48,199 nucleotides of DNA from Bdellovibrionales bacterium (GTDB taxonomy: Bacteria > Bdellovibrionota > Bdellovibrionia > Bdellovibrionales > UBA1609): positions 1 through 48,199 of the forward strand of contig JALHOQ010000003.1 in the NCBI GenBank assembly GCA_022842925.1. Reading direction: 5' to 3'. Below are positions 1 through 48,199 of the stretch, piece by piece. Position numbers and translations under genes: made by a program. Positions within the stretch are counted from its first letter, which is position 1; every line of letters starts with the position of its first letter. The notes below the pieces were generated by a model. That model made no database searches. It worked only from the letters and a program-made list of their open reading frames with translations, and was not told the DNA's origin.

Positions 1-195
1 AAGAACCTCGATTGGAAATCCGTAGCCCGCATCAAGGCAGAGGTTTTTGAAAACTGCCCGGTGCCGTTTATCCATGAGACCGAGTATTTTGACGGGATGA
101 AGCCCACTATCATGTCCTTTGGCCGTCGGCCGGGAAATTTCCAAGAGACCTTGGACCCAACGTTTGACCTTAATGAGGTTTTTCGCGACGGCTAA
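1..195 (+). CDS. 3' end of a CDS entering from the left edge; product unknown
   Basis: Frame 1 is open from base 1 to TAA at 193-195 (KNLDWKSVARIKAEVFENCPVPFIHETEYFDGMKPTIMSFGRRPGNFQETLDPTFDLNEVFRDG*). No family recognised. A degraded copy of part of it recurs at 19244-19267. Confidence 0.4.
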   Translation, partial: KNLDWKSVARIKAEVFENCPVPFIHETEYFDGMKPTIMSFGRRPGNFQETLDPTFDLNEVFRDG

Positions 196-541
196 CCCCT
201 GTGCCTCAAACATCGTCAGATCGAATTAAATGGTGGCTGAACTTAGGCCAATAGGCTGCTGACAAGGGGTCGGTTGAATTTCATTGGGTTGTAGCGCTCA
301 GGCAATCCGTAGCGTTTTGCCTCCACTACGCCCCACACCTTTAGTCCTGTAAGTTTCAAATACGACTTTAGAACTCCGAATAGATAGGATGCTACCTTGG
401 GCAACCTACATCGGCTGGTTCATTCTAGTTTCTTTGATCAACTTGGCTATGTACGGGCTTTGTGCGCACAGGCTCACCTGCTGGCGCGCAAGGCTCAGGA
501 TACGCACCTAAGCCCGTCGCATTCAGTTTGGCACGAGGGGG

Positions 542-1441
542 CTATCTCCGAACTTCGGTCTCATAGTCATTTATGCACTTGTTGAACGCCTTAAATGCCT
601 TCGCTTTAATGTGTACCTCGTAATACCCAGGATTGACTTCAAAGCCATATCGATTGGCACAAGATCGCATTGCGTCCCTCAAGTATCTGGAGTCCATAGT
701 GCAGACAGCCGATCCCTCTTCCCCAGAATGTGACTCAAAGGAATCCCAGGTCGACAGAACCACGTCACCGAGGGAATACGAAGTGTGCAGGGACCATACC
801 TTACCTCGATAATTCTGAATGCATTGCTGACCCATTTCTTTATACTTCGGATGTGAGGCAATATCGATAAAATATTTATCCGAAAACAACTCCGCCAGAA
901 AGGCTGGGATCGCATCAATCGCGATCTTCACTCCAGTTGCGGGAATACCCCAGATGTTTGAGCTTCTAGCAGGCACAAAATACTTCGCCATAAGCTCTGG
1001 AGCAAACGGTTGATCGGCGTATTTCGCAATCAACGGAGTGTTTTTATGAACGTTCTGGTTGGTTCGATGAACAAAAAGATTATAGGCTCCACCCCAAAAA
1101 AATTCCTTTAATATATAACAGTAACTGGAATCGTCCTGATCTCTTTGCCACATAACGGACCTTATTTGTCGACCGATTAGGGCCTCGCTGGATCTATACT
1201 TTGTCCCCACAGCATTGGTATCAGCTACGAAGCCCGGGAAAGGTGAATCCAATGCTACTTCACGTACATATTCACACCAGGTCGCCGATGGATTCACATT
1301 GTTGCCATAATGGTTTTTAATATAATTAATGCTTTTTTGAATTTCGTCCATAGGGAGTGCGTAGCCTGACGAAGTAAAAAGAATTCCCACCATGGAAAAC
1401 ACAGAAAATGCAAAGGCGCACAAGAATCTTATCGTTGTCAT
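542..1441 (-). CDS. exported hypothetical protein (299 aa)
   Basis: Long ORF. The N-terminus MTTIRFLCAFAFSVFSMVGILFTSSGYA looks like a Sec signal peptide. No recognisable domain. Visibly AT-richer than neighbouring genes. Confidence 0.7.
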   Translation of the reverse strand: MTTIRFLCAFAFSVFSMVGILFTSSGYALPMDEIQKSINYIKNHYGNNVNPSATWCEYVREVALDSPFPGFVADTNAVGTKYRSSEALIGRQIRSVMWQRDQDDSSYCYILKEFFWGGAYNLFVHRTNQNVHKNTPLIAKYADQPFAPELMAKYFVPARSSNIWGIPATGVKIAIDAIPAFLAELFSDKYFIDIASHPKYKEMGQQCIQNYRGKVWSLHTSYSLGDVVLSTWDSFESHSGEEGSAVCTMDSRYLRDAMRSCANRYGFEVNPGYYEVHIKAKAFKAFNKCINDYETEVRR

Positions 1442-1863
1442 TACAGCTCTCCTATTGAGTATTCACAAATGGTTAGAAGCAAAATTGATTTCAGCTTTTC
1501 AATTGCTACCGGTAACCGACCAATGGTTCTTTTGTACACATTAGATTTTCTAAAATTTCAATTAATCTAATCTAATGTTCAGATGATAACCCTTCCATCC
1601 CAGGGGGGCCATGGTTAACGCCACTTTGCCCTGGCGACCGCTTCTCGAGCGTTGATTTTGGCGGCTCAATTCGGACGTTAGGCGCGAATTACGCAGGGGT
1701 TACGGAACTTCAGGCAGGATTGAAGTGTTTGAGTTCAGTCGTCAGTCGAGCGAAATCTCTCGGTCATGCGAAGGAACGTCAGCTTACTGCACCAATTCGG
1801 TCTGCCAATTCAAAGATGGCACTTGTCAGTGCGAGTGCCAGCAAACAAACTTTGGTCGTTAAA

Positions 1864-2155
1864 CACTCGATTCTGGAAGGGCTCACCTATTTTTGAGCGC
1901 GGACGACCTGTCCGCGCCGTGAACGATCACGCCTAATAGCCTTTGATGAGTTGTTTGGGTCACTCGCGGCCGCCGGCTCTCCGCAAGGCCGAGCATAGCC
2001 CTGACTTCGTAAAGCCGAAATGAGCCGCAATTTGATTGAGGCTCCAGTTTTCAACCCAGCGGAGTCTTGCCAGTTCAGCCGGATCGATGCATTCTCGCTC
2101 CCAGTGGATCTGGTATCTTTTTGATGCCGTTAGATTGCCCCTGAGTTCGTGTAGC
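1864..2155. repeat. copy A of a ~293-bp dispersed repeat (conserved hairpin + HTH-like ORF)
   Basis: Starts CACTCGATTCT and contains the hairpin GCGCGGAC-gacct-GTCCGCGC (1897-1917). It ends with a ~115-bp core (2041-2155) nearly identical to 4113-4227. Confidence 0.8.
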
Positions 2156-2256
2156 TTGGCGCAGCCTCCACCATTTCGAAAAGCCGACCTTTGGTCGTCT
2201 TCCTGACTCCCCGGTTTTCTCCATTCTGTTTTGTGGCCCGGTGCCGTTGCTGACAA
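1960..2256 (-). CDS. small HTH-like protein encoded within repeat copy A (98 aa)
   Basis: The C-terminal two thirds (LHELRGNLTASKRYQIHWERECIDPAELARLRWVENWSLNQIAAHFGFTKSGLCSALRRAG) is shared with ORF 3975-4262. The segment W-SLNQIAAHFG-TKSG-C resembles a generic helix-turn-helix. Coding status is uncertain. Confidence 0.35.
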   Translation of the reverse strand: MSATAPGHKTEWRKPGSQEDDQRSAFRNGGGCAKLHELRGNLTASKRYQIHWERECIDPAELARLRWVENWSLNQIAAHFGFTKSGLCSALRRAGGRE

Positions 2257-2393
2257 GGATGCGGTTGGGTTTCATTCCTTTGTTGACTTCGTCATGTCGG
2301 AGCGAACGGCGCAAGGCTTTCGGCCAGACCCAAATGATCGATCTTATCTTCAAAAACATGCGCTGATATGATTTTCAAATGAGGGGGATTTTT

Positions 2394-2837
2394 ATGAAAT
2401 CTATTTTGTTTTCGATATTAACCTTGTTGTTTTGCAGTCCCACCGCATTTGCGGGCTGGAAGATCGATTATCATGTCATCGACGTAGACACGAAAGATAT
2501 GAGCGAAGTCGGAATGAATTTGCCTTACCTTAAAATGCTATCAGGTGAATTGAATGGATTGCATTTGGCGGCTGACTCTAAGTTGAAGGTAGTGGAACTT
2601 CGAGGTTTGCTTACGTGGTATGAGTGGGAGAATGACGCCACTTGTACGGTTGCTGACCCCTCAAAGGAGCGACGCCAGGGTGAATATGGTTTGGCGAACT
2701 TTGTTTATTTGGCAGATCCTTCTGACGTATGGACCATCGAGTTGGCGGAGCTCTTTATGCCACCCTGTCCTCCCTTCATCAGCGCATCAATTCCAAAATA
2801 TTCGAGAGTCCTCAAAAGATCCGCGATGAAAAAGTGA
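2394..2837 (+). CDS. exported hypothetical protein (147 aa)
   Basis: ATG at 2394 preceded by GAGGGGG (2381-2387). Signal peptide MKSILFSILTLLFCSPTAFA. No known domain. Confidence 0.65.
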   Translation: MKSILFSILTLLFCSPTAFAGWKIDYHVIDVDTKDMSEVGMNLPYLKMLSGELNGLHLAADSKLKVVELRGLLTWYEWENDATCTVADPSKERRQGEYGLANFVYLADPSDVWTIELAELFMPPCPPFISASIPKYSRVLKRSAMKK

Positions 2838-3135
2838 TTCAAAAACACTTAAATCTTGATGATCTAGCGAATCGAACCGCGCCGGCAATCTGCTCGGCGC
2901 GATACCTTTCGATTGCTGTGGCCTTTGAGTGATTGTTTGATCCTATCTCAAACATGAAGCTGAAGCCCACCCTCAAACATCCCCAAATCGATTTTAATGA
3001 GGGTGGTACTTTGGCCGGCGCGAACTCGCGTAACAGGCAGGCGGCATTCATTTGGTTTTAGAACGACAAAAATCGGCCTTTGTTTAGGGAGTTCGGGGCG
3101 AATCTGAGCAAGCTCAGCCTAAGCGGGTTCACAAT

Positions 3136-3933
3136 TTGCAGTACCTTGGGTCCGTGCGAATCTTTAAAGTCCTCCTTATTCTATCGACTTGCTTACAAGG
3201 GGCCATGGCTCTGGGCCACGACGTTACCCTATTGGGTCTCAAGCATAAGGAGACGTCCTACGAAGAGGCTACCCCCGAGGTTCGTGGGAAGGTCATCGAA
3301 TCGAATTTTCAGATCGCAAAATCGATTAGCGAAATATCCAAAGGCAACCCGGCGATTGTCTTCGAGGAAACTGTTCCTGGTGATGACGTATACGATTTCC
3401 AAACCATCGATGTGCCTCACCTAAGAGACTTAAAAATTGTGGGTCAACAATTCCGGCAGAAATTTCCAACTAAGGTGGCAGATCTCACTGAATTGCAAAG
3501 GCGAGTGCTCTACACTTATGGTGGTGTATATGTTGCGCTGATGTCTGGATCTGCTTCTGAGTTGAGAGGAACTGGTCGGGACGGCGATGAAGACCATCGC
3601 GTTCAACAAAAATATTCTGCAGTTCTGGAGAAAATGAAAGCATCTGGAATGGGCGAGGATCAGGCTATCCAACAGATTTGGAGCCGCGCTGACTTTATCT
3701 ATGACGTCCATACGCGACGCGAGGAGCAGGCGCTAGAACAGGTAGCAGGCTACCTCAAGCGAAAGCCTTCAGGCACAGTTCCTATCTTTTTAGTCTTTGG
3801 CTACAAACACGATTTCAAAGAGTCAGGGCTAAAATTTCCCACGGTCAGACTTCGTCGAGGCCATCCATCTTCCTCCCCACAGGCAAGCGATCTTCAGGAA
3901 TGCGAAAGAGCCTTAGGCGAAAAGGGTCAGTAA
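3136..3933 (+). CDS. exported hypothetical protein (265 aa)
   Basis: TTG start in the ORF track (alternative GTG at 3154). Hydrophobic N-terminus VRIFKVLLILSTCLQGAMA. The C-terminal part TRREEQALEQVAGYLKRKPSGTVPIFLVFGYKHDF weakly recalls the TraB/GumN/ChaN fold (weak, by eye). Confidence 0.55.
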   Translation: MQYLGSVRIFKVLLILSTCLQGAMALGHDVTLLGLKHKETSYEEATPEVRGKVIESNFQIAKSISEISKGNPAIVFEETVPGDDVYDFQTIDVPHLRDLKIVGQQFRQKFPTKVADLTELQRRVLYTYGGVYVALMSGSASELRGTGRDGDEDHRVQQKYSAVLEKMKASGMGEDQAIQQIWSRADFIYDVHTRREEQALEQVAGYLKRKPSGTVPIFLVFGYKHDFKESGLKFPTVRLRRGHPSSSPQASDLQECERALGEKGQ

Positions 3934-3934
3934 T

Positions 3935-4227
3935 CACTCGATTCTAAAATCCCTACCTACCGTTTAAACGCGGACTACCCGTCCGCGAGCGTTTCACCGC
4001 AACCCGTTGACGTTTGAGCCCTCGTTTGGGTCAACCGGGGCCCGCTTGACCTCCTCAATACTGAGCACACGCCCGACTTGGTACAGCCAAAATAGGCTGC
4101 AATTCGATTGAGGCTCCATTTTTCAACCCAGCGGAGTCTTGCCAGTTCAGCCGGATCGATGCATTCTCGCTCCCAGTGAATCTGGTATCTTTTAGATGCC
4201 GTTAGATTGCCCCTGAGTTCGTGTAGC
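3935..4227. repeat. copy B of the ~293-bp dispersed repeat
   Basis: Same CACTCGATTCT start. Hairpin CGCGGAC-taccc-GTCCGCG (3969-3987) has a conserved stem and a different loop. The core 4113-4227 is about 96 percent identical to 2041-2155. Confidence 0.8.
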
Positions 4228-4262
4228 GTAAAATCGCCCTTGCTTGCCAAGATAACTCTCAT
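3975..4262 (-). CDS. small HTH-like protein encoded within repeat copy B (96 aa from internal ATG)
   Basis: Paralogue of 1960-2256 (LHELRGNLTASKRYQIHWERECIDPAELARLRWVEKWSLNRIAAYFGCTKSGVCSVLRR). I chose the Met at 4262 so that the size matches copy A and the overlap with the divergent gene at 4276 is avoided. Confidence 0.35.
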   Translation of the reverse strand: MRVILASKGDFTLHELRGNLTASKRYQIHWERECIDPAELARLRWVEKWSLNRIAAYFGCTKSGVCSVLRRSSGPRLTQTRAQTSTGCGETLADG

Positions 4263-4275
4263 CACAATTAGACTT

Positions 4276-5112
4276 ATGAAGGCGCGATCTTTCCTACTAG
4301 CTCTAGTTCTTATGTTCCCGAACTTATCTTTTGGGCGTTCGCTATGGGATATGTTAACGGGAACCCCGGATATAAAAACTTCGATGGCGAGTGGGTTAAA
4401 TCCGGCTCTCAAAGCGGCTTCAGAAGAATGTCCCGGTCAGAAAATCTATATCGACGCTGTCCGCCAGGAACTCAATGACACTCGCGCGGGAAATTTCAAC
4501 GATGTTTTTCTGCGAATGGCGTTGAATAGAGGCGCGTGCGATAATTCCACCGAGCTTTTAAGCCTGGCGCGAGAGAAAGCCAGTTCCAAAGACGTGCAAC
4601 CCACTAGCGATTTCGACTATCTTAGGGATGCGATCATTCAAAAGCGTAAGATTTGCGGAGTGTCCGTGAGCTTCAGTGTCGACGCTTCAACTCGAGAAGT
4701 CGTATCGACCTATAGTGCGTTCCACACCGACACATCGGGGCGAGACCGTAGGATTGGTATACCGAAGGTAATTCGCTCAAAAGTCGCTAAATTTCCCGAA
4801 GGCGTGCAGAACTGTTTAAGGCGCCCTATCTTCACCGATATTTCAAATTGCAAATATGCGGGGAGCCCACCAACGTCTGATTCGGATTGCCGCTCTGGAA
4901 TGATCAACTGTGAAGCCTCCTATACGGTGGGCTCGGGTACCCCACCGAAGTCGATGCCCATTGCCATTAACTCTGCAAGCTTCTTGGCTAAGAATTCGCG
5001 AATGGGCTCCACTTGCCAGCAGGATATTACAGGAATTGTGAGAGACAATTTTGCGATCGGTCGACCACTCGACTTTAAAATAGATGAATCTGGATCGAGG
5101 ATCACTAAATGA
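4276..5112 (+). CDS. exported hypothetical protein (278 aa)
   Basis: Internal ATG at 4276 gives the signal peptide MKARSFLLALVLMFPNLSFG. Several Cys residues. No known domain. Confidence 0.65.
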   Translation: MKARSFLLALVLMFPNLSFGRSLWDMLTGTPDIKTSMASGLNPALKAASEECPGQKIYIDAVRQELNDTRAGNFNDVFLRMALNRGACDNSTELLSLAREKASSKDVQPTSDFDYLRDAIIQKRKICGVSVSFSVDASTREVVSTYSAFHTDTSGRDRRIGIPKVIRSKVAKFPEGVQNCLRRPIFTDISNCKYAGSPPTSDSDCRSGMINCEASYTVGSGTPPKSMPIAINSASFLAKNSRMGSTCQQDITGIVRDNFAIGRPLDFKIDESGSRITK

Positions 5113-5366
5113 AGAAGTTAATAGCCAGCTGTATTTTGTCCTTGGTGTTCCTGGGCGCAAGCGCAAAAGCCTCGCCTTTAGAATTCTTTGTCGAAGGTAA
5201 AGTAGTCAAAATTACCGATTCTAAAATCAAACTTGTCATCTCTCGCGGCCAAAGCATCGTCGTGCCTTCGGGTATGATTGTCGACGAAGTGCCTCGCCTC
5301 GGTCGAGTCGCCCGAGCCCGCCTGACTCTTGAAGATCTGAGTTTGGCGATTGCAGAAGCCCGCTAA
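5109..5366 (+). CDS. small exported protein (85 aa)
   Basis: ATGA start/stop overlap with the upstream gene. Signal peptide MKKLIASCILSLVFLGASAKA. Confidence 0.6.
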   Translation: MKKLIASCILSLVFLGASAKASPLEFFVEGKVVKITDSKIKLVISRGQSIVVPSGMIVDEVPRLGRVARARLTLEDLSLAIAEAR

Positions 5367-5404
5367 GGACCGACAATTAGCTAGGCGCAGCCTCCACCAT
5401 CGCT

Positions 5405-5422
5405 GAACTCGGCCCGGGCCGG
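5405..5422. repeat. REP-like palindrome (GC-type half element)
   Basis: GAACTCGGCCCGGGCCGG in the gap between the genes ending at 5366 and starting at 5522. Confidence 0.6.
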
Positions 5423-5521
5423 ATAACTTGCACCCACTCCCGGTTCAGTTGTTGCACCTCGACTGCCCAAATAGACTCTAAAACGCTTGTATACGAAAAG
5501 GCTTGAGTCATTGGAGCCAGT

Positions 5522-7609
5522 ATGAATCCATGGTTGAAAAATATATCCATTGCCCAGATCGCCAGCGGGCTGCTTGTGCCGATCGGCGCGGCCCAGGCAG
5601 GTCCTGCAAACCCGCCCACCCCTCCTCCCGAATGCGAAGCCGTCTTGGTCGCAAGCTGGCTCCCCAATCTTCCCCGGCTTACCGAGCCCGGGTTTTTGCG
5701 CCAGCGCCTGGCGACGTCGAAAGCGGACCTCAAAACAGCCGTACGAGAAATCCTCGAACTCGACAAAAACCAGCGAACCTTTACCAACACGGTTCTGCGC
5801 CTTGAAGACGCCCGCGCCCAGTACTTAGAAAAAATCATCTACTACCTCGCCGTCGCCTCCACGGTCGTTCCCGGGGATAGCCAACAGGAACTGCAAAAGA
5901 TTCAAGTCGAAGCATTCGATGCGCTCAATGAGTTGGCCTTAAACCACGAACTCTACCTGGCGACTCAAGACCAAAAGCCCGAGAATCCGGCCCAGCAAGC
6001 TTTGCTGAAAGAGTACAACGAGATGTTCCGCGAAAACGGCGCGACCCTGATTGAGGCCAGCCGCAGGAGGATTCAAAAGCTGCAAACGGAGATGTCCGAA
6101 TTGCAAGTGGCCTATCTGAACAATCTAAAAAAAGAAATTCTGATCTCCTTGCACAAAGATGAATTAACGGGAGTCGATCTCACCCCACTCAAACCAACCG
6201 CCGAGGGACTTTACCAGGTCGCTGCACAAAGTTCCGATTCCGTACGCCGACTGCTCACCACAGCCACTAGCGAAGAAACCCGTAAGAAGATCTTTCTCGC
6301 TTATCGCTCGCGCGCGCCTAAAAACAGTGCGATCCTGATCGACTACGTCAACAAGGCCGGAGAAATCGCCAGTCTCCTCGGCAAAGACAACACGCTCGAT
6401 TCGATGATCTCGCCTGAATCTTTGGCCCGTAACCGTCATGAGGTCGCACGGGTGATCAGTGAATTACGCACGCACATGCAACCAGGACTCACCGCCAAGC
6501 GTGAAGCCATGCAAGCCTTAAAAGCCGCCACTGGCTCGACTAAGCCCTTGGCCCCTTGGGACGTATTCTACTTTGAAGCCCAGCTGGAGAAGCAAGAAGC
6601 TGCTGCAAAAACAGACGAACTCGCCGGTATTGAAAAGCACTTTCCCGCCATCCCCACCATGGAGCGGACGCTCCATGTGTTTGCCCGTTTGCTTTCTCTT
6701 CAAGTCTTGGAACGAAAAGACCTAGTCGGATGGACTCCGGAGGTGCGAGCGTTTGAAGTTCGAAAGCTGGATGGAGCGCCTGTGGGTCTCTTGTACCTCG
6801 ATCCGCATTCACGACCAGAGAAAGATCCCAACACCGCGTTTGTGTCCAGGCTATCACCGCCGGTGGCGAATCGGCATGCGCCCGCGGTAGCGGTCGTGTT
6901 CAACATGGGGCCGAAGGAAGAAGCGGCCTCCAAATATCTCGAAATCTCGAAGGTCGGCACCCTGGTTCATGAATTCGGTCATGCTTTCCACGCACTTTTA
7001 GCCAAGGCCGACTACGTCTCGACCTGGGGCTACAATCGGACGACGGACTTTGTCGAAATTCCGTCTAATTTTGGCGAGCTGCTTTTAACGGATCCCAACA
7101 CTTTGACGGCGATTGCGGATGGCGGTCTCACCCGAGCACAGGCGGAGGCGGTGGCGCGTGAGCTATCCGGAACTCCGCGAGTCAGCCCGACCCATTTACA
7201 CAACACCTTCTTTTTGGCCTGGCTCGATCAGCTCTTGTTCGACCGAGCGACTGGCCCGTCGACGCTAACCCCGGCGCAGTTGCATCGCCTTTATCGACAG
7301 GCCCATTTCGATTTCTACGGCTTTGAGACTGATCCAGGTGATCGCTTTTTCGATTCGTTTTCACATTTGGTCGTTGGTTATGGCGGCAACTACTATTCCT
7401 ACTTCTGGTCTAAGATGGCGGCCATTCATATTTGGGATCGGATGTCGGCGTTGGGCGGCTTTCACTCACCTCAGGCCCGCGCCCAATATGTGAGCGAGGT
7501 GCTGGAGCCGACGACGGCCGTTCACGCTAAGCAGGCGCTCGAAAGCTTCTTAGGCACGCCGATGAGCCCCGTCCCCTACCTGCGCCGGTTGGGTTTGGCG
7601 TCGGAGTAA
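5522..7609 (+). CDS. exported M3-family zinc oligopeptidase (thimet/Dcp/oligopeptidase A-like)
   Basis: 695 aa. HExxH in the typical M3 context GTLVHEFGHAFHALLA. Length and C-terminal catalytic region are typical of M3. N-terminal signal peptide ...GLLVPIGAAQA followed by PPECEAVLV. Confidence 0.85.
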   Translation: MNPWLKNISIAQIASGLLVPIGAAQAGPANPPTPPPECEAVLVASWLPNLPRLTEPGFLRQRLATSKADLKTAVREILELDKNQRTFTNTVLRLEDARAQYLEKIIYYLAVASTVVPGDSQQELQKIQVEAFDALNELALNHELYLATQDQKPENPAQQALLKEYNEMFRENGATLIEASRRRIQKLQTEMSELQVAYLNNLKKEILISLHKDELTGVDLTPLKPTAEGLYQVAAQSSDSVRRLLTTATSEETRKKIFLAYRSRAPKNSAILIDYVNKAGEIASLLGKDNTLDSMISPESLARNRHEVARVISELRTHMQPGLTAKREAMQALKAATGSTKPLAPWDVFYFEAQLEKQEAAAKTDELAGIEKHFPAIPTMERTLHVFARLLSLQVLERKDLVGWTPEVRAFEVRKLDGAPVGLLYLDPHSRPEKDPNTAFVSRLSPPVANRHAPAVAVVFNMGPKEEAASKYLEISKVGTLVHEFGHAFHALLAKADYVSTWGYNRTTDFVEIPSNFGELLLTDPNTLTAIADGGLTRAQAEAVARELSGTPRVSPTHLHNTFFLAWLDQLLFDRATGPSTLTPAQLHRLYRQAHFDFYGFETDPGDRFFDSFSHLVVGYGGNYYSYFWSKMAAIHIWDRMSALGGFHSPQARAQYVSEVLEPTTAVHAKQALESFLGTPMSPVPYLRRLGLASE

Positions 7610-7637
7610 TCGCGCCGCGCTGGGGCTCGCGGCGGAT

Positions 7638-7655
7638 CGGCCCGGGCCGAGTTCG
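7638..7655. repeat. REP-like palindrome (GC-type)
   Basis: CGGCCCGGGCCGAGTTCG, 29 nt after the M3 peptidase stop. Confidence 0.6.
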
Positions 7656-7775
7656 CTCCCACCGAGGCGGCGCTGATGGTTTTACGTCCGAAGCCGTAAG
7701 AGTCGACCTTAATTTCCAGTTAATGCGGCACATTTTTTGCGGTGACTTCTGAGATTCTTACACAGGAGAACTAAA

Positions 7776-9029
7776 TTGATTCCGGGCCGAAGAAAATCCA
7801 TGGTTGCCGCTTTTTTAAGTGCCTTTGTGGTGCCTTTACAGGCGGCGGTGGCCACACCGGAGCTGACTCGCTCATGTCAAGAACATCTGCTGAGTGCGGT
7901 TGAGAACAAAAATCTTGTGGTTGATCTGGGCATGGGAATTTTGAGTGTGGAATCCTATGACTCCGAAACAGACAAAGCGATGGTTCGATTTAAAGACTTG
8001 CATCGAACCTACCGTCCGGAAAAGGGGCGCACCAAAAAAGCGGGAATGTATTCTCAGGCGCTATTTGAGGTTGGCCAAGCCTCTCAACGAATTCTAGCGG
8101 AGATGGGCCATCCTGATTCCGTGAAGTTAGTGCATGAGCGAACCCAAAAGCTTTTAGGACTTAAGAGATCCGGGCTATTTTTTGCCCAAGTGGGTCTTAC
8201 CGCACGCCTAAATGCCAGTGAACTTTGGGCCAACGTCGTTTTGTTCCCCGCCATCGAGCGAGTGAATTTACAAAGGCAACAGCAGGGTGCGCCTTTGATC
8301 AAAAGGCATAATTTTTTAATGGAGCATTTTATTTCAAACCCCGATGCCAACAGTCCAGAGGCCGTGGATATGGTGTCGGTATTGCGCGAAATTTATTTGG
8401 CGACGGGTGAGAACTTAGTGCGAAGTGGCCTTCTTCGAGACTATAGTCAGGGTTATCACAGAAATTGGCGCCGCTCGGGAGAGTCTGAGGGCAACAGGGG
8501 TACCCTGAGAGTCGTGCAGCCGACCAAGCGAAGTCATGTTGAGTTTATTCCACAAGACATCGATCATTACGTGCGCTCATTTCTTTGGGCCAGGTCCGAT
8601 AAATTGTTTGGATTGGAGTCGATATCGCAAACTCTCCCCCAGACCGTTGAATCGCACCAGCAGGTGAGCGACGTCTTAGACTTCTATCGCCTAAATCGGA
8701 TTGTGACATTAGATGTGGGTTACGTTGTCCCTGAGTTTATGACTCGAGTGAAAACGTTGTTGGTTCAGTCGGTAGACAAAAAATCCGAATGGGTGCCTGA
8801 CGCTTTTGCCCAATCGACAAAGTGGCGAAGAATTTATGAGGTGGCCGGAACTCTGAAAATTGCGCAACCTGATTTAGTCCATGGGCAAATCATTCTGCTG
8901 GTGAGATCTCCCTCGACCTCAGATTATCGTCACGCAGAAATGCTACGCGCTTTGTATGATCTAGGCGCGGTGAGGGTCCTCCAAATTGTGCTGGATGAAA
9001 AAGAAACCTCATCCGCGCCGGTTAAATGA
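7776..9029 (+). CDS. exported hypothetical protein (417 aa)
   Basis: TTG start 8 nt after AGGAGA. Signal peptide ...AAFLSAFVVPLQA followed by TRSCQEHLL. No known domain. Confidence 0.65.
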   Translation: MIPGRRKSMVAAFLSAFVVPLQAAVATPELTRSCQEHLLSAVENKNLVVDLGMGILSVESYDSETDKAMVRFKDLHRTYRPEKGRTKKAGMYSQALFEVGQASQRILAEMGHPDSVKLVHERTQKLLGLKRSGLFFAQVGLTARLNASELWANVVLFPAIERVNLQRQQQGAPLIKRHNFLMEHFISNPDANSPEAVDMVSVLREIYLATGENLVRSGLLRDYSQGYHRNWRRSGESEGNRGTLRVVQPTKRSHVEFIPQDIDHYVRSFLWARSDKLFGLESISQTLPQTVESHQQVSDVLDFYRLNRIVTLDVGYVVPEFMTRVKTLLVQSVDKKSEWVPDAFAQSTKWRRIYEVAGTLKIAQPDLVHGQIILLVRSPSTSDYRHAEMLRALYDLGAVRVLQIVLDEKETSSAPVK

Positions 9030-9252
9030 ATTTAACTGTGTGGTGACGTGTATTGGCACGCCTTTGGCACTCCCCGCGCCTTGCAATCGTGAGCGGTCGC
9101 TGCGCTGATAGCGATATAGGGATTGCTGAAAATATTCAACTGAGACTGCCCGCACTTTGTGCATTGATAGTGAAATCACCACAATCCTGAAGGCTTCAGT
9201 TCACAGGAGAATAAAGGCAGGAGAAGCTCCCTTCTTTCAAAGGGGAAATAAA

Positions 9253-9615
9253 ATGAAAAAAATTGCTCTCGCCTTAGCTCTCGGCCTTTCCGCCTCAGCC
9301 TTTGCCTCGGACCACTGGGATTACTGTTCCAGCGCTGATGGCGTGGTGAAATTAGAGAATGGAATTCTCACCGTTGAAGGGATCGGCGAAATCGCCGAAG
9401 AGAGTGTTAAGATCAACCAGCTCAGCGTTGTAAAACACGATAAGGAAATGTGCGTTTTGCAAAAATCTGGTCAAGAAGTCGTGGCGTTTGAAAACACAGT
9501 CAGTGTGGAGGAGGTCACCTACACGACCGAAGAGAATGACCCTGAAACCAAGGTCATTGTGCTGTGTGAATCTGGTGGCAGTGGCATCCCCGCGGCCGAT
9601 TCTTGTAAGGAATAG
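9253..9615 (+). CDS. small exported protein (120 aa)
   Basis: ATG at 9253 after AAAGGGGA. Signal peptide MKKIALALALGLSASAFA. Four Cys residues. Confidence 0.65.
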   Translation: MKKIALALALGLSASAFASDHWDYCSSADGVVKLENGILTVEGIGEIAEESVKINQLSVVKHDKEMCVLQKSGQEVVAFENTVSVEEVTYTTEENDPETKVIVLCESGGSGIPAADSCKE

Positions 9616-9654
9616 CTGTAGGCCGCATAGGCCTTCGCACTCGAGTAATTTTTC

Positions 9655-10368
9655 TCAGTTTTTAATGGACCGGAAGGATTTTACGAGGTGTGAAGCTTGT
9701 TCAGCAGATAATTTGCGCTGATGAATGAGAAACTGAACGGAAATTTCTTGAGCCTCAAGGGTTAAAGGATCTTTGAGGCTTCTTGAAATGCCGGCAACTG
9801 CCTGTAACCACCGTCCATAAAGAAGTGCAAGCTCTTCCAGAGTAAGGAACTGGCTCTCCTGTTTTGAGGTGGATGACCGTCCGATGCCAGCGTCATGTTC
9901 CCAGTATTCACTTCTAAAACGCCACTTTCGCGAGTCTTTTATCTTCGGATTGAAGACTACATAGTGCGAAACTTCAGAGCGAAAAATCGAGCTTCCACCG
10001 TGACTCAGGTACAGTTCTTCGCGAGTCTGAATCTTTCCTGATTCAAGCAGAGCGCGCTGGTCGTCTCTATGTAGCTCTAGCCGAGCCAATAGGCCTTCTC
10101 GATCATCTTGATGCTGCCGTTCCCACCAATAGACAGACTCTGCGCGCGTGCCCAATGCTGATTTTAGAAACCTCAAATAGGACTCGATGACCGTTATCCC
10201 AATACGGAACTCCATTTTGGCATCCTGGTCGTTGGCCTCCACCTTCTGGGTCGCAACTCCCAAAAGGCGCTCGCAGAGCCCACCAAACCAACTGGACTTT
10301 GAAGCTGCCGAAGCTGAGTAGCTAAACAACATCGTAGAAATTACAAGAACGAGTTTAATAAAGGCCAC
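9655..10368 (-). CDS. exported hypothetical protein (237 aa)
   Basis: GTG start preceded by ACAGGA. Signal peptide ...LVISTMLFSYSASA followed by GGLCERLLG. Confidence 0.6.
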   Translation of the reverse strand: MAFIKLVLVISTMLFSYSASAASKSSWFGGLCERLLGVATQKVEANDQDAKMEFRIGITVIESYLRFLKSALGTRAESVYWWERQHQDDREGLLARLELHRDDQRALLESGKIQTREELYLSHGGSSIFRSEVSHYVVFNPKIKDSRKWRFRSEYWEHDAGIGRSSTSKQESQFLTLEELALLYGRWLQAVAGISRSLKDPLTLEAQEISVQFLIHQRKLSAEQASHLVKSFRSIKN

Positions 10369-10449
10369 ATTTAGATCCTGTTTGAGGTTTGAGACTGGAA
10401 AGTGACTATCTTAAGCAAAAACCATGCTGTGAGAAGATCGGAGATGGAA

Positions 10450-12312
10450 TCAAAACGACATCGTCGAAATAATTCTTCCGTCACGATCGAACTCAACCAC
10501 AGCGAGAGAATAGCGGCGAATGTAGTCGGCCAGGGACATGCGCTGGCCGTTGACCTCGATATCGCGCCAGCTCATGTAGATATGGGCCTGGCCCATTTCG
10601 CGGGTCGACGATTCAAAGGTGATGGGAAAAAGTTTGTCGTGGCGATCGAAGCGGCGAAAGAACTCCTCCGGGTTGATCGGCCGAGGATCCCGAACAACGC
10701 CGCCGAAGTGGTCGACAAATCCTTTCGGCAAAATTACGGCGTAGTGACGATTGAGCGCCGGGAAACTTCTTTGCGTGCGCAGGCCCTGGAACTCCAGCGC
10801 GCCTTTGTGGCCGACCCCATAGACCCGTTGCGTATTGTCGAGGAAAACTCGCACACTCCCCTCTTTTTGCCGAACTCGAAAATCGGGAAAGCCTTTGGCG
10901 GTTTGGGAAAACGCGACGTCGACTTCGGAGACTGTGTCTGAGGTGAAGGCCGTTTTGCGGGCCAGAACATCGAAGTCCACTTCGACTTCCTCCATAGTCC
11001 GGTAACCCTGGAGCGAAAGGGGCCGAGAATAGGGCAACGGAATTGGACGAAGTGCGATCGCAGCCGGCCGCCACGAAATCAGGTCGACCAGCCAGGCTTC
11101 AAGAAACTCAGGCGGCGTGAAATTATATCGATCGGCTTTGGCTGCGTTTCGAAATTTATAAAAGGCCTCAAGCCTTTCCTTCACTGTTCCAGAAGCTTCG
11201 AGAAGCTTAAATAGCGCAGCGACATTGCGACGAAAGCGGATGCGATCTTCCTCTGGCAGTTCACGGTCCACTCCGCTTAAATACGCCTGAAGCGCTGCGA
11301 CCTCGCGCTGAACCATTTGCACTTCTGAGGCTCTCGATTCCTTTAGGATCTGATCAATTATGGCGGGCGTAGGTCCGGCGTAATGGAAGTCGTTTGCAGG
11401 CGGAGCCGACCATTCCAAAAAACTTTCGGGTGCCGCAATGGAATTCGTCGGCTGCCATGTTTCGATTCCCACGAACTGATCGAGAATCTCGCCCCGCTGG
11501 CGCTCGACTTCGTTGCGATATTGAATATTCCTATAACGGCGTTCGCGTACGGCCGCCCTTTCCCTCTTCCGGCGTTCGCGGGTTTCAGTTCGAACAGGCG
11601 CAAAAACTGAATGGTCGGCGTCTGGCCTCAAGACCACGGCCATATTGGAGAGCCGCGGATTATGGCCGCTTTCGAAATAAGCCGGATAGTTGATGACCAT
11701 TTCGCCCGAGTCGGGCCGGAATGAAAGGGTTTGAATCGAAAAGAAAAATCGCCCGAATCCCTCCTCGCGAATCTCATCTTCGAAGACGTCCAGTTTCCCG
11801 AACTCGCCCAAATTGACCTCAAAAAAGTGCCTAGACTTGATGCGGAACCTTTTCGCTAAAGCGGCCCGCACTTGATCCCGCCGGTCGACAAAGAGGTCCA
11901 CCGCCCGCTGCCGGTCAGCGCGCGGAATTTCGGATCTCTGCAAGTAGCGCTGAATCGTCGTACTCCCATCCCGGATAGGATAGGTCGCCTGTCCCTTTTC
12001 ATCGACGGTGACTAACTCGACCTGAACTCCCGGCACCGGGTGAGCTTCGAGAGTTTGACGAAGGATCTCAAGACCACGGATGTGCGACGCCAGGGCAGGA
12101 CCGGATTTGTTCAGCACTTTAATTTTATAGACGAGATAATCGGCGCATTCGGGCGAATGCGCGCGGGCGTCAGCCGGAAATAGACCTGAAACGGCGAAAA
12201 TCGCCGCGAACAAATTGAATAGAAAGTAATCAGGAGTGAAAAATCCCACCCTTGAGAACGCCGTGCCTGCTTTAAAGCGCATTGAGGTTTCCTTAAGCAT
12301 TCCCCGCGCCAT
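10450..12312 (-). CDS. exported hypothetical protein (620 aa; start may be the Met at 12282)
   Basis: Long ORF. Hydrophobic N-terminal segment FNLFAAIFAVSGLFPADARA followed by HSPECADYLV. Internal Arg-rich stretch RERRKRERAAVRERRYR. No known domain. Confidence 0.65.
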   Translation of the reverse strand: MARGMLKETSMRFKAGTAFSRVGFFTPDYFLFNLFAAIFAVSGLFPADARAHSPECADYLVYKIKVLNKSGPALASHIRGLEILRQTLEAHPVPGVQVELVTVDEKGQATYPIRDGSTTIQRYLQRSEIPRADRQRAVDLFVDRRDQVRAALAKRFRIKSRHFFEVNLGEFGKLDVFEDEIREEGFGRFFFSIQTLSFRPDSGEMVINYPAYFESGHNPRLSNMAVVLRPDADHSVFAPVRTETRERRKRERAAVRERRYRNIQYRNEVERQRGEILDQFVGIETWQPTNSIAAPESFLEWSAPPANDFHYAGPTPAIIDQILKESRASEVQMVQREVAALQAYLSGVDRELPEEDRIRFRRNVAALFKLLEASGTVKERLEAFYKFRNAAKADRYNFTPPEFLEAWLVDLISWRPAAIALRPIPLPYSRPLSLQGYRTMEEVEVDFDVLARKTAFTSDTVSEVDVAFSQTAKGFPDFRVRQKEGSVRVFLDNTQRVYGVGHKGALEFQGLRTQRSFPALNRHYAVILPKGFVDHFGGVVRDPRPINPEEFFRRFDRHDKLFPITFESSTREMGQAHIYMSWRDIEVNGQRMSLADYIRRYSLAVVEFDRDGRIISTMSF

Positions 12313-12348
12313 ACCGTGGGGCCCACTCTAATCAGGAGTTTCGTGATC

Positions 12349-13131
12349 TTACTTCCTGAGACAAAGATCTAAGGCCCCACGACGGGATTTAAGATTAGAA
12401 CTGGGAAGTGTTCCATTCGTGAGGTTTAGATGTATGGCGTCTAATTGGGAGAAAAGCTGATCGTAGCCACTTCTGATTTCGCTGCGGCTAAGACCACTGT
12501 GCTTCATAAGCTCGCATGCGAGCAGCTCGACCTCGGCGTGACTGGCGTCCTGATAGGCGATTAGCTCGTCATTTGAGTTGAATGACTTTGGCGCTTCGTA
12601 GCCCATCCGAAAGTGGTGTAGGTCATGCAGGTAGTGTCCGAGTTCATGAGCAAATACGGCCGTCATAGCAAGACTGGTGGTGGCACCTAGAGCCGAACCC
12701 GTGATCAACTCCATAACCTCCTGATCAACCAGAATGTACTTTCGCCAGGAATCGCATAAAATGTTACCAAACTTGCCCATTCGAATTTGAAAGCCCATGG
12801 TTGCGGCAAGCGGCAGTCGCGCCAGAGCACTTTCGTAGGACGCGGGCGGGGAGGCTGTCGTTGGTACCTTATAAGCATTCTCACTTTTGATTTGCGGCCA
12901 CTGGTTCTGATTGACCAGCTGTTGCAATATGGTGCCGGCTGGGTAGGCATCGAGACCTGACGTGCCGATTTTGGTCAGTCTAACGCGAAATTTGATATCT
13001 GGATCGCCAGCCTGGTCGAGCATCAACTGATGCAAGTGGGCAGGAGGCTCAGGCCTGCTATCCGTCAATAGCTCGGCCTGGGCGGCGGGCGAAAGCAGCC
13101 CCAACGTTAAAACCAATAATCGCATTTTCAT
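12349..13131 (-). CDS. exported HExxH zinc-metallopeptidase-like protein (260 aa)
   Basis: Trimmed to the Met at 13131 (MKMRLLVLTLGLLSPAAQA signal peptide), which removes the overlap with the upstream gene. Motif AVFAHELGHYLHDLHHF. Confidence 0.6.
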   Translation of the reverse strand: MKMRLLVLTLGLLSPAAQAELLTDSRPEPPAHLHQLMLDQAGDPDIKFRVRLTKIGTSGLDAYPAGTILQQLVNQNQWPQIKSENAYKVPTTASPPASYESALARLPLAATMGFQIRMGKFGNILCDSWRKYILVDQEVMELITGSALGATTSLAMTAVFAHELGHYLHDLHHFRMGYEAPKSFNSNDELIAYQDASHAEVELLACELMKHSGLSRSEIRSGYDQLFSQLDAIHLNLTNGTLPSSNLKSRRGALDLCLRK

Positions 13132-13192
13132 TCTTCCCGCCGTTGCAAAGGTTATTCCGCTGGTCGCAAGACTTCTGGTTTGAGGCGAGCCC

Positions 13193-14059
13193 TTAAAGGC
13201 AAGATCTCCCTTGGCGGCACCTGGTTGAGTCCCCCTCTTCTTCCGCAAGGGCTTTTTCCACGGCGTGGAAGAGCTCCTCCGAGATCTCGATGCCTGAGCC
13301 ATTGGCGTTGAGAATTGATCCACGAATCAATATTCCAACGGCTCTCCATTCATCATTTGGAGCGACAGGTTCAATAAAGACGGGACCGCCGGAGTGTCCT
13401 TTTGCAGAATTAAAACCGACAACCATCGGGCCAAAGAAAAACTCTTCAATAGTTTTGAAGAGGCTCCCCTCGTAAATAGAAAATATCGTGCGTGACCCCT
13501 GGGTGCACGAGAATCCCCCAGTAATAAGGCGTGAAGAGTTTAAGGTAACCCTGTCTGTCCTAACCATTTTAATTGCTCCAGAGGGCAGTTTGTGTGGGGT
13601 CGAGAGTCGCAATATCGCCCAGTCCGAGAACTTCCTTCTTCCATAAGCAATAACCTTTGCGGATGTCCCACCCTGAAGGACCTGATCGATCGGATTCCGA
13701 TCCAATTGAGCCAGACCCGGAACAAATATAAATGCACTATCGGCAATCGGACGATAATTGGGAACCCAAAAGAAGTCCGAGACGAAATCAGTAGAAACGA
13801 CATTGTGCTGAGCGGTCACAAGGAGCCGATCACTGATCATGAAAGCCGTCCCCAGGTAGGCTCTGTTTGGCGTGACCGTAAACAGGGCCCCCACGGCGGA
13901 CCAAGGATACTCATCCATATCAATTCGTTGAGCACCTGAACACCCTTGGGGTGAGGCAAGACCCGGGCTCACGTAAGTACACGCCGCTATCACAAGAACA
14001 AGGTAGAAATGAAAACGAAGACTGACCATGAGCCGCAAATGCTTCAAGAACTGCGCCAT
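13193..14059 (-). CDS. exported trypsin-like serine protease (S1 family, V8/Glu-endopeptidase-like)
   Basis: Catalytic triad contexts are all present: LLVTAQHNV (His), DWAILRL (Asp) and KGHSGGPVF (Ser). Hydrophobic N-terminus. Confidence 0.8.
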   Translation of the reverse strand: MAQFLKHLRLMVSLRFHFYLVLVIAACTYVSPGLASPQGCSGAQRIDMDEYPWSAVGALFTVTPNRAYLGTAFMISDRLLVTAQHNVVSTDFVSDFFWVPNYRPIADSAFIFVPGLAQLDRNPIDQVLQGGTSAKVIAYGRRKFSDWAILRLSTPHKLPSGAIKMVRTDRVTLNSSRLITGGFSCTQGSRTIFSIYEGSLFKTIEEFFFGPMVVGFNSAKGHSGGPVFIEPVAPNDEWRAVGILIRGSILNANGSGIEISEELFHAVEKALAEEEGDSTRCRQGRSCL

Positions 14060-14137
14060 TGTTTTGGGTGAGTAAGCCCACCCTTAAAACAATGAGGGAA
14101 ATCATCACCCCGGTCTCTGTGCCTCAATTTGAAACAT

Positions 14138-14346
14138 CTAGGAGTGCGGCCGACAGAACTCTGAATGGAGAAAAATGAAACCGTCCCACGCTCCCTATTG
14201 ACGAGGCTGAAAAAACGGCCGTCTTCAGAAAAACTTTCGATTCCAAGGCCCACGCCGATCTTCGCGATCGGCGTCAAGGATGGAAAGGGGTCAACGATCT
14301 TGAGATCGTTTTCGCCCATCAGAGCGAGAAGCGGGGAATCCATTAG
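14138..14346 (-). pseudogene. truncated 3' fragment of a paralogue of gene 16158-17642
   Basis: About 90 percent nucleotide identity to 16158-16358. Encodes MDSPLLALMGENDLKIVDPFPSLTPIAKIGVGLGIESFSEDGRFFSLVNRERGTVSFFSIQ, compared with the C-terminus MDFPLLALMDEDDLKIVEPFQSLTPIAKIGGGLGIYSFSEDGRFFSLFNKKRGTVSFFSIQ. There is an in-frame stop two codons upstream of the Met, so no N-terminal body is present. Confidence 0.75.
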
Positions 14347-14422
14347 GGGTTACCAGGTCAAAGCGCCGTAAACCATGGCCGCCCACTGGATTAAAACCCC
14401 ACTTTTAATGCCTTATCCTTCG

Positions 14423-14743
14423 TTATGCAATGAGCTTCGCCACCAATGAGGGGTCCTTCTTTAAGGCCTCAATAAGGCGAGCGGCTGCTCCTGACGGAAC
14501 GTTGTGGCCCTGTTCCCAGGCCCGAACGGTTGGAGCCTTGATATTCAAAAGGGCTGCGAACTCAGTTTGACTCATTCCAAGTGTTTTTTCTCGGAATCGC
14601 TTGATTTCCATTGCCGTCCACTCTGGAGCGGGATCAGGGAGTTCTCGAACGCGCCCCTTTAATACTTTCTTGCCGCGTTTGTGACGAAGCACCTCACCCA
14701 ATCCATCAATGAGTTCCTGCTCTACTGATTTTTTTGCGGCCAT
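14423..14743 (-). CDS. XRE-family HTH antitoxin (HigA-like)
   Basis: ATG at 14743 preceded by AAGGAG. HTH MSQTEFAALLNIKAPTVRAWEQG. Lies 16 nt downstream of the toxin gene. Confidence 0.8.
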   Translation of the reverse strand: MAAKKSVEQELIDGLGEVLRHKRGKKVLKGRVRELPDPAPEWTAMEIKRFREKTLGMSQTEFAALLNIKAPTVRAWEQGHNVPSGAAARLIEALKKDPSLVAKLIA

Positions 14744-14759
14744 GATATAACTCCTTCTT

Positions 14760-15095
14760 TCAATCCTCATGTTTAATCGAAGCGACAATCTGACTGATAA
14801 TCTTCTTACCTTCGGCTGATAGATCGTCGGCCTCGTCTTTGCCATAAAACGTGATGAAAAACGTCTCTTCACAATCTGGTAAATCCAAATACAAAACTCG
14901 AAAACCGCCTCTTTTCCCTCTTGTTCTTTCAGGGTCTTCTATTCGAAGCTTACGAACACCGCCTGTGCCTGCGACCGTTGCACCTGCTTGAGGGTTTTTT
15001 AAAATCTCTTCCTCAATTCTCCGTAAAAGCGCATCTCCGCCACGCGAATCAAGCTTCTTTGAGAAAATATGTGTTTGAAAGAATACTCTTCGCAT
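14760..15095 (-). CDS. RelE/ParE-superfamily toxin (HigB-like, toxin-first module)
   Basis: 111 aa. Family-typical pattern F-THIFSKKL...GGVRKLRI...GKRGGFRVLYLD...FFITFYGKDEADDL. Confidence 0.8.
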   Translation of the reverse strand: MRRVFFQTHIFSKKLDSRGGDALLRRIEEEILKNPQAGATVAGTGGVRKLRIEDPERTRGKRGGFRVLYLDLPDCEETFFITFYGKDEADDLSAEGKKIISQIVASIKHED

Positions 15096-15096
15096 G

Positions 15097-15134
15097 GACT
15101 AATATCCAATATTACATAATATCAGATATTAGTC
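15097..15134. promoter_or_regulatory. inverted repeat, candidate TA operator
   Basis: GACTAATATC-N18-GATATTAGTC with perfect 10-bp arms, directly upstream of the toxin start codon (15095). The spacer contains AATATT. Confidence 0.4.
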
Positions 15135-15387
15135 AAATTTTATTCCTTTGCTCTAGGAATTTGAGCAAACGGGTGATTGGCTAGATCTGAGGTTCGAGAT
15201 GGCCTGCTACCTTAAACGAGCCTTTTTGCCACCCGCCGCGAGGGTGGCCATGATGGCCGGAGTTCTATTCATCCGCACCTTAATGGCGCAACCGTCGTGC
15301 CCGAGCGAATTGGTCTAAGGCTTACTAGGCAGACCTCCATCTTGCAGATTTGTCATCGCTAACGCCCATTAGGAGAACGGATTTTGT

Positions 15388-16047
15388 ATGAGTAAGATTT
15401 TTTTCATGGTTGTTATCTTGATGGGCAACGTAGCTTATGGAGCTATACGCTCGACCCAAGTTGAACGTCAAGACGAGGCTCGATTTGCGGTCCGACTGTT
15501 AGCGAATGGTGAGCCCGTTTGCTCCGGGTTTCAGATTGAAAAAGACATTGTATTAACGGCCGACCATTGCCTGAGCTCAATCAAAGTCAATCAGATCGAA
15601 GTTTACAATATCGACCAAGGCGAAGTCGAAACGGTAGCAATCGCAAGTCAGATCAGTGCGAATTACTTGGGATCCACAGCGGACATTGCTTTGCTGAAGC
15701 TCTCGTCGACCGTGAATTCCGCATACGAGAATCAGATGCCCCAACTTGCAGAAGGCCATTTATGTAACGGCAACCTGGTGAGTTTTGGTTTTGGAATAGA
15801 CGAGGGCCACTCTATGACCAAGAGTTCGATTGTTGCAGTCATAAGCCAAACATCCACCCCATTGCTCGTGGCTCCACTTGCAGTGGTGTTTTACCTAATG
15901 GGCAAACCCGGATGGGCGTGCGCTCTGAATACCTCCATACGCGCTGCGGACGTCAGTCAAAACAATAGGCTCCTTCGTCTGCTCATCCAGCATTTAAAAG
16001 GGGGAGTTACCCCGAGCAGCAGTCGAGGCGGCGCATTCTCGGGATAA
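15388..16047 (+). CDS. trypsin-like (S1) protease homologue, probably inactive or decayed
   Basis: Signal peptide MSKIFFMVVILMGNVAYG. His context VLTADHCL and Asp context DIALLKL are present. No GDSGG-type Ser motif is visible in this or adjacent frames, and the C-terminal 70 aa look non-homologous. Confidence 0.5.
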   Translation: MSKIFFMVVILMGNVAYGAIRSTQVERQDEARFAVRLLANGEPVCSGFQIEKDIVLTADHCLSSIKVNQIEVYNIDQGEVETVAIASQISANYLGSTADIALLKLSSTVNSAYENQMPQLAEGHLCNGNLVSFGFGIDEGHSMTKSSIVAVISQTSTPLLVAPLAVVFYLMGKPGWACALNTSIRAADVSQNNRLLRLLIQHLKGGVTPSSSRGGAFSG

Positions 16048-16157
16048 TGAGAAAATAAGTCCTAGCTAGCAGCCCTCAAAACAGAGTGGTGAGCGCGAGT
16101 TCAGTTTAGATGTCGGGATTGTCGGGGGGCAACGGCTCCGCTTCCGACGCTCGCCGA

Positions 16158-17642
16158 CTAAGGAGTGCGTCTCTGAATGGAGAAAAATGAAACCGTCCCA
16201 CGTTTCTTATTGAAGAGGCTGAAAAAACGGCCGTCTTCAGAAAAGCTATAGATTCCAAGGCCCCCACCGATCTTCGCGATCGGCGTCAAGGATTGAAAGG
16301 GCTCAACGATCTTAAGATCGTCCTCGTCCATCAGAGCGAGAAGCGGAAAATCCATTAGACCATTCACCCAGTGTGGCCTCGGCACCTTCCAAAGCTTCTC
16401 GACCAGGGGGATGTCCCGGAAGTCCTGACCGACAAAAGGTTCGTACACGCGAAAGGATGAACCATCGGCCCGGATTCTGCTTCTGCACCGCACTCCCACC
16501 ACGAAACGACCCGACGGGGTCCATACCGCCTCTAGTGGTTCCGCCGCATCTGCATCATCGACGTATATAGTCGGGAATTTCTGAGTTCCAGCTGAGTCGA
16601 GAATCACAAACGGCGCCGGACCTCCCGCTGTTCCAAATTTTTGAACTGCAACAGCGACTTCACCGGATGGACCTTTGACCGCTTGGAATGCGGCAACACC
16701 ATCTGCCAGTTTCGTCGCCGACAGATAGCCTTCACGATTGCGTTTGAACAATGAAATTTCCAAGACTTCGGTCAACGCAATAAACTCTGTTTCCCCTATT
16801 GCATTAACCCAAGCTGATCGAGTCCGAATGGAATGGCAAACATACAGAGAAATACCGGAGAGCTTCGGATCGGGCGAAATCGTCACATTGCCAGACGGAC
16901 CTCTCAGGCATCCTAGTTTCTCTCCTAAGAAATAAATCTCAGATTGACCATGCGCGGACGACTGACCCAAACTTATTAGGGTCGGTTGCGGCGCACTGAA
17001 ATTCACGAATTGTGCAACGTTGTCTTCGAGCACAAATCCTTGCAGCTCGCCCTTTGGGGTGAAACTTATCGACCAAGCCTTGAGTTCGCGCACGGGTGGA
17101 TTTGCCAGCTGGCGGACATCCGGCTTTTTAAGTGAATTTGCGCCAGCGGCAACCTCGGCCGCAGTCCACCTGTAAATATGAGCCGCACTGCCCACCATCA
17201 TGGCGAAACTCACACCACCGTCCGACTCACTTCGGATTGCAGTAGCCAAATTGTTTTCCAGCGATGCAGAGACCGACATCAGTTGCTGAGGGGCGATCAC
17301 CATTTGAGTGTCTAATCGAGCCGTTTCCTGTATCCCAAGCGAATGACCCAACGCGATCAACCACTGCTCAATCGCCTCGCGCGAACGATCCAGGGGCTTT
17401 GACTCCAGATAAAGAGAGAGGCCCTTCAGTACTGCGATCTGATCCGTCGTCCGAGCCCGGTTCAAAACCGGCGAATAACTATGACCATCGAGCCAAGCGC
17501 GGACCGAGGCTGTCGACACCAAACCTTCACGATAGGCCTTCTCTAGCAACCGGACCGAAGGCGGCAGGAGGGGAGTTTCATCGCAGTTGGCGTGACAAAT
17601 CGAGCTGATGAAGAGTGACCACAATAAAACCCAGCGGATCAT
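16158..17642 (-). CDS. exported hypothetical protein (494 aa), family with 19417-20937
   Basis: ATG at 17642 preceded by AAGGA. Signal peptide MIRWVLLWSLFISSICHA followed by NCDETPLL. The C-terminus is repeated at 14138-14346. Confidence 0.7.
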   Translation of the reverse strand: MIRWVLLWSLFISSICHANCDETPLLPPSVRLLEKAYREGLVSTASVRAWLDGHSYSPVLNRARTTDQIAVLKGLSLYLESKPLDRSREAIEQWLIALGHSLGIQETARLDTQMVIAPQQLMSVSASLENNLATAIRSESDGGVSFAMMVGSAAHIYRWTAAEVAAGANSLKKPDVRQLANPPVRELKAWSISFTPKGELQGFVLEDNVAQFVNFSAPQPTLISLGQSSAHGQSEIYFLGEKLGCLRGPSGNVTISPDPKLSGISLYVCHSIRTRSAWVNAIGETEFIALTEVLEISLFKRNREGYLSATKLADGVAAFQAVKGPSGEVAVAVQKFGTAGGPAPFVILDSAGTQKFPTIYVDDADAAEPLEAVWTPSGRFVVGVRCRSRIRADGSSFRVYEPFVGQDFRDIPLVEKLWKVPRPHWVNGLMDFPLLALMDEDDLKIVEPFQSLTPIAKIGGGLGIYSFSEDGRFFSLFNKKRGTVSFFSIQRRTP

Positions 17643-17904
17643 GGCATTCCTTCTATCTTCGCGCCTTCGCATGCGACGAAGATCGGCGCCTCAGAGCCGG
17701 GCTCCGTCACCGCAAAAAGATTGAAAACGCCTACAGCATAAATAAGCGCGAATATATGGACTTGAATCATTCTTGGGCCTAGAGCTGCAATCGAGCCGCC
17801 AACGCGTTGTGAGCCTCCGCCAGCTAGCAGCCCTTGAGCGCCTTTCACTCGAATCCACTTTAAGCGGTTTAGGCCCTGGACCTAAGCCTGCCTCTTTTAA
17901 AAGA

Positions 17905-17970
17905 GTTATATTGGACTATCTAAATATAACTTTTCTTGTGAAAAGTTATATTAGATGTGCTATCTATAAC
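17905..17970. promoter_or_regulatory. two 26-bp palindromic sites, candidate operators of fic
   Basis: GTTATATTGGACTATCTAAATATAAC (17905-17930) and GTTATATTAGATGTGCTATCTATAAC (17945-17970), 40 bp centre to centre. They end 3 nt before the fic ATG. Confidence 0.5.
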
Positions 17971-17973
17971 CTT

Positions 17974-19215
17974 ATGAAAAAGGCCGATCTTCATCCGAAA
18001 CTTCAGCTTGGCGCCGAAAAAGGCTCCGGCGATCTTCAGAACCTTTGGTTTGTTATCCCGCCACCGCCTTCACGAGAAAAAGTGGCAGGCGCAAAGTTAA
18101 ATTCTAAGTTGCTCAGGGAGGCTCACCAAGTTCTTGCTTCCCTACCTAGGTTCGATGATTTAAATGGCGTTGATCAGTTGATCTTGGCCTTGCTAGTTCG
18201 CCGAGAAGCGCTGCATTCCTCGCGCATCGAGGGCACAGCTTCCACTATCGAACAGGTACTGACTCCAAGGGAATTGTTTAGGAAGGGCGAAAAGTCCGCT
18301 CGAGCCTCAATTGTAGGATACGCACAGGCACTAGAAGATGCGCTAGTAGATGCACGCAAGAGAGGTCCGAAAATATTTACTAAAGATCTTCTAAGAAAAC
18401 TTCACAAAGATTTGATGTCTCGAGATCCAGAATTCAGAGGCAAACCGGGGCTCTTTCGAAATGAAATAGGTAAAGGAATTTACGTAACCGTGGGCGGCTT
18501 GAATCGGCCCGAAAATTCGACATTTAATCCCACACCTCCAAAACACATCCCCAGGACATTAGATGAGAATCTCGAATGGATGAGGGACGATTTGCTGATC
18601 GAGATGAGTCACGCGGGTATGGCGCCCGGCCTTATTGTACGAATGGCGCGCGGCCATGCTCACTTTGAGGCTATCCATCCCTTCTCGGATGGGAATGGTC
18701 GAGTTGGTCGAATTCTGATGGCCCTGCAAATGGTCTGCGAAGGTTTTACGCCGTTGTATTTGTCGGGTTACATCGAAGCTCACAAGCCCAAATATTATAA
18801 GGCTCTTCAAGCGTCGCAAATGAAGCTCAATGAAATTCCAATAATACACTTTATTGCACAGGCTGTTGTGAGTTCATTCGACGAAGCTCAGAAAACAAAA
18901 AAAGCGTTAGGAGCACTTCCGGCGACTTGGCAAGAACGGGGAGGTTTTCGTTCAGACTCAGCGGCCAAAGCTTCGCTGAGTCTTTTGCTCGATACTCCGA
19001 TTCTCACGGTAAAGAGGCTTCAAGGCATGGTGAAAGTCAGTCAACCGGCGGCCAAGAGGGCCATCGAACAACTTCAAGCCGCAAAGATTCTCCGCGAACG
19101 AACTGGCCTGGGGAGAAACAGAGTCTTTGCAGCGGAAGAAGTGATTGAGATTTTGGCCCGTCCCTTTGGAGAAGATATTCAAACCGCGTTAGAAAGAGCA
19201 GAATCGCTTTATTGA
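17974..19215 (+). CDS. Fic-family protein (AMPylase-type), class II arrangement with C-terminal wHTH-like tail
   Basis: Fic motif HPFSDGNGRVGR. N-terminal inhibitory-helix-like motif SSRIEG ([ST]xxxE[GN]). C-terminal VKRLQGMVKVSQPAAKRAIEQLQAAKIL. Trimmed to the ATG at 17974 because the upstream 67 codons cover the operator-like AT-rich region. Confidence 0.85.
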   Translation: MKKADLHPKLQLGAEKGSGDLQNLWFVIPPPPSREKVAGAKLNSKLLREAHQVLASLPRFDDLNGVDQLILALLVRREALHSSRIEGTASTIEQVLTPRELFRKGEKSARASIVGYAQALEDALVDARKRGPKIFTKDLLRKLHKDLMSRDPEFRGKPGLFRNEIGKGIYVTVGGLNRPENSTFNPTPPKHIPRTLDENLEWMRDDLLIEMSHAGMAPGLIVRMARGHAHFEAIHPFSDGNGRVGRILMALQMVCEGFTPLYLSGYIEAHKPKYYKALQASQMKLNEIPIIHFIAQAVVSSFDEAQKTKKALGALPATWQERGGFRSDSAAKASLSLLLDTPILTVKRLQGMVKVSQPAAKRAIEQLQAAKILRERTGLGRNRVFAAEEVIEILARPFGEDIQTALERAESLY

Positions 19216-19416
19216 ACTAGCGGGATCGTCGGCAAGGTCGTGTCCGGTGCCGTTTATCCATAAGACCACGTACTTTACGCCCGCCGCTCCTCCCCAACTA
19301 CACCCCATGCACCGCTTGCAAAGAGCTCAAGCTTAGAACTCGCATGTTTCGCGGCATGATCAATTTAAGACTTTTGGCCGAGCTATTGCTACGTCAAAGC
19401 TCCACAGGAGATCTCA

Positions 19417-20937
19417 TTGATTCTGCGGGCTTATACGCTTCTTAGAAAGCCTTTTTTCGGCGTAACCGGAGTCCAAATTCGGCTCTTTTTGGCCACGCTA
19501 CCTCTTCTGCTTCTCGCAGTGGGGGCCGCGGCAACGTCGGATTGCGAAGAGGCCCTCCACGGCGCGCCACTTGAGCTGTCGCGGCTGGTGAAGGTGGCCT
19601 TACAGAGCGGCATCCTGAGCGCCGACCGGCTGCGGACGGAGCTGGAGTCGGACACTCCCCGTTTCGAGCTCAAAGGCAAGCCGCTCACGTCTACGTCGCT
19701 TCCGGTTGTGCAGGGGTTAAAACGGGCGGCGGCTAAAGTGAACTCCGCGCAATGGGCTATGTCACGTGGGCTGTTCGGTCAACTTCTCACCGATTTGCAC
19801 GATCAATCTCAGAAAAGCGCTGAAGCGCGCATCGAGACCGCGCCGCTTTTGCATCCGAAGCGCGTTCTTAGTTTTGAAACCAACGAGCGTTATGTCAACG
19901 GACTGCGCCTGACTGTAACTCCGGACGAGCGCATTTGGGTCTCTTACATGGGAGAATCCATTCATCTGCATCCGGCGGACGAGCCCGCGGCCGATCAACC
20001 TCAGAAGCTGGGTTCTTCGGATGTGTTTGCCCCGCTGGACAGCCTGCTCACGGTGGAGCCCGATGGTCGCCCGCTCCTCCATGTGATGGCCACCCGCGAT
20101 CACAAGCCCGCATGGTGGCGCTTCACCGAAGTGTTGCTGTCGCGCTGGACCATGGCCTTTGGCGAGAAGCCGAAGCAGCTGGCTGAGATTATAAGTCCCA
20201 TGCGCAAAAACAGTTGGGGTAATCCCAAAATGTTCAAGCGCGGAGAACGGTTCTTTTTCAGTTATTTTTCTTTTACCAAACAGAACGGCCGCGAGCACAT
20301 GGTGTTTGAACTTCCAGCGCCGGGGCAACCCGTAAAAAACTATAGCTTACTCAACCAATCCGAGACTGGCTTCGTCCCCACGGCCGATGGCATTTACCGT
20401 CATGCCATGAGACCTCTGGCATTCGAGTTCAATGGAAAGCTTTTTTCCGGTTACGCGCATAAAAAAGAAGTCGTTCTTGAAAGTGAAGGCCGGACTCAGA
20501 TATTCGAGATGCCCTACGAGGTGCACCACGAATTTACAGTAAACTTGGATAATGGCGAACCTGTCATCGCGGTTAATCTGCATTCGAACTCGGAATGGTT
20601 TATCGGACTTATAAAACCATTCGCCAGCTCGGATCAGGTCCGCGTCTACAGTTCTATAATTGGCTGGCCACAATTTAAACAGTGGGTTCGGCTACCCAAT
20701 GGCGGGCGCTTGCTCAGTCTTTCGGTGCGGAACTCCGGAAAAACCCAGACCGTCTTCTTCGATGAGCGGATCGGGTTCAGCCAGCCCATTGAGATGAAAG
20801 GGAATGGTAAGTTGATTTTCGCGACCGGCCAGAAGAACGTTTACTTCCTAATGCACGATGAGGAGTCCACCCTCGCAAGAGTCTCCAACCCCACGGTCGA
20901 TATCTACAGTCTGTTCAATGAGGTCGAACGCCGGTGA
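19417..20937 (+). CDS. exported hypothetical protein (506 aa), distant paralogue of 16158-17642
   Basis: TTG start after AGGAGA. Hydrophobic LFLATLPLLLLAVGAAA followed by TSDCEEALH. Similar size and N-terminal architecture to 16158-17642. Confidence 0.65.
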   Translation: MILRAYTLLRKPFFGVTGVQIRLFLATLPLLLLAVGAAATSDCEEALHGAPLELSRLVKVALQSGILSADRLRTELESDTPRFELKGKPLTSTSLPVVQGLKRAAAKVNSAQWAMSRGLFGQLLTDLHDQSQKSAEARIETAPLLHPKRVLSFETNERYVNGLRLTVTPDERIWVSYMGESIHLHPADEPAADQPQKLGSSDVFAPLDSLLTVEPDGRPLLHVMATRDHKPAWWRFTEVLLSRWTMAFGEKPKQLAEIISPMRKNSWGNPKMFKRGERFFFSYFSFTKQNGREHMVFELPAPGQPVKNYSLLNQSETGFVPTADGIYRHAMRPLAFEFNGKLFSGYAHKKEVVLESEGRTQIFEMPYEVHHEFTVNLDNGEPVIAVNLHSNSEWFIGLIKPFASSDQVRVYSSIIGWPQFKQWVRLPNGGRLLSLSVRNSGKTQTVFFDERIGFSQPIEMKGNGKLIFATGQKNVYFLMHDEESTLARVSNPTVDIYSLFNEVERR

Positions 20938-21001
20938 ATCTGCAACCTCAACGTCGAACTCGGCCCAGATTCAGGAGCGGGAAGAGATTAGAAACCTGGC
21001 C

Positions 21002-21553
21002 TTAGCTTCCCGCCGCGCAGATGATTTCCACGGATTCAATTTGGGAAAGTGGATAAAACGTTTCTTTAGCTATGGCCTCAATTCGGCCGTCAGCCGAATT
21101 GTGATTCTGGATTAAGAAGTTCAGCACTCCCGCCTCCGAGCCAATTTGGCCGTTGCGAAAAGGGAGGGCAAAGTAGTTGCTGGTATCATTCACCAGTGCA
21201 ATTCTGTTATTGCCATTGTAGCGCGAGACTCCGAAGGGGAAATCGACTCCGATCTCAAAATACAGATTGGAATTTGACTCGGAACTCTTATTGAAGGGCA
21301 GACCATCCCCGATCGGTTGGCCGAAGTTATGACGAATTCGTGCGGAAAAACCGCCCGCGTGAGCTTCGTACACTCGACCACTTTCATTTTCGATAACCAG
21401 ATTAAAATTTCCTTGGTCAGGCGCTTTCATCTTATCTGAATGGAAGACCTGGAGCAGGCAGATTTCGAATTCAGTTCGAGGATCTCTCTGAGCCAAGCTT
21501 TGTGAGCACGTCAAAATCAGAATGGCCGTGGCCAGGATGGATGTCCAATTCAT
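21002..21553 (-). CDS. exported hypothetical protein (183 aa)
   Basis: ATG at 21553 preceded by GGAGGA. Signal peptide MNWTSILATAILILTCSQSLAQ. Confidence 0.65.
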   Translation of the reverse strand: MNWTSILATAILILTCSQSLAQRDPRTEFEICLLQVFHSDKMKAPDQGNFNLVIENESGRVYEAHAGGFSARIRHNFGQPIGDGLPFNKSSESNSNLYFEIGVDFPFGVSRYNGNNRIALVNDTSNYFALPFRNGQIGSEAGVLNFLIQNHNSADGRIEAIAKETFYPLSQIESVEIICAAGS

Positions 21554-21756
21554 TAATATTCCTCCGAATTGGTGCTCCGAATTGCAATTTAGGCTCCATC
21601 GTATAGGAGAACACGCAAGCTCCAACTGTTTACCCGAAACGAATATGGCGGCCTTTAGGCGCTATATTCGTCTCAGAGGGTGCCCATATTGGGCCGAAAA
21701 AGGTTGATTGGATCGGTTTCTCTGATACGTTCCTCCAAAATTTATGGGGGTAAACC

Positions 21757-22455
21757 TTGAAGTCGATTTTTCTAGTTGTATTGGCGTCTTTGGCCAGTTT
21801 CATTCCTGCGGCCTTTGCAGGTCCTAACGCGAAAGTCGGTAGTCCTCAGTTTCAGTTCGAAGACGCCCAAGCGGCCTTTGTTGGCGCCGAAGCGATGACA
21901 AGAAACAAATTGGTGCGTCGCTGGCAAATGGTGGGAATTGCCAACAGTCCCTCGGTTAAGGGTGATAGCGATGGCTACTTTGCCAATGGCCAGTATCGGG
22001 TCGATGGCCACCCGGGCTATTTCATGAATGTAATGGAGATCCACACGAAAAAAAATTCTGTGGATGTCGAAGTTGTTGAAAAGGTTCTAGGGGCAGAGTC
22101 AGGCAAGATTTACGGTTTAACGGGCCCGACGCCGGCTACTTTCACACCGACGGGGCTTGTTTTCGAGAATCCGGGAAGCAAAGAAATATGTCCCGCCCGA
22201 ACCGAGTGTCGACTATCCAGTTTTGGTCGAACAGCTCCGATGATGCTTTGTTCAATCACGAATACCGATGCCTCCTGTGGCACAGTGGGCGAGATTCATC
22301 GCTACGTGGGCTTTGTTAAGGCGACGTTGCCCACCAATGGGAACGGCGGGATTCGTGGCGATAGCGGCCTTGTCGAGCAATGCCGCCAGTACCCCTACCA
22401 GCCCTGGTGCCCCTGTCCTTACAATTACGGTTGCCGACGTCCCGATTTCCGCTAA
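21757..22455 (+). CDS. exported hypothetical protein (232 aa) with Cys/Pro-rich C-terminus
   Basis: TTG start. Signal peptide MKSIFLVVLASLASFIPAAFA. The tail is CRQYPYQPWCPCPYNYGCRRPDFR. Confidence 0.6.
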   Translation: MKSIFLVVLASLASFIPAAFAGPNAKVGSPQFQFEDAQAAFVGAEAMTRNKLVRRWQMVGIANSPSVKGDSDGYFANGQYRVDGHPGYFMNVMEIHTKKNSVDVEVVEKVLGAESGKIYGLTGPTPATFTPTGLVFENPGSKEICPARTECRLSSFGRTAPMMLCSITNTDASCGTVGEIHRYVGFVKATLPTNGNGGIRGDSGLVEQCRQYPYQPWCPCPYNYGCRRPDFR

Positions 22456-22476
22456 TTCTCGCAAATTCACCAATGT

Positions 22477-22500
22477 CGAACTCGGCCCGGGGTGAGTTCG
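22477..22500. repeat. REP-like palindrome (GC-type)
   Basis: CGAACTCGGCCCGGGGTGAGTTCG, 22 nt after the stop at 22455. Confidence 0.6.
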
Positions 22501-22731
22501 AAAGACAGCTAAGCTGACAATCCGCCTTCTCGATCGACCTCCCAGATTTGTCACTTCTAGCTCAGGAGTCGCAATCAGCGGCATCTAGGAGATCTCCTCT
22601 CAAATCTGCATAGGGCCCGTAAGCTAAATTGACGGCACCGACCTTGCTGATAAGAGCCCTTTGTCCGTTCGCTTTAGAGTTGCTGGGGCAATCAAGTACC
22701 CAGCATATGGAAACGGTTAAAGGGAATAAAC

Positions 22732-23133
22732 ATGCGATCAAAAGCCGCCATTTTAATTTTAATATTTTCGCTGACCGGCATCGCAAACGGAGCCGCCACA
22801 GACGCCAATAAAGAGCGGATGGCCTTAATGAATGTCGTTTTAAATTCTGAAGAACTGGTGAAATTGGTCGGTGAATACGGCCGCGATGGCTTTGTATTTG
22901 ACGGAATGAACTGGCTTAACACCTATGACAACTTCAGATATTACAATTTAACGTTTAAGAAATTTAATTTGCAGGGGAGCGAAAAGGAAGGTCAGAGGAT
23001 TTACACCTCGATCACGACGACCTGCCACCATCGCGTCACCTTGAAATCGGGATTAGTCGCGAGCATTGATCCCACCGGCTGCAGTGAAGAACGCCAGTCT
23101 ATTTCGGAAAAAGAACTGCTCGGAAAAAGGTAA
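22732..23133 (+). CDS. small exported protein (133 aa)
   Basis: Signal peptide MRSKAAILILIFSLTGIANG. The next gene follows after a 3-nt gap. Confidence 0.6.
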   Translation: MRSKAAILILIFSLTGIANGAATDANKERMALMNVVLNSEELVKLVGEYGRDGFVFDGMNWLNTYDNFRYYNLTFKKFNLQGSEKEGQRIYTSITTTCHHRVTLKSGLVASIDPTGCSEERQSISEKELLGKR

Positions 23134-23136
23134 ACC

Positions 23137-23514
23137 ATGTTGAATGCTGTTTTAGGTGCATTAATCTTGCTACAGGCAAGTCCAAGCTTTGCAACAGCTG
23201 AGACACCTCGCTCCGTATGTGATGCGTTGCAAGCTCAATTTTCGTTAGAAAAATTAGACTATTCCGAAGCTAACGAATCCTTTACCGACGGCTGTTCTAC
23301 TCAAACCATAAAATGCACGTTTCCAGTTCGCGGCGACTCTGATGCCGATCAAATCAAAGCATTCTTGGTCTCTGAGGACCGTTGGAAGCGCTGGGAGAAA
23401 TCTTGCTCTGCTTTGAACCTTGAGCCAAGATTCATGCGAGGTCACACCAGCTTTGTTGGCAGTGGGTTCCCGCTTTATATCTTGATGTGCCATAAGGAAT
23501 CCAACTGCAACTAG
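23137..23514 (+). CDS. small exported protein (125 aa)
   Basis: Signal peptide MLNAVLGALILLQASPSFA followed by TPRSVCDALQ. Confidence 0.6.
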   Translation: MLNAVLGALILLQASPSFATAETPRSVCDALQAQFSLEKLDYSEANESFTDGCSTQTIKCTFPVRGDSDADQIKAFLVSEDRWKRWEKSCSALNLEPRFMRGHTSFVGSGFPLYILMCHKESNCN

Positions 23515-23658
23515 TTCCATAAATCGGTTAGGCCGAAAAAAGGGCACCCCCACCTAAAACTTCTACAGGGGGAGACACAAAAGTGAGCCGCCTAATCGCT
23601 CAGGCTCGAGCCCGCGTCCTTTTCATTGGAATGCCGTTTGCCTTTGAGGAGAGCACTC

Positions 23659-25395
23659 ATGCGATTGATCCTTTTGCTCCTCTTTCTGCCGTTAGCCGCC
23701 ATGGCCAAATGGTCCAATAACGATTGCGAAGATCGCCTGCTTCCGGTGGCGGACGGCACGCGTGAACGCTTCGTCTTTGGATCCGCGACGTACCTCAATT
23801 TATCTCTGCTCAAAGAGTATGAATCGATTTCTCCTGAAGTTCGCCAGCGTTTCGATCAAGAGGTCCGAGCGGTTGAGCACCTCAGCCGTCGCCAAGCCCA
23901 TGAAATCGCGCTGGCCTACCATCAAAGTCCGGATGAACCCAACCGGCTCAAACTCTTTAACGCCATGAGGATTCTAGTTCCCATCGCCAGTCGCCATCTT
24001 CTGGCCAGATTAAATGGGCCCGACGATCTCGAAGACTATTTTCAGGTCGGCTACGCCGGACTTTGGCAAGCGTTACCGAACGTCCCTAAAATCGCCCCGC
24101 GCAAAATGAAGAGCCTTCTCTACTGGGAGGGCGTGGCCAATGGGCTGCGCAAGCAGATTTTTTATAATATGCGCCGGCAGTTTCGGACTCAGTACTCGCT
24201 GACGCCCGTCTCTTTTGCGAAGGGATCGGAGTTTTCGTTTGAGGAGGAAATTCTACTCTTTGGCTTTTCACCAGAGGAAAGGGCCAAAATCGCAGCCGAT
24301 TATGGCCGCAAGGCGGAGGAAGCCGAAGCCGAATGGCAGCTGCAAATGGCCTCGGTCCTCCACCACTTGCAAACCGACGAAGCCACGGAACCCGCTTCAG
24401 CTGAGGAGCAGATTGAAGAGGAGTATGTGCGATCGGAGCTCAAGCAGCTTGTTGATCGGAGTTTGTTAAAGCTACCTCCCCGAGTGGAGCGAATTCTCCG
24501 TATGTCAGTGATGGCTGAAATGACTTTAGAACAGGTCGGCAATAAGATTGGTGTGACGAAAGAGCGCATCCGGCAACAAGAGATGCAGGGCCTACGCGTC
24601 CTCATGCACCCCGCTTATTCGCGTAAGCTCAAAGAATACCAAGACGGTTTTTATGATATTGATGACCCAAAAGTTAAGTGGGATCGAATAGTTGTTCAGT
24701 CGCAACGCAAGCAAGCCGCCGCCGCGGCTAAGGCTTGGGAAGCCGAGAGAGCCAAAATTGAACGCCAGAAGGCAGAGCTGGCCCAAACTGACCTTCGGGA
24801 ACGGGAGTTAAAGGCCCGTGAAAAACTGACGCAAACTCTAAATGCGCACAAGCGAGAATTTGCGACAACAATGGCAAACCTTTATCGCCTGCTGGATCGC
24901 TACGGAACGGAGTACTCCGATCTTCAAGAATCTGCCAAAGGACTTGAGCGCAAGGTGACGGAGGCGAAAGCGGACTTCTTTGGTGCCGTGGACACGCTTC
25001 TGGCTAAGCCGATCGCATCCGCAACCAAGGAAGCCGAGCTCATCCAAGATCGCAATCGGCGGCAACCCCTGCTCCAAACCTTGTCGCAGCACCTCTCGCA
25101 ATTCATTCCGAAGATCCGAGATTTACAATCACGTATTGAAGAAACCGAAGAAGAAAAGGCGAAAAAAATTGAAATCACGGCGCGCGAAGTCTCGCATATT
25201 GCGCAGGCCTTAGAAGCCATGGTCCAACTTCAGGACAAAGGGAATTCAAGTCCCATTGTGGAATCCCAGCGGGCCGAACTGGCCCGGCAACTCAAGTTGA
25301 AGCGCGAGGAGCTGGATCGAATTCAGCTTCCATTCGACCATGAGATTCAGGCCACACTCAGCACATTGAGAATAATTATAAAACAAGGCCCGTAA
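23659..25395 (+). CDS. sigma-70-like protein with N-terminal signal/anchor sequence and ~230-aa C-terminal coiled-coil tail
   Basis: ATG at 23659 after GAGGAGAG. N-terminus MRLILLLLFLPLAAMA. Region-2-like LFNAMRILVPIASRHLLARLNGPDDLEDYFQVGYAGLWQAL...LLYWEGVANGLRKQIFYNMRRQ. Region-4 HTH LPPRVERILRMSVMAEMTLEQVGNKIGVTKERIRQQEMQGLRVL. The tail is rich in K/E/Q/A heptad-like sequence. Confidence 0.65.
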   Translation: MRLILLLLFLPLAAMAKWSNNDCEDRLLPVADGTRERFVFGSATYLNLSLLKEYESISPEVRQRFDQEVRAVEHLSRRQAHEIALAYHQSPDEPNRLKLFNAMRILVPIASRHLLARLNGPDDLEDYFQVGYAGLWQALPNVPKIAPRKMKSLLYWEGVANGLRKQIFYNMRRQFRTQYSLTPVSFAKGSEFSFEEEILLFGFSPEERAKIAADYGRKAEEAEAEWQLQMASVLHHLQTDEATEPASAEEQIEEEYVRSELKQLVDRSLLKLPPRVERILRMSVMAEMTLEQVGNKIGVTKERIRQQEMQGLRVLMHPAYSRKLKEYQDGFYDIDDPKVKWDRIVVQSQRKQAAAAAKAWEAERAKIERQKAELAQTDLRERELKAREKLTQTLNAHKREFATTMANLYRLLDRYGTEYSDLQESAKGLERKVTEAKADFFGAVDTLLAKPIASATKEAELIQDRNRRQPLLQTLSQHLSQFIPKIRDLQSRIEETEEEKAKKIEITAREVSHIAQALEAMVQLQDKGNSSPIVESQRAELARQLKLKREELDRIQLPFDHEIQATLSTLRIIIKQGP

Positions 25396-25413
25396 TTAGG
25401 ATCCACCAGCACT

Positions 25414-25435
25414 GAACTCGGCCCGGACCGAGTTC
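25414..25435. repeat. REP-like palindrome (GC-type)
   Basis: GAACTCGGCCCGGACCGAGTTC, 19 nt after the stop at 25395. Confidence 0.6.
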
Positions 25436-25506
25436 GAAATGAGCCTCACATTTGCCAAGAACAACCGGGTCGTCTATAATTTGCCTCTCTGCTGGAGGCT
25501 TACAAC

Positions 25507-25917
25507 ATGTCGTCTTATTTAGTCTTACCCGCCATCGTCGTTGTCGCTTTAATCCTGGATTATATCTGGATCGCGAAGATCGCCAATGGCCTTTACCTGC
25601 AGGCTTTTCAAGGATTCGGGCGAATCGTCGACGGGCAGTTCGTTCCGATATTATGGGCGGCGGCGGTGGTGTATTTGATCATTCCGGCGGCCGTCTATGT
25701 CTTTGTGGTTTCGTCGAGTGGTGGGCAGAGCTATGGACTTACGCTTCTGAAAGGTGGGTTCCTCGGCTTTTGTCTTTATGGCGTTTACGATTTCACCAAT
25801 CTGGCCACGATTCAAAACTGGACGCTTCGTCTTTCGCTGATCGATGTAGCCTGGGGAATTTTCCTCTGTGCCGTCTTGTCGTTGTTCGGTAAATTTCTGC
25901 TTGAGCGCGCTTCGTGA
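25507..25917 (+). CDS. DUF2177-family membrane protein
   Basis: 136 aa with 4 TM segments. Family-typical LDYIWIAKIANGLY...GVYDFTNLATIQNWTLRLSLIDVAWG. Confidence 0.75.
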   Translation: MSSYLVLPAIVVVALILDYIWIAKIANGLYLQAFQGFGRIVDGQFVPILWAAAVVYLIIPAAVYVFVVSSSGGQSYGLTLLKGGFLGFCLYGVYDFTNLATIQNWTLRLSLIDVAWGIFLCAVLSLFGKFLLERAS

Positions 25918-26411
25918 ACTTGCAGGGTTCGCTGTTTAACTTTGTCTGGTTTCAAGCGGGTTGGTGGGCCACGGCGTTTTTGGTGGCGAGCGGTTATCCC
26001 TTTTGGGCGGCGGCTTTGTTGGCCGCGATGGCCGGCGTTCACCTTCTCATTCACCGCGATCGGGCCGGAGAGCTCACACGCCTGGCCAATGTGGCCTTCG
26101 CCGGCTACTCCATGGATTCACTTTTCGCTTATCAGGGCCTGCTACAGGTGACGCCGCCTTTCGCAATTGGACTGCCGCATTTTTGGCTGCTGGGATTGTG
26201 GCTTCTATTCGCGACGACCGTGAATCATTCTTTGGCTTGGATGTTCGCAAGGCCTTGGCTGGCCGCCGCTCTGGGAGCAGTATTTGGGCCGCTGACCTAT
26301 TGGTTGGCGGGCGAGGGCTTTGGGGTGGTTCGCTTTACGAGCGTCGATGGGCCTTTTTATTACGCTGCCGGATGGGCGCTCTTAATGTATTTTACGGCTA
26401 AGAGGTTTTGA
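25914..26411 (+). CDS. DUF2878-family membrane protein
   Basis: GTGA overlap with the upstream gene. N-terminus LFNFVWFQAGWWATAFLVASG is typical for the family. Multi-TM. Confidence 0.65.
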   Translation: MNLQGSLFNFVWFQAGWWATAFLVASGYPFWAAALLAAMAGVHLLIHRDRAGELTRLANVAFAGYSMDSLFAYQGLLQVTPPFAIGLPHFWLLGLWLLFATTVNHSLAWMFARPWLAAALGAVFGPLTYWLAGEGFGVVRFTSVDGPFYYAAGWALLMYFTAKRF

Positions 26412-26412
26412 T

Positions 26413-27192
26413 ATGAATCTAAAAGGACAGGTCGTTTTGTTGACGGGAGCCAGCCGGGGAATCGGTTTGGCTTTGGCCCAGTCACTGGCCGGACGAGGGG
26501 CGAAGTTGCACTTGGTTTCACGCCGGTTTGCGCCGGAAATGAAAGCGGATCTCGAGCAGCGCGGCGCCGAGAGCGTGCGCCTATGGGAAAAAGATTTGTC
26601 GATCATGAGTCAAGCCGATGAGTTGGCCCGCGCACTTGAAGGCGAGTCGATCGATGTTTTAATCAATAATGCGGGCTTGCTGACTGGCGGATTGCTCGAG
26701 GAGCAGGACCCCGATGCAATCGATCAGATGTTGATGGTCAATGTTCACGCGGTGATTCGCTTAACCCGAAAGCTCTTACCCCACATGCTCGCCCGCCGGT
26801 CCGGCAAAATCGTGAACAACGCCAGTGTCTCGGGAAAAATGTTTTTTCCCTGCGCCAGCACATATGCCGCATCCAAAGCCGCGGTGGTGGCCTTTACCGA
26901 GTCCTTAAAGCAAGAATTGCGCGGCACCGGCGTGTCGACTTTGCTTTTAATCACGCCCGGCGTGAAGACAGCCATGTACGATGAAATCCAGGATCTCTAC
27001 GGCGGTCATTTGGATCTCTCATTTATGAATTCGATTCCGGCCGAAGAATGGGCCGAACGAGTCGTCCGCGCCATCGAAGACGATGAAGACACCCTCTGGC
27101 CGACCGGCTCGAGCCACTTGGGCGTCAAATTCGCTCACCACCTACCCGCTTTATTCGAGAGGGTTGTGCGGCCGAAGTTTAAGCGCTCGTAG
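26413..27192 (+). CDS. short-chain dehydrogenase/reductase (SDR)
   Basis: TGASRGIGLALA (TGxxxGxG), NNAG and the YAASKAAV (YxxxK) motif. Starts 1 nt after the upstream stop. Confidence 0.9.
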   Translation: MNLKGQVVLLTGASRGIGLALAQSLAGRGAKLHLVSRRFAPEMKADLEQRGAESVRLWEKDLSIMSQADELARALEGESIDVLINNAGLLTGGLLEEQDPDAIDQMLMVNVHAVIRLTRKLLPHMLARRSGKIVNNASVSGKMFFPCASTYAASKAAVVAFTESLKQELRGTGVSTLLLITPGVKTAMYDEIQDLYGGHLDLSFMNSIPAEEWAERVVRAIEDDEDTLWPTGSSHLGVKFAHHLPALFERVVRPKFKRS

Positions 27193-27209
27193 GGATTTTA
27201 GTAATAAGA

Positions 27210-27557
27210 TTATTTAAATCGACCATCAGCTTGCGCTCGCTCGACTTCTTTTAGGCCCGCAGGTCTCATTTTGCCTGCTTTTATGAGTCGCCGCGCGTTT
27301 TTGATATTGAGTTTTGACCAGTTGCTTTTGCGCCTTCGAGGCGTAAATCTGTTGGTGTATCTTATCTCGTCAACCTTCTTTCGAATGCCGTCAATCCAGC
27401 CAAAACAGAGAGCTTCCTCGACCGCCTCCGCATATGAGACTGAGGTCTTTCCGGAATCCTTTTTGTAAAAGCCAATCCAAATTTCTAAAGAACTTCCGTG
27501 CTTTTCGGAAAACCAAATTCTTAAATCGGACCGAGTTTTAAAAAATCGTGGTTTCAT
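27210..27557 (-). CDS. YdeI/OmpD-associated family protein, apparently truncated at the C-terminus
   Basis: EIWIGFYKKDSGKTSVSYAEAVEEALCFGWIDGIRKKVDEIRYTNRFTPRRRKSNWSKLN matches the family core. At 115 aa it is shorter than the ~190 aa I expect for this family. Confidence 0.65.
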   Translation of the reverse strand: MKPRFFKTRSDLRIWFSEKHGSSLEIWIGFYKKDSGKTSVSYAEAVEEALCFGWIDGIRKKVDEIRYTNRFTPRRRKSNWSKLNIKNARRLIKAGKMRPAGLKEVERAQADGRFK

Positions 27558-27632
27558 ATCCCTCCCCTAGAGCCCCTATTCCTCAGCTTATCGCCACAAA
27601 ATAATGCAGTCCAAGAGATTTGAGAGTGTGGA

Positions 27633-27675
27633 CCCCGGCCCGGGCCAAGCTCGAACTCTGTACGTACAGAGTTCG
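27633..27675. repeat. composite REP element (GC-type + TGTACGTACA-type)
   Basis: CCCCGGCCCGGGCCAAGCT followed by the perfect 24-nt palindrome CGAACTCTGTACGTACAGAGTTCG (27652-27675). Confidence 0.8.
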
Positions 27676-27716
27676 AGAGTCCGAGTGAATGCCGAGCGGC
27701 CCTTCCGATCGTAAGG

Positions 27717-28070
27717 TCACTGAGCGCTGAGCGAAACCTGAGCGCCTGAGGGCAGAATCAAGACCATGTTCTCCACGATCTGACAGTCGCCAGAGAGCAC
27801 TGCGCGCATCACTTCCCCGCCCAGATTCACCGATAAAATCGTCTCACCGATATCTGGATCCGAATTCCGGCTCACCATAGACAGTGTCCCGCTCTGGCCA
27901 TTGAGCTTAAACGGCACAACCCTACCTGGGCCAATGCCACCTGTGGCTTCGAAAACTAGCTGACGCCCGGTGAGCGGGTTGGTTCCGATCAACGGTCCAT
28001 TGAAGGCGATGCCGCCAGCAAAGGCCTGGATCGAGAAAACTGCGAGTAGCACGAGAATCGTTTGAGTCAT
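27717..28070 (-). CDS. small exported protein (117 aa), paralogue of 35431-35784
   Basis: Signal peptide MTQTILVLLAVFSIQAFA. About 80 percent aa identity with 35431-35784. Identical GGGAGGAGGTATTTATG translation initiation region. Confidence 0.7.
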   Translation of the reverse strand: MTQTILVLLAVFSIQAFAGGIAFNGPLIGTNPLTGRQLVFEATGGIGPGRVVPFKLNGQSGTLSMVSRNSDPDIGETILSVNLGGEVMRAVLSGDCQIVENMVLILPSGAQVSLSAQ

Positions 28071-28197
28071 AAATACCTCCTCCCCTATTGATGAGGTATT
28101 TCCTGCGCTAAAACAATTTTCTTTAAGTTACTTATTGTTAACTTTTAGTTTCCTAACAGAGATTGTCATGACCCAAACGATCCACAAAGCCGAAACA

Positions 28198-28608
28198 TTA
28201 GCGGCCATCCTCGCGGAGGCCTTTACATTCGCCGATCTCAACTCTAACTATTTTGTTAGCGATATTCTGAATGTACGCCGTAGCGTAAGTCGAATGTTCG
28301 CACACGATCATATCGACTGCAGGTTGATCGATCTGTGCTAGGACCGAAAGCGCGGTCACAAGTCCGTGCGTATTGCAGTTCGCTTTGTAGACCTCATTCT
28401 TTTGTAGCATGAGAACTCGATTTATCTCTTGTGCCCTTTCGAGCGGAACCTTTTTTCCTTTTTCCCGCATAATCCTCGGTATTGCCATTTCACCGTTGTC
28501 CATGCCGTCAGAAGGCCCACAGGAAGGGATTGCAGCAAGTGAGGGGACGGACGCTACCGCGAGAAAAAAATTCAGACTCGTCAAAAACAAAGCTAGCCCA
28601 TATCGCAT
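28198..28608 (-). CDS. small exported protein (136 aa)
   Basis: Signal peptide MRYGLALFLTSLNFFLAVASVPSLAA. Several Cys residues. Confidence 0.55.
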   Translation of the reverse strand: MRYGLALFLTSLNFFLAVASVPSLAAIPSCGPSDGMDNGEMAIPRIMREKGKKVPLERAQEINRVLMLQKNEVYKANCNTHGLVTALSVLAQIDQPAVDMIVCEHSTYATAYIQNIANKIVRVEIGECKGLREDGR

Positions 28609-28687
28609 GTACTTCTCTCCTGTTTGATTAGCGAAAGTGATTTCAATTCTTGTGCCGGTCGGACCGTCTGATAGTAAATCCCTCGTT

Positions 28688-28929
28688 TGATTCGTGATGG
28701 CTACAGGACAAAAAAAGTTGTTCCTACTGAAATCGAGTCCCTGCGTATGGAAAACCCCGTTAGCGAGCGCGAGAAGTTTTATCGGCGCCCAAGCGATGGC
28801 TGGGGCCGAATCTTAGAACTCAAAATTGAAAACAACTACGTGACTCTCAAATCCTCTGGAAAAGATCGCGAGATGGGAACCGCGGACGATTTTATCGCGG
28901 CTGAAGGTGCGCTGGACGAGGCCCTTTAA
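28688..28929 (+). pseudogene. promoterless copy of the 3' (pseudopilin-G-like domain) end of gene 29057-30247
   Basis: About 97 percent nucleotide identity to 30006-30247, with 3 aa differences. Homology starts abruptly at GATTCGTGATGGC. No signal or TM region and no credible RBS. Confidence 0.7.
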
Positions 28930-28990
28930 CTCGGCCAGGGCCGAGCTCGCACTCTGTGCGTACAGAGGTCGAACTCTGCCCGGGCCGAGT
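28928..28990. repeat. composite REP element, degenerate
   Basis: AACTCGGCCAGGGCCGAGCTCGCACTCTGTGCGTACAGAGGTCGAACTCTGCCCGGGCCGAG. Confidence 0.65.
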
Positions 28991-29056
28991 AGGCCTCTAA
29001 AATGGCACATGCCTTGCTGACTCGCCTAAGGAACAAGCTCAAACAGGTGGCCCCCC

Positions 29057-30247
29057 ATGCTGAATGTAAAATCTATGTCTCCGGCCTTTAAGTGGACACT
29101 TTCGATTGTGCTCTTCCTAGGCCTAATAGCTTTTACCGCTGATAAAGTCGGCTTCACAGATAGGCTTATAAGCCCGCAAGTCGAGACAAAGGCTGGAGAA
29201 GAGGCCTTCACCGATTCGATTATAAAAAGGCTCTTTGAAAAGTTTGATAATGCAATACCTCGCCTCTTTCCCGAAACCCAAGATCTCGATCGCGCCATTA
29301 AGAGTTACCGGAGTGCTAAGACTCAAGCCGAGCGCACGGAACGGGCGTACGACCTAATCGCTTTAAAAAGCCGGCTTGAAGTGCGTGGGAGCACGGTAAC
29401 ACCTGAGCAACAGCTGGCTTATGACCGAGCCCTTCAACAAATTCAGTGGGCCGCCCAAGTGGCCGAGTACTATTCCAAAAAAATTCCTGAAAGCAGCATT
29501 GGTAATATCGACTTGAAGTTTGGCAGTCGCCTTGAGTCTATTCCGTCGGACAAAGCAAAAAAACTCTTGGCCGCGAGTTTTTCTTCCACCAAAGGAGAAT
29601 GCTCCGAGGCTCAAATGCAGAGCCTTCGCCAAAATCACGACGAAGAATGGCTGGCCATGAACTTGCCTGGGTTGATGAGGATTCTTTTGCTGATGCAAAT
29701 CGATATTGACCGGAAGGTGGCTACAGCCTTGAAAATGCCGTTGCTCAATTCGGTGCCTGATGAGAATCATCGTCAGGTTATTGAGTCGGTGTATAAGATT
29801 CGCGACGCCAGCGCTGAGGCCAACAAGCCTGAGGAAGAAAGTCGCAAGACTATCCTTATGGACTTTTTCGACGGCAAAAACAAAGATCTAGGTTTTACTA
29901 TTTACGCTGCAGCACCCGGCTGTTTTCAGGGCAAGAACGTCGTGGCTTTTGTGGCCATGATCCATCGGCTGACCACAGATCTGAGAGCGAAGTATCTTCT
30001 AGATGTGATTCGTGATGGCTACAGGACAAAAAAAGTTCTTCCGACTGAAATCGAGTCCCTGCGTATGGAAAACCCCGTTAGCGAGCGCGAGAAGTTTTAT
30101 CGGCGCCCAAGCGATGGCTGGGGCCGAACCTTAGAGCTCAAAATTGAAAACAACTACGTGACTCTCAAATCCTCTGGAATAGATCGCGAGATGGGAACCG
30201 CGGACGATTTTATCGCGGCTGAAGGTGCGCTGGACGAGGCCCTCTAA
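29057..30247 (+). CDS. membrane-anchored protein with C-terminal type II secretion pseudopilin G (T2SS_G)-like domain
   Basis: N-terminal TM segment WTLSIVLFLGLIAFTA, with no prepilin G/FTLxE site. The C-terminal IRDGYRTKKVLPTEIESL...RRPSDGWGRTLELKIENNYVTLKSSGIDREMGTADDFI follows the GspG pattern (YrldnGrYP...DPWG..Y...l.S.G.DG...DDI). Confidence 0.55.
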   Translation: MLNVKSMSPAFKWTLSIVLFLGLIAFTADKVGFTDRLISPQVETKAGEEAFTDSIIKRLFEKFDNAIPRLFPETQDLDRAIKSYRSAKTQAERTERAYDLIALKSRLEVRGSTVTPEQQLAYDRALQQIQWAAQVAEYYSKKIPESSIGNIDLKFGSRLESIPSDKAKKLLAASFSSTKGECSEAQMQSLRQNHDEEWLAMNLPGLMRILLLMQIDIDRKVATALKMPLLNSVPDENHRQVIESVYKIRDASAEANKPEEESRKTILMDFFDGKNKDLGFTIYAAAPGCFQGKNVVAFVAMIHRLTTDLRAKYLLDVIRDGYRTKKVLPTEIESLRMENPVSEREKFYRRPSDGWGRTLELKIENNYVTLKSSGIDREMGTADDFIAAEGALDEAL

Positions 30248-30265
30248 CTCGGCCAGGGCCGAGTT
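30246..30265. repeat. REP-like palindrome (GC-type variant)
   Basis: AACTCGGCCAGGGCCGAGTT overlapping the stop codon of 29057-30247. Confidence 0.6.
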
Positions 30266-30319
30266 AGAGTACGTGACGGCGCGCCTTGGCGATGCATGGG
30301 GATTCTGATCATTTAAATC

Positions 30320-30727
30320 ATGCCATTCATTCTGCTTTTTCTCATTTCTGCGGCCACGACTCAGTCGCGAGAAGCCGAAAAGAAAACCTGCACGATCGTT
30401 CATTCGATTTCAGGATCAGGTATCATCGGCAGCATACATTCCACTCCTCGAACCAAGGCCGGATGCGAAGCCGACTGTAATAAAGGTAAACGGCGGACCA
30501 AGTCCGATGAAACGGCCTGCGCCTGGGACAATAACGAATTTTTTCGCGATGGGATGGCGGGTATGCAAGATGTGGCCATTCGGGCGAAGTGCCAAATCCG
30601 ATGGTCTGACGGATATTCCGTTCGCGAATGGGATGAAGTCCCCCAGCGCTGCCAAGACAAATGTTCACGCGCGGCCACGCTCCGTTCAAGCGGTCCCGTG
30701 AGCTGCAAATGGGGAGAACGACAATGA
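30320..30727 (+). CDS. small exported Cys-repeat protein (135 aa)
   Basis: N-terminus MPFILLFLISAATTQS. Two CxxxC...CxW modules (GCEADCNKGKRRTKSDETACAW and RCQDKCSRAATLRSSGPVSCKW). Confidence 0.55.
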   Translation: MPFILLFLISAATTQSREAEKKTCTIVHSISGSGIIGSIHSTPRTKAGCEADCNKGKRRTKSDETACAWDNNEFFRDGMAGMQDVAIRAKCQIRWSDGYSVREWDEVPQRCQDKCSRAATLRSSGPVSCKWGERQ

Positions 30728-30770
30728 CCTTCCGAATCTGCGCGGCCGCTGCCTGGCTCTAGACGACTCA

Positions 30771-31058
30771 ATGGATATCGATCACAAGAAGTTCGTGTAT
30801 CTAGGAGAGTCCTTGCTCAAAAACGATTGCCGGGACAAGTGCGCTAAGACCGGGCAAAAAATCTGCACGTGGAACGCGACGGACGTCCTTACGGGCTCCG
30901 ACGCCGGCGGATGTGCGACTTGGCAGAATAATATTCTGTTCAATGAGCGCGAGGTCCTGGTCACCAAAAAAATGTGCGACTACTTTTGCCAACTCAATGG
31001 CCCCCACGCTAAAGGCACAATCTGCACCTTTAAGGGCCAAGCCTTCTATACTTTTTAA
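30771..31058 (+). CDS. Cys-repeat protein fragment (95 aa, no signal peptide), same module as 30320-30727
   Basis: Modules DCRDKCAKTGQKICTW and MCDYFCQLNGPHAKGTICTF. It is in a different frame from the upstream gene, so it may be the frameshifted continuation of it. Confidence 0.4.
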   Translation: MDIDHKKFVYLGESLLKNDCRDKCAKTGQKICTWNATDVLTGSDAGGCATWQNNILFNEREVLVTKKMCDYFCQLNGPHAKGTICTFKGQAFYTF

Positions 31059-31062
31059 TGAG

Positions 31063-31082
31063 GAACTCTGTACGTACAGAGT
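31063..31082. repeat. REP-like palindrome (TGTACGTACA-type)
   Basis: AACTCTGTACGTACAGAGTT, 5 nt after the stop at 31058. Confidence 0.75.
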
Positions 31083-31252
31083 TTTAGCCAAGCACGCAGC
31101 GCGTGCCGAATCAGCTTTCCGAAATTCGAGTCTCGAAAAATCCATCATAGTGGGCCAAACCCCTTCTGAATCGCTTTAGACATGGCATAGCCCCTGCTTA
31201 GTTCCCCTCCGCGACGAGGAATCAACCTCCGAATTCATCGAAAGTGGGAATT

Positions 31253-31990
31253 ATGAAATTTACATCTGTATGTTTGCTGACCTTCGCCCTGTTCCTCACC
31301 GCCTGTGCGGACAATAAATCTGCGGCGCCGGCGCCAACAAAGGTGGCTAGAGACGCCAATGGAAACTGCACTCCGGAAGTCAAAGCGGATCTAAAGGAGG
31401 TTTTGGAATTGAATCAGACCTTTCTCGGCCGCCTAGCAGGCGAGCTGGAAGATATGGCTGACGAATCCAAAAAAGATGCGGCCCATCAGCGCGTTGAGGG
31501 AATGACCAACGAATTAAAAGCCAAGATCGAAGGTTTTCGACAGACATACGGCGACTTCACCTGTCGCGACGAAAACTCGGGCCAGCAGATCAGCTCAGCT
31601 CCACTTTATAAGATCATTGACGACATGAATGCCAAGTTGAATGAACCGCAAAAAGTGCCGATTGCGAAAGACGGCGAGTGCGCGGCGGGCTTCACGGCCG
31701 ATCACAAGAAAATGCAGCGCGATTCAATGACTCACCTTAAAGCCCTGATGGAAAATCTGCCGATTGTAATGCGTAAGGTTCAGTCCGGTTTGGATTCGAC
31801 CGCCGAACAGAATTTGATCCGTGACGCCAGCCGCGGGGCACTTGGCCTGATCGAGGGCTTTCGCGCGAAGTATCCGGGCGAGTACGCTTGTAACCTGATC
31901 AATGAACGCGGCGAACCTCAGGTCGTCAGTTCCGAGGAGATGGACAAGGTCATCCGTGAGATGCGCACGAATCTGAACAAGTTGAAGTAA
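31253..31990 (+). CDS. lipoprotein with an internal two-fold repeat
   Basis: MKFTSVCLLTFALFLTAC has the lipobox LTAC. Two ~100-aa halves each run from a Cys to ...IEGFR(Q/A)(T/K)YG(D/E)(F/Y)(T/A)C...(I/M)(D/R)(D/E)M...KLN. Confidence 0.75.
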   Translation: MKFTSVCLLTFALFLTACADNKSAAPAPTKVARDANGNCTPEVKADLKEVLELNQTFLGRLAGELEDMADESKKDAAHQRVEGMTNELKAKIEGFRQTYGDFTCRDENSGQQISSAPLYKIIDDMNAKLNEPQKVPIAKDGECAAGFTADHKKMQRDSMTHLKALMENLPIVMRKVQSGLDSTAEQNLIRDASRGALGLIEGFRAKYPGEYACNLINERGEPQVVSSEEMDKVIREMRTNLNKLK

Positions 31991-32010
31991 CCCGATGAGT
32001 GGCCAGCGCC

Positions 32011-32031
32011 CCGAGCGCTGGCCGAAGCTCT
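32011..32031 (+). terminator. stem-loop after the lipoprotein gene
   Basis: GCCAGCGC-cccga-GCGCTGGC (8-bp GC-rich stem), 21 nt after the stop. Only a weak T tract follows (CGAAGCTCTTT). Confidence 0.4.
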
Positions 32032-32042
32032 TTAACTCGGCC

Positions 32043-32067
32043 CGGGCCAAGCTCGAACAGTCACCCG
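32043..32067. repeat. REP-like palindrome (GC-type)
   Basis: AACTCGGCCCGGGCCAAGCTCGAAC between the convergent genes 31253-31990 and 32106-33044. Confidence 0.6.
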
Positions 32068-32105
32068 AGAGCACGGCGCGCGGATCACGCCCTATCTCAG
32101 GACCC

Positions 32106-33044
32106 TCACGGCAATCGTCTCTCCAATCTCTCTCTACAAACTTCCGCGAGGCGATCGAAGGCCTTTTGTTTCACCAGATCGGCTTTCACAGTCAAAAAAA
32201 CTTTTTGATCAACGGCTTTGAGTCCTCTTACCGGCACATCCACAAGGGAAATCTCACCCGCCACCGACTGGGCCACCAGATTCGGCAGAAAGCCCAATTG
32301 GTCACTCTGCGCCACAATCTGCGCCGCGCCTATTGCCGTCGCGGTTTCAGTTCCTCTTCTGCGCCTTTGAATCGGAATTGGAAAATAGTCGTTTCCACGG
32401 CGAATGCCTTCGGCAGTCCAGTAGATGGGATAAACGAAACGATATTTCAGAGCCTCCTTCAACGTCGGCTTTTTGAAAATCGGATGATTCATTCTGGCGT
32501 AAAGCGACCAACGCACGATTCCCACTTGCACCGACACCCACGTTTTGGGCCATTCCAGGTCCTCGAGGTGAACGCACACGGAGAACCCGTTACGAAGAGC
32601 GACGGGAAGAAACTGACTCGGCGGTAGATCCAATATTTGGACCTGGCCAAATTCTTGCGCTCCTTCCAGGGAGCCGAGAACATCGGGCAAAAAGCGAGAG
32701 GAGAAAAATGACGTTGTAGCGATGGTGAAGGGACTTCCCTCTGAACTCGCCCCCATCTGGCTTGCGATACGCAGCTGGTTGTTGCGAATGGACTCCAGAA
32801 ACGGAAGGACCTCGGTTCCGTATGCGGTCAAAGATATGCCATTGACCGAACGATGAATCAAGGGGCGCCCGATTCGCCTCTCCATGGTGCGAATGATTTT
32901 TGAAATCTGGCCCGGAGGCAATCCCGACTGCCGCGATAATTCCCGCATCGATCGGACCCGGATCAGGTCTAAAAAAAGCGAAATCTCTTTGAGTCTTAAC
33001 CCATCTGTTTTTTGAACATCCATATGTTGTAGAAAATGTAACAC
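32106..33044 (-). CDS. LysR-family transcriptional regulator
   Basis: N-terminal HTH LKEISLFLDLIRVRSMRELSRQSGLPPGQISKIIRTMERRIGRPLIHRSVNGISLTAYG and a ~200-aa substrate-binding-type C-terminal domain. The start may be the Met at 33023. Confidence 0.85.
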   Translation of the reverse strand: MLHFLQHMDVQKTDGLRLKEISLFLDLIRVRSMRELSRQSGLPPGQISKIIRTMERRIGRPLIHRSVNGISLTAYGTEVLPFLESIRNNQLRIASQMGASSEGSPFTIATTSFFSSRFLPDVLGSLEGAQEFGQVQILDLPPSQFLPVALRNGFSVCVHLEDLEWPKTWVSVQVGIVRWSLYARMNHPIFKKPTLKEALKYRFVYPIYWTAEGIRRGNDYFPIPIQRRRRGTETATAIGAAQIVAQSDQLGFLPNLVAQSVAGEISLVDVPVRGLKAVDQKVFLTVKADLVKQKAFDRLAEVCRERLERRLP

Positions 33045-33103
33045 ATGTTTCTTATTTTGCTAGCTCGTGCTCAAAGACAAATTGAGATAGAAATTAATTC
33101 AGT

Positions 33104-33123
33104 GAAGCGAATTTTCTCGCTTC
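33104..33123. promoter_or_regulatory. inverted repeat in the LysR/Tat-protein divergent region
   Basis: GAAGCGA-attttc-TCGCTTC flanked by T and A, 16 nt upstream of the ATG at 33139. Candidate LysR site or 5'-UTR hairpin. Confidence 0.35.
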
Positions 33124-33138
33124 AAAAGTGGAGGGATT

Positions 33139-33504
33139 ATGAATAGACGACAATTGATTCAAACAGGCGCCCTTTTTGGAGCGACCATGGCCTTGCCCAA
33201 ACTAGCCCGCGCGCAAAGTGCCGAACCCGTGGCTGGCCGCCAAATTGAGTTGAGCACGGTTATCGGGAGCAATCACCGACATGCCCTTGAACTGACCGCA
33301 GCTGACGCGCTCCAAATGATGCGAGACACCCAGGGCGGAGAGCGCCAGTCGGTTAATATTCAGGGACAGAGTTCACATCCGCATACGATTTCACTTAGTC
33401 ATGAGGAGATTCTGCAATTGTTCATTGCCGGCCAATTGACGCTGACCTCGACTGAAGATTTTGGCCACGCCCATGAGCTCCAGTTAACTCTTAACATTGT
33501 TTGA
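33139..33504 (+). CDS. small Tat-exported His-rich protein (121 aa)
   Basis: Twin-arginine leader MNRRQLIQTGALFGATMALPKLARA. Three spaced HxH motifs (HRH, HPH, HAH). RBS GGAGGG. Confidence 0.7.
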   Translation: MNRRQLIQTGALFGATMALPKLARAQSAEPVAGRQIELSTVIGSNHRHALELTAADALQMMRDTQGGERQSVNIQGQSSHPHTISLSHEEILQLFIAGQLTLTSTEDFGHAHELQLTLNIV

Positions 33505-33610
33505 TTTGCCTCCCGGGACATCCCCGCTGAGGCATGGGCAGCAGTCTTGCCAGGTCAACCCGTTCGAGGCAATACCGCTATCAGGGCATCGATAAATCTG
33601 ACTCTAACAA

Positions 33611-33657
33611 GGCCGAGAAAACTCTGTACGTACAGAGTTTACTCGGCCCGGGCCAAG
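33611..33657. repeat. composite REP element (TGTACGTACA-type then GC-type)
   Basis: GGCCGAG-AAACTCTGTACGTACAGAGTTT-ACTCGGCCCGGGCCAAG. The order of modules is opposite to the 27633 and 35370 copies. Confidence 0.8.
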
Positions 33658-33700
33658 CGCGATCTTGAGCACAGCCTTTGCAAACTCACGACTTCATTAT

Positions 33701-35365
33701 ATGAACTCAAAAGTACGCACGAGCCTCGGCCTTAAGGCCGTAATTATTTCTCTTTCAGTCTCATTTTGTTCACCAGTCTATGCTTCTTGTGAAGACGCCC
33801 TCGGCGCACCCCGCACGACTTTGCACTTTCCGCGGGAGCTGAAGATTGACGAAAAATGGATGCCGTTGGCCATTACGACGCATAGACAAGGGCCTATCGT
33901 AGCAAAGCTGGGCAGTCTCTTTGCCAAGGCCGAAACCGTGAGTGGGTTTTGGTCGGAAGTCGCACTCGCCGTGGTGGAGCCCGTCGAAGCGCACTACCCG
34001 TTTCCTTTAACCGAGCGTCTGTTGATGAACCTGGGACTGGCGGTCACGCCATCTGAGCAAGAGCGGGTCGAGGCCCTGGTCCCCAAGCTGATCTTGCATT
34101 TCGCGGAAGTCTTGGATGAGGAGGAAATCGTGCTTCTCGCCCACCTCCTACGTGGGCGGCCGGTGAATACCAAGACCTCGGCGGAGCGCGTTCCCCTTAA
34201 ACTGAGCGACTTTGAAGAATCCGTCGCAACCAATCCTTTAATTACGATTCCCTTTGATCGCTGGCTCTCAATTCAAAAATTTATCGTCTCCCATCCGGTT
34301 TATCGCGAATACATGGCAAGCCTGCTTGCAAGCGACGGCTTTGTTGCGGCCATCATGCGGGCCGCCGAATACCCGTTGGACGAGATTGACGACGAGACCA
34401 TTCGCACCACGCGGGAGAGCCTTGGCGCAGCGGACCGACTGACTCGTAAAAAGACAAAAGGCATAAAGGTTTCAGCAGAAATAAACACCTACACCGTCGT
34501 TACCATGTCATTTGTCGGTCTGGTTCAGGAGGCCATGAGGAAACCGGAACTGCGGCCCAAGCTTGAGGCCGATCCCCGAGCCATACTGGAAGAGCTCGAG
34601 GAAATATTTATTCCCGTGTTTAAAGTGAGATCCGACATCGAAACGTACATTCGAGCCGTTGATTTCTTTATGTGGGATACACCAGTACCGGAATCGGCCG
34701 AGTCAATGCGGCAGGTGGCCCTCGATGCCGCTCGCAGTCTGATTCTCGATTTCAAAGGCGAGTTGTCACGTTTTAAAGCGAATGCAACTCTTGAAGAGAA
34801 ACGGGCGCAAGCCGCCTCACGAGTGACCTCCATCGGCGAAATCAAAACGTTGAACCCGTTTGTGGTGGCGCCCTTGGCAAAACAGCGGGTCAAGACTCGC
34901 GGCACCGCCCGACCTGCGGAGGCGGCCGGGCCCCTCGAAGCGGTAAAGCAAAACGATCTCTTCGAACTGACTCACTTCAGTCGGGACGCAGGCCCCTTTG
35001 TTATTGAAGACAAAGTCTACCAGTTTCAGTTCATTCGAAACGCGGCGGCCGGGCCGCAAAGCGTTCGCCTTCAGCCGGAAGCTCTGGCCGAACTGCGTGC
35101 TCTGCCTGAGCGGGAGGCTCGGCGTCTGCTGGGAGCCTTCGTGATGGGCTATACCGATCGCTCGGCGCGCGCCACGAGCGGCGTAAAACGCCTTTACCGA
35201 AACGGACAAAACCAAACCGCGCTTTATGAGGCCCGCCCTGGCCACTCCAATCAGCGGTTGATTTTGGCCCGGCCTGAAAGCGGAGAGTGGCGCATACTCG
35301 GCGTGGTCGAAAAGGCCCATTTCGACAAAGCTGTCGAGCGGCGCTTTCAGCGGCAGCAGCTTTAA
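33701..35365 (+). CDS. exported protein (554 aa) with C-terminal RelE/ParE-like toxin fold
   Basis: ATG at 33701. Signal peptide ...AVIISLSVSFCSPVYA followed by SCEDALG. The last ~95 aa (LAELRALPEREARRLLGAFVMGY...VKRLYRNGQNQTALYEARPGHSNQRLILARPESGEWRILGVVEKAHFD) follow the RelE/ParE pattern. Confidence 0.6.
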   Translation: MNSKVRTSLGLKAVIISLSVSFCSPVYASCEDALGAPRTTLHFPRELKIDEKWMPLAITTHRQGPIVAKLGSLFAKAETVSGFWSEVALAVVEPVEAHYPFPLTERLLMNLGLAVTPSEQERVEALVPKLILHFAEVLDEEEIVLLAHLLRGRPVNTKTSAERVPLKLSDFEESVATNPLITIPFDRWLSIQKFIVSHPVYREYMASLLASDGFVAAIMRAAEYPLDEIDDETIRTTRESLGAADRLTRKKTKGIKVSAEINTYTVVTMSFVGLVQEAMRKPELRPKLEADPRAILEELEEIFIPVFKVRSDIETYIRAVDFFMWDTPVPESAESMRQVALDAARSLILDFKGELSRFKANATLEEKRAQAASRVTSIGEIKTLNPFVVAPLAKQRVKTRGTARPAEAAGPLEAVKQNDLFELTHFSRDAGPFVIEDKVYQFQFIRNAAAGPQSVRLQPEALAELRALPEREARRLLGAFVMGYTDRSARATSGVKRLYRNGQNQTALYEARPGHSNQRLILARPESGEWRILGVVEKAHFDKAVERRFQRQQL

Positions 35366-35369
35366 ACCG

Positions 35370-35411
35370 CTCGGCCCGGGCCAATCTCGAACTCTGTACG
35401 TACAGAGTTCG
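35370..35411. repeat. composite REP element
   Basis: CTCGGCCCGGGCCAATCT followed by CGAACTCTGTACGTACAGAGTTCG, between the convergent genes ending at 35365 and 35431. Confidence 0.8.
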
Positions 35412-35430
35412 TCGATTAAAATAGTCTATG

Positions 35431-35784
35431 CTACTGAGCGTTCAGCGAAATCTGGGCACCTGAAGGCAGGATCAGAACCATATTCTTTACGACCTGACAG
35501 TCGCCTGAGAGCACGGCGCGCATGGTTTCACCCCCCAAGGTCACTGACAAAATGGTCTCGCCAATATCGGAATCCGTGTTTCGGCTCACCATAGTGAGTG
35601 TTCCTGCCTGACCGTTGAGCTGAAATGGCACGACCATATCCGGGCCAATTCCGCCTGTGGCTTCAAAGACCAACTGCCGTCCTGTAAGCGGGTTTATGCC
35701 AATCAAAGGTTTATTAAAGCCAATCCCCCCGGCAAACGCATGGAACGAAAAAACTGAGAGCAGTACAAGAATCATATTAGTCAT
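35431..35784 (-). CDS. small exported protein (117 aa), paralogue of 27717-28070
   Basis: Signal peptide MTNMILVLLSVFSFHAFA. Same length and about 80 percent identity to 27717-28070. Confidence 0.7.
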   Translation of the reverse strand: MTNMILVLLSVFSFHAFAGGIGFNKPLIGINPLTGRQLVFEATGGIGPDMVVPFQLNGQAGTLTMVSRNTDSDIGETILSVTLGGETMRAVLSGDCQVVKNMVLILPSGAQISLNAQ

Positions 35785-35893
35785 AAATACCTCCTCCCGT
35801 GCAGCATCGAATATCAGGTGGAGGGCGAGCTGATTGCCAAATAGCGCAAGGCTCGATAAGGTCCACCAAGTTTGGCTTGCCGGTCTTCATTGC

Positions 35894-35912
35894 GAACTCG
35901 GCCCGGGCCGAG
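35894..35912. repeat. REP-like palindrome (GC-type)
   Basis: GAACTCGGCCCGGGCCGAG, 16 nt upstream of the ATG at 35928. Confidence 0.6.
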
Positions 35913-35927
35913 CAGGGATTGTGAATT

Positions 35928-36137
35928 ATGGAAAATTGGGTTTTGTTAGGTACCTATAGCTCCGAGGCGGAAGTGCGGGTTATTCAGTCCAAGCTGGAGT
36001 CCGTGGGAATTCCCACTCATTTGATCGGCAGTCATTCCCGGGCCGCCGGGCTTATTCCTGAGATGTTGCGTTTGATGGTTCAGCCGCAGGATCTGGAGAA
36101 GGCGCGGGAGATTCTGCAAGAGAGCAGTTCCTCTTGA
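35928..36137 (+). CDS. DUF2007-domain protein (putative signal-transducing fold)
   Basis: 69 aa. WVLLGTYSSEAEVRVIQSKLESVGIPTHL is typical of the family. Confidence 0.6.
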   Translation: MENWVLLGTYSSEAEVRVIQSKLESVGIPTHLIGSHSRAAGLIPEMLRLMVQPQDLEKAREILQESSSS

Positions 36138-36175
36138 CTTGGCGGCGAACCGCTAACCCAACGAGACCCGATTAA

Positions 36176-36195
36176 AACTCTGTACGTACAGAGTT
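36176..36195. repeat. REP-like palindrome (TGTACGTACA-type)
   Basis: AACTCTGTACGTACAGAGTT. Confidence 0.75.
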
Positions 36196-36369
36196 CAATC
36201 TCGAAATGGCTAGGTTATTTAAATTCACTCAGGCAACTGATTACAAAAGTCAGCGAAGTGAAAGTCCGAATTGAATCCCTTGAGGAGGCCCGAGACCAGG
36301 CGACGAAATCCATAGCGGTCGAGATTTCTCATCTCTCTCAGGCGCCAGATGCCCTCAGGGGCACCTGAA

Positions 36370-36546
36370 CTAAGGGCGCCCGTCGTCTTCTTCGTTATCC
36401 GGTTGGCCGTCTTCGTCGTTGTCGCGCTCGCAGTCGTCTTCGTAGGTTTCGCAATAACCGGGCTCCCGAGGCTCCGGCAGGTCGGGTTGTTCAGAATGCG
36501 CGTATAAACCGGTTAGGACAATTACGGATAGGATTAGCGATTTCAT
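36370..36546 (-). CDS. small exported acidic peptide (58 aa), below the ORF-track cutoff
   Basis: My own translation is MKSLILSVIVLTGLYAHSEQPDLPEPREPGYCETYEDDCERDNDEDGQPDNEEDDGRP*. ATG at 36546 preceded by GGGGGA. Lies 69 nt downstream of the cytochrome gene on the same strand. Confidence 0.5.
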   Translation of the reverse strand: MKSLILSVIVLTGLYAHSEQPDLPEPREPGYCETYEDDCERDNDEDGQPDNEEDDGRP

Positions 36547-36615
36547 AGGATTCCCCCTTCGGATTAAATAGGATCTAAAATTTGTCGGGTCAACACCCTC
36601 TCTAAAAGCCGATAT

Positions 36616-38220
36616 CTAAAGAGACACTCCATTAAAAGCTTCAATCATTTCCTTTAAGCTCTCGATTTCCTCGCGAGTTAAAGGATCGTCGGGCGGCATC
36701 TGGCCGCGCCCCGAACGTTGCACGCGATCCATGATTTTCTGTCCCCACTTTGCCGCCGGATCACGCAGAAGGCGAGCCAGCTCAAGCGAATTATCAAACG
36801 GAATCATTTTGGCATCGAAGTCAAAACCCTCGGTATGGCACTTGGCGCAGCGATTGATTACGGGGCGCTCCCTTTTGACGGCCGACATCGAAGTGAATTG
36901 TGTCGCCGCCGGGACGGATCGAGGCGCTTTTAAACTTCCCACTTTCAACTGCTCACAGTCGAATGCCAGCCAGCCGTTCTTTTCGGTGCCGAGAGTTTGC
37001 TCCGTATATTTTATTCCCCTGTACCATTCTGGTCGGAGTTCATTTAACACGGCGGTGGCGTCGAGAAGTACATTGCTTGGATTCCCTATAAAATAATCGT
37101 TGGCGATATGGCTGGTACTCAGATTTTGCAGGTTCACCCCAGCGGCGTCGAATACCGCGCGGATCATCGCCATGTCGACGGCTTCCCCTTTAAGCCGCTG
37201 ATGATCTATATTGAAGAGCACTTCTGGATTGGGAAATAGGACTTTGTGAAGCGCGACTTGCGTCGCCTTCATATGATCTCTCGCGGGAACAAGTGAGGCG
37301 TAAATTCGGTCGACTCGGGCTTGGAACTCCGCGCGCTCGTCTACGCGAAACATCTCGAGAAGCGAAGAAAGAGCTTGCGAATAGTCGGTGTCGAAACGGC
37401 TATGGCAAGAACTAAGCACCGACATCAGCGGAAAGCGCCAGCCGTTTAAATTCTGCGACTGCAGCGCATGATTCAGTTGGCTGGCCAGATTGATTTGGCC
37501 CACATATTGAGTGAACGGCGTGTTTTCTTCCTCAGGGCCGAGCTCGAGCTTCGGGAGTAAATTCAGGCGCTTTAATATCTCAGAGGAGCCGGCCGCGGCG
37601 CGAAGCCGATCATAAGCCGCCGTCTCTTGCTTGCTGTGCATCGCGCCGACTGCGCTGCCGAAGGCGTTCGGCCAAAAGTCATATGGATCCCAGAGCATTT
37701 TGGCCGGGCGACCATGACACGCGATACACGCTCTGGGATTGCGTTCGATCTTTACTCCGCCATTTTTGGCGAAGGTGATTTCGCTCAGCTGAATTGAATA
37801 GTCGACGGGCGAGGCCTCGAGCATTTCGACCTTTAGGGAGCGGTTCTCGGGGTGCTCCGAAAAGGTAAAGGCTTTTCCGCCGTCAAAGAGGATCACTCGC
37901 GGATGCTCGGTCGATGCGAACTGCAGGCTGGCCGAGTGGTGCAGAATTACGAAATGATCCTTTAGCGAAGGCGCTTGTTTGAACAGGTAATCCAAAAACT
38001 GCGGGTAAGTGTTGAATTGGGGCCGGTCGCGCTCGATTTCCGCTATCCCCGGAACCGGAACTTTAAATACGCCGCGGTCGGTGACCACGCCGCCCGTGAA
38101 AGTGTAGCTGTAGCGCACGAAACTCTCTTGCAAATCATAGGACTGCGCCCAGACTCCGGATGTAAAGAAAATCGCTACAGCAAGAATATTCTTCCCCACG
38201 GTCTCCCCCCCCGCGTCCAT
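36616..38220 (-). CDS. exported c-type cytochrome-like protein with two CxxCH motifs
   Basis: 534 aa. Signal-like NILAVAIFFTSGVWAQ. Haem-binding motifs CIACH and CAKCH. C-terminal GQMPPDDPLTREEIESL is typical of a cytochrome c domain end (Met ligand). Confidence 0.7.
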   Translation of the reverse strand: MDAGGETVGKNILAVAIFFTSGVWAQSYDLQESFVRYSYTFTGGVVTDRGVFKVPVPGIAEIERDRPQFNTYPQFLDYLFKQAPSLKDHFVILHHSASLQFASTEHPRVILFDGGKAFTFSEHPENRSLKVEMLEASPVDYSIQLSEITFAKNGGVKIERNPRACIACHGRPAKMLWDPYDFWPNAFGSAVGAMHSKQETAAYDRLRAAAGSSEILKRLNLLPKLELGPEEENTPFTQYVGQINLASQLNHALQSQNLNGWRFPLMSVLSSCHSRFDTDYSQALSSLLEMFRVDERAEFQARVDRIYASLVPARDHMKATQVALHKVLFPNPEVLFNIDHQRLKGEAVDMAMIRAVFDAAGVNLQNLSTSHIANDYFIGNPSNVLLDATAVLNELRPEWYRGIKYTEQTLGTEKNGWLAFDCEQLKVGSLKAPRSVPAATQFTSMSAVKRERPVINRCAKCHTEGFDFDAKMIPFDNSLELARLLRDPAAKWGQKIMDRVQRSGRGQMPPDDPLTREEIESLKEMIEAFNGVSL

Positions 38221-38388
38221 GCGGAATGGTTTGCGACATGGACTTTTAGGAAGACGGGAAGGGTAATTTTTTAATGTGCGAAATTAGAAAATCTTACTAC
38301 CGAGGAATAGACAATAGGTTCCTAAGACCAAATTTGCCGGTAGATGCCAAAATGACGTGTGGCGCAGAGAGCACCCTCCGGCACTCGG

Positions 38389-41151
38389 TCACGGCTGCAT
38401 ATTTAGAAAGCCATCGAGAATCACCATTTGCGGTGACTTCGGTTTTAGATAGCGCGCTTCCTTCTCAAACTCCTCCGACTCGAAAAAACCTTCATCGAAG
38501 GCCATGTTGAGTCGGCGAATCAGATCCTTAGAAACGGCCTCTTGTGGTTTCAGACCGGGATCTCGAGCCGAAAGCAATCGGTATCGGTGGAACCAACGGT
38601 CATAGTCCTTATAGGTCTTCAGATGATCGCCCTCGGAGCCGACGATCTTCAAAGCGCCCTTCTTAAGATGATCTACAAGTAACTTTTGGGCATCCTTAGA
38701 CAGGAAGTACAAAAGCTGCGTCAGATTGAGCAACCCCACTTCCGCCAGTGCGCTGCGAACAATTTTATCCGGATCCTCTCCAGCAGTGCGAAGCCGATCG
38801 TCCAAAGCGACCGCCAAACCCCTATAGTCCCGTCCATCATAAGACTTGTTCTGATTTGCCAGCTCGGTGGCCCATGCCCTCGCCGGCTCCTCCAACAATT
38901 CAAGAAAGTGCTGTTGGTGACCGTAGACATCGTGAATGGCAGATAGCCTCAATCCGCTTTGCAAGCGTGACACCATCTCTCTGTAATAAAACGAGGACTT
39001 TATAAAGTAGCTCGGCCACTTCCATAAGTGATGAAAATGGACGAGTTCCCTACTCAGAAACTCTACATTAATAAAGAGCTGATTGAGACGGAGAGCATTT
39101 ACCCTGTAATCACTCGCTCCTGTCGACTGCAATACAGACTTTAACACCGTTCGCAGAAGCTCCTCCTTAGCCTGCCGGGAAAGTTTTTCGTAGAAATCCT
39201 CTCCATTGCGTCCCCACCAGTTCTGCACGAGTCGACGTAGGGAACCCTCCGGTCCCTTCACAGCGCGCGGAAAACGCTTCGAAGTGGCAACAAATTCTTC
39301 ATACTGGCGGATGACGTTCTCCTCTGAGAATCCGTCCGATGAAGTGCGAAACTTGAGTAGCTCGGCCACAATGTCGTCGAGACCCGAGCCCCTCAGGCCT
39401 TCGCCATACAAATCGAGATCCGACTTCTGACGAGCTTGTTGCGTAACAAGGGAGGACCCTTGGAGGGCTTGAAATACCTGCAGCGCCTCTCGAACGGTCG
39501 ACTCATCGATTTTCATGGCCGTGAGCACGGAGACAACCGTCTTATCGTTTGTCAGGCGCAAAATCCGGCCGAGGCGCTGTAAAAACTGCCGAGGCCCCAC
39601 GTAACGGTTGAGGTCAATGTAAAGACTCAACCCCGGAACATCGATCCCCTCATCGAGTTGCTTCACTGTCACCAGATGATTGATTTTGCCGCTGCGCAAG
39701 TCTTGGCGAATCGAGATCTGTTCTTTAGGCGGCAAGCCTGAATGGAGTACGGCGAAGCGGAAATTTGCATCTTCGTTGCGGCTTGAAAGCGTTCGAAACA
39801 GAGCTTCCGCCTCCGCTTGAGTGGAAACCGAAGTAAAGCCAAACTTATGTTGTTTGGCATGTCGCATGACTTTTGCCGCCACAACGTCCATCTTTTCAGG
39901 CGCCAAAATATAGCGATCAAAATCCAGTCCCAAGGATCGAGTGCTTACAAACAGATCGTCAAACCCTCGGTTCAGAGTCAGTAATTGAATAAAGCCAATC
40001 GGGGATAGATCCCCTTGGGCCAAGGCTTGGTTAAGTTGATCCACAATGATCTGAAAAGAATAATCGACTGTCCGGCCTGGCTTACTAAAACTAGCCGCCG
40101 TGTCGACATAGGCCCAGAAGACGTTATCTTCAAAAAGATTCACAATAGATGTCTGCCGGTGAATCGGTGTGGCCGAGGTACCGTAAACGAAGCGGTCCTC
40201 GCCGCGGCTGTGAATTAGCCCGCTGACGATCTGCTTGGCATAATGAGCGCCCGCATGATGAACCTCGTCATAGCCGAAATATCCCACTCGTAGAAAAAAA
40301 TCATTTTGCTGATCGGGAGATAAAGAGAAAAAGGCATCACGAAGGCTCTGAATAGTAGTGACGACCAATATCGGCAAACCTTTGGGGCCATTTTTTTTGG
40401 CATCGTCCAACGCCTTTTGCAGTTCTGCTGGCTTCCCGTCGCCCCATATTCGCAAATCTACTGAAAGCCCCTTAATGCTTTGAATCTCCTGGACCAGTTG
40501 GGTCACGAGAAAATTGGAGTCGGCGACCACAAAATGGACTTTTTGTTTTGTAATCTGCAAAAATCGATCAAGTGAGACTTTCAAGATCTCGGTTTTGCCG
40601 GTACCCGTTGGCGACACGAACAAGAACGACCTCCGTCGCTCCTCCAACGACCATACTATCGATTTGACTGCCTCCTTTTGCGCCGGCCTGAGGACTTTCT
40701 TGCCAGTTACTTTGGCCTGCGGATGGGCGGCGTGACCGACCAACAATCGCTTGATCAATCCCTTTCTTTGCTCGGGCTTGAGTTCCCTCCACTTAAACCC
40801 TGTCGGGATTGAGAGTAGGCGCTCTCCTTCATATTGAATCTCAGGCTCCGTTAAATCGGGTCGACTCGACCACGCAACCCGAATTGAGGGTTGATCGGGA
40901 ATTAAAATCTCGATCTGCCCAGGAGCCAGTTCACGCCACTTGAATTCGGACTTAATCACGGGTTTTACAACATTCAGAAGAAAGTAACGTAACTGTGAGG
41001 CCGAGACTGGCGACGCCGGGCTAACCACCAACGCGTCGACACAGGATTGTGAGTTGTGGGCAAAACAGTTTGCACCAGACAGCAACATGAGGGCTGAACA
41101 AAACCGTCTAAAGTATCTCCAAAAGGAGACCATTCCGAGAATATTTTGCAC
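38389..41151 (-). CDS. SF2 DEVH-box helicase (ResIII + Helicase_C type) with N-terminal Sec-type signal peptide
   Basis: 920 aa. Motif I VSPTGTGKTE, II YDEVHH, III GTSATP, V QLDEGIDVPG, VI QRLGRILR. GTG start after AGGAAG. N-terminus FWRYFRRFCSALMLLSGANCFA followed by HNSQSCVDALV. Confidence 0.8.
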   Translation of the reverse strand: MQNILGMVSFWRYFRRFCSALMLLSGANCFAHNSQSCVDALVVSPASPVSASQLRYFLLNVVKPVIKSEFKWRELAPGQIEILIPDQPSIRVAWSSRPDLTEPEIQYEGERLLSIPTGFKWRELKPEQRKGLIKRLLVGHAAHPQAKVTGKKVLRPAQKEAVKSIVWSLEERRRSFLFVSPTGTGKTEILKVSLDRFLQITKQKVHFVVADSNFLVTQLVQEIQSIKGLSVDLRIWGDGKPAELQKALDDAKKNGPKGLPILVVTTIQSLRDAFFSLSPDQQNDFFLRVGYFGYDEVHHAGAHYAKQIVSGLIHSRGEDRFVYGTSATPIHRQTSIVNLFEDNVFWAYVDTAASFSKPGRTVDYSFQIIVDQLNQALAQGDLSPIGFIQLLTLNRGFDDLFVSTRSLGLDFDRYILAPEKMDVVAAKVMRHAKQHKFGFTSVSTQAEAEALFRTLSSRNEDANFRFAVLHSGLPPKEQISIRQDLRSGKINHLVTVKQLDEGIDVPGLSLYIDLNRYVGPRQFLQRLGRILRLTNDKTVVSVLTAMKIDESTVREALQVFQALQGSSLVTQQARQKSDLDLYGEGLRGSGLDDIVAELLKFRTSSDGFSEENVIRQYEEFVATSKRFPRAVKGPEGSLRRLVQNWWGRNGEDFYEKLSRQAKEELLRTVLKSVLQSTGASDYRVNALRLNQLFINVEFLSRELVHFHHLWKWPSYFIKSSFYYREMVSRLQSGLRLSAIHDVYGHQQHFLELLEEPARAWATELANQNKSYDGRDYRGLAVALDDRLRTAGEDPDKIVRSALAEVGLLNLTQLLYFLSKDAQKLLVDHLKKGALKIVGSEGDHLKTYKDYDRWFHRYRLLSARDPGLKPQEAVSKDLIRRLNMAFDEGFFESEEFEKEARYLKPKSPQMVILDGFLNMQP

Positions 41152-41232
41152 GCCCTGACTTCCTAGCTCGACTTCAATGGTTAGGGTTGTCGAAGTAGCA
41201 AAACGGCGGCCATGGAGATCAGGCGGCGGAGT

Positions 41233-41832
41233 TCAGCGCGGCTTTTGAAACTCCACCGCCACGCGCTCGAAGGCTCCCGGCGAACCCTTTGTATCGAGGA
41301 TAAAAACATGCGTGTAGCCATGAAGAACGGCCTGGCGTCCGGTCCAAGTCTTGCGGGCCGCTTCTTCGAGCGGAAGTCTTTGCGAGAGCCCATTGAACTG
41401 CGCGAGATTGTCGGAATCGCCTTCCCAATTGCCGAGCACCGCTTGAACCCGCGAGCCGAAGTAATCCAAGAAGAGTTTAAAAATGAGGTGACCGTCGAAG
41501 CCCGCCACCCGGCCGCCCCTGGGACCTTTCACATAAAGCCCCATCATCATCAAGTCGCGATCGAGCATTCGGGCCCAGGCATGGGGATAGCGCGTCTTAT
41601 GCTCGATGGTGATCCGGTCGTGGGTGGCGTCGATGGTAAAGCCAGCTCGGTTCAAGCCGATCATCGTGCGCGTGAGGCTGTTGCCCATCAGCCATTCGCA
41701 ATCCGCGGGCGGCTTATCGCCGCCCGCCTGAGCCTGGCTGAGCGGGCCTAGGCTCAAGCCGAGAGCGAGCAAAATGTACGCAAGAATGTAATTTGGCGCT
41801 ATTCGGCGCGGCGGGGGTGTGGTCAGGAGCAT
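41233..41832 (-). CDS. exported hypothetical protein (199 aa)
   Basis: Signal peptide ...ILAYILLALGLSLGPLSQAQA followed by PPADCEWLMG. Preferred over the antisense ORF 41212-41751, which has no features. Confidence 0.6.
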   Translation of the reverse strand: MLLTTPPPRRIAPNYILAYILLALGLSLGPLSQAQAGGDKPPADCEWLMGNSLTRTMIGLNRAGFTIDATHDRITIEHKTRYPHAWARMLDRDLMMMGLYVKGPRGGRVAGFDGHLIFKLFLDYFGSRVQAVLGNWEGDSDNLAQFNGLSQRLPLEEAARKTWTGRQAVLHGYTHVFILDTKGSPGAFERVAVEFQKPR

Positions 41833-41872
41833 GATCAGTGTTGCAAAGCATACTCCGGGCCAAAAGTGACTT

Positions 41873-41919
41873 GGCCTGGCCCGAGCCCGGCCCGGGCTCA
41901 GCTCTGTACGTACAGAGCT
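41873..41919. repeat. composite REP element (variant AGCTCTGTACGTACAGAGCT)
   Basis: GGCCTGGCCCGAGCCCGGCCCGGGCTC followed by AGCTCTGTACGTACAGAGCT, in a divergent intergenic region. Confidence 0.75.
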
Positions 41920-42042
41920 TTGTCATCCCTCGACCTTAGTTATACGAAAAAAGCGCACGGCCACCATGCCCTCGCGCCTCGCCCCCCCAAACTCGACTCG
42001 ACCGGCCTCAATCTCGTCGCTCGCGGCGCCGATAAATCTGAC

Positions 42043-42759
42043 ATGCCCGTATGCAAACGCATCGACATCGCCGCAGCCCTCTTTAGCGCCTTCTTCTTCA
42101 GCGCCACCCTCGCTCTTAGCAGTGCGGCTCATGGGCAATCGGCCAAACTGCCCTCGCTGCCCACCTCCGGCAAGCTCGGCCTTCAGGGCTCGATCGGCGC
42201 CGGCTTCACCGACTTCAGCGTGCAGGTGCCCTCTGACAATTTTGAAATCGACCGTGGAATTTTCGCCTCCGCTTCCATTGAGCGTGGCTTCGGCGCCCAG
42301 TTCTACCTCACGCTCAGCCTGAGCAATCTTTCGGCCGAGGGCCTGGGCAACTACTCGTACACCAACCTCGCGTCGACCACGACATACACGGCCACCGACG
42401 TGAAATTCCGCTCGAGTGTTCTCGATCTGGGGCTCGGTCTTAAGTTTAAACTGATCGACGGCTACCGGTTCCGCCCTTACATCGAGGCCGGCGGCGTCGG
42501 CGGTTATCATACAGTAAACTACAGTTCAAAGTTTGACGTGCTGGCCGCCCAGGGCAACGAGTATAAAAACAAAGACGTGGTCATGGGATCGGGCTACTAC
42601 GGCGAAGCGGGCATTGAGGTCATGTTCTCCAACGCGTTCGGCGTGAAGCTGGCCGCCCGTCAGTCGACCTATCAAACCAAGAAGCTCGAAACCTTGGCCA
42701 ACCGCCCCTTACGCTACGTGGCCGAGACATATTACTTCTCCCTTCTGTTCGGCATGTAG
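42043..42759 (+). CDS. outer-membrane beta-barrel protein (OmpA-N/OMP_b-brl-like, 238 aa)
   Basis: Trimmed to the ATG at 42043 because upstream codons translate the REP element. Signal peptide ...FFFSATLALSSAAHG. Alternating amphipathic strands and aromatic-rich ends. Confidence 0.65.
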   Translation: MPVCKRIDIAAALFSAFFFSATLALSSAAHGQSAKLPSLPTSGKLGLQGSIGAGFTDFSVQVPSDNFEIDRGIFASASIERGFGAQFYLTLSLSNLSAEGLGNYSYTNLASTTTYTATDVKFRSSVLDLGLGLKFKLIDGYRFRPYIEAGGVGGYHTVNYSSKFDVLAAQGNEYKNKDVVMGSGYYGEAGIEVMFSNAFGVKLAARQSTYQTKKLETLANRPLRYVAETYYFSLLFGM

Positions 42760-42775
42760 TAAGACCCAAATTCTG

Positions 42776-43228
42776 GTGAACAATAAAACTCGTGCGAATA
42801 GAATGTCCGCGCGCCTAGCGGCCGCAACTGAATTCTTTATTCAGCCGCTGCCGGTGATGGCGGTCATCGTTCTGTTTGTGAATGATCACTTTTTAAAAGC
42901 CCGATTTCACAATGCCGTCACGGGAAAGTTGAGCGACTTCGCCGGACTCTTTTTCTTTCCGTTATTCGCGTTATCGCTGATTTTTTTAATAGGTGGGCTA
43001 CTCCGGCAGAAGTGGCAGTTGGGCACGGTCAACCTTTTGCTCGCGATCCTACTGACTCATTTCTCTTTTGTCTTAATTAAACTCTGGGAACCGGCCACCA
43101 GCATCTACGTGATCGTGCATTCGGCTCTCGGAGTGAACTCCCAGGTCGTGCGCGATCCGACTGATCTTTGGGCTCTGTTGATGGCGCCGCTGACCTATTT
43201 CTACGCGCGGCGCTTTATTGTTCCTTAA
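42776..43228 (+). CDS. integral membrane protein (150 aa)
   Basis: At least 4 hydrophobic segments (PVMAVIVLFV, FAGLFFFPLFALSLIFLIGG, LLLAILLTHFSFVLI). GTG start is uncertain. Confidence 0.5.
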   Translation: MNNKTRANRMSARLAAATEFFIQPLPVMAVIVLFVNDHFLKARFHNAVTGKLSDFAGLFFFPLFALSLIFLIGGLLRQKWQLGTVNLLLAILLTHFSFVLIKLWEPATSIYVIVHSALGVNSQVVRDPTDLWALLMAPLTYFYARRFIVP

Positions 43229-43589
43229 GATAAATGGAGCACTTAAATGATCCATCATCAAAGCAAGAGTATATGGTGGGATGAGAGCCCCAGTTCAATT
43301 TATCTGGGTCGTTATAGGTGATCTTGCAGTTTCGGCTGGCACCGCCAACGGTGCCGGTCATATCGCTGGTGATGGTGTTCGCCGGAAAACCAAAGTCTGT
43401 GAAACCCACGCCCCCGGTTGTGATCGTGGCGGCCGACACCGAAACCGACTGATCGCGAACCGGCGTTACGCAGTCGGAGACCACGCGATAGGTGCCCGCC
43501 CAAGGCGTACCCGATCCGTCGGACGTGGCCACGACCGAGAACAAAGTGAAAATCAAGAACGCGACCGTAAGAAGATTTTTAAAAAACAT
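43215..43589 (-). CDS. small exported protein (124 aa)
   Basis: ATG at 43589 preceded by GGGAG. Signal peptide MFFKNLLTVAFLIFTLFSVVA. The start overlaps the end of the upstream OMP gene by 11 nt. Confidence 0.6.
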   Translation of the reverse strand: MFFKNLLTVAFLIFTLFSVVATSDGSGTPWAGTYRVVSDCVTPVRDQSVSVSAATITTGGVGFTDFGFPANTITSDMTGTVGGASRNCKITYNDPDKLNWGSHPTIYSCFDDGSFKCSIYLKEQ

Positions 43590-44268
43590 AGTCAACTCCC
43601 AAGGAGAGAGCATTGCCGCCATTGTTACGCGCATCAGAACTCAACGCCAGCTTCCAGTGAGGGGTGATTTCCCAAAATACAGCAGCCTCAAAAATCGTCG
43701 GCAAAAGCGGAAGCATCTCGGTGCCCGATTCGTTGGTCGAACGATTCCCTAAATCCTCGCTGAAACCCGAGGATTTAAACTTAGACGTCTTCTCGCCCCA
43801 CACCTCCGAATTCAAAGCGAAGGTGAAACCAAAAGGCCTGGCCCACAGCGGGCGCAATTCCACACCGAAGGCGGCGAGAAGCTGATTGAATGTGGACTCG
43901 ATACTCGATTTTCCGGTCCCCGAAAGCTCGGCTCGGCTTTTGAGATATTTGTACTCGGCGCCCAAAAAAAAGCGCACCTTGTGCCAGCTGCGGGGAAAAT
44001 TCCAAAACAGACCGGCCGAGTATTGCGGCGATCCACCGGCATCGTGCTTCCATGGCCCTTGGACGGCCGGATCCGCGTTTCGCGTGACCTGACCGATGCG
44101 AAGCTTAAACCGTCTACGCGGCCAGTCTTCCGGCCCAGAGGCGGCGGCCGCAGAATCGGCGGTCACCTGTGGTGCAGGTGGCGCAATCGCCGCGGGACTG
44201 GAAGGGCGTTCCTCTGCCGCAAAGATAGGCAGACTGAATAATAAGGGGATTAAACAACACCATTTCAT
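43579..44268 (-). CDS. outer-membrane beta-barrel protein (229 aa)
   Basis: Signal peptide MKWCCLIPLLFSLPIFAA. Ends in the OMP-type signature LSLGVDYVF with a terminal Phe. Confidence 0.65.
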   Translation of the reverse strand: MKWCCLIPLLFSLPIFAAEERPSSPAAIAPPAPQVTADSAAAASGPEDWPRRRFKLRIGQVTRNADPAVQGPWKHDAGGSPQYSAGLFWNFPRSWHKVRFFLGAEYKYLKSRAELSGTGKSSIESTFNQLLAAFGVELRPLWARPFGFTFALNSEVWGEKTSKFKSSGFSEDLGNRSTNESGTEMLPLLPTIFEAAVFWEITPHWKLALSSDARNNGGNALSLGVDYVF

Positions 44269-44462
44269 AATCACGTTATTAAAGGACAATAAGAGCGAAT
44301 TGCACAAGCCCAACCTTGTCCATTAGTCGCCCCATGTCGGGGGCGCAATTCCTCATCTGTCTGCTCTTGCGCGGAAGAGCTTAAAGTACATGGTGGCATA
44401 GGGGTTGCTCCCTTCCACTCTTGAATGCGAAACAATTTCGTTTCGCGATAAGGAGCGGTGCA

Positions 44463-44612
44463 ATGGTACATAATGACGATCAAAAACGGAAGCAGCAGCA
44501 GTCGGATGAACAACAGCGTCCGAAGCAGAATACTCCGCAAGGCGGCAATCAACAGTCGCAACGAAAAGACCAGCCGAGCGACAGTGGGCAGAACCGCCAA
44601 GAGCGACGCTAG
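44463..44612 (+). CDS. small Q/K/R-rich hydrophilic protein (49 aa)
   Basis: ATG at 44463, 7 nt after AAGGAG. MVHNDDQKRKQQQSDEQQRPKQNTPQGGNQQSQRKDQPSDSGQNRQERR has no hydrophobic core. Confidence 0.4.
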   Translation: MVHNDDQKRKQQQSDEQQRPKQNTPQGGNQQSQRKDQPSDSGQNRQERR

Positions 44613-44766
44613 CTAAATTGAAAATCAAAACTTGGACGTTTTCCGTTGAGGGCCTTCACATTGAAGACCCTCGCGGTTTTTGCATCCCGTCATCCTGCCA
44701 ACTCAAATTGCATTCCCCACCACCCTAGATACAATTTCTTAAATTTCGGCAGGAGGAAGCTACTTG

Positions 44767-45330
44767 ATGAAACATCTTTTGTTCGCGGCTCTTTTGACTC
44801 TCTCGAGTGTGGCTCACGCCCAGTTGTCTGGCGGATCCGGATATAGCTCATCCTCGTCGGGCGGCATGTCCAGCACGGTTGAAGCAAAAGCATCCGCACA
44901 TAATTTCTCGGTTCTGGGTTCGATGAATCGCGGCGGCTTCGCCATCGGCGCGGGCTATGAATACATGTTCGACGGCGCCACCGGAGTCGGCGGTCACATC
45001 CGCACGTTTCCAAAGGAAACGGGCAATACGGCTGGCAATAATACAAATGGATACATGATCATCGGAGCTCAGCTGGCCCACCACTTTTATAAAAAGCGCT
45101 GGGACTTAGCATTCACACCTAGTTTTAACATTATCAGCATTGATTCGCGCACTGCCACTCCAGACGACACAACTACGATGGGTCCCGGCATGAGCATTTC
45201 GCTTCTTTGGCAGCTCACCGACCGCTTAGCACTCGGCTTCGACTACACGAATTACTGGGTTTGGCTCGAGGACGACTATGCAGGCCTCGTGATCTCAGAC
45301 ATGGCCGTAAAATTTAAAGCCGGATTTTGA
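44767..45330 (+). CDS. outer-membrane beta-barrel protein (187 aa)
   Basis: AGGAGGA RBS. Signal peptide MKHLLFAALLTLSSVAHA. Ends VKFKAGF with a terminal Phe. Confidence 0.7.
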   Translation: MKHLLFAALLTLSSVAHAQLSGGSGYSSSSSGGMSSTVEAKASAHNFSVLGSMNRGGFAIGAGYEYMFDGATGVGGHIRTFPKETGNTAGNNTNGYMIIGAQLAHHFYKKRWDLAFTPSFNIISIDSRTATPDDTTTMGPGMSISLLWQLTDRLALGFDYTNYWVWLEDDYAGLVISDMAVKFKAGF

Positions 45331-45340
45331 TAACGAGAAC

Positions 45341-45362
45341 GAGGTCGCGACGACGCGACCTC
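45341..45362. terminator. stem-loop between convergent genes
   Basis: GAGGTCGC-gacgac-GCGACCTC (8-bp stem) between the stops at 45330 (+) and 45400 (-). No clear U tract. Part of a 22-nt tandem repeat. Confidence 0.35.
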
Positions 45363-45399
45363 GCAATATTAAACGACGACGCGACCTCGCAATATCAAA

Positions 45400-47217
45400 T
45401 CAGGACACCTTCTGCAGTCCCCGCGTCCAATCGGCAATTCGCGACAACACACTCTGCGGCGTCTGAGCAAACTGGACGCCGTAGGCCTTGTTGGCCTCCG
45501 ACCACACCACTCGACCTGACACTTCGATTCTCTCTGAACCATCGGGCGAGGCAATCGCCATGGTGACGAGTCCGCCGTCTTGCATAAGGGCCGAAGTATT
45601 GACTTGAACCCCGCCGAGCGAGATCGAGCTGATCGAGCCGACCATTTCTTTGTCGCCGACCATAAGGCGAACATCGCTATGAATTTTGAAGCGCTCGTGC
45701 TTGCGGCGATTCGCGGGAGCGCGCAGGCGCATGATCACCAAAACCACGATCGGCGCAAGTAAGAGCACCACCACGGCACCGGCACCGCCCCACGGGGGCG
45801 TTTTCTCTGCCAAGGCCCGCACAGTCCCGCAACCGCCACCACCCGCCACATTCGAGGCGAGATCGCGATCGGCGGAATAGTTCACGGTATACCCAGGTTG
45901 ATTCGTGTCGATGGCCGCCGTCTTTGCGAAGTTCACGGCCAGTCCAGAATTCAAACGCCCACTGGTTTCAACCTGACCGTTCAATTGCGACACGGCCGTA
46001 TACTGTTGTTTCAGAATCGTTTTCATTTGATAGCCCAGCATTGTGGGCGCTTCGACTTTGATCTGCGCGGCGGTACCGGCGACAAAGGGCGCGGCCATTG
46101 AAGTGCCGCTTGAGGTGCCAAAGGCATCGTTCGGAACCGTACTTAATATAAAGACGCCGGGCGAACCCAGGTCCACTGTTTGGGCGCCGAAGTTGGAGAA
46201 GGAGGCTTTATAGTCGTAATCGGTTGTCGCAAGAATCGATATTACATTGGGTACGTCGTAGCTCGCCGGATACATGGGCGTTGAATCGTTATTCATGCCG
46301 GAGTTGCCGGCCGCGGCCACGAAGATCGCCTTACTATTATAGGTGAACGCAACCGCCTCGTGCAGAGCCGCGCTGTAGCTGGTGCCGCCCCAAGAGTTAT
46401 TAAGGACCGTGGCCCCATTGTTAACTGCATAGTAAATGGCGCGAATGGCATTGGAAGTCGTGCCCACGCCATTTCCATTTAAAAATTTGAGCGGCATGAT
46501 CTTGATGCGCGATTCTCTTAAGGGCGTCGCATAAATATTCTGATCAATGCTTAGAATAATACCCGACACATGCGTGCCGTGGCCGTCGTCGTCGTACATG
46601 GTGGGCGAATTGTCGACGAAGTTCCAACCGTGCCGATCGTCGACATAGCCATTGCCGTCGTCGTCGATGCCGTTGCCCGGGATCTCATCGTCATTGGTCC
46701 AGATGGCCTGCGAATCTTGAAACACGTAGTGGGTGGTGTCGAGGCCGGTGTCGATTACGGCGACGACGGGTTTCACGGCCGGCATCCCGGACGTCGAAGT
46801 CCAAACGGTTTGCACGCCGATATTGGCCCCGGTGGCCTGGTAATTTTGCGCGCTTACGGACGCCGTTTGAATCTGCTCGGCCGAAAAGGTCTCATGCATT
46901 CCCACCTGTTCGGTCGTCTTGCTAAAAATGTAATTTGGCTCAGCGTAAAGAACGTTGGGATCTTTTTTAAGGTCGGCCACCGCTTGCTCGACGGTTTGGC
47001 CCTTTTTTAGGGCGAAGTGATACATTTTCATTTTGCCCCAGGACTCTTTCAGCGCCATTTCCTTGTCCGAATGGGCTTTGCCGAGGAACGCATAGGAATC
47101 GCTAGAACCAGATTCGCTCTTGAGTTTTACGATGACTTCGCCGGGAACGTATTGCTGCGCGTGAACCGCGCCCACGTAGAGTATTAGATACGACAGAGAT
47201 ATAGCGAACTTAAGCAA
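45400..47217 (-). CDS. subtilisin-like S8 serine protease with I9 propeptide, one TM helix and a C-terminal PilZ domain
   Basis: Signal peptide MLKFAISLSYLILYVGAVHA. I9-like VPGEVIVKLK...LYAEPNYIF. Catalytic VAVIDTGLD, HGTHVSG and GTSMAAPFVAG. TM segment GAVVVLLLAPIVVLVIM. PilZ motifs RKHER (RxxxR) and SISLGG ((D/N)xSxxG with Ser in the first position). Confidence 0.85.
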   Translation of the reverse strand: MLKFAISLSYLILYVGAVHAQQYVPGEVIVKLKSESGSSDSYAFLGKAHSDKEMALKESWGKMKMYHFALKKGQTVEQAVADLKKDPNVLYAEPNYIFSKTTEQVGMHETFSAEQIQTASVSAQNYQATGANIGVQTVWTSTSGMPAVKPVVAVIDTGLDTTHYVFQDSQAIWTNDDEIPGNGIDDDGNGYVDDRHGWNFVDNSPTMYDDDGHGTHVSGIILSIDQNIYATPLRESRIKIMPLKFLNGNGVGTTSNAIRAIYYAVNNGATVLNNSWGGTSYSAALHEAVAFTYNSKAIFVAAAGNSGMNNDSTPMYPASYDVPNVISILATTDYDYKASFSNFGAQTVDLGSPGVFILSTVPNDAFGTSSGTSMAAPFVAGTAAQIKVEAPTMLGYQMKTILKQQYTAVSQLNGQVETSGRLNSGLAVNFAKTAAIDTNQPGYTVNYSADRDLASNVAGGGGCGTVRALAEKTPPWGGAGAVVVLLLAPIVVLVIMRLRAPANRRKHERFKIHSDVRLMVGDKEMVGSISSISLGGVQVNTSALMQDGGLVTMAIASPDGSERIEVSGRVVWSEANKAYGVQFAQTPQSVLSRIADWTRGLQKVS

Positions 47218-47302
47218 TCGACGTCCCTCGCTCTATATCTTATCGGACTAAGGTCCCGGATCTTTAGACTAAGAGCGAGGTTTCTCGATTTGAGACAAAG
47301 GC

Positions 47303-48186
47303 CTACTGTAACAAACGGGGATTACGTTGAACTGACGCCGCAGCTTCGACTTCCTTGGACCAATTCTCAATCAGATCCGAGCTTTTTCGAAACGCCACCA
47401 TCCGGTCGACCCCTTCGACTTCCGCGTTTTGATCTGGAACTTCTTTCCAAGAGACGACTTCGGCGACGAGGTAGCGGCCGCCCGAGTTGTCGACCAACTG
47501 GGTCACCAAGCCGCTCCCCTTGCCTTTGCGCAAGATCGCGCTGATCAGGGCCTTGCTGTCACCTAGCTTAGGGATGGTCACACTGGAAAGATCGAATTCG
47601 CCCGACTCCTGCCACTTTAAACCGGCCCGGCCGAGCCACGCTTCCACTTCGCCCTTGCTGCCCTTCTCGACCATGCTGCGCAGCTTGGTGACCATTTCGG
47701 GCTGCTTGGTTTTGAGAAGTAGTTTGCGGGCAATTTCGGCTTCAACAGCCGCCATCGGTTTTTTGCTCGAGGGGATTTTTTTGTCCACCATCACAATATG
47801 GTAGCCGAACGTGGTCGCAATCGGATCGCTGATTTGCCCTTCATTCATGGCGAAGGCGACCTTTTCGACTTCGGGAACACTGCGGCCGCGGGTCAGTTCA
47901 CCGATGTCGCCACCCTTGGTTTTTGAGCCCGGATCGTCACTGTTTTGAGCCGCCATCTGGGCGAAGTTTTCTTTGGTCAGCTGCTGGCGCAGAGCTGTCG
48001 CCACTTTTTTCGCTTCCGCTTCGGGGCGCTTATCGTCGATCCGCACGAAAATGTGGCGGGCTTTGACTTTTTCTTCATCGGTAAACTCGACGCCGTTGTC
48101 GTTGTAGTACTTTTCTACCTCGGCTTTGTTGGCCGCGAGATAGGCCTGCACGTCCCCAGCCTCGAGGAGCCCGGGTTTAAAAAAAT
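47303..48186 (-). CDS. PpiD/SurA-type parvulin peptidyl-prolyl isomerase, 5'-truncated by the contig end
   Basis: Parvulin domain VKARHIFVRI...GGDIGELTRG...FGYHIVMV. The frame stays open upstream of the GTG at 48151 to the window end. The last 13 nt of the window are adapter, so I stop the call at 48186. Confidence 0.75.
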
Positions 48187-48199
48187 AGATCGGAAGAGC
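48187..48199. other. Illumina adapter sequence at the contig terminus (non-biological)
   Basis: The window ends with AGATCGGAAGAGC, the canonical start of the Illumina TruSeq read-through adapter. Confidence 0.8.

What the first reader, a model, noticed from the sequence alone, without database searches (positions are those of the whole stretch)
5522..41832. Shared post-signal-peptide module Cys-(acidic)-x-x-Leu on at least 11 unrelated exported proteins: candidate sorting or maturation tag for an effector set
The junction between the predicted signal peptide (AxA-type end) and the mature protein repeats the same pattern. The slash below marks my predicted cleavage site.
- 5522: AAQA/GPANPPTPPPECEAVLV
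- 7776: PLQA/AVATPELTRSCQEHLL
- 9655: SASA/ASKSSWFGGLCERLLG
- 10450: DARA/HSPECADYLV
- 16158: ICHA/NCDETPLL
- 19417: GAAA/TSDCEEALH
- 23137: PSFA/TAETPRSVCDALQ
- 23659: AAMA/KWSNNDCEDRLL
- 33701: PVYA/SCEDALG
- 38389: NCFA/HNSQSCVDALV
- 41233: QAQA/GGDKPPADCEWLMG

In each case the first Cys of the mature chain lies about 2-13 residues after the predicted cleavage site. It is usually followed by D/E, with Leu about four residues later. The rest of these proteins are not related to each other. Residues at -3 to -1 do not fit a lipobox, so these are not lipoproteins.

The cargo list includes proteins whose activities need a cytoplasm: an ATP-dependent helicase, a sigma-like DNA/RNAP binder and a RelE-like fold. 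That is expected for effectors delivered into another cell, not for periplasmic housekeeping proteins. No sorting signal of this form is known to me.
Basis: partly seen in the sequence, partly recalled or inferred. Interest (0 to 1): 0.8.

Follow-up and report, generated by a model that had tools for sequence, protein, structure and literature searches.

The report
Single-cysteine tag after signal peptides
A group of unrelated exported proteins from an uncultured relative of the predatory Bdellovibrio bacteria, including a helicase and a sigma-factor-like protein, carry one cysteine just after the signal peptide and usually no other, which looks like an undescribed sorting or tethering tag.

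Summary
All 11 N-termini read as quoted, and each has an AxA-type signal-peptidase-I site. A Cys follows 1-13 residues later, then two variable (often acidic) residues and two hydrophobic ones (core C-x-x-hydrophobic-Leu).

- **Enrichment.** The motif occurs in 10/36 signal-peptide-like ORFs here, against 2/236 in control loci from unrelated taxa (p=3e-8).
- **Independence.** The 11 proteins are not paralogues, and there is no DNA-level conservation at the motif.
- **Single cysteine.** In 9 of 11 the motif Cys is the only cysteine of the mature chain: 4,397 residues with none, about 33 expected. Most other exported proteins in the window have even Cys counts.
- **Conservation.** The Cys is kept in orthologues of three families at 21-88% identity while the spacer varies.
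- **Lineage.** The nearest relatives are all Bdellovibrionota MAGs, and their loci show the same feature.
- **Not a known tag.** There is no lipobox, no Pfam or NCBIfam model covers the motif, and six literature searches found no description.

Best reading: a lineage-specific thiol-based tag on Sec-exported proteins, several with cytoplasm-type domains. It probably acts through a mixed disulfide or another covalent link. The chemistry, the partner and the "effector" role are inferred, not shown.

The parts
5522..5650 (+). Tag module of the M3 peptidase (ORF 5522-7609): signal peptide ...IGAAQA, spacer GPANPPTPPPE, then Cys (5633-5635)-EAVLV. This is the only Cys of the protein.
   Evidence: The 88%-identical orthologue P0002 keeps ...SPE-C-EAVLV with the spacer shortened from 11 to 3 residues.
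7776..7892 (+). Tag module of the ORFan 7776-9029: ...VVPLQA / AVATPELTRS-C-QEHLL. Only Cys.
   Evidence: No Pfam, NCBIfam or PDB hit.
10258..10368 (-). Tag module of the ORFan 9655-10368: ...SYSASA / ASKSSWFGGL-C-ERLLG. Only Cys.
12130..12312 (-). Tag module of the ORFan 10450-12312: ...PADARA / HSPE-C-ADYLV. Only Cys in 620 aa.
   Evidence: No significant PDB hit.
17568..17672 (-). Tag module of the ORFan 16158-17672: ...SSICHA / N-C-DETPLL. The mature chain has 4 Cys.
   Evidence: A search of 5.8 billion proteins finds only itself.
19417..19560 (+). Tag module of the ORFan 19417-20937: ...AVGAAA / TSD-C-EEALH. Only Cys.
   Evidence: No significant PDB hit.
23137..23235 (+). Tag module of the small protein 23137-23514: ...SPSFA / TAETPRSV-C-DALQ. 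The mature chain has 6 Cys, so this is the least typical member.
23626..23742 (+). Tag module of the sigma-70-like protein (ORF 23626-25395, likely start 23659): ...PLAAMA / KWSNND-C-EDRLL. Only Cys of the mature chain.
   Evidence: Sigma70_r4 and TIGR02937 hits. The Cys is one of 10 invariant columns across 7 homologues at 21-33% identity. It is the only Cys in 3 of the 4 full-length homologues and in the window protein.
33665..33805 (+). Tag module of the ORFan 33665-35365 (likely start 33701): ...SPVYA / S-C-EDALG. Only Cys after the signal peptide. The VYAS|C context is borderline lipobox-like.
   Evidence: No PDB hit.
41026..41151 (-). Tag module of the SF2 helicase (ORF 38389-41151): ...GANCFA / HNSQS-C-VDALV. 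No further Cys in the remaining 883 residues.
   Evidence: ResIII, DEAD and Helicase_C hits. Ten homologues at 27-38% identity all have a signal peptide, a spacer and a Cys. Their total Cys counts are mostly 1 or 3 in 900-1,200 aa.
41683..41832 (-). Tag module of the 199-aa ORFan 41233-41832, directly upstream of the helicase: ...SQAQA / GGDKPPAD-C-EWLMG. Only Cys.
21443..21625 (-). It has 2 Cys.
   Evidence: A weak candidate, because it lacks the acidic residues.
3901..3933 (+). Possible C-terminal copy of the same peptide in the exported protein 3136-3933: ...LQE-C-ERALGEKGQ*. This is the only Cys outside its signal peptide.
   Evidence: It may be a coincidence. If real, the tag is a portable short linear motif rather than a helix cap of the domain.

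Best explanation
This is a lineage-specific tag after the signal peptide, found in the window organism and its relatives in Bdellovibrionota.

**Proposed sequence of events.**
1. The proteins are exported by Sec and cut by signal peptidase I at a normal AxA site.
2. A variable, unconserved spacer of 1-13 residues follows.
3. Next comes a single cysteine that starts a short hydrophobic-faced turn or helix (C-x-x-hydrophobic-Leu, often with acidic residues at +1/+2).
4. The rest of the chain has been purged of cysteines, so this thiol is the only one.
5. Other exported proteins in the window tend to have even Cys counts, which suggests a disulfide-forming envelope. In such an envelope a lone thiol should not stay free.
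6. I therefore propose that it makes a covalent link. The most likely form is a mixed disulfide to a shared carrier or tether; the alternative is an S-linked modification.
7. That link would sort, retain or deliver a family-independent set of exported proteins, several of which carry cytoplasm-type activities (SF2 helicase, sigma-70-like protein, M3 oligopeptidase).
8. Such cargo fits proteins sent by a predatory bacterium into prey, where a reducing cytoplasm would release them.

**Shown:** the motif, its enrichment, its conservation, the unique-Cys rule, the absence of a lipobox and the Bdellovibrionota affinity.

**Inferred:** signal-peptide cleavage, the thiol chemistry, the existence of a partner and a prey-directed role.
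For: 1. **Enrichment.** 10/36 SP-like ORFs carry the motif, against 2/236 in unrelated-taxa controls (p=2.7e-8). First Cys 2-20 residues after the h-core: 17/35 against 29/221 (p=5.8e-6). The same excess holds in Bdellovibrionota loci after removing two syntenic loci (L010, L012) and L004, which carries the M3 orthologue: 19/50 against 31/221, using a 2-22-residue window (p=2e-4).
2. **Unrelated carriers.** There is no paralogy among the 11 and no DNA-level conservation.
3. **Unique Cys.** In 9/11 the motif Cys is the only Cys. That is 4,397 downstream residues with 0 Cys where 33 are expected (P about 3e-15). Among non-motif SP proteins that contain Cys, 14 have even counts and 6 odd. Single-Cys proteins number 9/11 among motif proteins and 4/20 among the others (p=0.002).
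4. **Conservation across three families.**
 - M3: the 88% orthologue keeps the Cys while the spacer shrinks. A 25% homologue has SP...T-C-SALL. A homologue without a signal peptide has 14 Cys, against 1-2 in the exported ones.
 - Helicase: 10/10 homologues at 27-38% identity have the signal peptide, spacer and Cys.
 - Sigma-like: the Cys is one of 10 invariant columns at 21-33% identity.
5. **Shape of the conservation.** Nothing is conserved upstream of the Cys. Position +4 is hydrophobic in 28/29 instances and +3 in 22/29.
6. **Lineage.** The six best genome matches to the helicase family are all Bdellovibrionota MAGs, and their neighbouring genes carry the tag too.
7. **Cargo.** ResIII/Helicase_C, sigma-70 and Peptidase_M3 domains.
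8. **Structure models.** In both AlphaFold models the tag segment is not confidently packed on the fold (pLDDT below 50 for residues 1-54 and 1-36).
Against: - There is no direct evidence for cleavage, for any modification or for a partner.
- No candidate partner or processing gene was found in the window or shared between related loci.
- Signal peptides were called with my own heuristic, not SignalP.
- The even-Cys bias of the other exported proteins is only marginal on this small sample (14 against 6, p=0.06).
- Two of the 11 (16158 and 23137) have several other Cys.
- Only about 170 kb of Bdellovibrionota-like sequence was sampled, and it was chosen through two tagged families. Genome-wide frequency is therefore unknown.
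- In B. bacteriovorus a plain Sec signal peptide is enough to release a reporter into the supernatant (PMC12622784), so an extra tag is not obviously required for secretion.
- The AlphaFold models are shallow-MSA models of modest quality.
Confidence: 0.45

Rival explanations
1. These are non-canonical lipoproteins. The unique Cys is S-lipidated, either by Lgt with relaxed specificity or by another acyltransferase. That would anchor the proteins to a membrane, to outer-membrane vesicles or to the predator surface. The acidic residue after the Cys would act like a Lol-avoidance or surface-export signal.
For: - A single Cys close to the signal peptide, with the rest of the chain Cys-free or with even Cys counts, is what true lipoproteins look like.
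- Asp at +2 is the E. coli Lol-avoidance signal, and acidic residues after the Cys drive surface export of Bacteroidota lipoproteins (PMC5080379).
- Lipidation of proteins cleaved by signal peptidase I has a precedent in the Aat/CexE system (PMC7943197).
- 33665 (VYAS|C) is borderline lipobox-like.
Against: - There is no conservation at -3 to -1. The -1 residues are E, S, L, E, N, D, V, D, S, S, D.
- The Cys lies 4-17 residues beyond the hydrophobic core, after a good AxA site.
- Canonical lipoproteins with proper lipoboxes coexist in the same window and loci (31244 LTA|C; 17 in the Bdellovibrionota loci).
- The Cys is followed directly by structured hydrophobic residues rather than a flexible tether.
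- The flexible spacer lies on the wrong (N-terminal) side.
Confidence: 0.2
2. The Cys is an export aid rather than a sorting tag. An N-proximal lone Cys would be captured by DsbA as it emerges from SecYEG. The resulting mixed disulfide would act as a ratchet or holdase that helps export large, fast-folding cytoplasm-type domains. All other Cys would be removed to avoid misoxidation.
For: - The carriers are large cytoplasm-type proteins recruited to export.
- The exported M3 versions have 1-2 Cys, against 14 in the homologue without a signal peptide.
- The position right after the signal peptide is the first part to emerge.
- No dedicated partner gene was found.
Against: - Cys depletion alone would be enough to avoid misoxidation. 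This idea does not explain why exactly one Cys is retained and kept invariant at 21-33% identity.
- It does not explain the conserved hydrophobic pair at +3/+4.
- It does not explain the possible C-terminal copy.
- No such DsbA ratchet motif is known to me.
Confidence: 0.1
3. There is no shared function. The pattern would be a by-product of helix N-cap preferences, composition, start-codon choice or chance in a small sample.
For: - Acidic residues at N1-N3 and a hydrophobic residue at N4 are generic helix-start features.
- Signal peptides were predicted heuristically.
- Only one window and a few related loci were examined.
Against: - Cys is not a generic N-cap residue.
- The enrichment over controls is strong (p about 1e-6 to 1e-8).
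- The unique-Cys rule has P about 3e-15.
- The Cys is invariant in three unrelated families.
- The gene caller of the source collection independently calls the 920-aa helicase, and its starts for the sigma-like protein (578 aa) and for 16158 (494 aa) both retain the signal peptide.
Confidence: 0.05

Closest known systems
Bacterial lipoproteins (lipobox; Lgt, LspA, Lnt)
   Same: A signal peptide is followed by one invariant Cys at the start of the mature protein. The remaining chain is Cys-free or has even Cys counts. Residues just after the Cys carry sorting information, such as Asp at +2.
   Different: There is no lipobox. A canonical signal-peptidase-I site precedes the Cys, followed by a spacer of 1-13 unconserved residues. 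The Cys opens a hydrophobic helix rather than a flexible tether. True lipoproteins coexist in the same loci.
Bacteroidota lipoprotein export signal (LES; PMC5080379)
   Same: It is a short, phylum-specific motif right after the Cys, rich in acidic residues, that decides the final location of many unrelated proteins.
   Different: LES acts on a lipidated +1 Cys produced from a lipobox. Here the lipobox is absent, the phylum differs, and the conserved part is the hydrophobic pair at +3/+4.
Aat/Cex system: glycine-acylated CexE and Aap (PMC7943197)
   Same: It is a precedent for proteins cut by signal peptidase I that are then covalently modified near the N-terminus and passed to a dedicated outer-membrane export route.
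   Different: The modified residue there is the N-terminal Gly and the substrate family is small. Here the residue is an internal Cys on many unrelated, large proteins, and no AatD-like gene was seen in the window.
C-terminal sorting tags with dedicated sortases (PEP-CTERM/exosortase, GlyGly-CTERM/rhombosortase, MYXO-CTERM/myxosortase; PMC11980579)
   Same: They are lineage-restricted short tags present on dozens of unrelated exported proteins in one genome. MYXO-CTERM also has an invariant Cys.
   Different: Those tags are C-terminal and include a transmembrane helix and a basic tail. This one is N-terminal, follows a cleavable signal peptide and has no known processing enzyme. No NCBIfam model matches.
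AB-type toxins with a single interchain disulfide (diphtheria, cholera, ricin-type); from my own knowledge
   Same: A catalytic cargo is held to a carrier or translocator by one disulfide and is released on reaching a reducing cytosol. The cargo chains are Cys-poor.
   Different: This is an analogy of mechanism only. No carrier has been identified here, and the cargoes are many and unrelated rather than one toxin.

Membership tests
Bacterial lipoprotein (Lgt/LspA substrates) | Lipobox [LVI]-[ASTVI]-[GAS]-C directly at the end of the hydrophobic region | tested here: not met
   The -1 residues are E, S, L, E, N, D, V, D, S, S, D, and nothing is conserved at -3 to -1 in 29 aligned instances. Only 33665 (VYAS|C) is borderline. 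A true lipobox is present in 31244 (LTA|C) and in 17 ORFs of the related loci.
Bacterial lipoprotein (Lgt/LspA substrates) | The Cys becomes residue +1 after signal peptidase II cleavage and is diacylglyceryl-modified | not testable with these tools
   This needs mass spectrometry, lipid labelling or globomycin. The sequence argues against it, because an AxA-type site lies 1-13 residues upstream of the Cys.
Bacteroidota lipoprotein export signal (LES) | A lipidated +1 Cys followed within a few residues by K-(D/E)2-like acidic residues, in Bacteroidota | tested here: not met
   Acidic residues follow the Cys in about 40% of instances. There is no lipobox, and the relatives are Bdellovibrionota.
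Tat signal peptides | Twin-arginine S/T-R-R-x-F-L-K motif in the n-region | tested here: not met
   None of the 11 has it. The window does contain one Tat-like signal on an untagged protein (33139, MNRRQLIQTG...).
Type IV prepilin-like signals | G | F/M-x-x-x-E cleavage and methylation motif before the hydrophobic segment | tested here: not met
   It is absent from all 11 N-termini. NCBIfam gives no prepilin-type hit.
C-terminal sortase-type tags (PEP-CTERM, GlyGly-CTERM, MYXO-CTERM, LPXTG, T9SS CTD) | A C-terminal motif plus a transmembrane helix and basic tail, or a T9SS C-terminal domain, recognised by curated HMMs | tested here: not met
   There are no Pfam or NCBIfam hits of these kinds on the tagged proteins. 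The tag is N-terminal.
Aat/Cex glycine-acylated lipoproteins | An N-terminal Gly after signal peptidase I cleavage, plus an AatD (Lnt-like) acyltransferase and AatPABC genes | tested here: inconclusive
   Only 2/11 have Gly at predicted +1 (5522 and 41233). No CN_hydrolase, Lnt-like or Aat gene turned up among the about 40 window ORFs scanned against Pfam. The rest of the genome is unavailable.
Disulfide-linked AB-type delivery (functional analogy) | A single intermolecular disulfide between cargo and carrier, reduced in the target cytosol | not testable with these tools
   Only the precondition is shown: a unique Cys in otherwise Cys-free exported chains. No carrier has been identified.

The most novel reading that the evidence does not exclude
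Bdellovibrionota would possess an undescribed cysteine-based routing system. A lone Cys at the start of a short C-x-x-hydrophobic-Leu peptide, placed after an ordinary Sec signal peptide, would couple many unrelated and otherwise cysteine-free proteins by a disulfide to a common carrier or translocator. The cargo would include helicases, sigma-factor mimics and peptidases. The carrier would deliver them across the prey's inner membrane, and the reducing prey cytoplasm would release them. That would amount to a modular, AB-toxin-like delivery route. It would make the long-open question of how these predators put proteins into the prey cytoplasm directly testable.
Probability: 0.2. Interest if true: 0.9.

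Novelty: new variant of a known kind. Interest (0 to 1): 0.72.

Why it matters
How Bdellovibrio-like predators get enzymes and regulators into the prey cytoplasm is unresolved. They lack non-flagellar type III secretion and type IV secretion (my own knowledge). This tag gives a simple sequence rule that picks out a candidate cargo set: a cleavable signal peptide, a spacer, then a unique Cys followed by x-x-hydrophobic-Leu. That set includes exported helicases and sigma-factor-like proteins, which have no obvious job in a periplasm.

The tag also offers one residue to mutate. It enables phylogenetic profiling for the missing partner, in the way PEP-CTERM led to exosortase. Even if the Cys turns out to be lipidated, that would be a lipoprotein class without a lipobox, which current predictors would miss.

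Tried and rejected
- **Genome-contig scan with the M3 peptidase alone:** no relatives found.
- **Metagenome-contig scan with the helicase alignment:** swamped by generic helicase patterns and gave no useful orthologues.
- **Homologue search for ORFan 16158:** found only itself.
- **PDB sequence searches for four ORFan carriers:** nothing significant, only weak ACE-like noise for 19417. There is no HExxH motif outside the M3 protein.
- **NCBIfam and Pfam:** no model covers the N-terminal motif.
- **Six literature searches:** no description of such a tag in Bdellovibrio or elsewhere.
- **Search for a shared partner or processing gene:** BLAST of window proteins against related loci shares only the helicase, M3, S8 and SDR proteins plus a weak Fic match.
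- **DNA-level cassette or recombination-site idea:** rejected, because the codons vary synonymously.
- **Paralogy of the N-terminal modules:** rejected.
- **AlphaFold models of the M3 and sigma-like proteins:** the tag region has low confidence, so its structural context is unresolved.
not reproduced.
- **Rfam and tRNA scans of the window:** empty.


Full report
**1. What is in the window**

The window is a whole 48,199-bp metagenomic contig. It is the longest contig carrying its proteins, and the same proteins occur on Logan assemblies of runs SRR28154522-30. GC is about 52%, and there are no tRNA or Rfam hits.

My crude gene call gives 46 ORFs. Of these, 36 have a signal-peptide-like N-terminus by a home-made heuristic. 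The heuristic requires a positive n-region, a hydrophobic core of at least 9 residues without charges, and rejects cores that are too long. SignalP was not available.

The right flank continues into core genes: ppiD, mreC, mreD, pbp2, rodA and trx. The cluster therefore sits in a chromosome.

**2.

Each has a -3/-1 site ending in Ala.

The carriers are unrelated. All-vs-all blastp at E<=1 finds nothing among them.

| Carrier | Annotation |
|---|---|
| 5522 | Peptidase_M3 |
| 23626 | sigma-70 regions 2 and 4 |
| 38389 | ResIII/DEAD/Helicase_C |
| the other eight | no Pfam or NCBIfam hit; no significant PDB hit for the four searched (7776, 10450, 19417, 33665) |

Codons around the Cys differ synonymously, so this is protein-level conservation and not a shared DNA cassette.

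**3. It is far beyond chance**

| Measure | Window | Control loci from unrelated taxa (L015-L088) | Test |
|---|---|---|---|
| First Cys 2-20 residues after the hydrophobic core, non-lipobox SP-like ORFs | 17/35 | 29/221 | Fisher p=5.8e-6 |
| Relaxed motif regex in SP-like ORFs | 10/36 | 2/236 | p=2.7e-8 |

- The control rate of 13% matches what the Cys frequency of 0.76% predicts.
- Internal Cys in window ORFs show the acidic-plus-aliphatic context in only 3/87 cases, against 9/17 for N-proximal Cys.

**4.

In 9 of the 11 proteins the motif Cys is the only cysteine of the mature chain. These include the 920-aa helicase, the 695-aa peptidase and the 620-, 589-, 566- and 506-aa proteins.

- Downstream of those nine Cys lie 4,397 residues with no Cys. 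About 33 would be expected (P about 3e-15).
- The other signal-peptide proteins of the window mostly have even Cys counts: 14 even against 6 odd. On this small sample the bias is only marginal (p=0.06).
- An even-number bias in exported proteins is the signature of a disulfide-forming envelope. That argument comes from Dutton et al., PNAS 2008, which I cite from my own knowledge.
- A lone thiol in such a compartment is not expected to stay free.

**5. The Cys is conserved in orthologues while the spacer is not**

- **M3 peptidase.**
  - The 88% orthologue P0002 keeps SPE-C-EAVLVASWLP although the Pro-rich spacer shrinks from 11 to 3 residues.
  - A 25% homologue with a signal peptide has ...ELT-C-SALL.
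  - P0006, a homologue without a signal peptide, has 14 Cys, against 1-2 in the exported ones.
  - By eye, the Cys sits where cytoplasmic M3 enzymes begin (NPLL...).
- **Helicase.** Three metagenomic and six genomic homologues at 27-38% identity all carry a signal peptide, a spacer and the Cys. Their Cys totals are mostly 1 or 3 in 900-1,200 residues, where 3 means the tag Cys plus a local C-x5-C pair.
- **Sigma-like protein.**
  - An exhaustive search of 1.84 billion representatives gave five clear homologues and one partial one.
  - In their alignment the tag Cys is one of only 10 invariant columns at 21-33% identity.
  - It is the only Cys in three of the four full-length homologues.

Over 29 aligned instances nothing upstream of the Cys is conserved. 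Position +4 is hydrophobic in 28 (Leu in 17) and +3 in 22. Acidic residues at +1/+2 occur in about 40%. Some neighbour instances in that set were picked by eye, but the 13 orthologues were not, and all have a hydrophobic or aromatic residue at +4. The core is therefore C-x-x-hydrophobic-Leu, and the 'acidic' part is a local flavour of this organism.

**6. Lineage**

A scan of one genome per GTDB species with the helicase alignment gave six strong matches. All six are Bdellovibrionota MAGs: Bacteriovoracia, Bdellovibrionales, Bdellovibrionaceae, two labelled only Bdellovibrionota, and Oligoflexia.

In those loci and in three Logan contigs, other genes next to the helicase also carry the tag:
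- L009 8409: HLDRL-C-RDLLL
- L013 2118: AGGK-C-SEYLL
- L014 4304: LAN-C-EHLL

The excess of early Cys also holds there, at 19/50 against 31/221 in controls (p=2e-4). That count uses a 2-22-residue window and leaves out the syntenic loci L010 and L012 and also L004.

The window organism itself is very poorly sampled. There are only 4-6 database relatives for the M3 and helicase proteins and none for ORFan 16158.

**7. What it is not**

- **Not a lipobox.** The -1 residues are E, S, L, E, N, D, V, D, S, S, D. The Cys lies beyond a good AxA site. True lipoproteins with proper lipoboxes sit in the same window (31244, LTA|C) and in the related loci.
- **Not a known signal or tag.** It is not a Tat signal, a prepilin signal or any curated C-terminal sorting tag.
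- **Not described in the literature searched.** Six full-text searches found no description.
- **A caveat for the sorting idea.** One toolbox paper shows that a plain Sec signal peptide is enough to release a reporter from B. bacteriovorus (PMC12622784).

**8. How it most likely works**

*Shown:* a family-independent N-proximal motif with one reactive residue, strict removal of all other Cys, conservation over deep divergence, restriction to a predatory phylum, and cargo that includes cytoplasm-type enzymes.

*Inferred:*
1. Sec export and signal-peptidase-I cleavage leave a short floppy tail, then the Cys at the start of a short hydrophobic-faced helix. AlphaFold places a short helix right after the Cys in the M3 model. 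It gives pLDDT below 50 for the whole tag region in both models, so the tag is not confidently part of the fold.
2. The thiol then makes a covalent link. I rank a mixed disulfide to a shared carrier or tether first. It explains why exactly one Cys is kept and all others removed, and why cargo meant for a reducing cytoplasm would use it.
3. S-lipidation without a lipobox comes second.
4. A DsbA-capture export aid comes third.
5. Chance or a helix-cap artefact is essentially excluded.

A possible C-terminal copy of the peptide occurs in protein 3136-3933 (...LQE-C-ERALGEKGQ*), and it is that protein's only Cys outside the signal peptide. If it is real, it favours a portable linear tag.

**9. Comparison with what is known, and novelty**

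It works most like a lipoprotein-type or sortase-type tag: a short, lineage-specific motif on many unrelated exported proteins that is centred on one Cys. It fails the defining tests for each known family. I found no model or description of it.

I file it as a new variant of a known kind (protein sorting or tethering tags). If the thiol-carrier delivery idea is right, it would be a new kind of system.

**10. Limits**

- There is no SignalP and no complete genome.
- The related loci were reached through tagged families.
- No partner has been identified.
- No experiment supports any step.

Noticed in passing
window 28688-28945 and 30006-30263: A 258-nt direct repeat at 98% identity. The 3' end of gene 29057-30247 is duplicated just upstream of the same gene, which looks like a remnant of a tandem duplication.
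   Followed up: partly
window 14159-14346 and 16171-16358: A 188-nt repeat at 91% identity. It is an orphan copy of the last 60 or so codons of tagged gene 16158-17672. It lies 2 kb away, beyond a HigB/RelE-like plus HTH pair (14423-15095) and a trypsin-like gene (15388-16047). This is reminiscent of the displaced C-terminal fragments in polymorphic-toxin loci.
   Followed up: partly
window 1970-2155 and 4042-4227: A 186-nt repeat at 88% identity covering two small ORFs that share the peptide HELRGNLTASKRYQIHWERECIDPAELARLRWVE. It may be a small mobile or regulatory gene present twice.
   Followed up: no
window 27717-28070 and 35431-35784: Two 117-aa paralogues (82% identical) with a signal peptide and a single Cys near the C-terminus (SGD-C-Q[IV]V). 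They are lone-Cys exported proteins inside the island, so they are a conceivable disulfide partner. This is pure speculation.
   Followed up: partly
window 45400-47217: An exported subtilase with a signal peptide, a fervidolysin-type prodomain and an S8 domain, plus a C-terminal PilZ (c-di-GMP-binding) domain. A PilZ domain on a secreted protease is odd. L007 encodes a 35%-identical S8 relative.
   Followed up: no
window 17773-19215; L006 6103-7074: A Fic/DOC gene without a signal peptide lies within the island. In L006 a Fic gene sits directly upstream of the helicase orthologue that carries the signal peptide.
   Followed up: no
window 23626-25395 and homologues P0013-P0017: This is an exported sigma-70-like family. 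It has regions 2 and 4, then a C-terminal part of about 240 residues that AlphaFold models as very long helices. A secreted sigma-factor mimic would be unusual in itself.
   Followed up: partly
whole window: 36 of 46 ORFs (78%) have signal-peptide-like N-termini. The figure is 24% in control loci from unrelated taxa and 63% in the Bdellovibrionota loci under the same heuristic. The island is almost entirely 'secretome'.
   Followed up: partly
window 33139-33504: A small protein with a Tat-like signal (MNRRQLIQTGALFGATMALPKLARA) and no Cys.
   Followed up: no
literature (PMC2797640): In B. bacteriovorus HD100 a helicase gene (Bd1370) is up-regulated at prey entry, together with exported endonucleases. 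It could be the cultured-organism counterpart of the helicase family found here. Its N-terminus was not available to check.
   Followed up: no
L014 16201-16887: A signal-peptide protein from an Oligoflexia MAG ends in ...AAQG-C-EGDL*. This is a second possible C-terminal occurrence of a Cys-acidic-x-x-Leu peptide.
   Followed up: no

Follow-up and report, generated by a model that had tools for sequence, protein, structure and literature searches.

Sigma factors are, by textbook account, strictly cytoplasmic subunits of RNA polymerase, and the question raised by this locus is whether a sigma-70-like protein that opens with an export-type leader stays in the cell that makes it. The window (the whole stretch of DNA analyzed, 48,199 nucleotides from a Bdellovibrionales bacterium, GCA_022842925.1 JALHOQ010000003.1:1-48199) is bacterial in character, with dense genes and Shine-Dalgarno (SD) sites. 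The reading frame at 23659-25395 on the plus strand, for which the first-pass annotation had the coordinates and sequence exactly right, gives a product that opens with MRLILLLLFLPLAAMAKWSNNDCEDRLL and also contains MTLEQVGNKIGVTKERIRQQEMQGLRVL. The gene is a divergent but complete member of the sigma-70 family (region 1.2, sigma2, sigma3, and sigma4), and we favor, with a probability of about 0.35, the reading that it encodes the precursor of a Sec-exported sigma mimic that would be moved out of the producer cytoplasm and would likely bind a foreign RNA polymerase core. Horizontal acquisition of the gene was discarded because its GC content (0.525) equals that of the window (0.518). The features of the locus are as follows.

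23646-23651, plus strand: SD sequence GAGGAG, 7 nt 5' of the leader ATG (direct reading of the sequence)
23659-25395, plus strand: complete CDS for a leader-bearing sigma-70-like protein, 578 aa plus stop (translation)
23659-23706, plus strand: predicted Sec (signal peptidase I, SPase I) signal peptide, residues 1-16 (hydropathy and rule-based test)
23707-23790, plus strand: post-leader segment with the Cys, residues 17-44, of low confidence or disordered (pLDDT)
23725-23727, plus strand: codon of Cys23, invariant in the family (invariant column of family alignment A1)
23791-23844, plus strand: family-specific conserved helix, residues 45-62, NLxLL[KR]xxExIxPEV (family alignment, AlphaFold2)
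23845-24198, plus strand: region 1.2-like segment and sigma2 (regions 2.1-2.4), residues 63-180 (alignment A3, TIGR02937, weak Sigma70_r2)
24235-24378, plus strand: sigma3-like domain, residues 193-240, FxFEExxLLFGxSPE...IAxxYG (A3, AlphaFold2, Foldseek)
24427-24648, plus strand: sigma4 (regions 4.1-4.2) and RpoD-type C-terminal motif HPAYSRKLKEY, residues 257-330 (Pfam, PDB, A3)
24649-24846, plus strand: proximal tail, residues 331-396, a linker and then a charged K/E/R/Q/A helix without heptads (composition, heptad test, AlphaFold2)
24847-25392, plus strand: distal tail, residues 397-578, amphipathic heptad-patterned helices (heptad test, tail-only AlphaFold2)

A candidate-start scan identified ATG 23659 as the sole candidate with a full SD at proper spacing (the TTG at codon 3 shares its GAGGAG motif), and no SD was found upstream of the in-frame Met15 (ATG 23701). 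The gene calls recorded for other public (Logan) contigs with this protein use the identical start. On these grounds, the leader very probably lies inside the reading frame and is translated. Among relatives, an SD or SD-like purine-rich motif preceded the leader-including start at all four loci examined (weak in L005); the next in-frame start of L004 and L006 was 46-51 codons downstream, beyond an invariant Cys, and P0166 has a GGAG 6 nt before a TTG start that gives MLSSVKLILIVLFLQAPHLSTVYA↓KVRSC. Starts at Met15 or another downstream codon were rejected because of the missing SD, the retention of the leader in relatives, and the lack of an alternative start in L004 and L006. The N-terminal hydrophobic leader proposed in the first-pass annotation thus lies 3' of the true start codon, and homologs retain it. 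These data bear on a reading that we consider quite improbable, in which the protein is an ordinary cytoplasmic alternative sigma that is not exported, with an inefficient, vestigial, or mis-called N-terminus and a tail that is a lineage-specific decoration. The overwhelming prior for cytoplasmic sigma factors favors that reading, as do the in-frame Met15 and the relative P0011, which has no leader as called. It is opposed by the placement of the SD for the leader start and the starts of L004 and L006, by the loss of the invariant lone Cys that a downstream start would cause in several members, and by a leader pattern that is kept at 25-40% identity and is found in 1.3% of control sigma-region-4 proteins.

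The identity of the sigma body was established by profile and structure comparisons, and the significant matches bore out the first-pass report of region-2-like and region-4 signatures within the 578 residues. The region 4 helix-turn-helix was recognized by Pfam Sigma70_r4 (PF04545; E 5.8e-9, 35.8 bits versus a cut-off of 24.1, residues 269-315) and by RpoD sigma4 chains in the PDB (E 4.7e-11). The proposed Pfam check succeeded for region 4 and fell short for region 2, where Sigma70_r2 (PF04542) scored 15.9 bits, under its cut-off of 24, although that region is covered by NCBIfam TIGR02937, a superfamily-level model named 'sigma70-ECF' (57.3 bits versus a cut-off of 42.9, residues 118-315). 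Region 2 is identified by this model together with collinearity to RpoD and an AlphaFold2 sigma2 that matches solved sigmas. The AlphaFold2 model contained sigma2, sigma3, and sigma4 at pLDDT values of about 78-96, and Foldseek matched it to SigA, sigmaS, sigma32, and SigB over 270-350 columns with E values down to 7e-7.

Conservation across the family was uneven along this body. The highest pairwise identity (0.44) was found for residues 45-62, a segment N-terminal to region 1.2 (helix modeled at residues 45-55) in which E55, I57, and V61 are invariant and for which alignment A3 contains no RpoD counterpart. Residues 63-180 are collinear with RpoD regions 1.2-2.4 in A3 and were modeled at pLDDT 83-96, with A110, G131, L135, and W156 invariant in 16/16 sequences of that alignment. 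Regions 2.1-2.2, which form the beta-prime clamp-helix interface in sigmas, follow the preceding helix closely in pairwise identity (0.41-0.42), and Q129, G131, L135, A110, and R112, located on the clamp-binding surface, are invariant in the family; this conservation hints, indirectly, at putative binding of core RNA polymerase. The least conserved part is the region 2.3 loop that binds the -10 strand (residues 140-155, pairwise identity 0.11), which carries a 5-residue insertion and has lost most of the -10-binding aromatics: the positions of sigma70 F419, Y421, Y425, F427, and Y430 are V, K, R, M, and L in A3, and the W433 position is kept. A separate count gives four of those five aromatic positions as non-aromatic. 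Alternative sigmas of groups 3 and 4 are functional without the sigma70 aromatic cluster, and for this reason the degenerate region 2.3 is no proof of lost promoter melting. Residues 193-240 align with RpoD region 3.0/3.1 in A3, their helices (194-240) were modeled at pLDDT 83-93, and the Foldseek alignments to three-domain sigmas span this sigma3-like domain. Region 4.1 had a family pairwise identity of 0.20, and the region 4.2 recognition helix reads VTKERIRQ here versus VTRERIRQ in the aligned RpoD sequences, with the -35-reading residues kept. A helix so near to that of primary sigmas would fit a genuine promoter-recognizing sigma as well as a mimic.

The same pattern can be read as export for a role apart from RNA polymerase, for example DNA binding directed at prey-derived or extracellular DNA, or a periplasmic or surface scaffold with a coiled-coil partner, the helical tail serving as a spacer or oligomerization rod. 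We judge this unlikely. It shares all of the leader and export evidence of the preferred reading, the poor conservation of the region 2.3 loop and region 4.1 suggests that promoter melting and flap binding are not selected functions, and the tail resembles generic elongated helical bundles (at non-significant scores only). Against it, the strongly conserved surface is the one with which every sigma binds the beta-prime clamp helices, the full order from region 1.2 to region 4 is kept, including the RpoD-like C-terminal motif, and the gene context points to no alternative partner.

The leader is the hydropathy peak of the whole protein and comprises an n-region (MR), an h-region (LILLLLFLPLA), and a c-region (AMA), with an uncharged run of 14 residues and predicted cleavage between A16 and K17. 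These are the features of a Sec/SPase I substrate under the classical rules that we applied (charged n-region, h-region of 7-15 residues, polar c-region, small residues at -3 and -1). Six of the seven distinct family members passed this rule-based test, versus 2 of 158 (1.3%) control sigma-region-4 proteins. The control hit P0125 opens with the signal-peptide-like MKSPNLSVILLLLTAASF. Equivalent leaders occur in P0008, P0009, P0010, P0012, and P0166; each has a single K or R ahead of the core and a Pro or other helix breaker plus a small-x-small site behind it, the candidate cleavage sites being AMA↓K in the present protein and LHA↓A, AGA↓A, SHA↓S, or VYA↓K in the relatives, after which acidic residues follow. 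The hydrophobic core contains 12-16 uncharged residues in most members and ∼18 in P0166. This anatomy is kept despite sequence drift (25-40% identity), and by the rule-based prediction the family thus departs from a cytoplasmic protein that carries no export signal.

The short core, the one basic residue before it, the helix breaker with its small-x-small site, and the acidic early mature region favor a Sec signal peptide, and we lean toward a cleavable one. The first-pass annotation had left open a membrane-tethered sigma or a secreted mimic and had asked for signal peptide to be distinguished from membrane anchor; the classical rules returned signal-peptide anatomy with a core short for a membrane span, which shifts the balance away from tethering by a transmembrane anchor and toward a cleavable leader. 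A transmembrane anchor was rejected because most members have too short a core for one and because the charge bias is opposite to that needed. Other leader classes were also dismissed. A lipoprotein (SPase II) leader was ruled out by the absence from the family leaders of a lipobox [LVI][ASTVI][GAS]C directly after the h-region: the invariant Cys lies 4-10 residues past the hydrophobic core and is preceded by NND, EGN, ADS, GLL, ESH, VRS, or TMS. A Tat leader was ruled out because the motif S/T-R-R-x-F-L-K is absent (no RR, a single K or R per leader), and a type IV prepilin leader because its motif is absent.

Cys23 is the sole cysteine of the 578-aa protein and would become mature position 7 on cleavage at the predicted site. 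The equivalent Cys is invariant in all family members (proteins of 520-650 aa), 4-8 residues past the predicted cleavage site, and is the only Cys in P0001, P0009, P0010, P0011, and P0166; in exported proteins, a conserved Cys without a partner in the chain typically forms an intermolecular disulfide. The sequence around it, NDCEDRLL, had been called a module in the first-pass annotation; it is not a repeated one, as it occurs once in the window, and its conserved part is the Cys. The surrounding segment is otherwise variable, with a family pairwise identity of 0.21 for residues 17-44 and AlphaFold2 pLDDT values below 50 for residues 11-42.

The main rival to export, which we regard as doubtful, is a membrane-tethered pro-sigma: the N-terminal segment, as a peripheral prosequence or uncleaved anchor, would hold an inactive sigma at the producer inner membrane, proteolysis or a redox event at the Cys would free active sigma for the producer's own genes, and the helical tail would be an auto-inhibitory or sensor domain comparable with some ECF C-terminal extensions. 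ECF groups are known to have C-terminal extensions that regulate sigma activity. The sigma domains here are all intact and the -35-reading residues retained, as fits a working sigma, and a conserved beta-prime interface is equally expected of a normal sigma. Precedent is provided by Pro-sigmaK, which the intramembrane protease SpoIVFB has as a native substrate (PMC11486902). Opposing this rival, the core is short for a bilayer span, at 12-16 residues for most of the family and about 18 for P0166, and the leaders close with a helix breaker and a canonical small-x-small site for signal peptidase. The charge distribution, a single K/R ahead of the core and a net acidic stretch behind it, predicts an N-in/C-out orientation; the sigma domains would then lie outside the cytoplasm, contrary to the pro-sigma reading. 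No SpoIIGA, SpoIVFB, S2P-type, or other dedicated protease and no anti-sigma gene is conserved beside any family member. In addition, P0012 lacks the tail, which therefore cannot be an obligatory regulatory module. Pro-sigmaE and Pro-sigmaK do resemble the present protein in having a partly hydrophobic N-terminal extension outside the sigma fold, which in their case associates with membrane machinery (PMC11486902). Their prosequences, however, are not Sec signal peptides, with no n/h/c organization, AXA site, or invariant Cys, and they belong to Bacillota and are cut in the cytoplasm or membrane by SpoIIGA/SpoIVFB, genes for which were not seen around the family members at the loci examined. 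The NCBIfam matches listed (25 of 34) included no SigE or SigK equivalog, and we do not assign the protein to that group.

Beyond the sigma body, the protein continues for 248 aa that are all-helical. The first-pass annotation had described this tail as a coiled coil, quoting residues 337-396; the description may suit the distal two-thirds of the tail, where heptad periodicity was evident (residues 398-448, z = 4.6; 459-527, z = 3.5; 532-556, z = 2.6), and fails for the quoted residues, where periodicity was at chance level (z = 0.3). The proximal linker contains a semi-conserved P-x-x-(Y/K)-W-D that is also present in P0009, P0010, and P0011, and the adjoining charged segment (residues 345-392, 42% charged and 15% strongly hydrophobic) was modeled as one long helix at pLDDT 81-89. 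Tail-only AlphaFold2 (pLDDT 75) gave helices of about 113, 72, and 45 residues, and the distal tail is predicted to form an intramolecular antiparallel helical hairpin or bundle. No Pfam family matched the tail, and a tail-only fold search against the PDB gave no significant match (best E 0.13). The non-significant likenesses were to elongated bundles of helices, among them BAR domains and the HlyD coiled coil. Family tails are helical and 190-330 aa long, and, judging from the tailless P0012, the tail is optional within the family.

The distribution check suggested by the first-pass annotation was carried out by searching 1.84 billion representative proteins exhaustively with HMMER, which returned only about seven relatives with 25-40% identity; word-indexed homology searches gave RpoD sigma4 matches only, and the family surfaced solely in the exhaustive search. 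That annotation had named beforehand two findings that would count against it, a lack of significant sigma-domain hits and a hydrophobic stretch upstream of the real start codon, and neither was seen. The architecture, which it had called atypical, is shared by some eight sequences out of roughly 15 billion proteins, and the literature yielded no precedent for a sigma factor that carries an export signal. The family is thus very rare and its architecture atypical, both strongly supported. A genome scan with a 3-sequence alignment found one locus, and a metagenome scan yielded ordinary 239-aa FliA genes of high-GC organisms and no family member. The only taxonomically placed relative is P0009, from a MAG of Bdellovibrionia, a class of predatory bacteria; P0010 is tied to P0009 solely by a common neighboring gene that is 85% identical.

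A conserved anti-sigma or partner gene was rejected, since none was common to the family loci, and no route from the periplasm into the prey cytoplasm is encoded nearby. In favor of export, the signal-peptide rule was passed by 19 of the 42 ORFs of the window, and signal-peptide-like orphans flank the gene in the window as well as at the P0008 locus. By eye, such orphans also adjoin the gene in the P0009 and P0010 loci. The window contained no tRNA genes and no Rfam matches.

The closest known systems are the group 1-3 sigmas (RpoD/SigA, RpoS, RpoH, SigB/F/G, FliA), which were the top structural matches and share the domain order of region 1.2, sigma2, sigma3, and sigma4, the region 2.1-2.2 residues facing the beta-prime clamp helices, the nearly identical region 4.2 recognition helix (primary sigmas), and the HPxxSRKL motif (RpoD). 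The present protein differs from them by its Sec-type leader, invariant Cys, pre-region-1.2 helix, and helical tail, by the lack of region 1.1, and by a region 2.3 with a 5-residue insertion and lost aromatics. Equivalog scores were far below all cut-offs (the best, RpoD, was 52.8 bits versus 555 and covered only the C-terminus), and on this score, the missing region 1.1, and the missing -10-binding aromatic cluster, the protein is not a group 1 primary sigma. Its sigma3-like domain (193-240) sets it apart from group 4 (ECF). In ECF41/42/56-type sigmas, a C-terminal extension regulates in place of a separate anti-sigma; they share with the present protein an extra C-terminal domain and no adjacent anti-sigma gene, but they lack the sigma3 present here and are not known to carry an N-terminal signal peptide, and their extensions are SnoaL-like, TPR-like, or zinc-finger/TM-containing rather than a predicted long helical hairpin. 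Like our protein, MzaA of the MZA anti-phage system and the phage sigma phrog_351 are large sigma-region-4 proteins with extra domains. The MzaA matches (NCBIfam NF041931, 3.3e-14; PADLOC, 1.3e-7, residues 260-327 only) were confined to sigma4 and reached 52.7 bits versus a cut-off of 800, which does not make the protein an MzaA, and the PHROG 351 match (1.1e-8) covered sigma4 and the adjoining charged helix. No MZA partner genes or phage genes were found around the locus. A prophage or defence-island origin was set aside, given that the neighbors in the window had no PHROG matches and the MzaA match is limited to region 4. To our knowledge, plastid sigma factors are the only well-known case of a sigma-70-type protein imported to the polymerase of another compartment. 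These nuclear-encoded proteins (Arabidopsis SIG1-6) carry an N-terminal targeting peptide and are transported across membranes to that polymerase (PMC2988416). The targeting peptide and the distant polymerase are paralleled in the reading proposed here; the differences are that plastid sigmas are eukaryotic, with transit peptides, TOC/TIC (or ER plus plastid) import, and a co-evolved organelle polymerase, whereas the window is bacterial.

How a Sec-exported sigma mimic might work can be outlined from the sequence features. A cleavable Sec-type signal peptide implies that the protein would be moved out of the producer's cytoplasm. The very hydrophobic leader would direct translocation across the inner membrane, probably co-translationally (SRP-type), which would make export of a fast-folding helical protein possible, and signal peptidase I would cleave after Ala16. 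The lone Cys, ∼7 residues from the new N-terminus, could then form an intermolecular disulfide in the oxidizing periplasm, giving a homodimer or a link to a carrier, and the protein may exit the cell together with the unusually large secretome encoded around the gene. Given the strong constraint on regions 2.1-2.2 and the weakest constraint on the -10 loop, we consider it most likely that the mature protein would bind a non-producer RNA polymerase core, as a sigma competitor or mimic, and because the only placed member belongs to Bdellovibrionia, the presumed target is prey RNA polymerase. For the elongated helical tail, which is optional, we propose a part in delivery, oligomerization, or membrane interaction rather than in transcription. 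The prior for export is low because we are aware of no bacterium that exports a sigma-like protein, and we know of no route from the predator periplasm into the prey cytoplasm. In Bdellovibrio bacteriovorus, a 20-aa native Sec signal peptide suffices for extracellular release of a reporter, and the fraction of secreted proteins is among the largest known (PMC12622784). The fuller version of this proposal, in which a reducible disulfide through the N-terminal Cys holds the secreted mimic, the tail aids delivery into the prey cytoplasm, and the mimic takes the sigma-binding site of the prey core RNA polymerase, so that prey transcription is silenced or redirected, is tentative.

The cytoplasm-only rule would no longer hold if a conserved sigma family had a bona fide secretion signal. 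Were the protein a membrane-tethered pro-sigma instead, prosequence-controlled activation, so far known to us from endospore formers, would extend to a Gram-negative lineage and by a different chemistry, a lone Cys plus a Sec-like leader. Export combined with binding to a foreign RNA polymerase would make the protein the first secreted sigma mimic. Phages use sigma and anti-sigma factors of their own on host transcription, and a secreted sigma mimic would, if true, be the bacterial counterpart: a new way for one bacterium to take over or silence the transcription of another, and a new class of inter-bacterial effector. Such a mimic may also offer a template for broad-spectrum RNA polymerase inhibitors. 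The shut-off of prey physiology in Bdellovibrio-type predation is poorly understood, and the finding, if true, would bear on that shut-off and on how predator proteins enter the prey cytoplasm.

The gene at 23659-25395 (+) translated without interruption into 578 residues and a stop, with the N-terminus MRLILLLLFLPLAAMAKWSNNDCEDRLL and the internal sequence MTLEQVGNKIGVTKERIRQQEMQGLRVL exactly where the first-pass annotation had placed them. The open reading frame can be extended mechanically upstream to a TTG at 23626. A GAGGAG motif lies 7 nt upstream of the ATG at 23659, the start scan revealed no Shine-Dalgarno motif before the in-frame Met15 codon (23701), and the identical protein is recorded on five public contigs, where the gene calls returned begin at the same start. 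The GC content of the gene (0.525) equals that of the window (0.518) and thus gives no sign of recent import; no RNA family or tRNA overlapped the gene region.

The region-2-like and region-4 sigma signatures noted at first pass corresponded to significant domain hits. Pfam Sigma70_r4 matched residues 269-315 (35.8 bits vs. a curated threshold of 24.1; E = 5.8e-9), and the NCBIfam sigma-70 superfamily model TIGR02937 was passed over residues 118-315 (57.3 bits vs. 42.9); Sigma70_r2 alone was subthreshold (15.9 bits vs. 24). The top solved-structure matches were σ4 domains of RpoD/SigA (E = 4.7e-11), whose C-terminal motif HPSRSRKL appears here as HPAYSRKLKEY, and VTKERIRQ, its recognition helix in region 4.2, is near-identical to the VTRERIRQ of primary sigmas. 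Alignment with RpoD-type sigmas was collinear through regions 1.2, 2.1-2.4, 3.0/3.1, and 4.1/4.2, with A110, G131, L135, and W156 invariant in all 16 sequences aligned. AlphaFold2 yielded confident σ2 (residues ∼50-180, pLDDT 78-96), σ3 (∼190-240), and σ4 (∼255-325) domains, and Foldseek alignments to SigA, σS, σ32, and SigB covered 270-350 columns at E values down to 7e-7. The protein has a genuine, complete sigma body, and because σ2, σ3, and σ4 are all present, it is a three-domain, group 1-3 type member of the sigma-70 family, not an ECF sigma. It belongs to the sigma-70 superfamily by fold and profile, yet lies outside every curated subgroup (RpoD, RpoS, RpoH, FliA, SigB/F/G, ECF, SigE/K, and MzaA); equivalog scores were far under their cut-offs (RpoD, 52.8 vs. 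555; RpoH, 25.8 vs. 323.1; FliA/WhiG, 18.7 vs. 189.6).

Word-indexed homology searches returned σ4 matches only and no family member. When 1.84 billion representative proteins were scanned exhaustively with HMMER, only a handful of real relatives emerged, all singletons in clustering except for one near-identical pair.

Relatives of the sigma-like protein (P0001) in the HMMER scan
P0008, 521 aa, 40% identity
P0009, 653 aa
P0010, 630 aa
P0011, 631 aa
P0012, 349 aa
P0114/P0166 (the near-identical pair), 544 aa

P0009 alone has a taxonomically named genome, a Bdellovibrionia MAG, which has one gene (85% identical) in common with the P0010 contig. Among the nonfamily matches, four proteins of 300-350 aa (P0015, P0019, P0027, and P0047) have N-termini unrelated to σ2 and a charged helical stretch after σ4 that is best seen in P0015 and P0027; their alignments to the sigma-like protein extend beyond region 4 into the charged helix, and they may represent a separate class of σ4-only regulators, perhaps phage-borne. 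Another, the 406-aa sigma-region-4 protein P0125, begins with MKSPNLSVILLLLTAASF|SIA, which we take to resemble the ER signal peptide and "ASAF" motif that complex-plastid algae use on their nuclear-encoded plastid proteins. P0125 would then be a further signal-peptide sigma, with plastid targeting as the known reason.

The leader has one layout in all members but P0011 as called: a single basic residue, an uncharged hydrophobic core of 12-16 residues, in most cases a Pro, and then a small-x-small site (predicted cleavage at AMA|K, LHA|A, AGA|A, SHA|S, or VYA|K), with acidic residues next. A signal-peptide rule (basic n-region, hydrophobic window, and -3/-1 site) was passed by six of the seven distinct family members vs. 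2 of the 158 sigma-region-4 proteins outside the family that the HMMER scan returned. A Shine-Dalgarno-like motif preceded the leader-including start in all four loci scanned. In L004 and L006 (two loci of relatives), another in-frame start is reached only 46-51 codons further on, and in P0166 a GGAG sits 6 nt upstream of an internal TTG that gives the canonical MLSSVKLILIVLFLQAPHLSTVYA|KVRSC. The concern that the hydrophobic stretch might lie upstream of the real start was not borne out, given the ribosome-binding motif before the ATG at 23659 and the retention of the leader in relatives; the predicted leader is a conserved family feature rather than an annotation artifact. Lipoprotein, Tat, and prepilin signals were rejected for the family because the leader sequences do not fit them. 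We consider it quite improbable that the protein is an ordinary cytoplasmic sigma whose leader is vestigial.

Cys23 is one of only ten columns that are invariant across the family alignment, is the single Cys in each of P0001, P0009, P0010, P0011, and P0166 (544-653 residues), and occurs 4-8 residues past the predicted cleavage site. NDCEDRLL, described at first pass as a module, does not hold up as one, occurring once in the window; its significance is its Cys. The leader (missing only in P0011 as called) and the invariant Cys are the family-defining traits.

The charge bias, positive before the core and acidic after it, predicts translocation of the C-terminal part, and most members have a core that is short by the standard of transmembrane helices. 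A membrane-tethered or pro-sigma factor activated by proteolysis or redox would resemble Pro-σK (PMC11486902), but the short core, charge bias, canonical cleavage sites, and lack of a conserved protease make this reading rather doubtful. Export of the sigma-like protein is probable. A native Sec signal peptide of 20 residues is enough to release a reporter from the cell in Bdellovibrio bacteriovorus, a species equipped with Sec, Tat, type I, and type II systems and with an exceptionally large secretome (PMC12622784).

In the window, 19 of 42 ORFs passed the signal-peptide rule, several more appeared signal-peptide-like by eye, and most proteins were orphans without a family match; the window fits a predator-like secretome. 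Four small orphans lie directly upstream of the sigma-like gene (21002-23514).

Orphan ORFs directly upstream
21002-21625 (-), small orphan
21757-22455 (+), small orphan
22732-23133 (+), small orphan
23137-23514 (+), small orphan

All have signal-peptide-like N-termini (two by the rule, two by eye only) and none matched Pfam; the three on the plus strand also lacked NCBIfam or PHROG matches. The P0008 gene is likewise embedded among signal-peptide-bearing orphans. Within 4769-8172 of this closest relative's locus (L005), only 3 nt separate the P0008 gene from the end of the gene before it, a 611-aa orphan whose N-terminus, MRPFFLHTFTVSLLTFSALAQASD..., is signal-peptide-like; this suggests cotranscription with a secreted partner, and the orphan has no homolog in the window. 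Two paralogous 117-aa orphans at 27717-28070 (-) and 35431-35784 (-) have near-identical signal-peptide-like N-termini (MTQTILVLLAVFSIQAFAGGIAFNGPLIGTNPLTG and MTNMILVLLSVFSFHAFAGGIGFNKPLIGINPLTG), pointing to a putative small secreted paralog family in the contig. No neighboring gene was common to the window and the P0008, P0009, and P0010 loci, nor was any anti-sigma, processing protease, or transport gene a shared neighbor there. Downstream of the sigma-like gene, three abutting or overlapping genes for DUF2177 and DUF2878 membrane proteins and a short-chain dehydrogenase (25507-27192, +) apparently form one operon; they are not conserved beside the relatives. The contig is protease-rich.

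Proteases of the contig
5522-7609 (+), M3 oligopeptidase
13193-14059 (-), trypsin-like protease
15388-16047 (+), trypsin-like protease
45400-47217 (-), subtilisin-like serine protease with mycosin/PrtP-type matches and a signal-peptide-like N-terminus

The subtilisin-like protein ends in a TIGR02266 "gmx" paralog domain, an unusual fusion for a protease. Elsewhere, 17773-19215 (+) encodes a 480-aa Fic/DOC protein (Pfam Fic and Fic_N) with a near-full-length match to PADLOC SoFic, an anti-phage model (E = 4.3e-66), and 38389-41151 (-) encodes a 920-aa helicase-like protein, possibly a defense gene, with partial matches to PADLOC PbeA (E = 1.6e-24), type IV methyl-directed restriction enzymes, and a Dnd-associated restriction domain.

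Residues 331-578 are predicted to be helical throughout. The coiled-coil tail proposed at first pass stood in part: the distal helices are heptad-patterned (z = 4.6, 3.5, and 2.6), whereas the K/E/R/Q/A-rich proximal helix originally quoted (42% charged over 345-392) showed no heptad pattern above shuffled controls (z = 0.3). Modeled alone, the tail formed three very long helices of ∼113, 72, and 45 residues (pLDDT 75, pTM 0.54); a fold search gave no significant structural neighbor (best E = 0.13), the nearest shapes being generic elongated bundles (BAR domains, the HlyD coiled coil, IpaB-N, and AhlC). Most relatives have tails of 190-330 residues; the alignment of P0009 with P0010 runs from end to end, and P0009, P0010, and P0011 each have a P(R/K)xYWD motif after region 4. 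Because tail identity within the family is only 0.18 and P0012 has a genuine stop directly after region 4, the tail is an optional accessory.

Conservation is concentrated in a helix (residues 45-62; pairwise identity 0.44) that precedes region 1.2 and is specific to the family, and in regions 2.1 (0.42) and 2.2 (0.41); regions 4.1 and 4.2 reach 0.20 and 0.29, and the region 2.3 loop has the lowest value of the whole protein, 0.11. Regions 2.1-2.2 form the β′ clamp helix-binding surface in all sigmas, and the region 2.3 loop holds the melted -10 strand. At the region 2.3 positions of σ70 F419, Y421, Y425, F427, and Y430, the sigma-like protein has V, K, R, M, and L, keeping only the W433 position, and there is a 5-residue insertion. 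Since regions 2.1-2.2 are among the most conserved segments and the 2.3 loop the least, we infer that core-polymerase binding is the selected property; promoter melting or recognition may be lineage-specific or dispensable. That the protein is exported for a role unrelated to polymerase is unlikely.

The leader-bearing, tail-extended sigma was indeed atypical, as first suspected: the architecture defines a sigma-70 family variant that is very rare and had not been described before. Full-text literature searches yielded no precedent for a sigma factor that is secreted, membrane-tethered, or equipped with a signal peptide, nor for a predator protein that acts on the transcription of its prey, and nothing comparable is listed among the published sigma factors of B. 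bacteriovorus HD100 (PMC3464611). The nearest functional analogies are the pro-sigma factors of endospore formers and the nuclear-encoded plastid sigmas, the one established case in which a targeting peptide carries a sigma across membranes to a polymerase elsewhere (PMC2988416). We assign a probability of 0.35 to the complete chain, a Sec-exported, cleaved, disulfide-bearing mimic of sigma that acts on foreign core RNA polymerase, of which we infer every step beyond a conserved, translated Sec-type leader. The protein would be exported through Sec and cleaved after Ala16, its lone Cys would form an intermolecular disulfide outside the cytoplasm, the tail may aid delivery or oligomerization, and the conserved σ2 surface would bind a core RNA polymerase foreign to the producer. 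Were the producer a predator of the Bdellovibrionia type, that target would be the polymerase of the prey, with the protein acting as a sigma competitor or mimic.

What the first reader, a model, noticed from the sequence alone, without database searches (positions are those of the whole stretch)
38389..41151. A Sec-signal-bearing SF2 DEVH helicase
All helicase core motifs are intact (SPTGTGKT, DEVH, SAT, QxxGRxxR), so this looks like a functional NTP-dependent enzyme. The N-terminus (basic RYFRRF, hydrophobic CSALMLLSGANCFA, then HNSQSCVDALV) reads as a cleavable signal peptide carrying the shared Cys module. The periplasm has no ATP and no nucleic-acid substrate, so export suggests action in a target cell or a non-canonical role. 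There are also ~170 aa N-terminal and ~330 aa C-terminal regions with no recognisable domains.
Basis: partly seen in the sequence, partly recalled or inferred. Interest (0 to 1): 0.7.

Follow-up and report, generated by a model that had tools for sequence, protein, structure and literature searches.

The report
Helicase family with a conserved export leader
This gene encodes an apparently functional ATP-driven DNA/RNA motor (SF2 helicase) that carries a secretion leader. About 150 relatives, whose identifiable sources are all predatory-type bacteria (Bdellovibrionota), keep the same leader and one invariant cysteine, so the enzyme is probably exported to act on a victim cell's nucleic acids.

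Summary
A 920-aa ORF lies on the minus strand at 38389-41151. Its SF2 motifs are intact: SPTGTGKT 180-187, DEVH 295-298, SAT 326-328 and QRLGRILR 525-532. The N-terminus reads as a Sec-type leader.

- The best start is the GTG at 41151. It has AGGAAG 7 nt upstream, whereas the internal ATGs have no ribosome-binding site.
- Homologues do not lack the leader. An exhaustive search found 157 sequence clusters at E<1e-30. Essentially every member with a complete N-terminus has a positive n-region, a hydrophobic core and an AxA-type cleavage site.
- A Cys follows the cleavage site in 78 of 78 aligned rows.

The mature proteins (about 900-1300 aa) are otherwise almost Cys-free, and the ATPase residues are 96-100% conserved. 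The nearest leaderless relatives are SauUSI/PbeA-type restriction helicases.

Strong genome hits (six loci) all come from Bdellovibrionota assemblies. At least eight other ORFs on this contig share the same module of leader plus a single Cys.

My best reading is a Sec-exported DNA motor that acts in the prey or bdelloplast. Export itself is untested, and this copy's leader is the weakest in the family. I found no literature precedent.

The parts
41159..41164 (-). Shine-Dalgarno-like AGGAAG, 7 nt upstream of the GTG start
   Evidence: Read from the sequence. The SD scan gives a match only for this start, not for the ATGs at M7 or M22.
41059..41151 (-). Predicted Sec-type leader, aa 1-31. The n-region carries R12, R15 and R16; the h-region is F17-L24(-A31); the c-region is C29-F-A31, with predicted cleavage before H32.
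   Evidence: A leader is present across the family. It is neither Tat nor a lipobox.
41026..41052 (-). Short helix, aa 34-42, carrying the invariant Cys37 (codon 41041-41043). This is the 'shared Cys module', C-x-[D/E]-x-[L/F].
   Evidence: Cys is present in 78/78 aligned family rows, with the other 5 rows gapped. It would be the only Cys in the mature protein. The AF2 model shows a helix at 34-42.
40702..41004 (-). Family-specific N-terminal alpha/beta domain, aa 50-150. It ends in the conserved G139-H-x-x-H143-P144 linker.
   Evidence: AF2 pLDDT is above 90, with helix 51-62, strands 71-116 and helix 126-136. Conserved columns are P103, L113, P116 and G139 H140 H143 P144. Pfam gives no hit.
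40147..40698 (-). RecA-like domain 1, aa 152-335. It holds the Q-motif Q158, motif I G185-K186-T187, motif II D295-E-V-H298 and motif III S326-A-T328.
   Evidence: Pfam ResIII/DEAD. Family conservation is 96-100%. AF2 pLDDT is above 90.
39517..40146 (-). Inter-domain insertion (aa 336-430, with conserved F340, W346, Y348, Q372 and G380) plus RecA-like domain 2 (aa 431-545). Domain 2 holds motif V E501-G502 and motif VI Q525-R526-x-G528-R529-x-x-R532.
   Evidence: Pfam Helicase_C. The PDB profile hit to SauUSI 7clg spans this region. Conservation is shown.
38389..39516 (-). C-terminal all-helical region, aa 546-920, plus the stop codon. It contains one clear and several degenerate ~55-60-aa helical repeats, which are present in higher copy number in homologue P0003.
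   Evidence: Alignment A1. The AF2 model is all-helical with low pLDDT. Pfam gives no hit at E<=10.

Best explanation
The gene encodes a member of a previously undescribed, Bdellovibrionota-restricted family of exported SF2 (ResIII-type, SauUSI/PbeA/XPB-like) nucleic-acid motors.

**Shown by computation**
- The ATPase/translocase core is intact and strongly conserved.
- A Sec-type leader (positive n-region, hydrophobic core, small residues at -3 and -1) is conserved across the family.
- One Cys just after the cleavage site is invariant.
- The rest of the protein is almost Cys-free.

**Inferred mechanism**
1. Translation starts at GTG 41151.
2. The unfolded protein crosses the producer's inner membrane through Sec and is cut after A31.
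3. The short N-terminal helix with Cys37 is the same module found on at least eight other otherwise Cys-free exported proteins of this contig. It serves a common post-Sec step, such as disulfide coupling to a partner or carrier, dimerisation, or onward targeting.
4. The mature enzyme works where ATP and nucleic acid are available: the prey cytoplasm, or the permeabilised prey cell (bdelloplast).
5. There it translocates on or unwinds prey DNA. This would strip or open the nucleoid for the predator's secreted nucleases, or block prey replication and transcription.
6. The C-terminal helical repeats probably bind nucleic acid or partner proteins.
For: **Core.** Pfam ResIII and Helicase_C match. 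In 83 aligned members Q158, G185, K186, D295 and P329 are 100% conserved, and E296, H298, T328, R526 and R529 are 96-98% conserved. AF2 pLDDT exceeds 90 for aa 50-570, and Foldseek gives probability 1.0 to SF2 helicases.

**Leader across the family**
- All 9 close or genome-derived homologues have one.
- The family comprises 157 clusters at E<1e-30, and 102 of 150 representatives pass a strict test.
- In 110 leaders the N-flank averages +2.0 K/R and 0.24 D/E, while the C-flank is net acidic.
- 105 of 110 have a -3/-1 small-residue site, and the median uncharged run is 19 aa.

**Cysteine pattern**
- The Cys after the leader is present in 78/78 rows.
- Median mature Cys content is 0.24%, against 0.3-1.95% in leaderless outgroup helicases.
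- A sole Cys sitting in the first ~15 mature residues recurs in at least 8 unrelated ORFs of the contig.

**Taxonomy and context.** All strong genome hits (L003-L008) come from Bdellovibrionota, Bacteriovoracia or Oligoflexia MAGs.

**Precedent for the route**
- A Sec signal alone drives extracellular secretion of a reporter in B. bacteriovorus (PMC12622784).
Against: - Export was not tested, and no trained signal-peptide predictor could be run.
- This copy's h-region is the weakest on the contig. Its 10-residue hydrophobicity (1.84) overlaps that of leaderless controls.
- The contig's taxon is inferred only from distant homologues at about 30% identity. No named close relatives were found.
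- No member is known from a cultured predator.
- There is no evidence that a ~100-kDa protein can reach prey cytoplasm.
- No nuclease or other functional partner is conserved next to the gene.
- The DNA-versus-RNA substrate is inferred only from the nearest relatives.
Confidence: 0.5

Rival explanations
1. The hydrophobic N-terminus is an uncleaved membrane anchor. The helicase stays on the cytoplasmic face of the producer's own inner membrane, for example as a ComFA-like motor that pulls in DNA fragments taken from prey.
For: The ATP requirement would be satisfied trivially. The AF2 model shows aa 3-25 as one helix. From general knowledge, membrane-associated SF2 ATPases for DNA uptake exist (ComFA).
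Against: - Charge distribution follows N-in/C-out: the N-flank is +2.0 K/R and the C-flank is net acidic in 110 leaders.
- The N-flank is more positive than the C-flank in 88 of 110 leaders.
- 105 of 110 have an AxA-type cleavage site.
- Uncharged runs have a median of 19 aa including the c-region, which is shorter than a typical transmembrane span plus flanks.
- Extreme Cys depletion with one invariant Cys is typical of exported proteins, not cytoplasmic ones.
Confidence: 0.1
2. The protein is exported but acts without ATP turnover in the periplasm, on the cell surface or outside the cell, for example as a nucleic-acid-binding or eDNA-binding scaffold.
For: From general knowledge, the producer's own periplasm lacks ATP. 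The large helical-repeat C-terminus could be a binding platform.
Against: The Walker A Lys, the DE of motif II, motif III and both motif VI arginines are 96-100% conserved across 83 divergent members at 20-35% identity. That level of conservation is not expected if hydrolysis were dispensable.
Confidence: 0.12
3. The family is exported, but this particular copy is not, or only inefficiently. Its leader has decayed, and the protein is cytoplasmic or dually localised.
For: - Its 10-residue hydrophobicity of 1.84 is the lowest among leaders on the contig and lies within the range of leaderless controls.
- It fails the strict family test.
- It also lacks the C-x(3-7)-C hairpin pair present in many members.
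Against: - It keeps three Arg in the n-region, an 8-residue core scoring 2.45, a C-F-A site and the invariant Cys37.
- Its body has no other Cys.
- P0003 also lacks the hairpin pair yet has a strong leader.
Confidence: 0.15
4. The leader is an annotation artefact. Translation really starts downstream (M22 or later) and the protein is an ordinary cytoplasmic helicase.
For: A database gene call uses M22 and gives 899 aa.
Against: - M22 and M7 have no SD, whereas GTG 41151 does.
- A start at M22 would still leave the conserved Cys37 and N-domain, but would truncate a leader that is present in essentially all full-length homologues.
Confidence: 0.03

Closest known systems
SauUSI-type type IV restriction helicase-nucleases (PDB 7CLG) and PbeA/Dnd-associated restriction helicases
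   Same: They are the closest sequence relatives of the motor. The PDB profile search gives 7clg_A E 1.3e-19, PADLOC gives PbeA 84.5 bits and mREase_IV, and NCBIfam gives dnd_restrict_1 E 6e-18. They share the DE(A/V)HH and TATP motifs and the 'LF..N...QL..A...G.L.PF' segment between the RecA domains.
   Different: Those enzymes are cytoplasmic and have no leader. They carry an N-terminal PLD nuclease and a C-terminal DUF3427 recognition domain. This family has neither. Instead it has a leader, the Cys helix, a novel N-domain and helical repeats. Scores fall far below the family cut-offs (65 vs 600 bits).
XPB/Rad25, UvrB and RadD DNA-repair SF2 helicases
   Same: RecA2 similarity at E 1e-10 to 1e-16, and Foldseek probability 1.0.
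   Different: The similarity covers the core only. The accessory domains of those families are absent, and NCBIfam scores are 30-37 bits against cut-offs of 610-750.
Secreted nucleases of Bdellovibrio bacteriovorus (Bd0934, Bd3507, Bd1244, Bd1934)
   Same: They are a functional analogy. They act on nucleic acid, carry N-terminal signal peptides and are secreted by a predator into the bdelloplast (PMC7925074, PMC2797640).
   Different: They are ATP-independent hydrolases and are unrelated in sequence. No ATP-dependent motor has been reported among secreted predator proteins: a phrase search for secreted, periplasmic or exported helicase returned nothing relevant.
Disulfide-linked A-B toxins (general knowledge; an analogy only)
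   Same: An exported, otherwise Cys-poor catalytic protein carries a single functionally essential Cys that could couple it to a delivery partner and release it in a reducing cytosol.
   Different: No partner has been identified, and there is no sequence or structural relationship. This is pure inference.

Membership tests
SF2 helicase/translocase superfamily (ResIII/DEAD + Helicase_C) | Motif I (Walker A GxGKT) and motif II (DExH) | tested here: met
   S180-PTGTGKT187 and D295-EVH298. G185, K186 and D295 are 100% conserved in 83 members.
SF2 helicase/translocase superfamily (ResIII/DEAD + Helicase_C) | Motif III (S/TAT), motif V and motif VI (QxxGRxxR arginine fingers) | tested here: met
   SAT 326-328, E501-G502 and Q525-RLGRILR532. 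R526 and R529 are 96-97% conserved.
SF2 helicase/translocase superfamily (ResIII/DEAD + Helicase_C) | Two tandem RecA-like domains | tested here: met
   Pfam scores exceed the gathering cut-offs: ResIII 64.4 vs 22.5 and Helicase_C 50.3 vs 23.5. AF2 pLDDT is above 90, and Foldseek gives probability 1.0 to many SF2 structures.
SF2 helicase/translocase superfamily (ResIII/DEAD + Helicase_C) | Nucleic-acid-stimulated ATPase or unwinding activity | not testable with these tools
   Requires biochemistry on the mature protein.
SauUSI-like type IV restriction enzyme / PbeA | N-terminal PLD-family nuclease domain | tested here: not met
   No PLDc_2 hit in the window protein or in 12 family members. The domain is present in outgroups P0005-P0008.
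SauUSI-like type IV restriction enzyme / PbeA | C-terminal DUF3427/SRA-like target-recognition domain, and a family-level score | tested here: not met
   No PF11907 hit. NCBIfam dnd_restrict_1 scores 65 bits against a cut-off of 600.
XPB/Rad25 | Equivalog-level score with the damage-recognition and thumb domains | tested here: not met
   NF045503 scores 30.5 bits against a cut-off of 610, and only RecA2 aligns.
Sec (signal peptidase I) signal peptide | Positively charged n-region | tested here: met
   R12, R15 and R16 with no acidic residue. The family mean is +2.0 K/R against 0.24 D/E.
Sec (signal peptidase I) signal peptide | Hydrophobic h-region of about 7-15 residues | tested here: inconclusive
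   This copy has an 8-residue core scoring 2.45 and a 10-residue mean of 1.84, which overlaps the leaderless controls. The feature is clearly met in homologues at 2.3-3.5. No trained predictor was available.
Sec (signal peptidase I) signal peptide | Small uncharged residues at -3 and -1 after the h-region | tested here: met
   C29-F-A31 precedes H32. 105 of 110 family leaders have such a site.
Sec (signal peptidase I) signal peptide | Actual export and cleavage | not testable with these tools
   Needs reporter fusions or N-terminomics.
Bacterial lipoprotein signal (lipobox) | [LVI][ASTVI][GAS]C with the Cys directly after the h-region | tested here: not met
   The residues before Cys37 are S-Q-S. 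In the family, charged residues are frequent at -1 to -3 and an AxA site lies upstream. The contig has a canonical lipobox elsewhere: L-T-A-C in ORF 31244+.
Tat signal peptide | [ST]-R-R-x-F-L-K motif and a long n-region | tested here: not met
   Only 10 of 110 leaders contain RR, none fits [ST]RRx plus two hydrophobic residues, and the median n-region is 6 aa.
Known anti-phage defence systems (PADLOC) | Full-length match to a defence helicase plus system partner genes nearby | tested here: not met
   Only partial core matches to PbeA, and the neighbouring ORFs have no hits.
Helicase-associated (HA, PF03457) repeats | Pfam match in the C-terminal repeats | tested here: not met
   No hit at E<=10 for the window C-terminus or for the five clear repeats of P0003. 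The resemblance is from memory only.

The most novel reading that the evidence does not exclude
The module 'Sec leader, short linker, then a single invariant Cys at the start of a helix' would be a previously unrecognised delivery tag of Bdellovibrionota. It would mark otherwise Cys-free cargo proteins for transfer beyond the producer's periplasm into prey cells. Cargoes here include an SF2 helicase, an M3 peptidase and a sigma-70 region-4 DNA-binding protein, all of cytoplasmic type. The Cys would form a reducible disulfide to a carrier or translocator. On this reading the helicase would be the first ATP-dependent nucleic-acid motor used as an inter-bacterial effector.
Probability: 0.25. Interest if true: 0.85.

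Novelty: new variant of a known kind. Interest (0 to 1): 0.72.

Why it matters
**Unusual location.** Helicases are archetypal cytoplasmic enzymes. A large, conserved family that carries a secretion leader while keeping its ATPase site under strong selection implies a motor protein deployed outside the producer cell. I could find no description of such a protein.

**Relevance to predation.** If these proteins act in prey, they add an active, ATP-consuming step to how predatory bacteria dismantle or silence prey genomes. Candidate roles are opening the nucleoid, stripping proteins, or blocking replication and transcription.

**A route to a delivery pathway.** The invariant lone Cys is shared with many unrelated exported proteins. 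It offers a concrete, testable way to find an unknown sorting or delivery pathway in a phylum being developed as 'living antibiotics'.

**Annotation.** Automatic gene callers can clip these leaders. The database call here starts at M22, which hides the feature.

Tried and rejected
- **Tat export.** Considered because of R15-R16 and the weak h-region. Rejected: only 10 of 110 leaders have RR and none fits the Tat consensus.
- **Lipoprotein.** Rejected: there is no lipobox, charged residues precede the Cys, and an AxA site lies upstream.
- **Defence-system membership.** PADLOC gave only partial PbeA and mREase_IV core matches, and the neighbours had no hits.
- **HA-domain identity of the C-terminal repeats.** No Pfam hit even at E<=10.
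- **Conserved operon partner.** The contexts of P0002-P0004 and L003-L008 differ. BLAST of window neighbours and module proteins against all ORFs of L001-L008 gave only a weak Fic-Fic match. The module-bearing proteins of the window are not paralogues of each other.
- **Taxon identification.** Searching the M3 peptidase and looking up cluster members returned only unnamed metagenomic proteins. The window has no tRNA or Rfam RNA.
- **First AF2 model.** With a 4-sequence alignment it was too poor to use (pLDDT 50.6).
- **Foldseek.** The good model hit generic SF2 helicases and could not discriminate a subfamily or address the N-domain separately.
- **Promoter and terminator scan.** Nothing exceeded the shuffled expectation.
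- **Bd1370.** This helicase is up-regulated in predation (PMC2797640, PMC3526173). I could not retrieve its sequence, so its relation to this family is unknown.
- **Omnitrophota giant-gene preprint.** It concerns SecA-DEAD domains, which are a different thing.
Full report
**1. The observation**

The window has a 920-codon ORF on the minus strand at 38389-41151. Pfam places ResIII at aa 152-330 (E 1.5e-17), DEAD at 155-332 and Helicase_C at 442-533 (E 3.2e-13), all above their gathering cut-offs.

- SPTGTGKT at 180-187
- DEVH at 295-298
- SAT at 326-328
- QRLGRILR at 525-532

The N-terminus reads MQNILGMVSFW-RYFRRF-CSALMLLSGANCFA-HNSQSCVDALV, as described. No Pfam family covers aa 1-150 or aa 560-920, even at E<=10.

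**2. Start codon**

GTG 41151 is the first possible start after an in-frame stop. It is preceded by AGGAAG (41159-41164) with a 7-nt spacer. A scan for anti-SD complementarity finds a site for this start only. The ATGs at M7 (41133) and M22 (41088) have none.

The public protein database holds this protein as an 899-aa product starting at M22 (P0001). That start cuts through the hydrophobic segment. Comparative evidence (section 3) shows it is almost certainly a mis-call.

**3. Homologues keep the leader**

*Close and genome-derived homologues.* The word-indexed search found only three relatives at 33-38% identity. All three begin with a textbook leader followed within a few residues by a Cys.

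A scan of one genome per species found strong matches (E 2e-60 to 3e-29) only in six assemblies labelled Bacteriovoracia, Bdellovibrionales, Bdellovibrionaceae, Bdellovibrionota (two) and Oligoflexia. The next hits drop to E 1e-13 and are generic helicases. Extending those six ORFs to their first starts again gives leaders such as MRELRPILFLLLLLVSVAYA|GIDPKKCQ.

*Exhaustive search.* The search of 1.84 billion cluster representatives shows the family is large: 157 representatives at E<1e-30.
- 102 of 150 examined sequences pass a strict heuristic (10-residue Kyte-Doolittle mean >=2.0 and uncharged run >=11).
- Of the 48 that fail, about 25 begin inside the conserved profile, so they are N-terminal fragments or mis-called starts.
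- About a dozen are borderline, including the window protein itself.

*Properties of 110 leader-bearing members.*
- The N-flank averages 2.0 K/R and 0.24 D/E.
- The 15 residues after the uncharged run are net acidic.
- 105 have small residues at -3 and -1.
- The median uncharged run is 19 aa.

This is the Sec/SPase-I pattern with N-in orientation. It is not a reverse anchor.

*Alternatives excluded.*
- Tat is excluded: only 10 of 110 leaders have RR, none fits the consensus, and the median n-region is 6 aa.
- A lipobox is excluded: the residues before the Cys are often charged, and an AxA site lies upstream. The same contig has a canonical L-T-A-C lipoprotein.

*Control.* The nearest leaderless helicases (P0005-P0015) start with hydrophilic PLD-nuclease domains and show no such segment.

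**4. A caveat for this copy**

Its hydrophobic core is short. FCSALMLL scores 2.45 over 8 residues, and the best 10-residue mean is 1.84. That is the lowest of all putative leaders on the contig (1.97-3.23) and lies within the range of leaderless ORFs (0.6-1.86).

It keeps three arginines, the C-F-A site and the Cys. Its export competence is plausible but not secure, and no trained predictor was available.

**5. The Cys and the Cys-free body**

In an 83-sequence alignment, the Cys after the leader (C37 here) is present in 78 of 78 rows that have a residue in that column. It opens a short helix with a C-x-[D/E/Q]-x-[L/F] pattern.

The mature proteins of 900-1300 aa typically contain either this Cys alone or this Cys plus a C-x(3-7)-C pair near aa 85-95. 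Median Cys content is 0.24%, against 0.3-1.95% in the leaderless outgroups. The window protein would have exactly one Cys after cleavage.

An invariant, apparently unpaired Cys on an otherwise Cys-free large protein is what one expects of a protein that passes through an oxidising compartment and uses that thiol for something specific.

**6. The same module on other proteins of the contig**

At least eight other ORFs share the arrangement of leader, AxA site, short linker and a sole Cys in a C-[E/Q/A]-[D/E]-x-L context on an otherwise Cys-free body of 200-700 aa:
- 5522+, 695 aa, an M3 peptidase
- 7776+
- 9655-
- 10450-
- 19417+
- 23626+, 589 aa, with a Sigma70_r4 domain
- 33665+
- 41233-, directly upstream of the helicase

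These proteins are not detectable paralogues of each other.

If a protein's single Cys fell at random among several hundred positions, it would lie in the first ~15 mature residues about 3% of the time. Eight or more cases on one contig cannot be chance.

Similar proteins sit next to family members in other genomes: L001 5085+, L003 4412+, and L008 304+ and 2401+.

**7. The motor**

Catalytic residues are essentially invariant across members that share only 20-35% identity:
- 100%: Q158, G185, K186, D295, P329, Q372
- 96-98%: E296, H298, T328, E447, E501, R526, R529, K537

With the deep alignment, AF2 gives pLDDT above 90 for aa 50-570. Foldseek matches many SF2 helicases with probability 1.0 but does not single out a subfamily.

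By sequence, the closest characterised relatives are:
- SauUSI (7clg_A, E 1.3e-19), XPB, UvrB and RadD;
- PbeA and type IV methyl-directed restriction enzymes in PADLOC;
- the Dnd-associated restriction enzyme model in NCBIfam.

All score far below the family cut-offs and align over the core only. The PLD nuclease and DUF3427 domains of those enzymes are absent.

The motor is therefore most like restriction or repair-type dsDNA translocases. Its substrate is inferred, not shown.

**8. The extensions**

*N-terminal domain.* Residues 50-150 form a confidently predicted alpha/beta domain (helix, five strands, helix). It ends in a conserved G-H-x-L-H-P linker (83-96% conserved), and Pfam has no match for it.

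*C-terminal region.* Residues 546-920 are all-helical with low confidence. In P0003 the equivalent region is five clear ~58-aa repeats, and the window protein has one clear repeat (about 607-670) plus degenerate ones. They resemble 'helicase-associated' repeats from memory, but Pfam gave no hit. I do not assign them.

**9. Context**

- The gene lies between the 199-aa module protein (41233-41832) and a 534-aa exported protein with two CxxCH motifs (36616-38220), all on the minus strand.
- No convincing promoter or terminator separates them.
- Neighbourhoods of homologues are not conserved.
- Family members can occur in tandem (L083).
- Most ORFs on the contig have leaders. That fits an organism with a very large secretome.

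**10. How it most likely works**

*Shown:* an intact, selected ATPase core, a conserved Sec-type leader, an invariant Cys, a Cys-free body, and Bdellovibrionota-restricted strong hits.

*Inferred:*
- Sec export and cleavage after A31.
- A common post-Sec role for the Cys helix, such as disulfide coupling, dimerisation or onward targeting.
- ATP-driven action on nucleic acid in the prey cytoplasm or the permeabilised bdelloplast, where the argument that the periplasm lacks ATP does not hold.

[quoted passage not shown] A Sec signal alone drives extracellular secretion of a reporter in B. bacteriovorus (PMC12622784).

A helicase gene, Bd1370, is up-regulated 30 min into predation (PMC2797640) and is listed among genes shared with Bacteriovorax marinus (BMS_2214) in the predatory core-genome study (PMC3526173). 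I could not test whether it belongs to this family.

The rival explanations are an uncleaved anchor, an ATP-independent role, a decayed leader in this copy, and a start artefact. They are listed with their evidence in the Rival explanations section.

**11. Novelty**

Phrase searches of about 8.3 million full texts for secreted, periplasmic, exported or extracellular helicase found nothing relevant. Searches combining Bdellovibrio, helicase and signal peptide found no description of such a family.

The components, an SF2 motor and a Sec leader, are both known kinds. The combination, its conservation and the lone-Cys module appear undescribed. I rate it a new variant of a known kind.

The more radical reading is a new delivery tag for prey-directed cytoplasmic-type effectors. 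It is not excluded, and I put its probability at about 0.25.

Noticed in passing
window 5522-7609(+), 7776-9029(+), 9655-10368(-), 10450-12312(-), 19417-20937(+), 23626-25395(+), 33665-35365(+), 41233-41832(-): At least eight further ORFs share the same N-terminal module: leader, AxA site, short linker, and a single Cys in a C-[E/Q/A]-[D/E]-x-L context. Their bodies of 200-700 aa are otherwise Cys-free. They are not detectable paralogues of each other.
   Followed up: partly
window 23626-25395 (+): A 589-aa protein has a strong leader and the Cys module, and contains a Sigma-70 region 4 DNA-binding domain at aa 280-326 (E 5e-9). It is a second cytoplasmic-type, nucleic-acid-directed domain on an apparently exported protein.
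   Followed up: no
window 5522-7609 (+): A 695-aa M3 peptidase (oligopeptidase A/Dcp type, E 1.7e-63) carries a leader and a single Cys at position 38. Its only close relative is an 88%-identical metagenomic protein, and the next hits fall to about 25% identity.
   Followed up: partly
window 36616-38220 (-): Immediately downstream of the helicase lies a 534-aa leader-bearing protein with two CxxCH haem-binding motifs (C165-IAC-H and C458-AKC-H). It has a weak, sub-threshold Cytochrome_CBB3 match.
   Followed up: no
window 17773-19215 (+); L001 6103-7074: The window has a Fic/DOC protein (Fic_N + Fic) without an obvious leader. A Fic gene also sits directly upstream of the helicase homologue P0002 in L001. 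The two Fic proteins are only weakly similar.
   Followed up: partly
window 41088 (M22 of the helicase): The public protein collection holds this gene product as an 899-aa protein starting at M22, which truncates the leader. Several family representatives also look clipped in the same way. For example, P0044 has a shorter start than the longer ORF in L008.
   Followed up: yes
L001 7153-10118: Homologue P0002 appears frameshifted. Its last ~40 residues are Cys/Arg-rich and unlike the family. The next ORF (9537-10118, 193 aa, no Cys) continues with the family's C-terminal helical-repeat sequence.
   Followed up: partly
L083 10001-23159: On a 2.59-Mb contig two family members (2532 aa and 1250 aa) lie in tandem. 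They are close to a Cas12a (Cpf1) gene, an ApaLI-type R-M pair, and infB/nusA. The NusA carries a long lysine-rich (HC2/extensin-like) tail.
   Followed up: no
window 1-48199: The whole 48-kb contig has no tRNA and no Rfam match. Most ORFs of at least 150 aa begin with leader-like segments. It reads as an island of secreted proteins from a deeply divergent uncultured lineage.
   Followed up: partly
family alignment A2, about aa 85-95 of most members: Many members have an extra conserved C-x(3-7)-C pair (for example 'SCGxNCL' or 'RSCKIDGSCMVL') in the N-domain. It is probably a hairpin disulfide. The window protein and P0003 lack it.
   Followed up: partly
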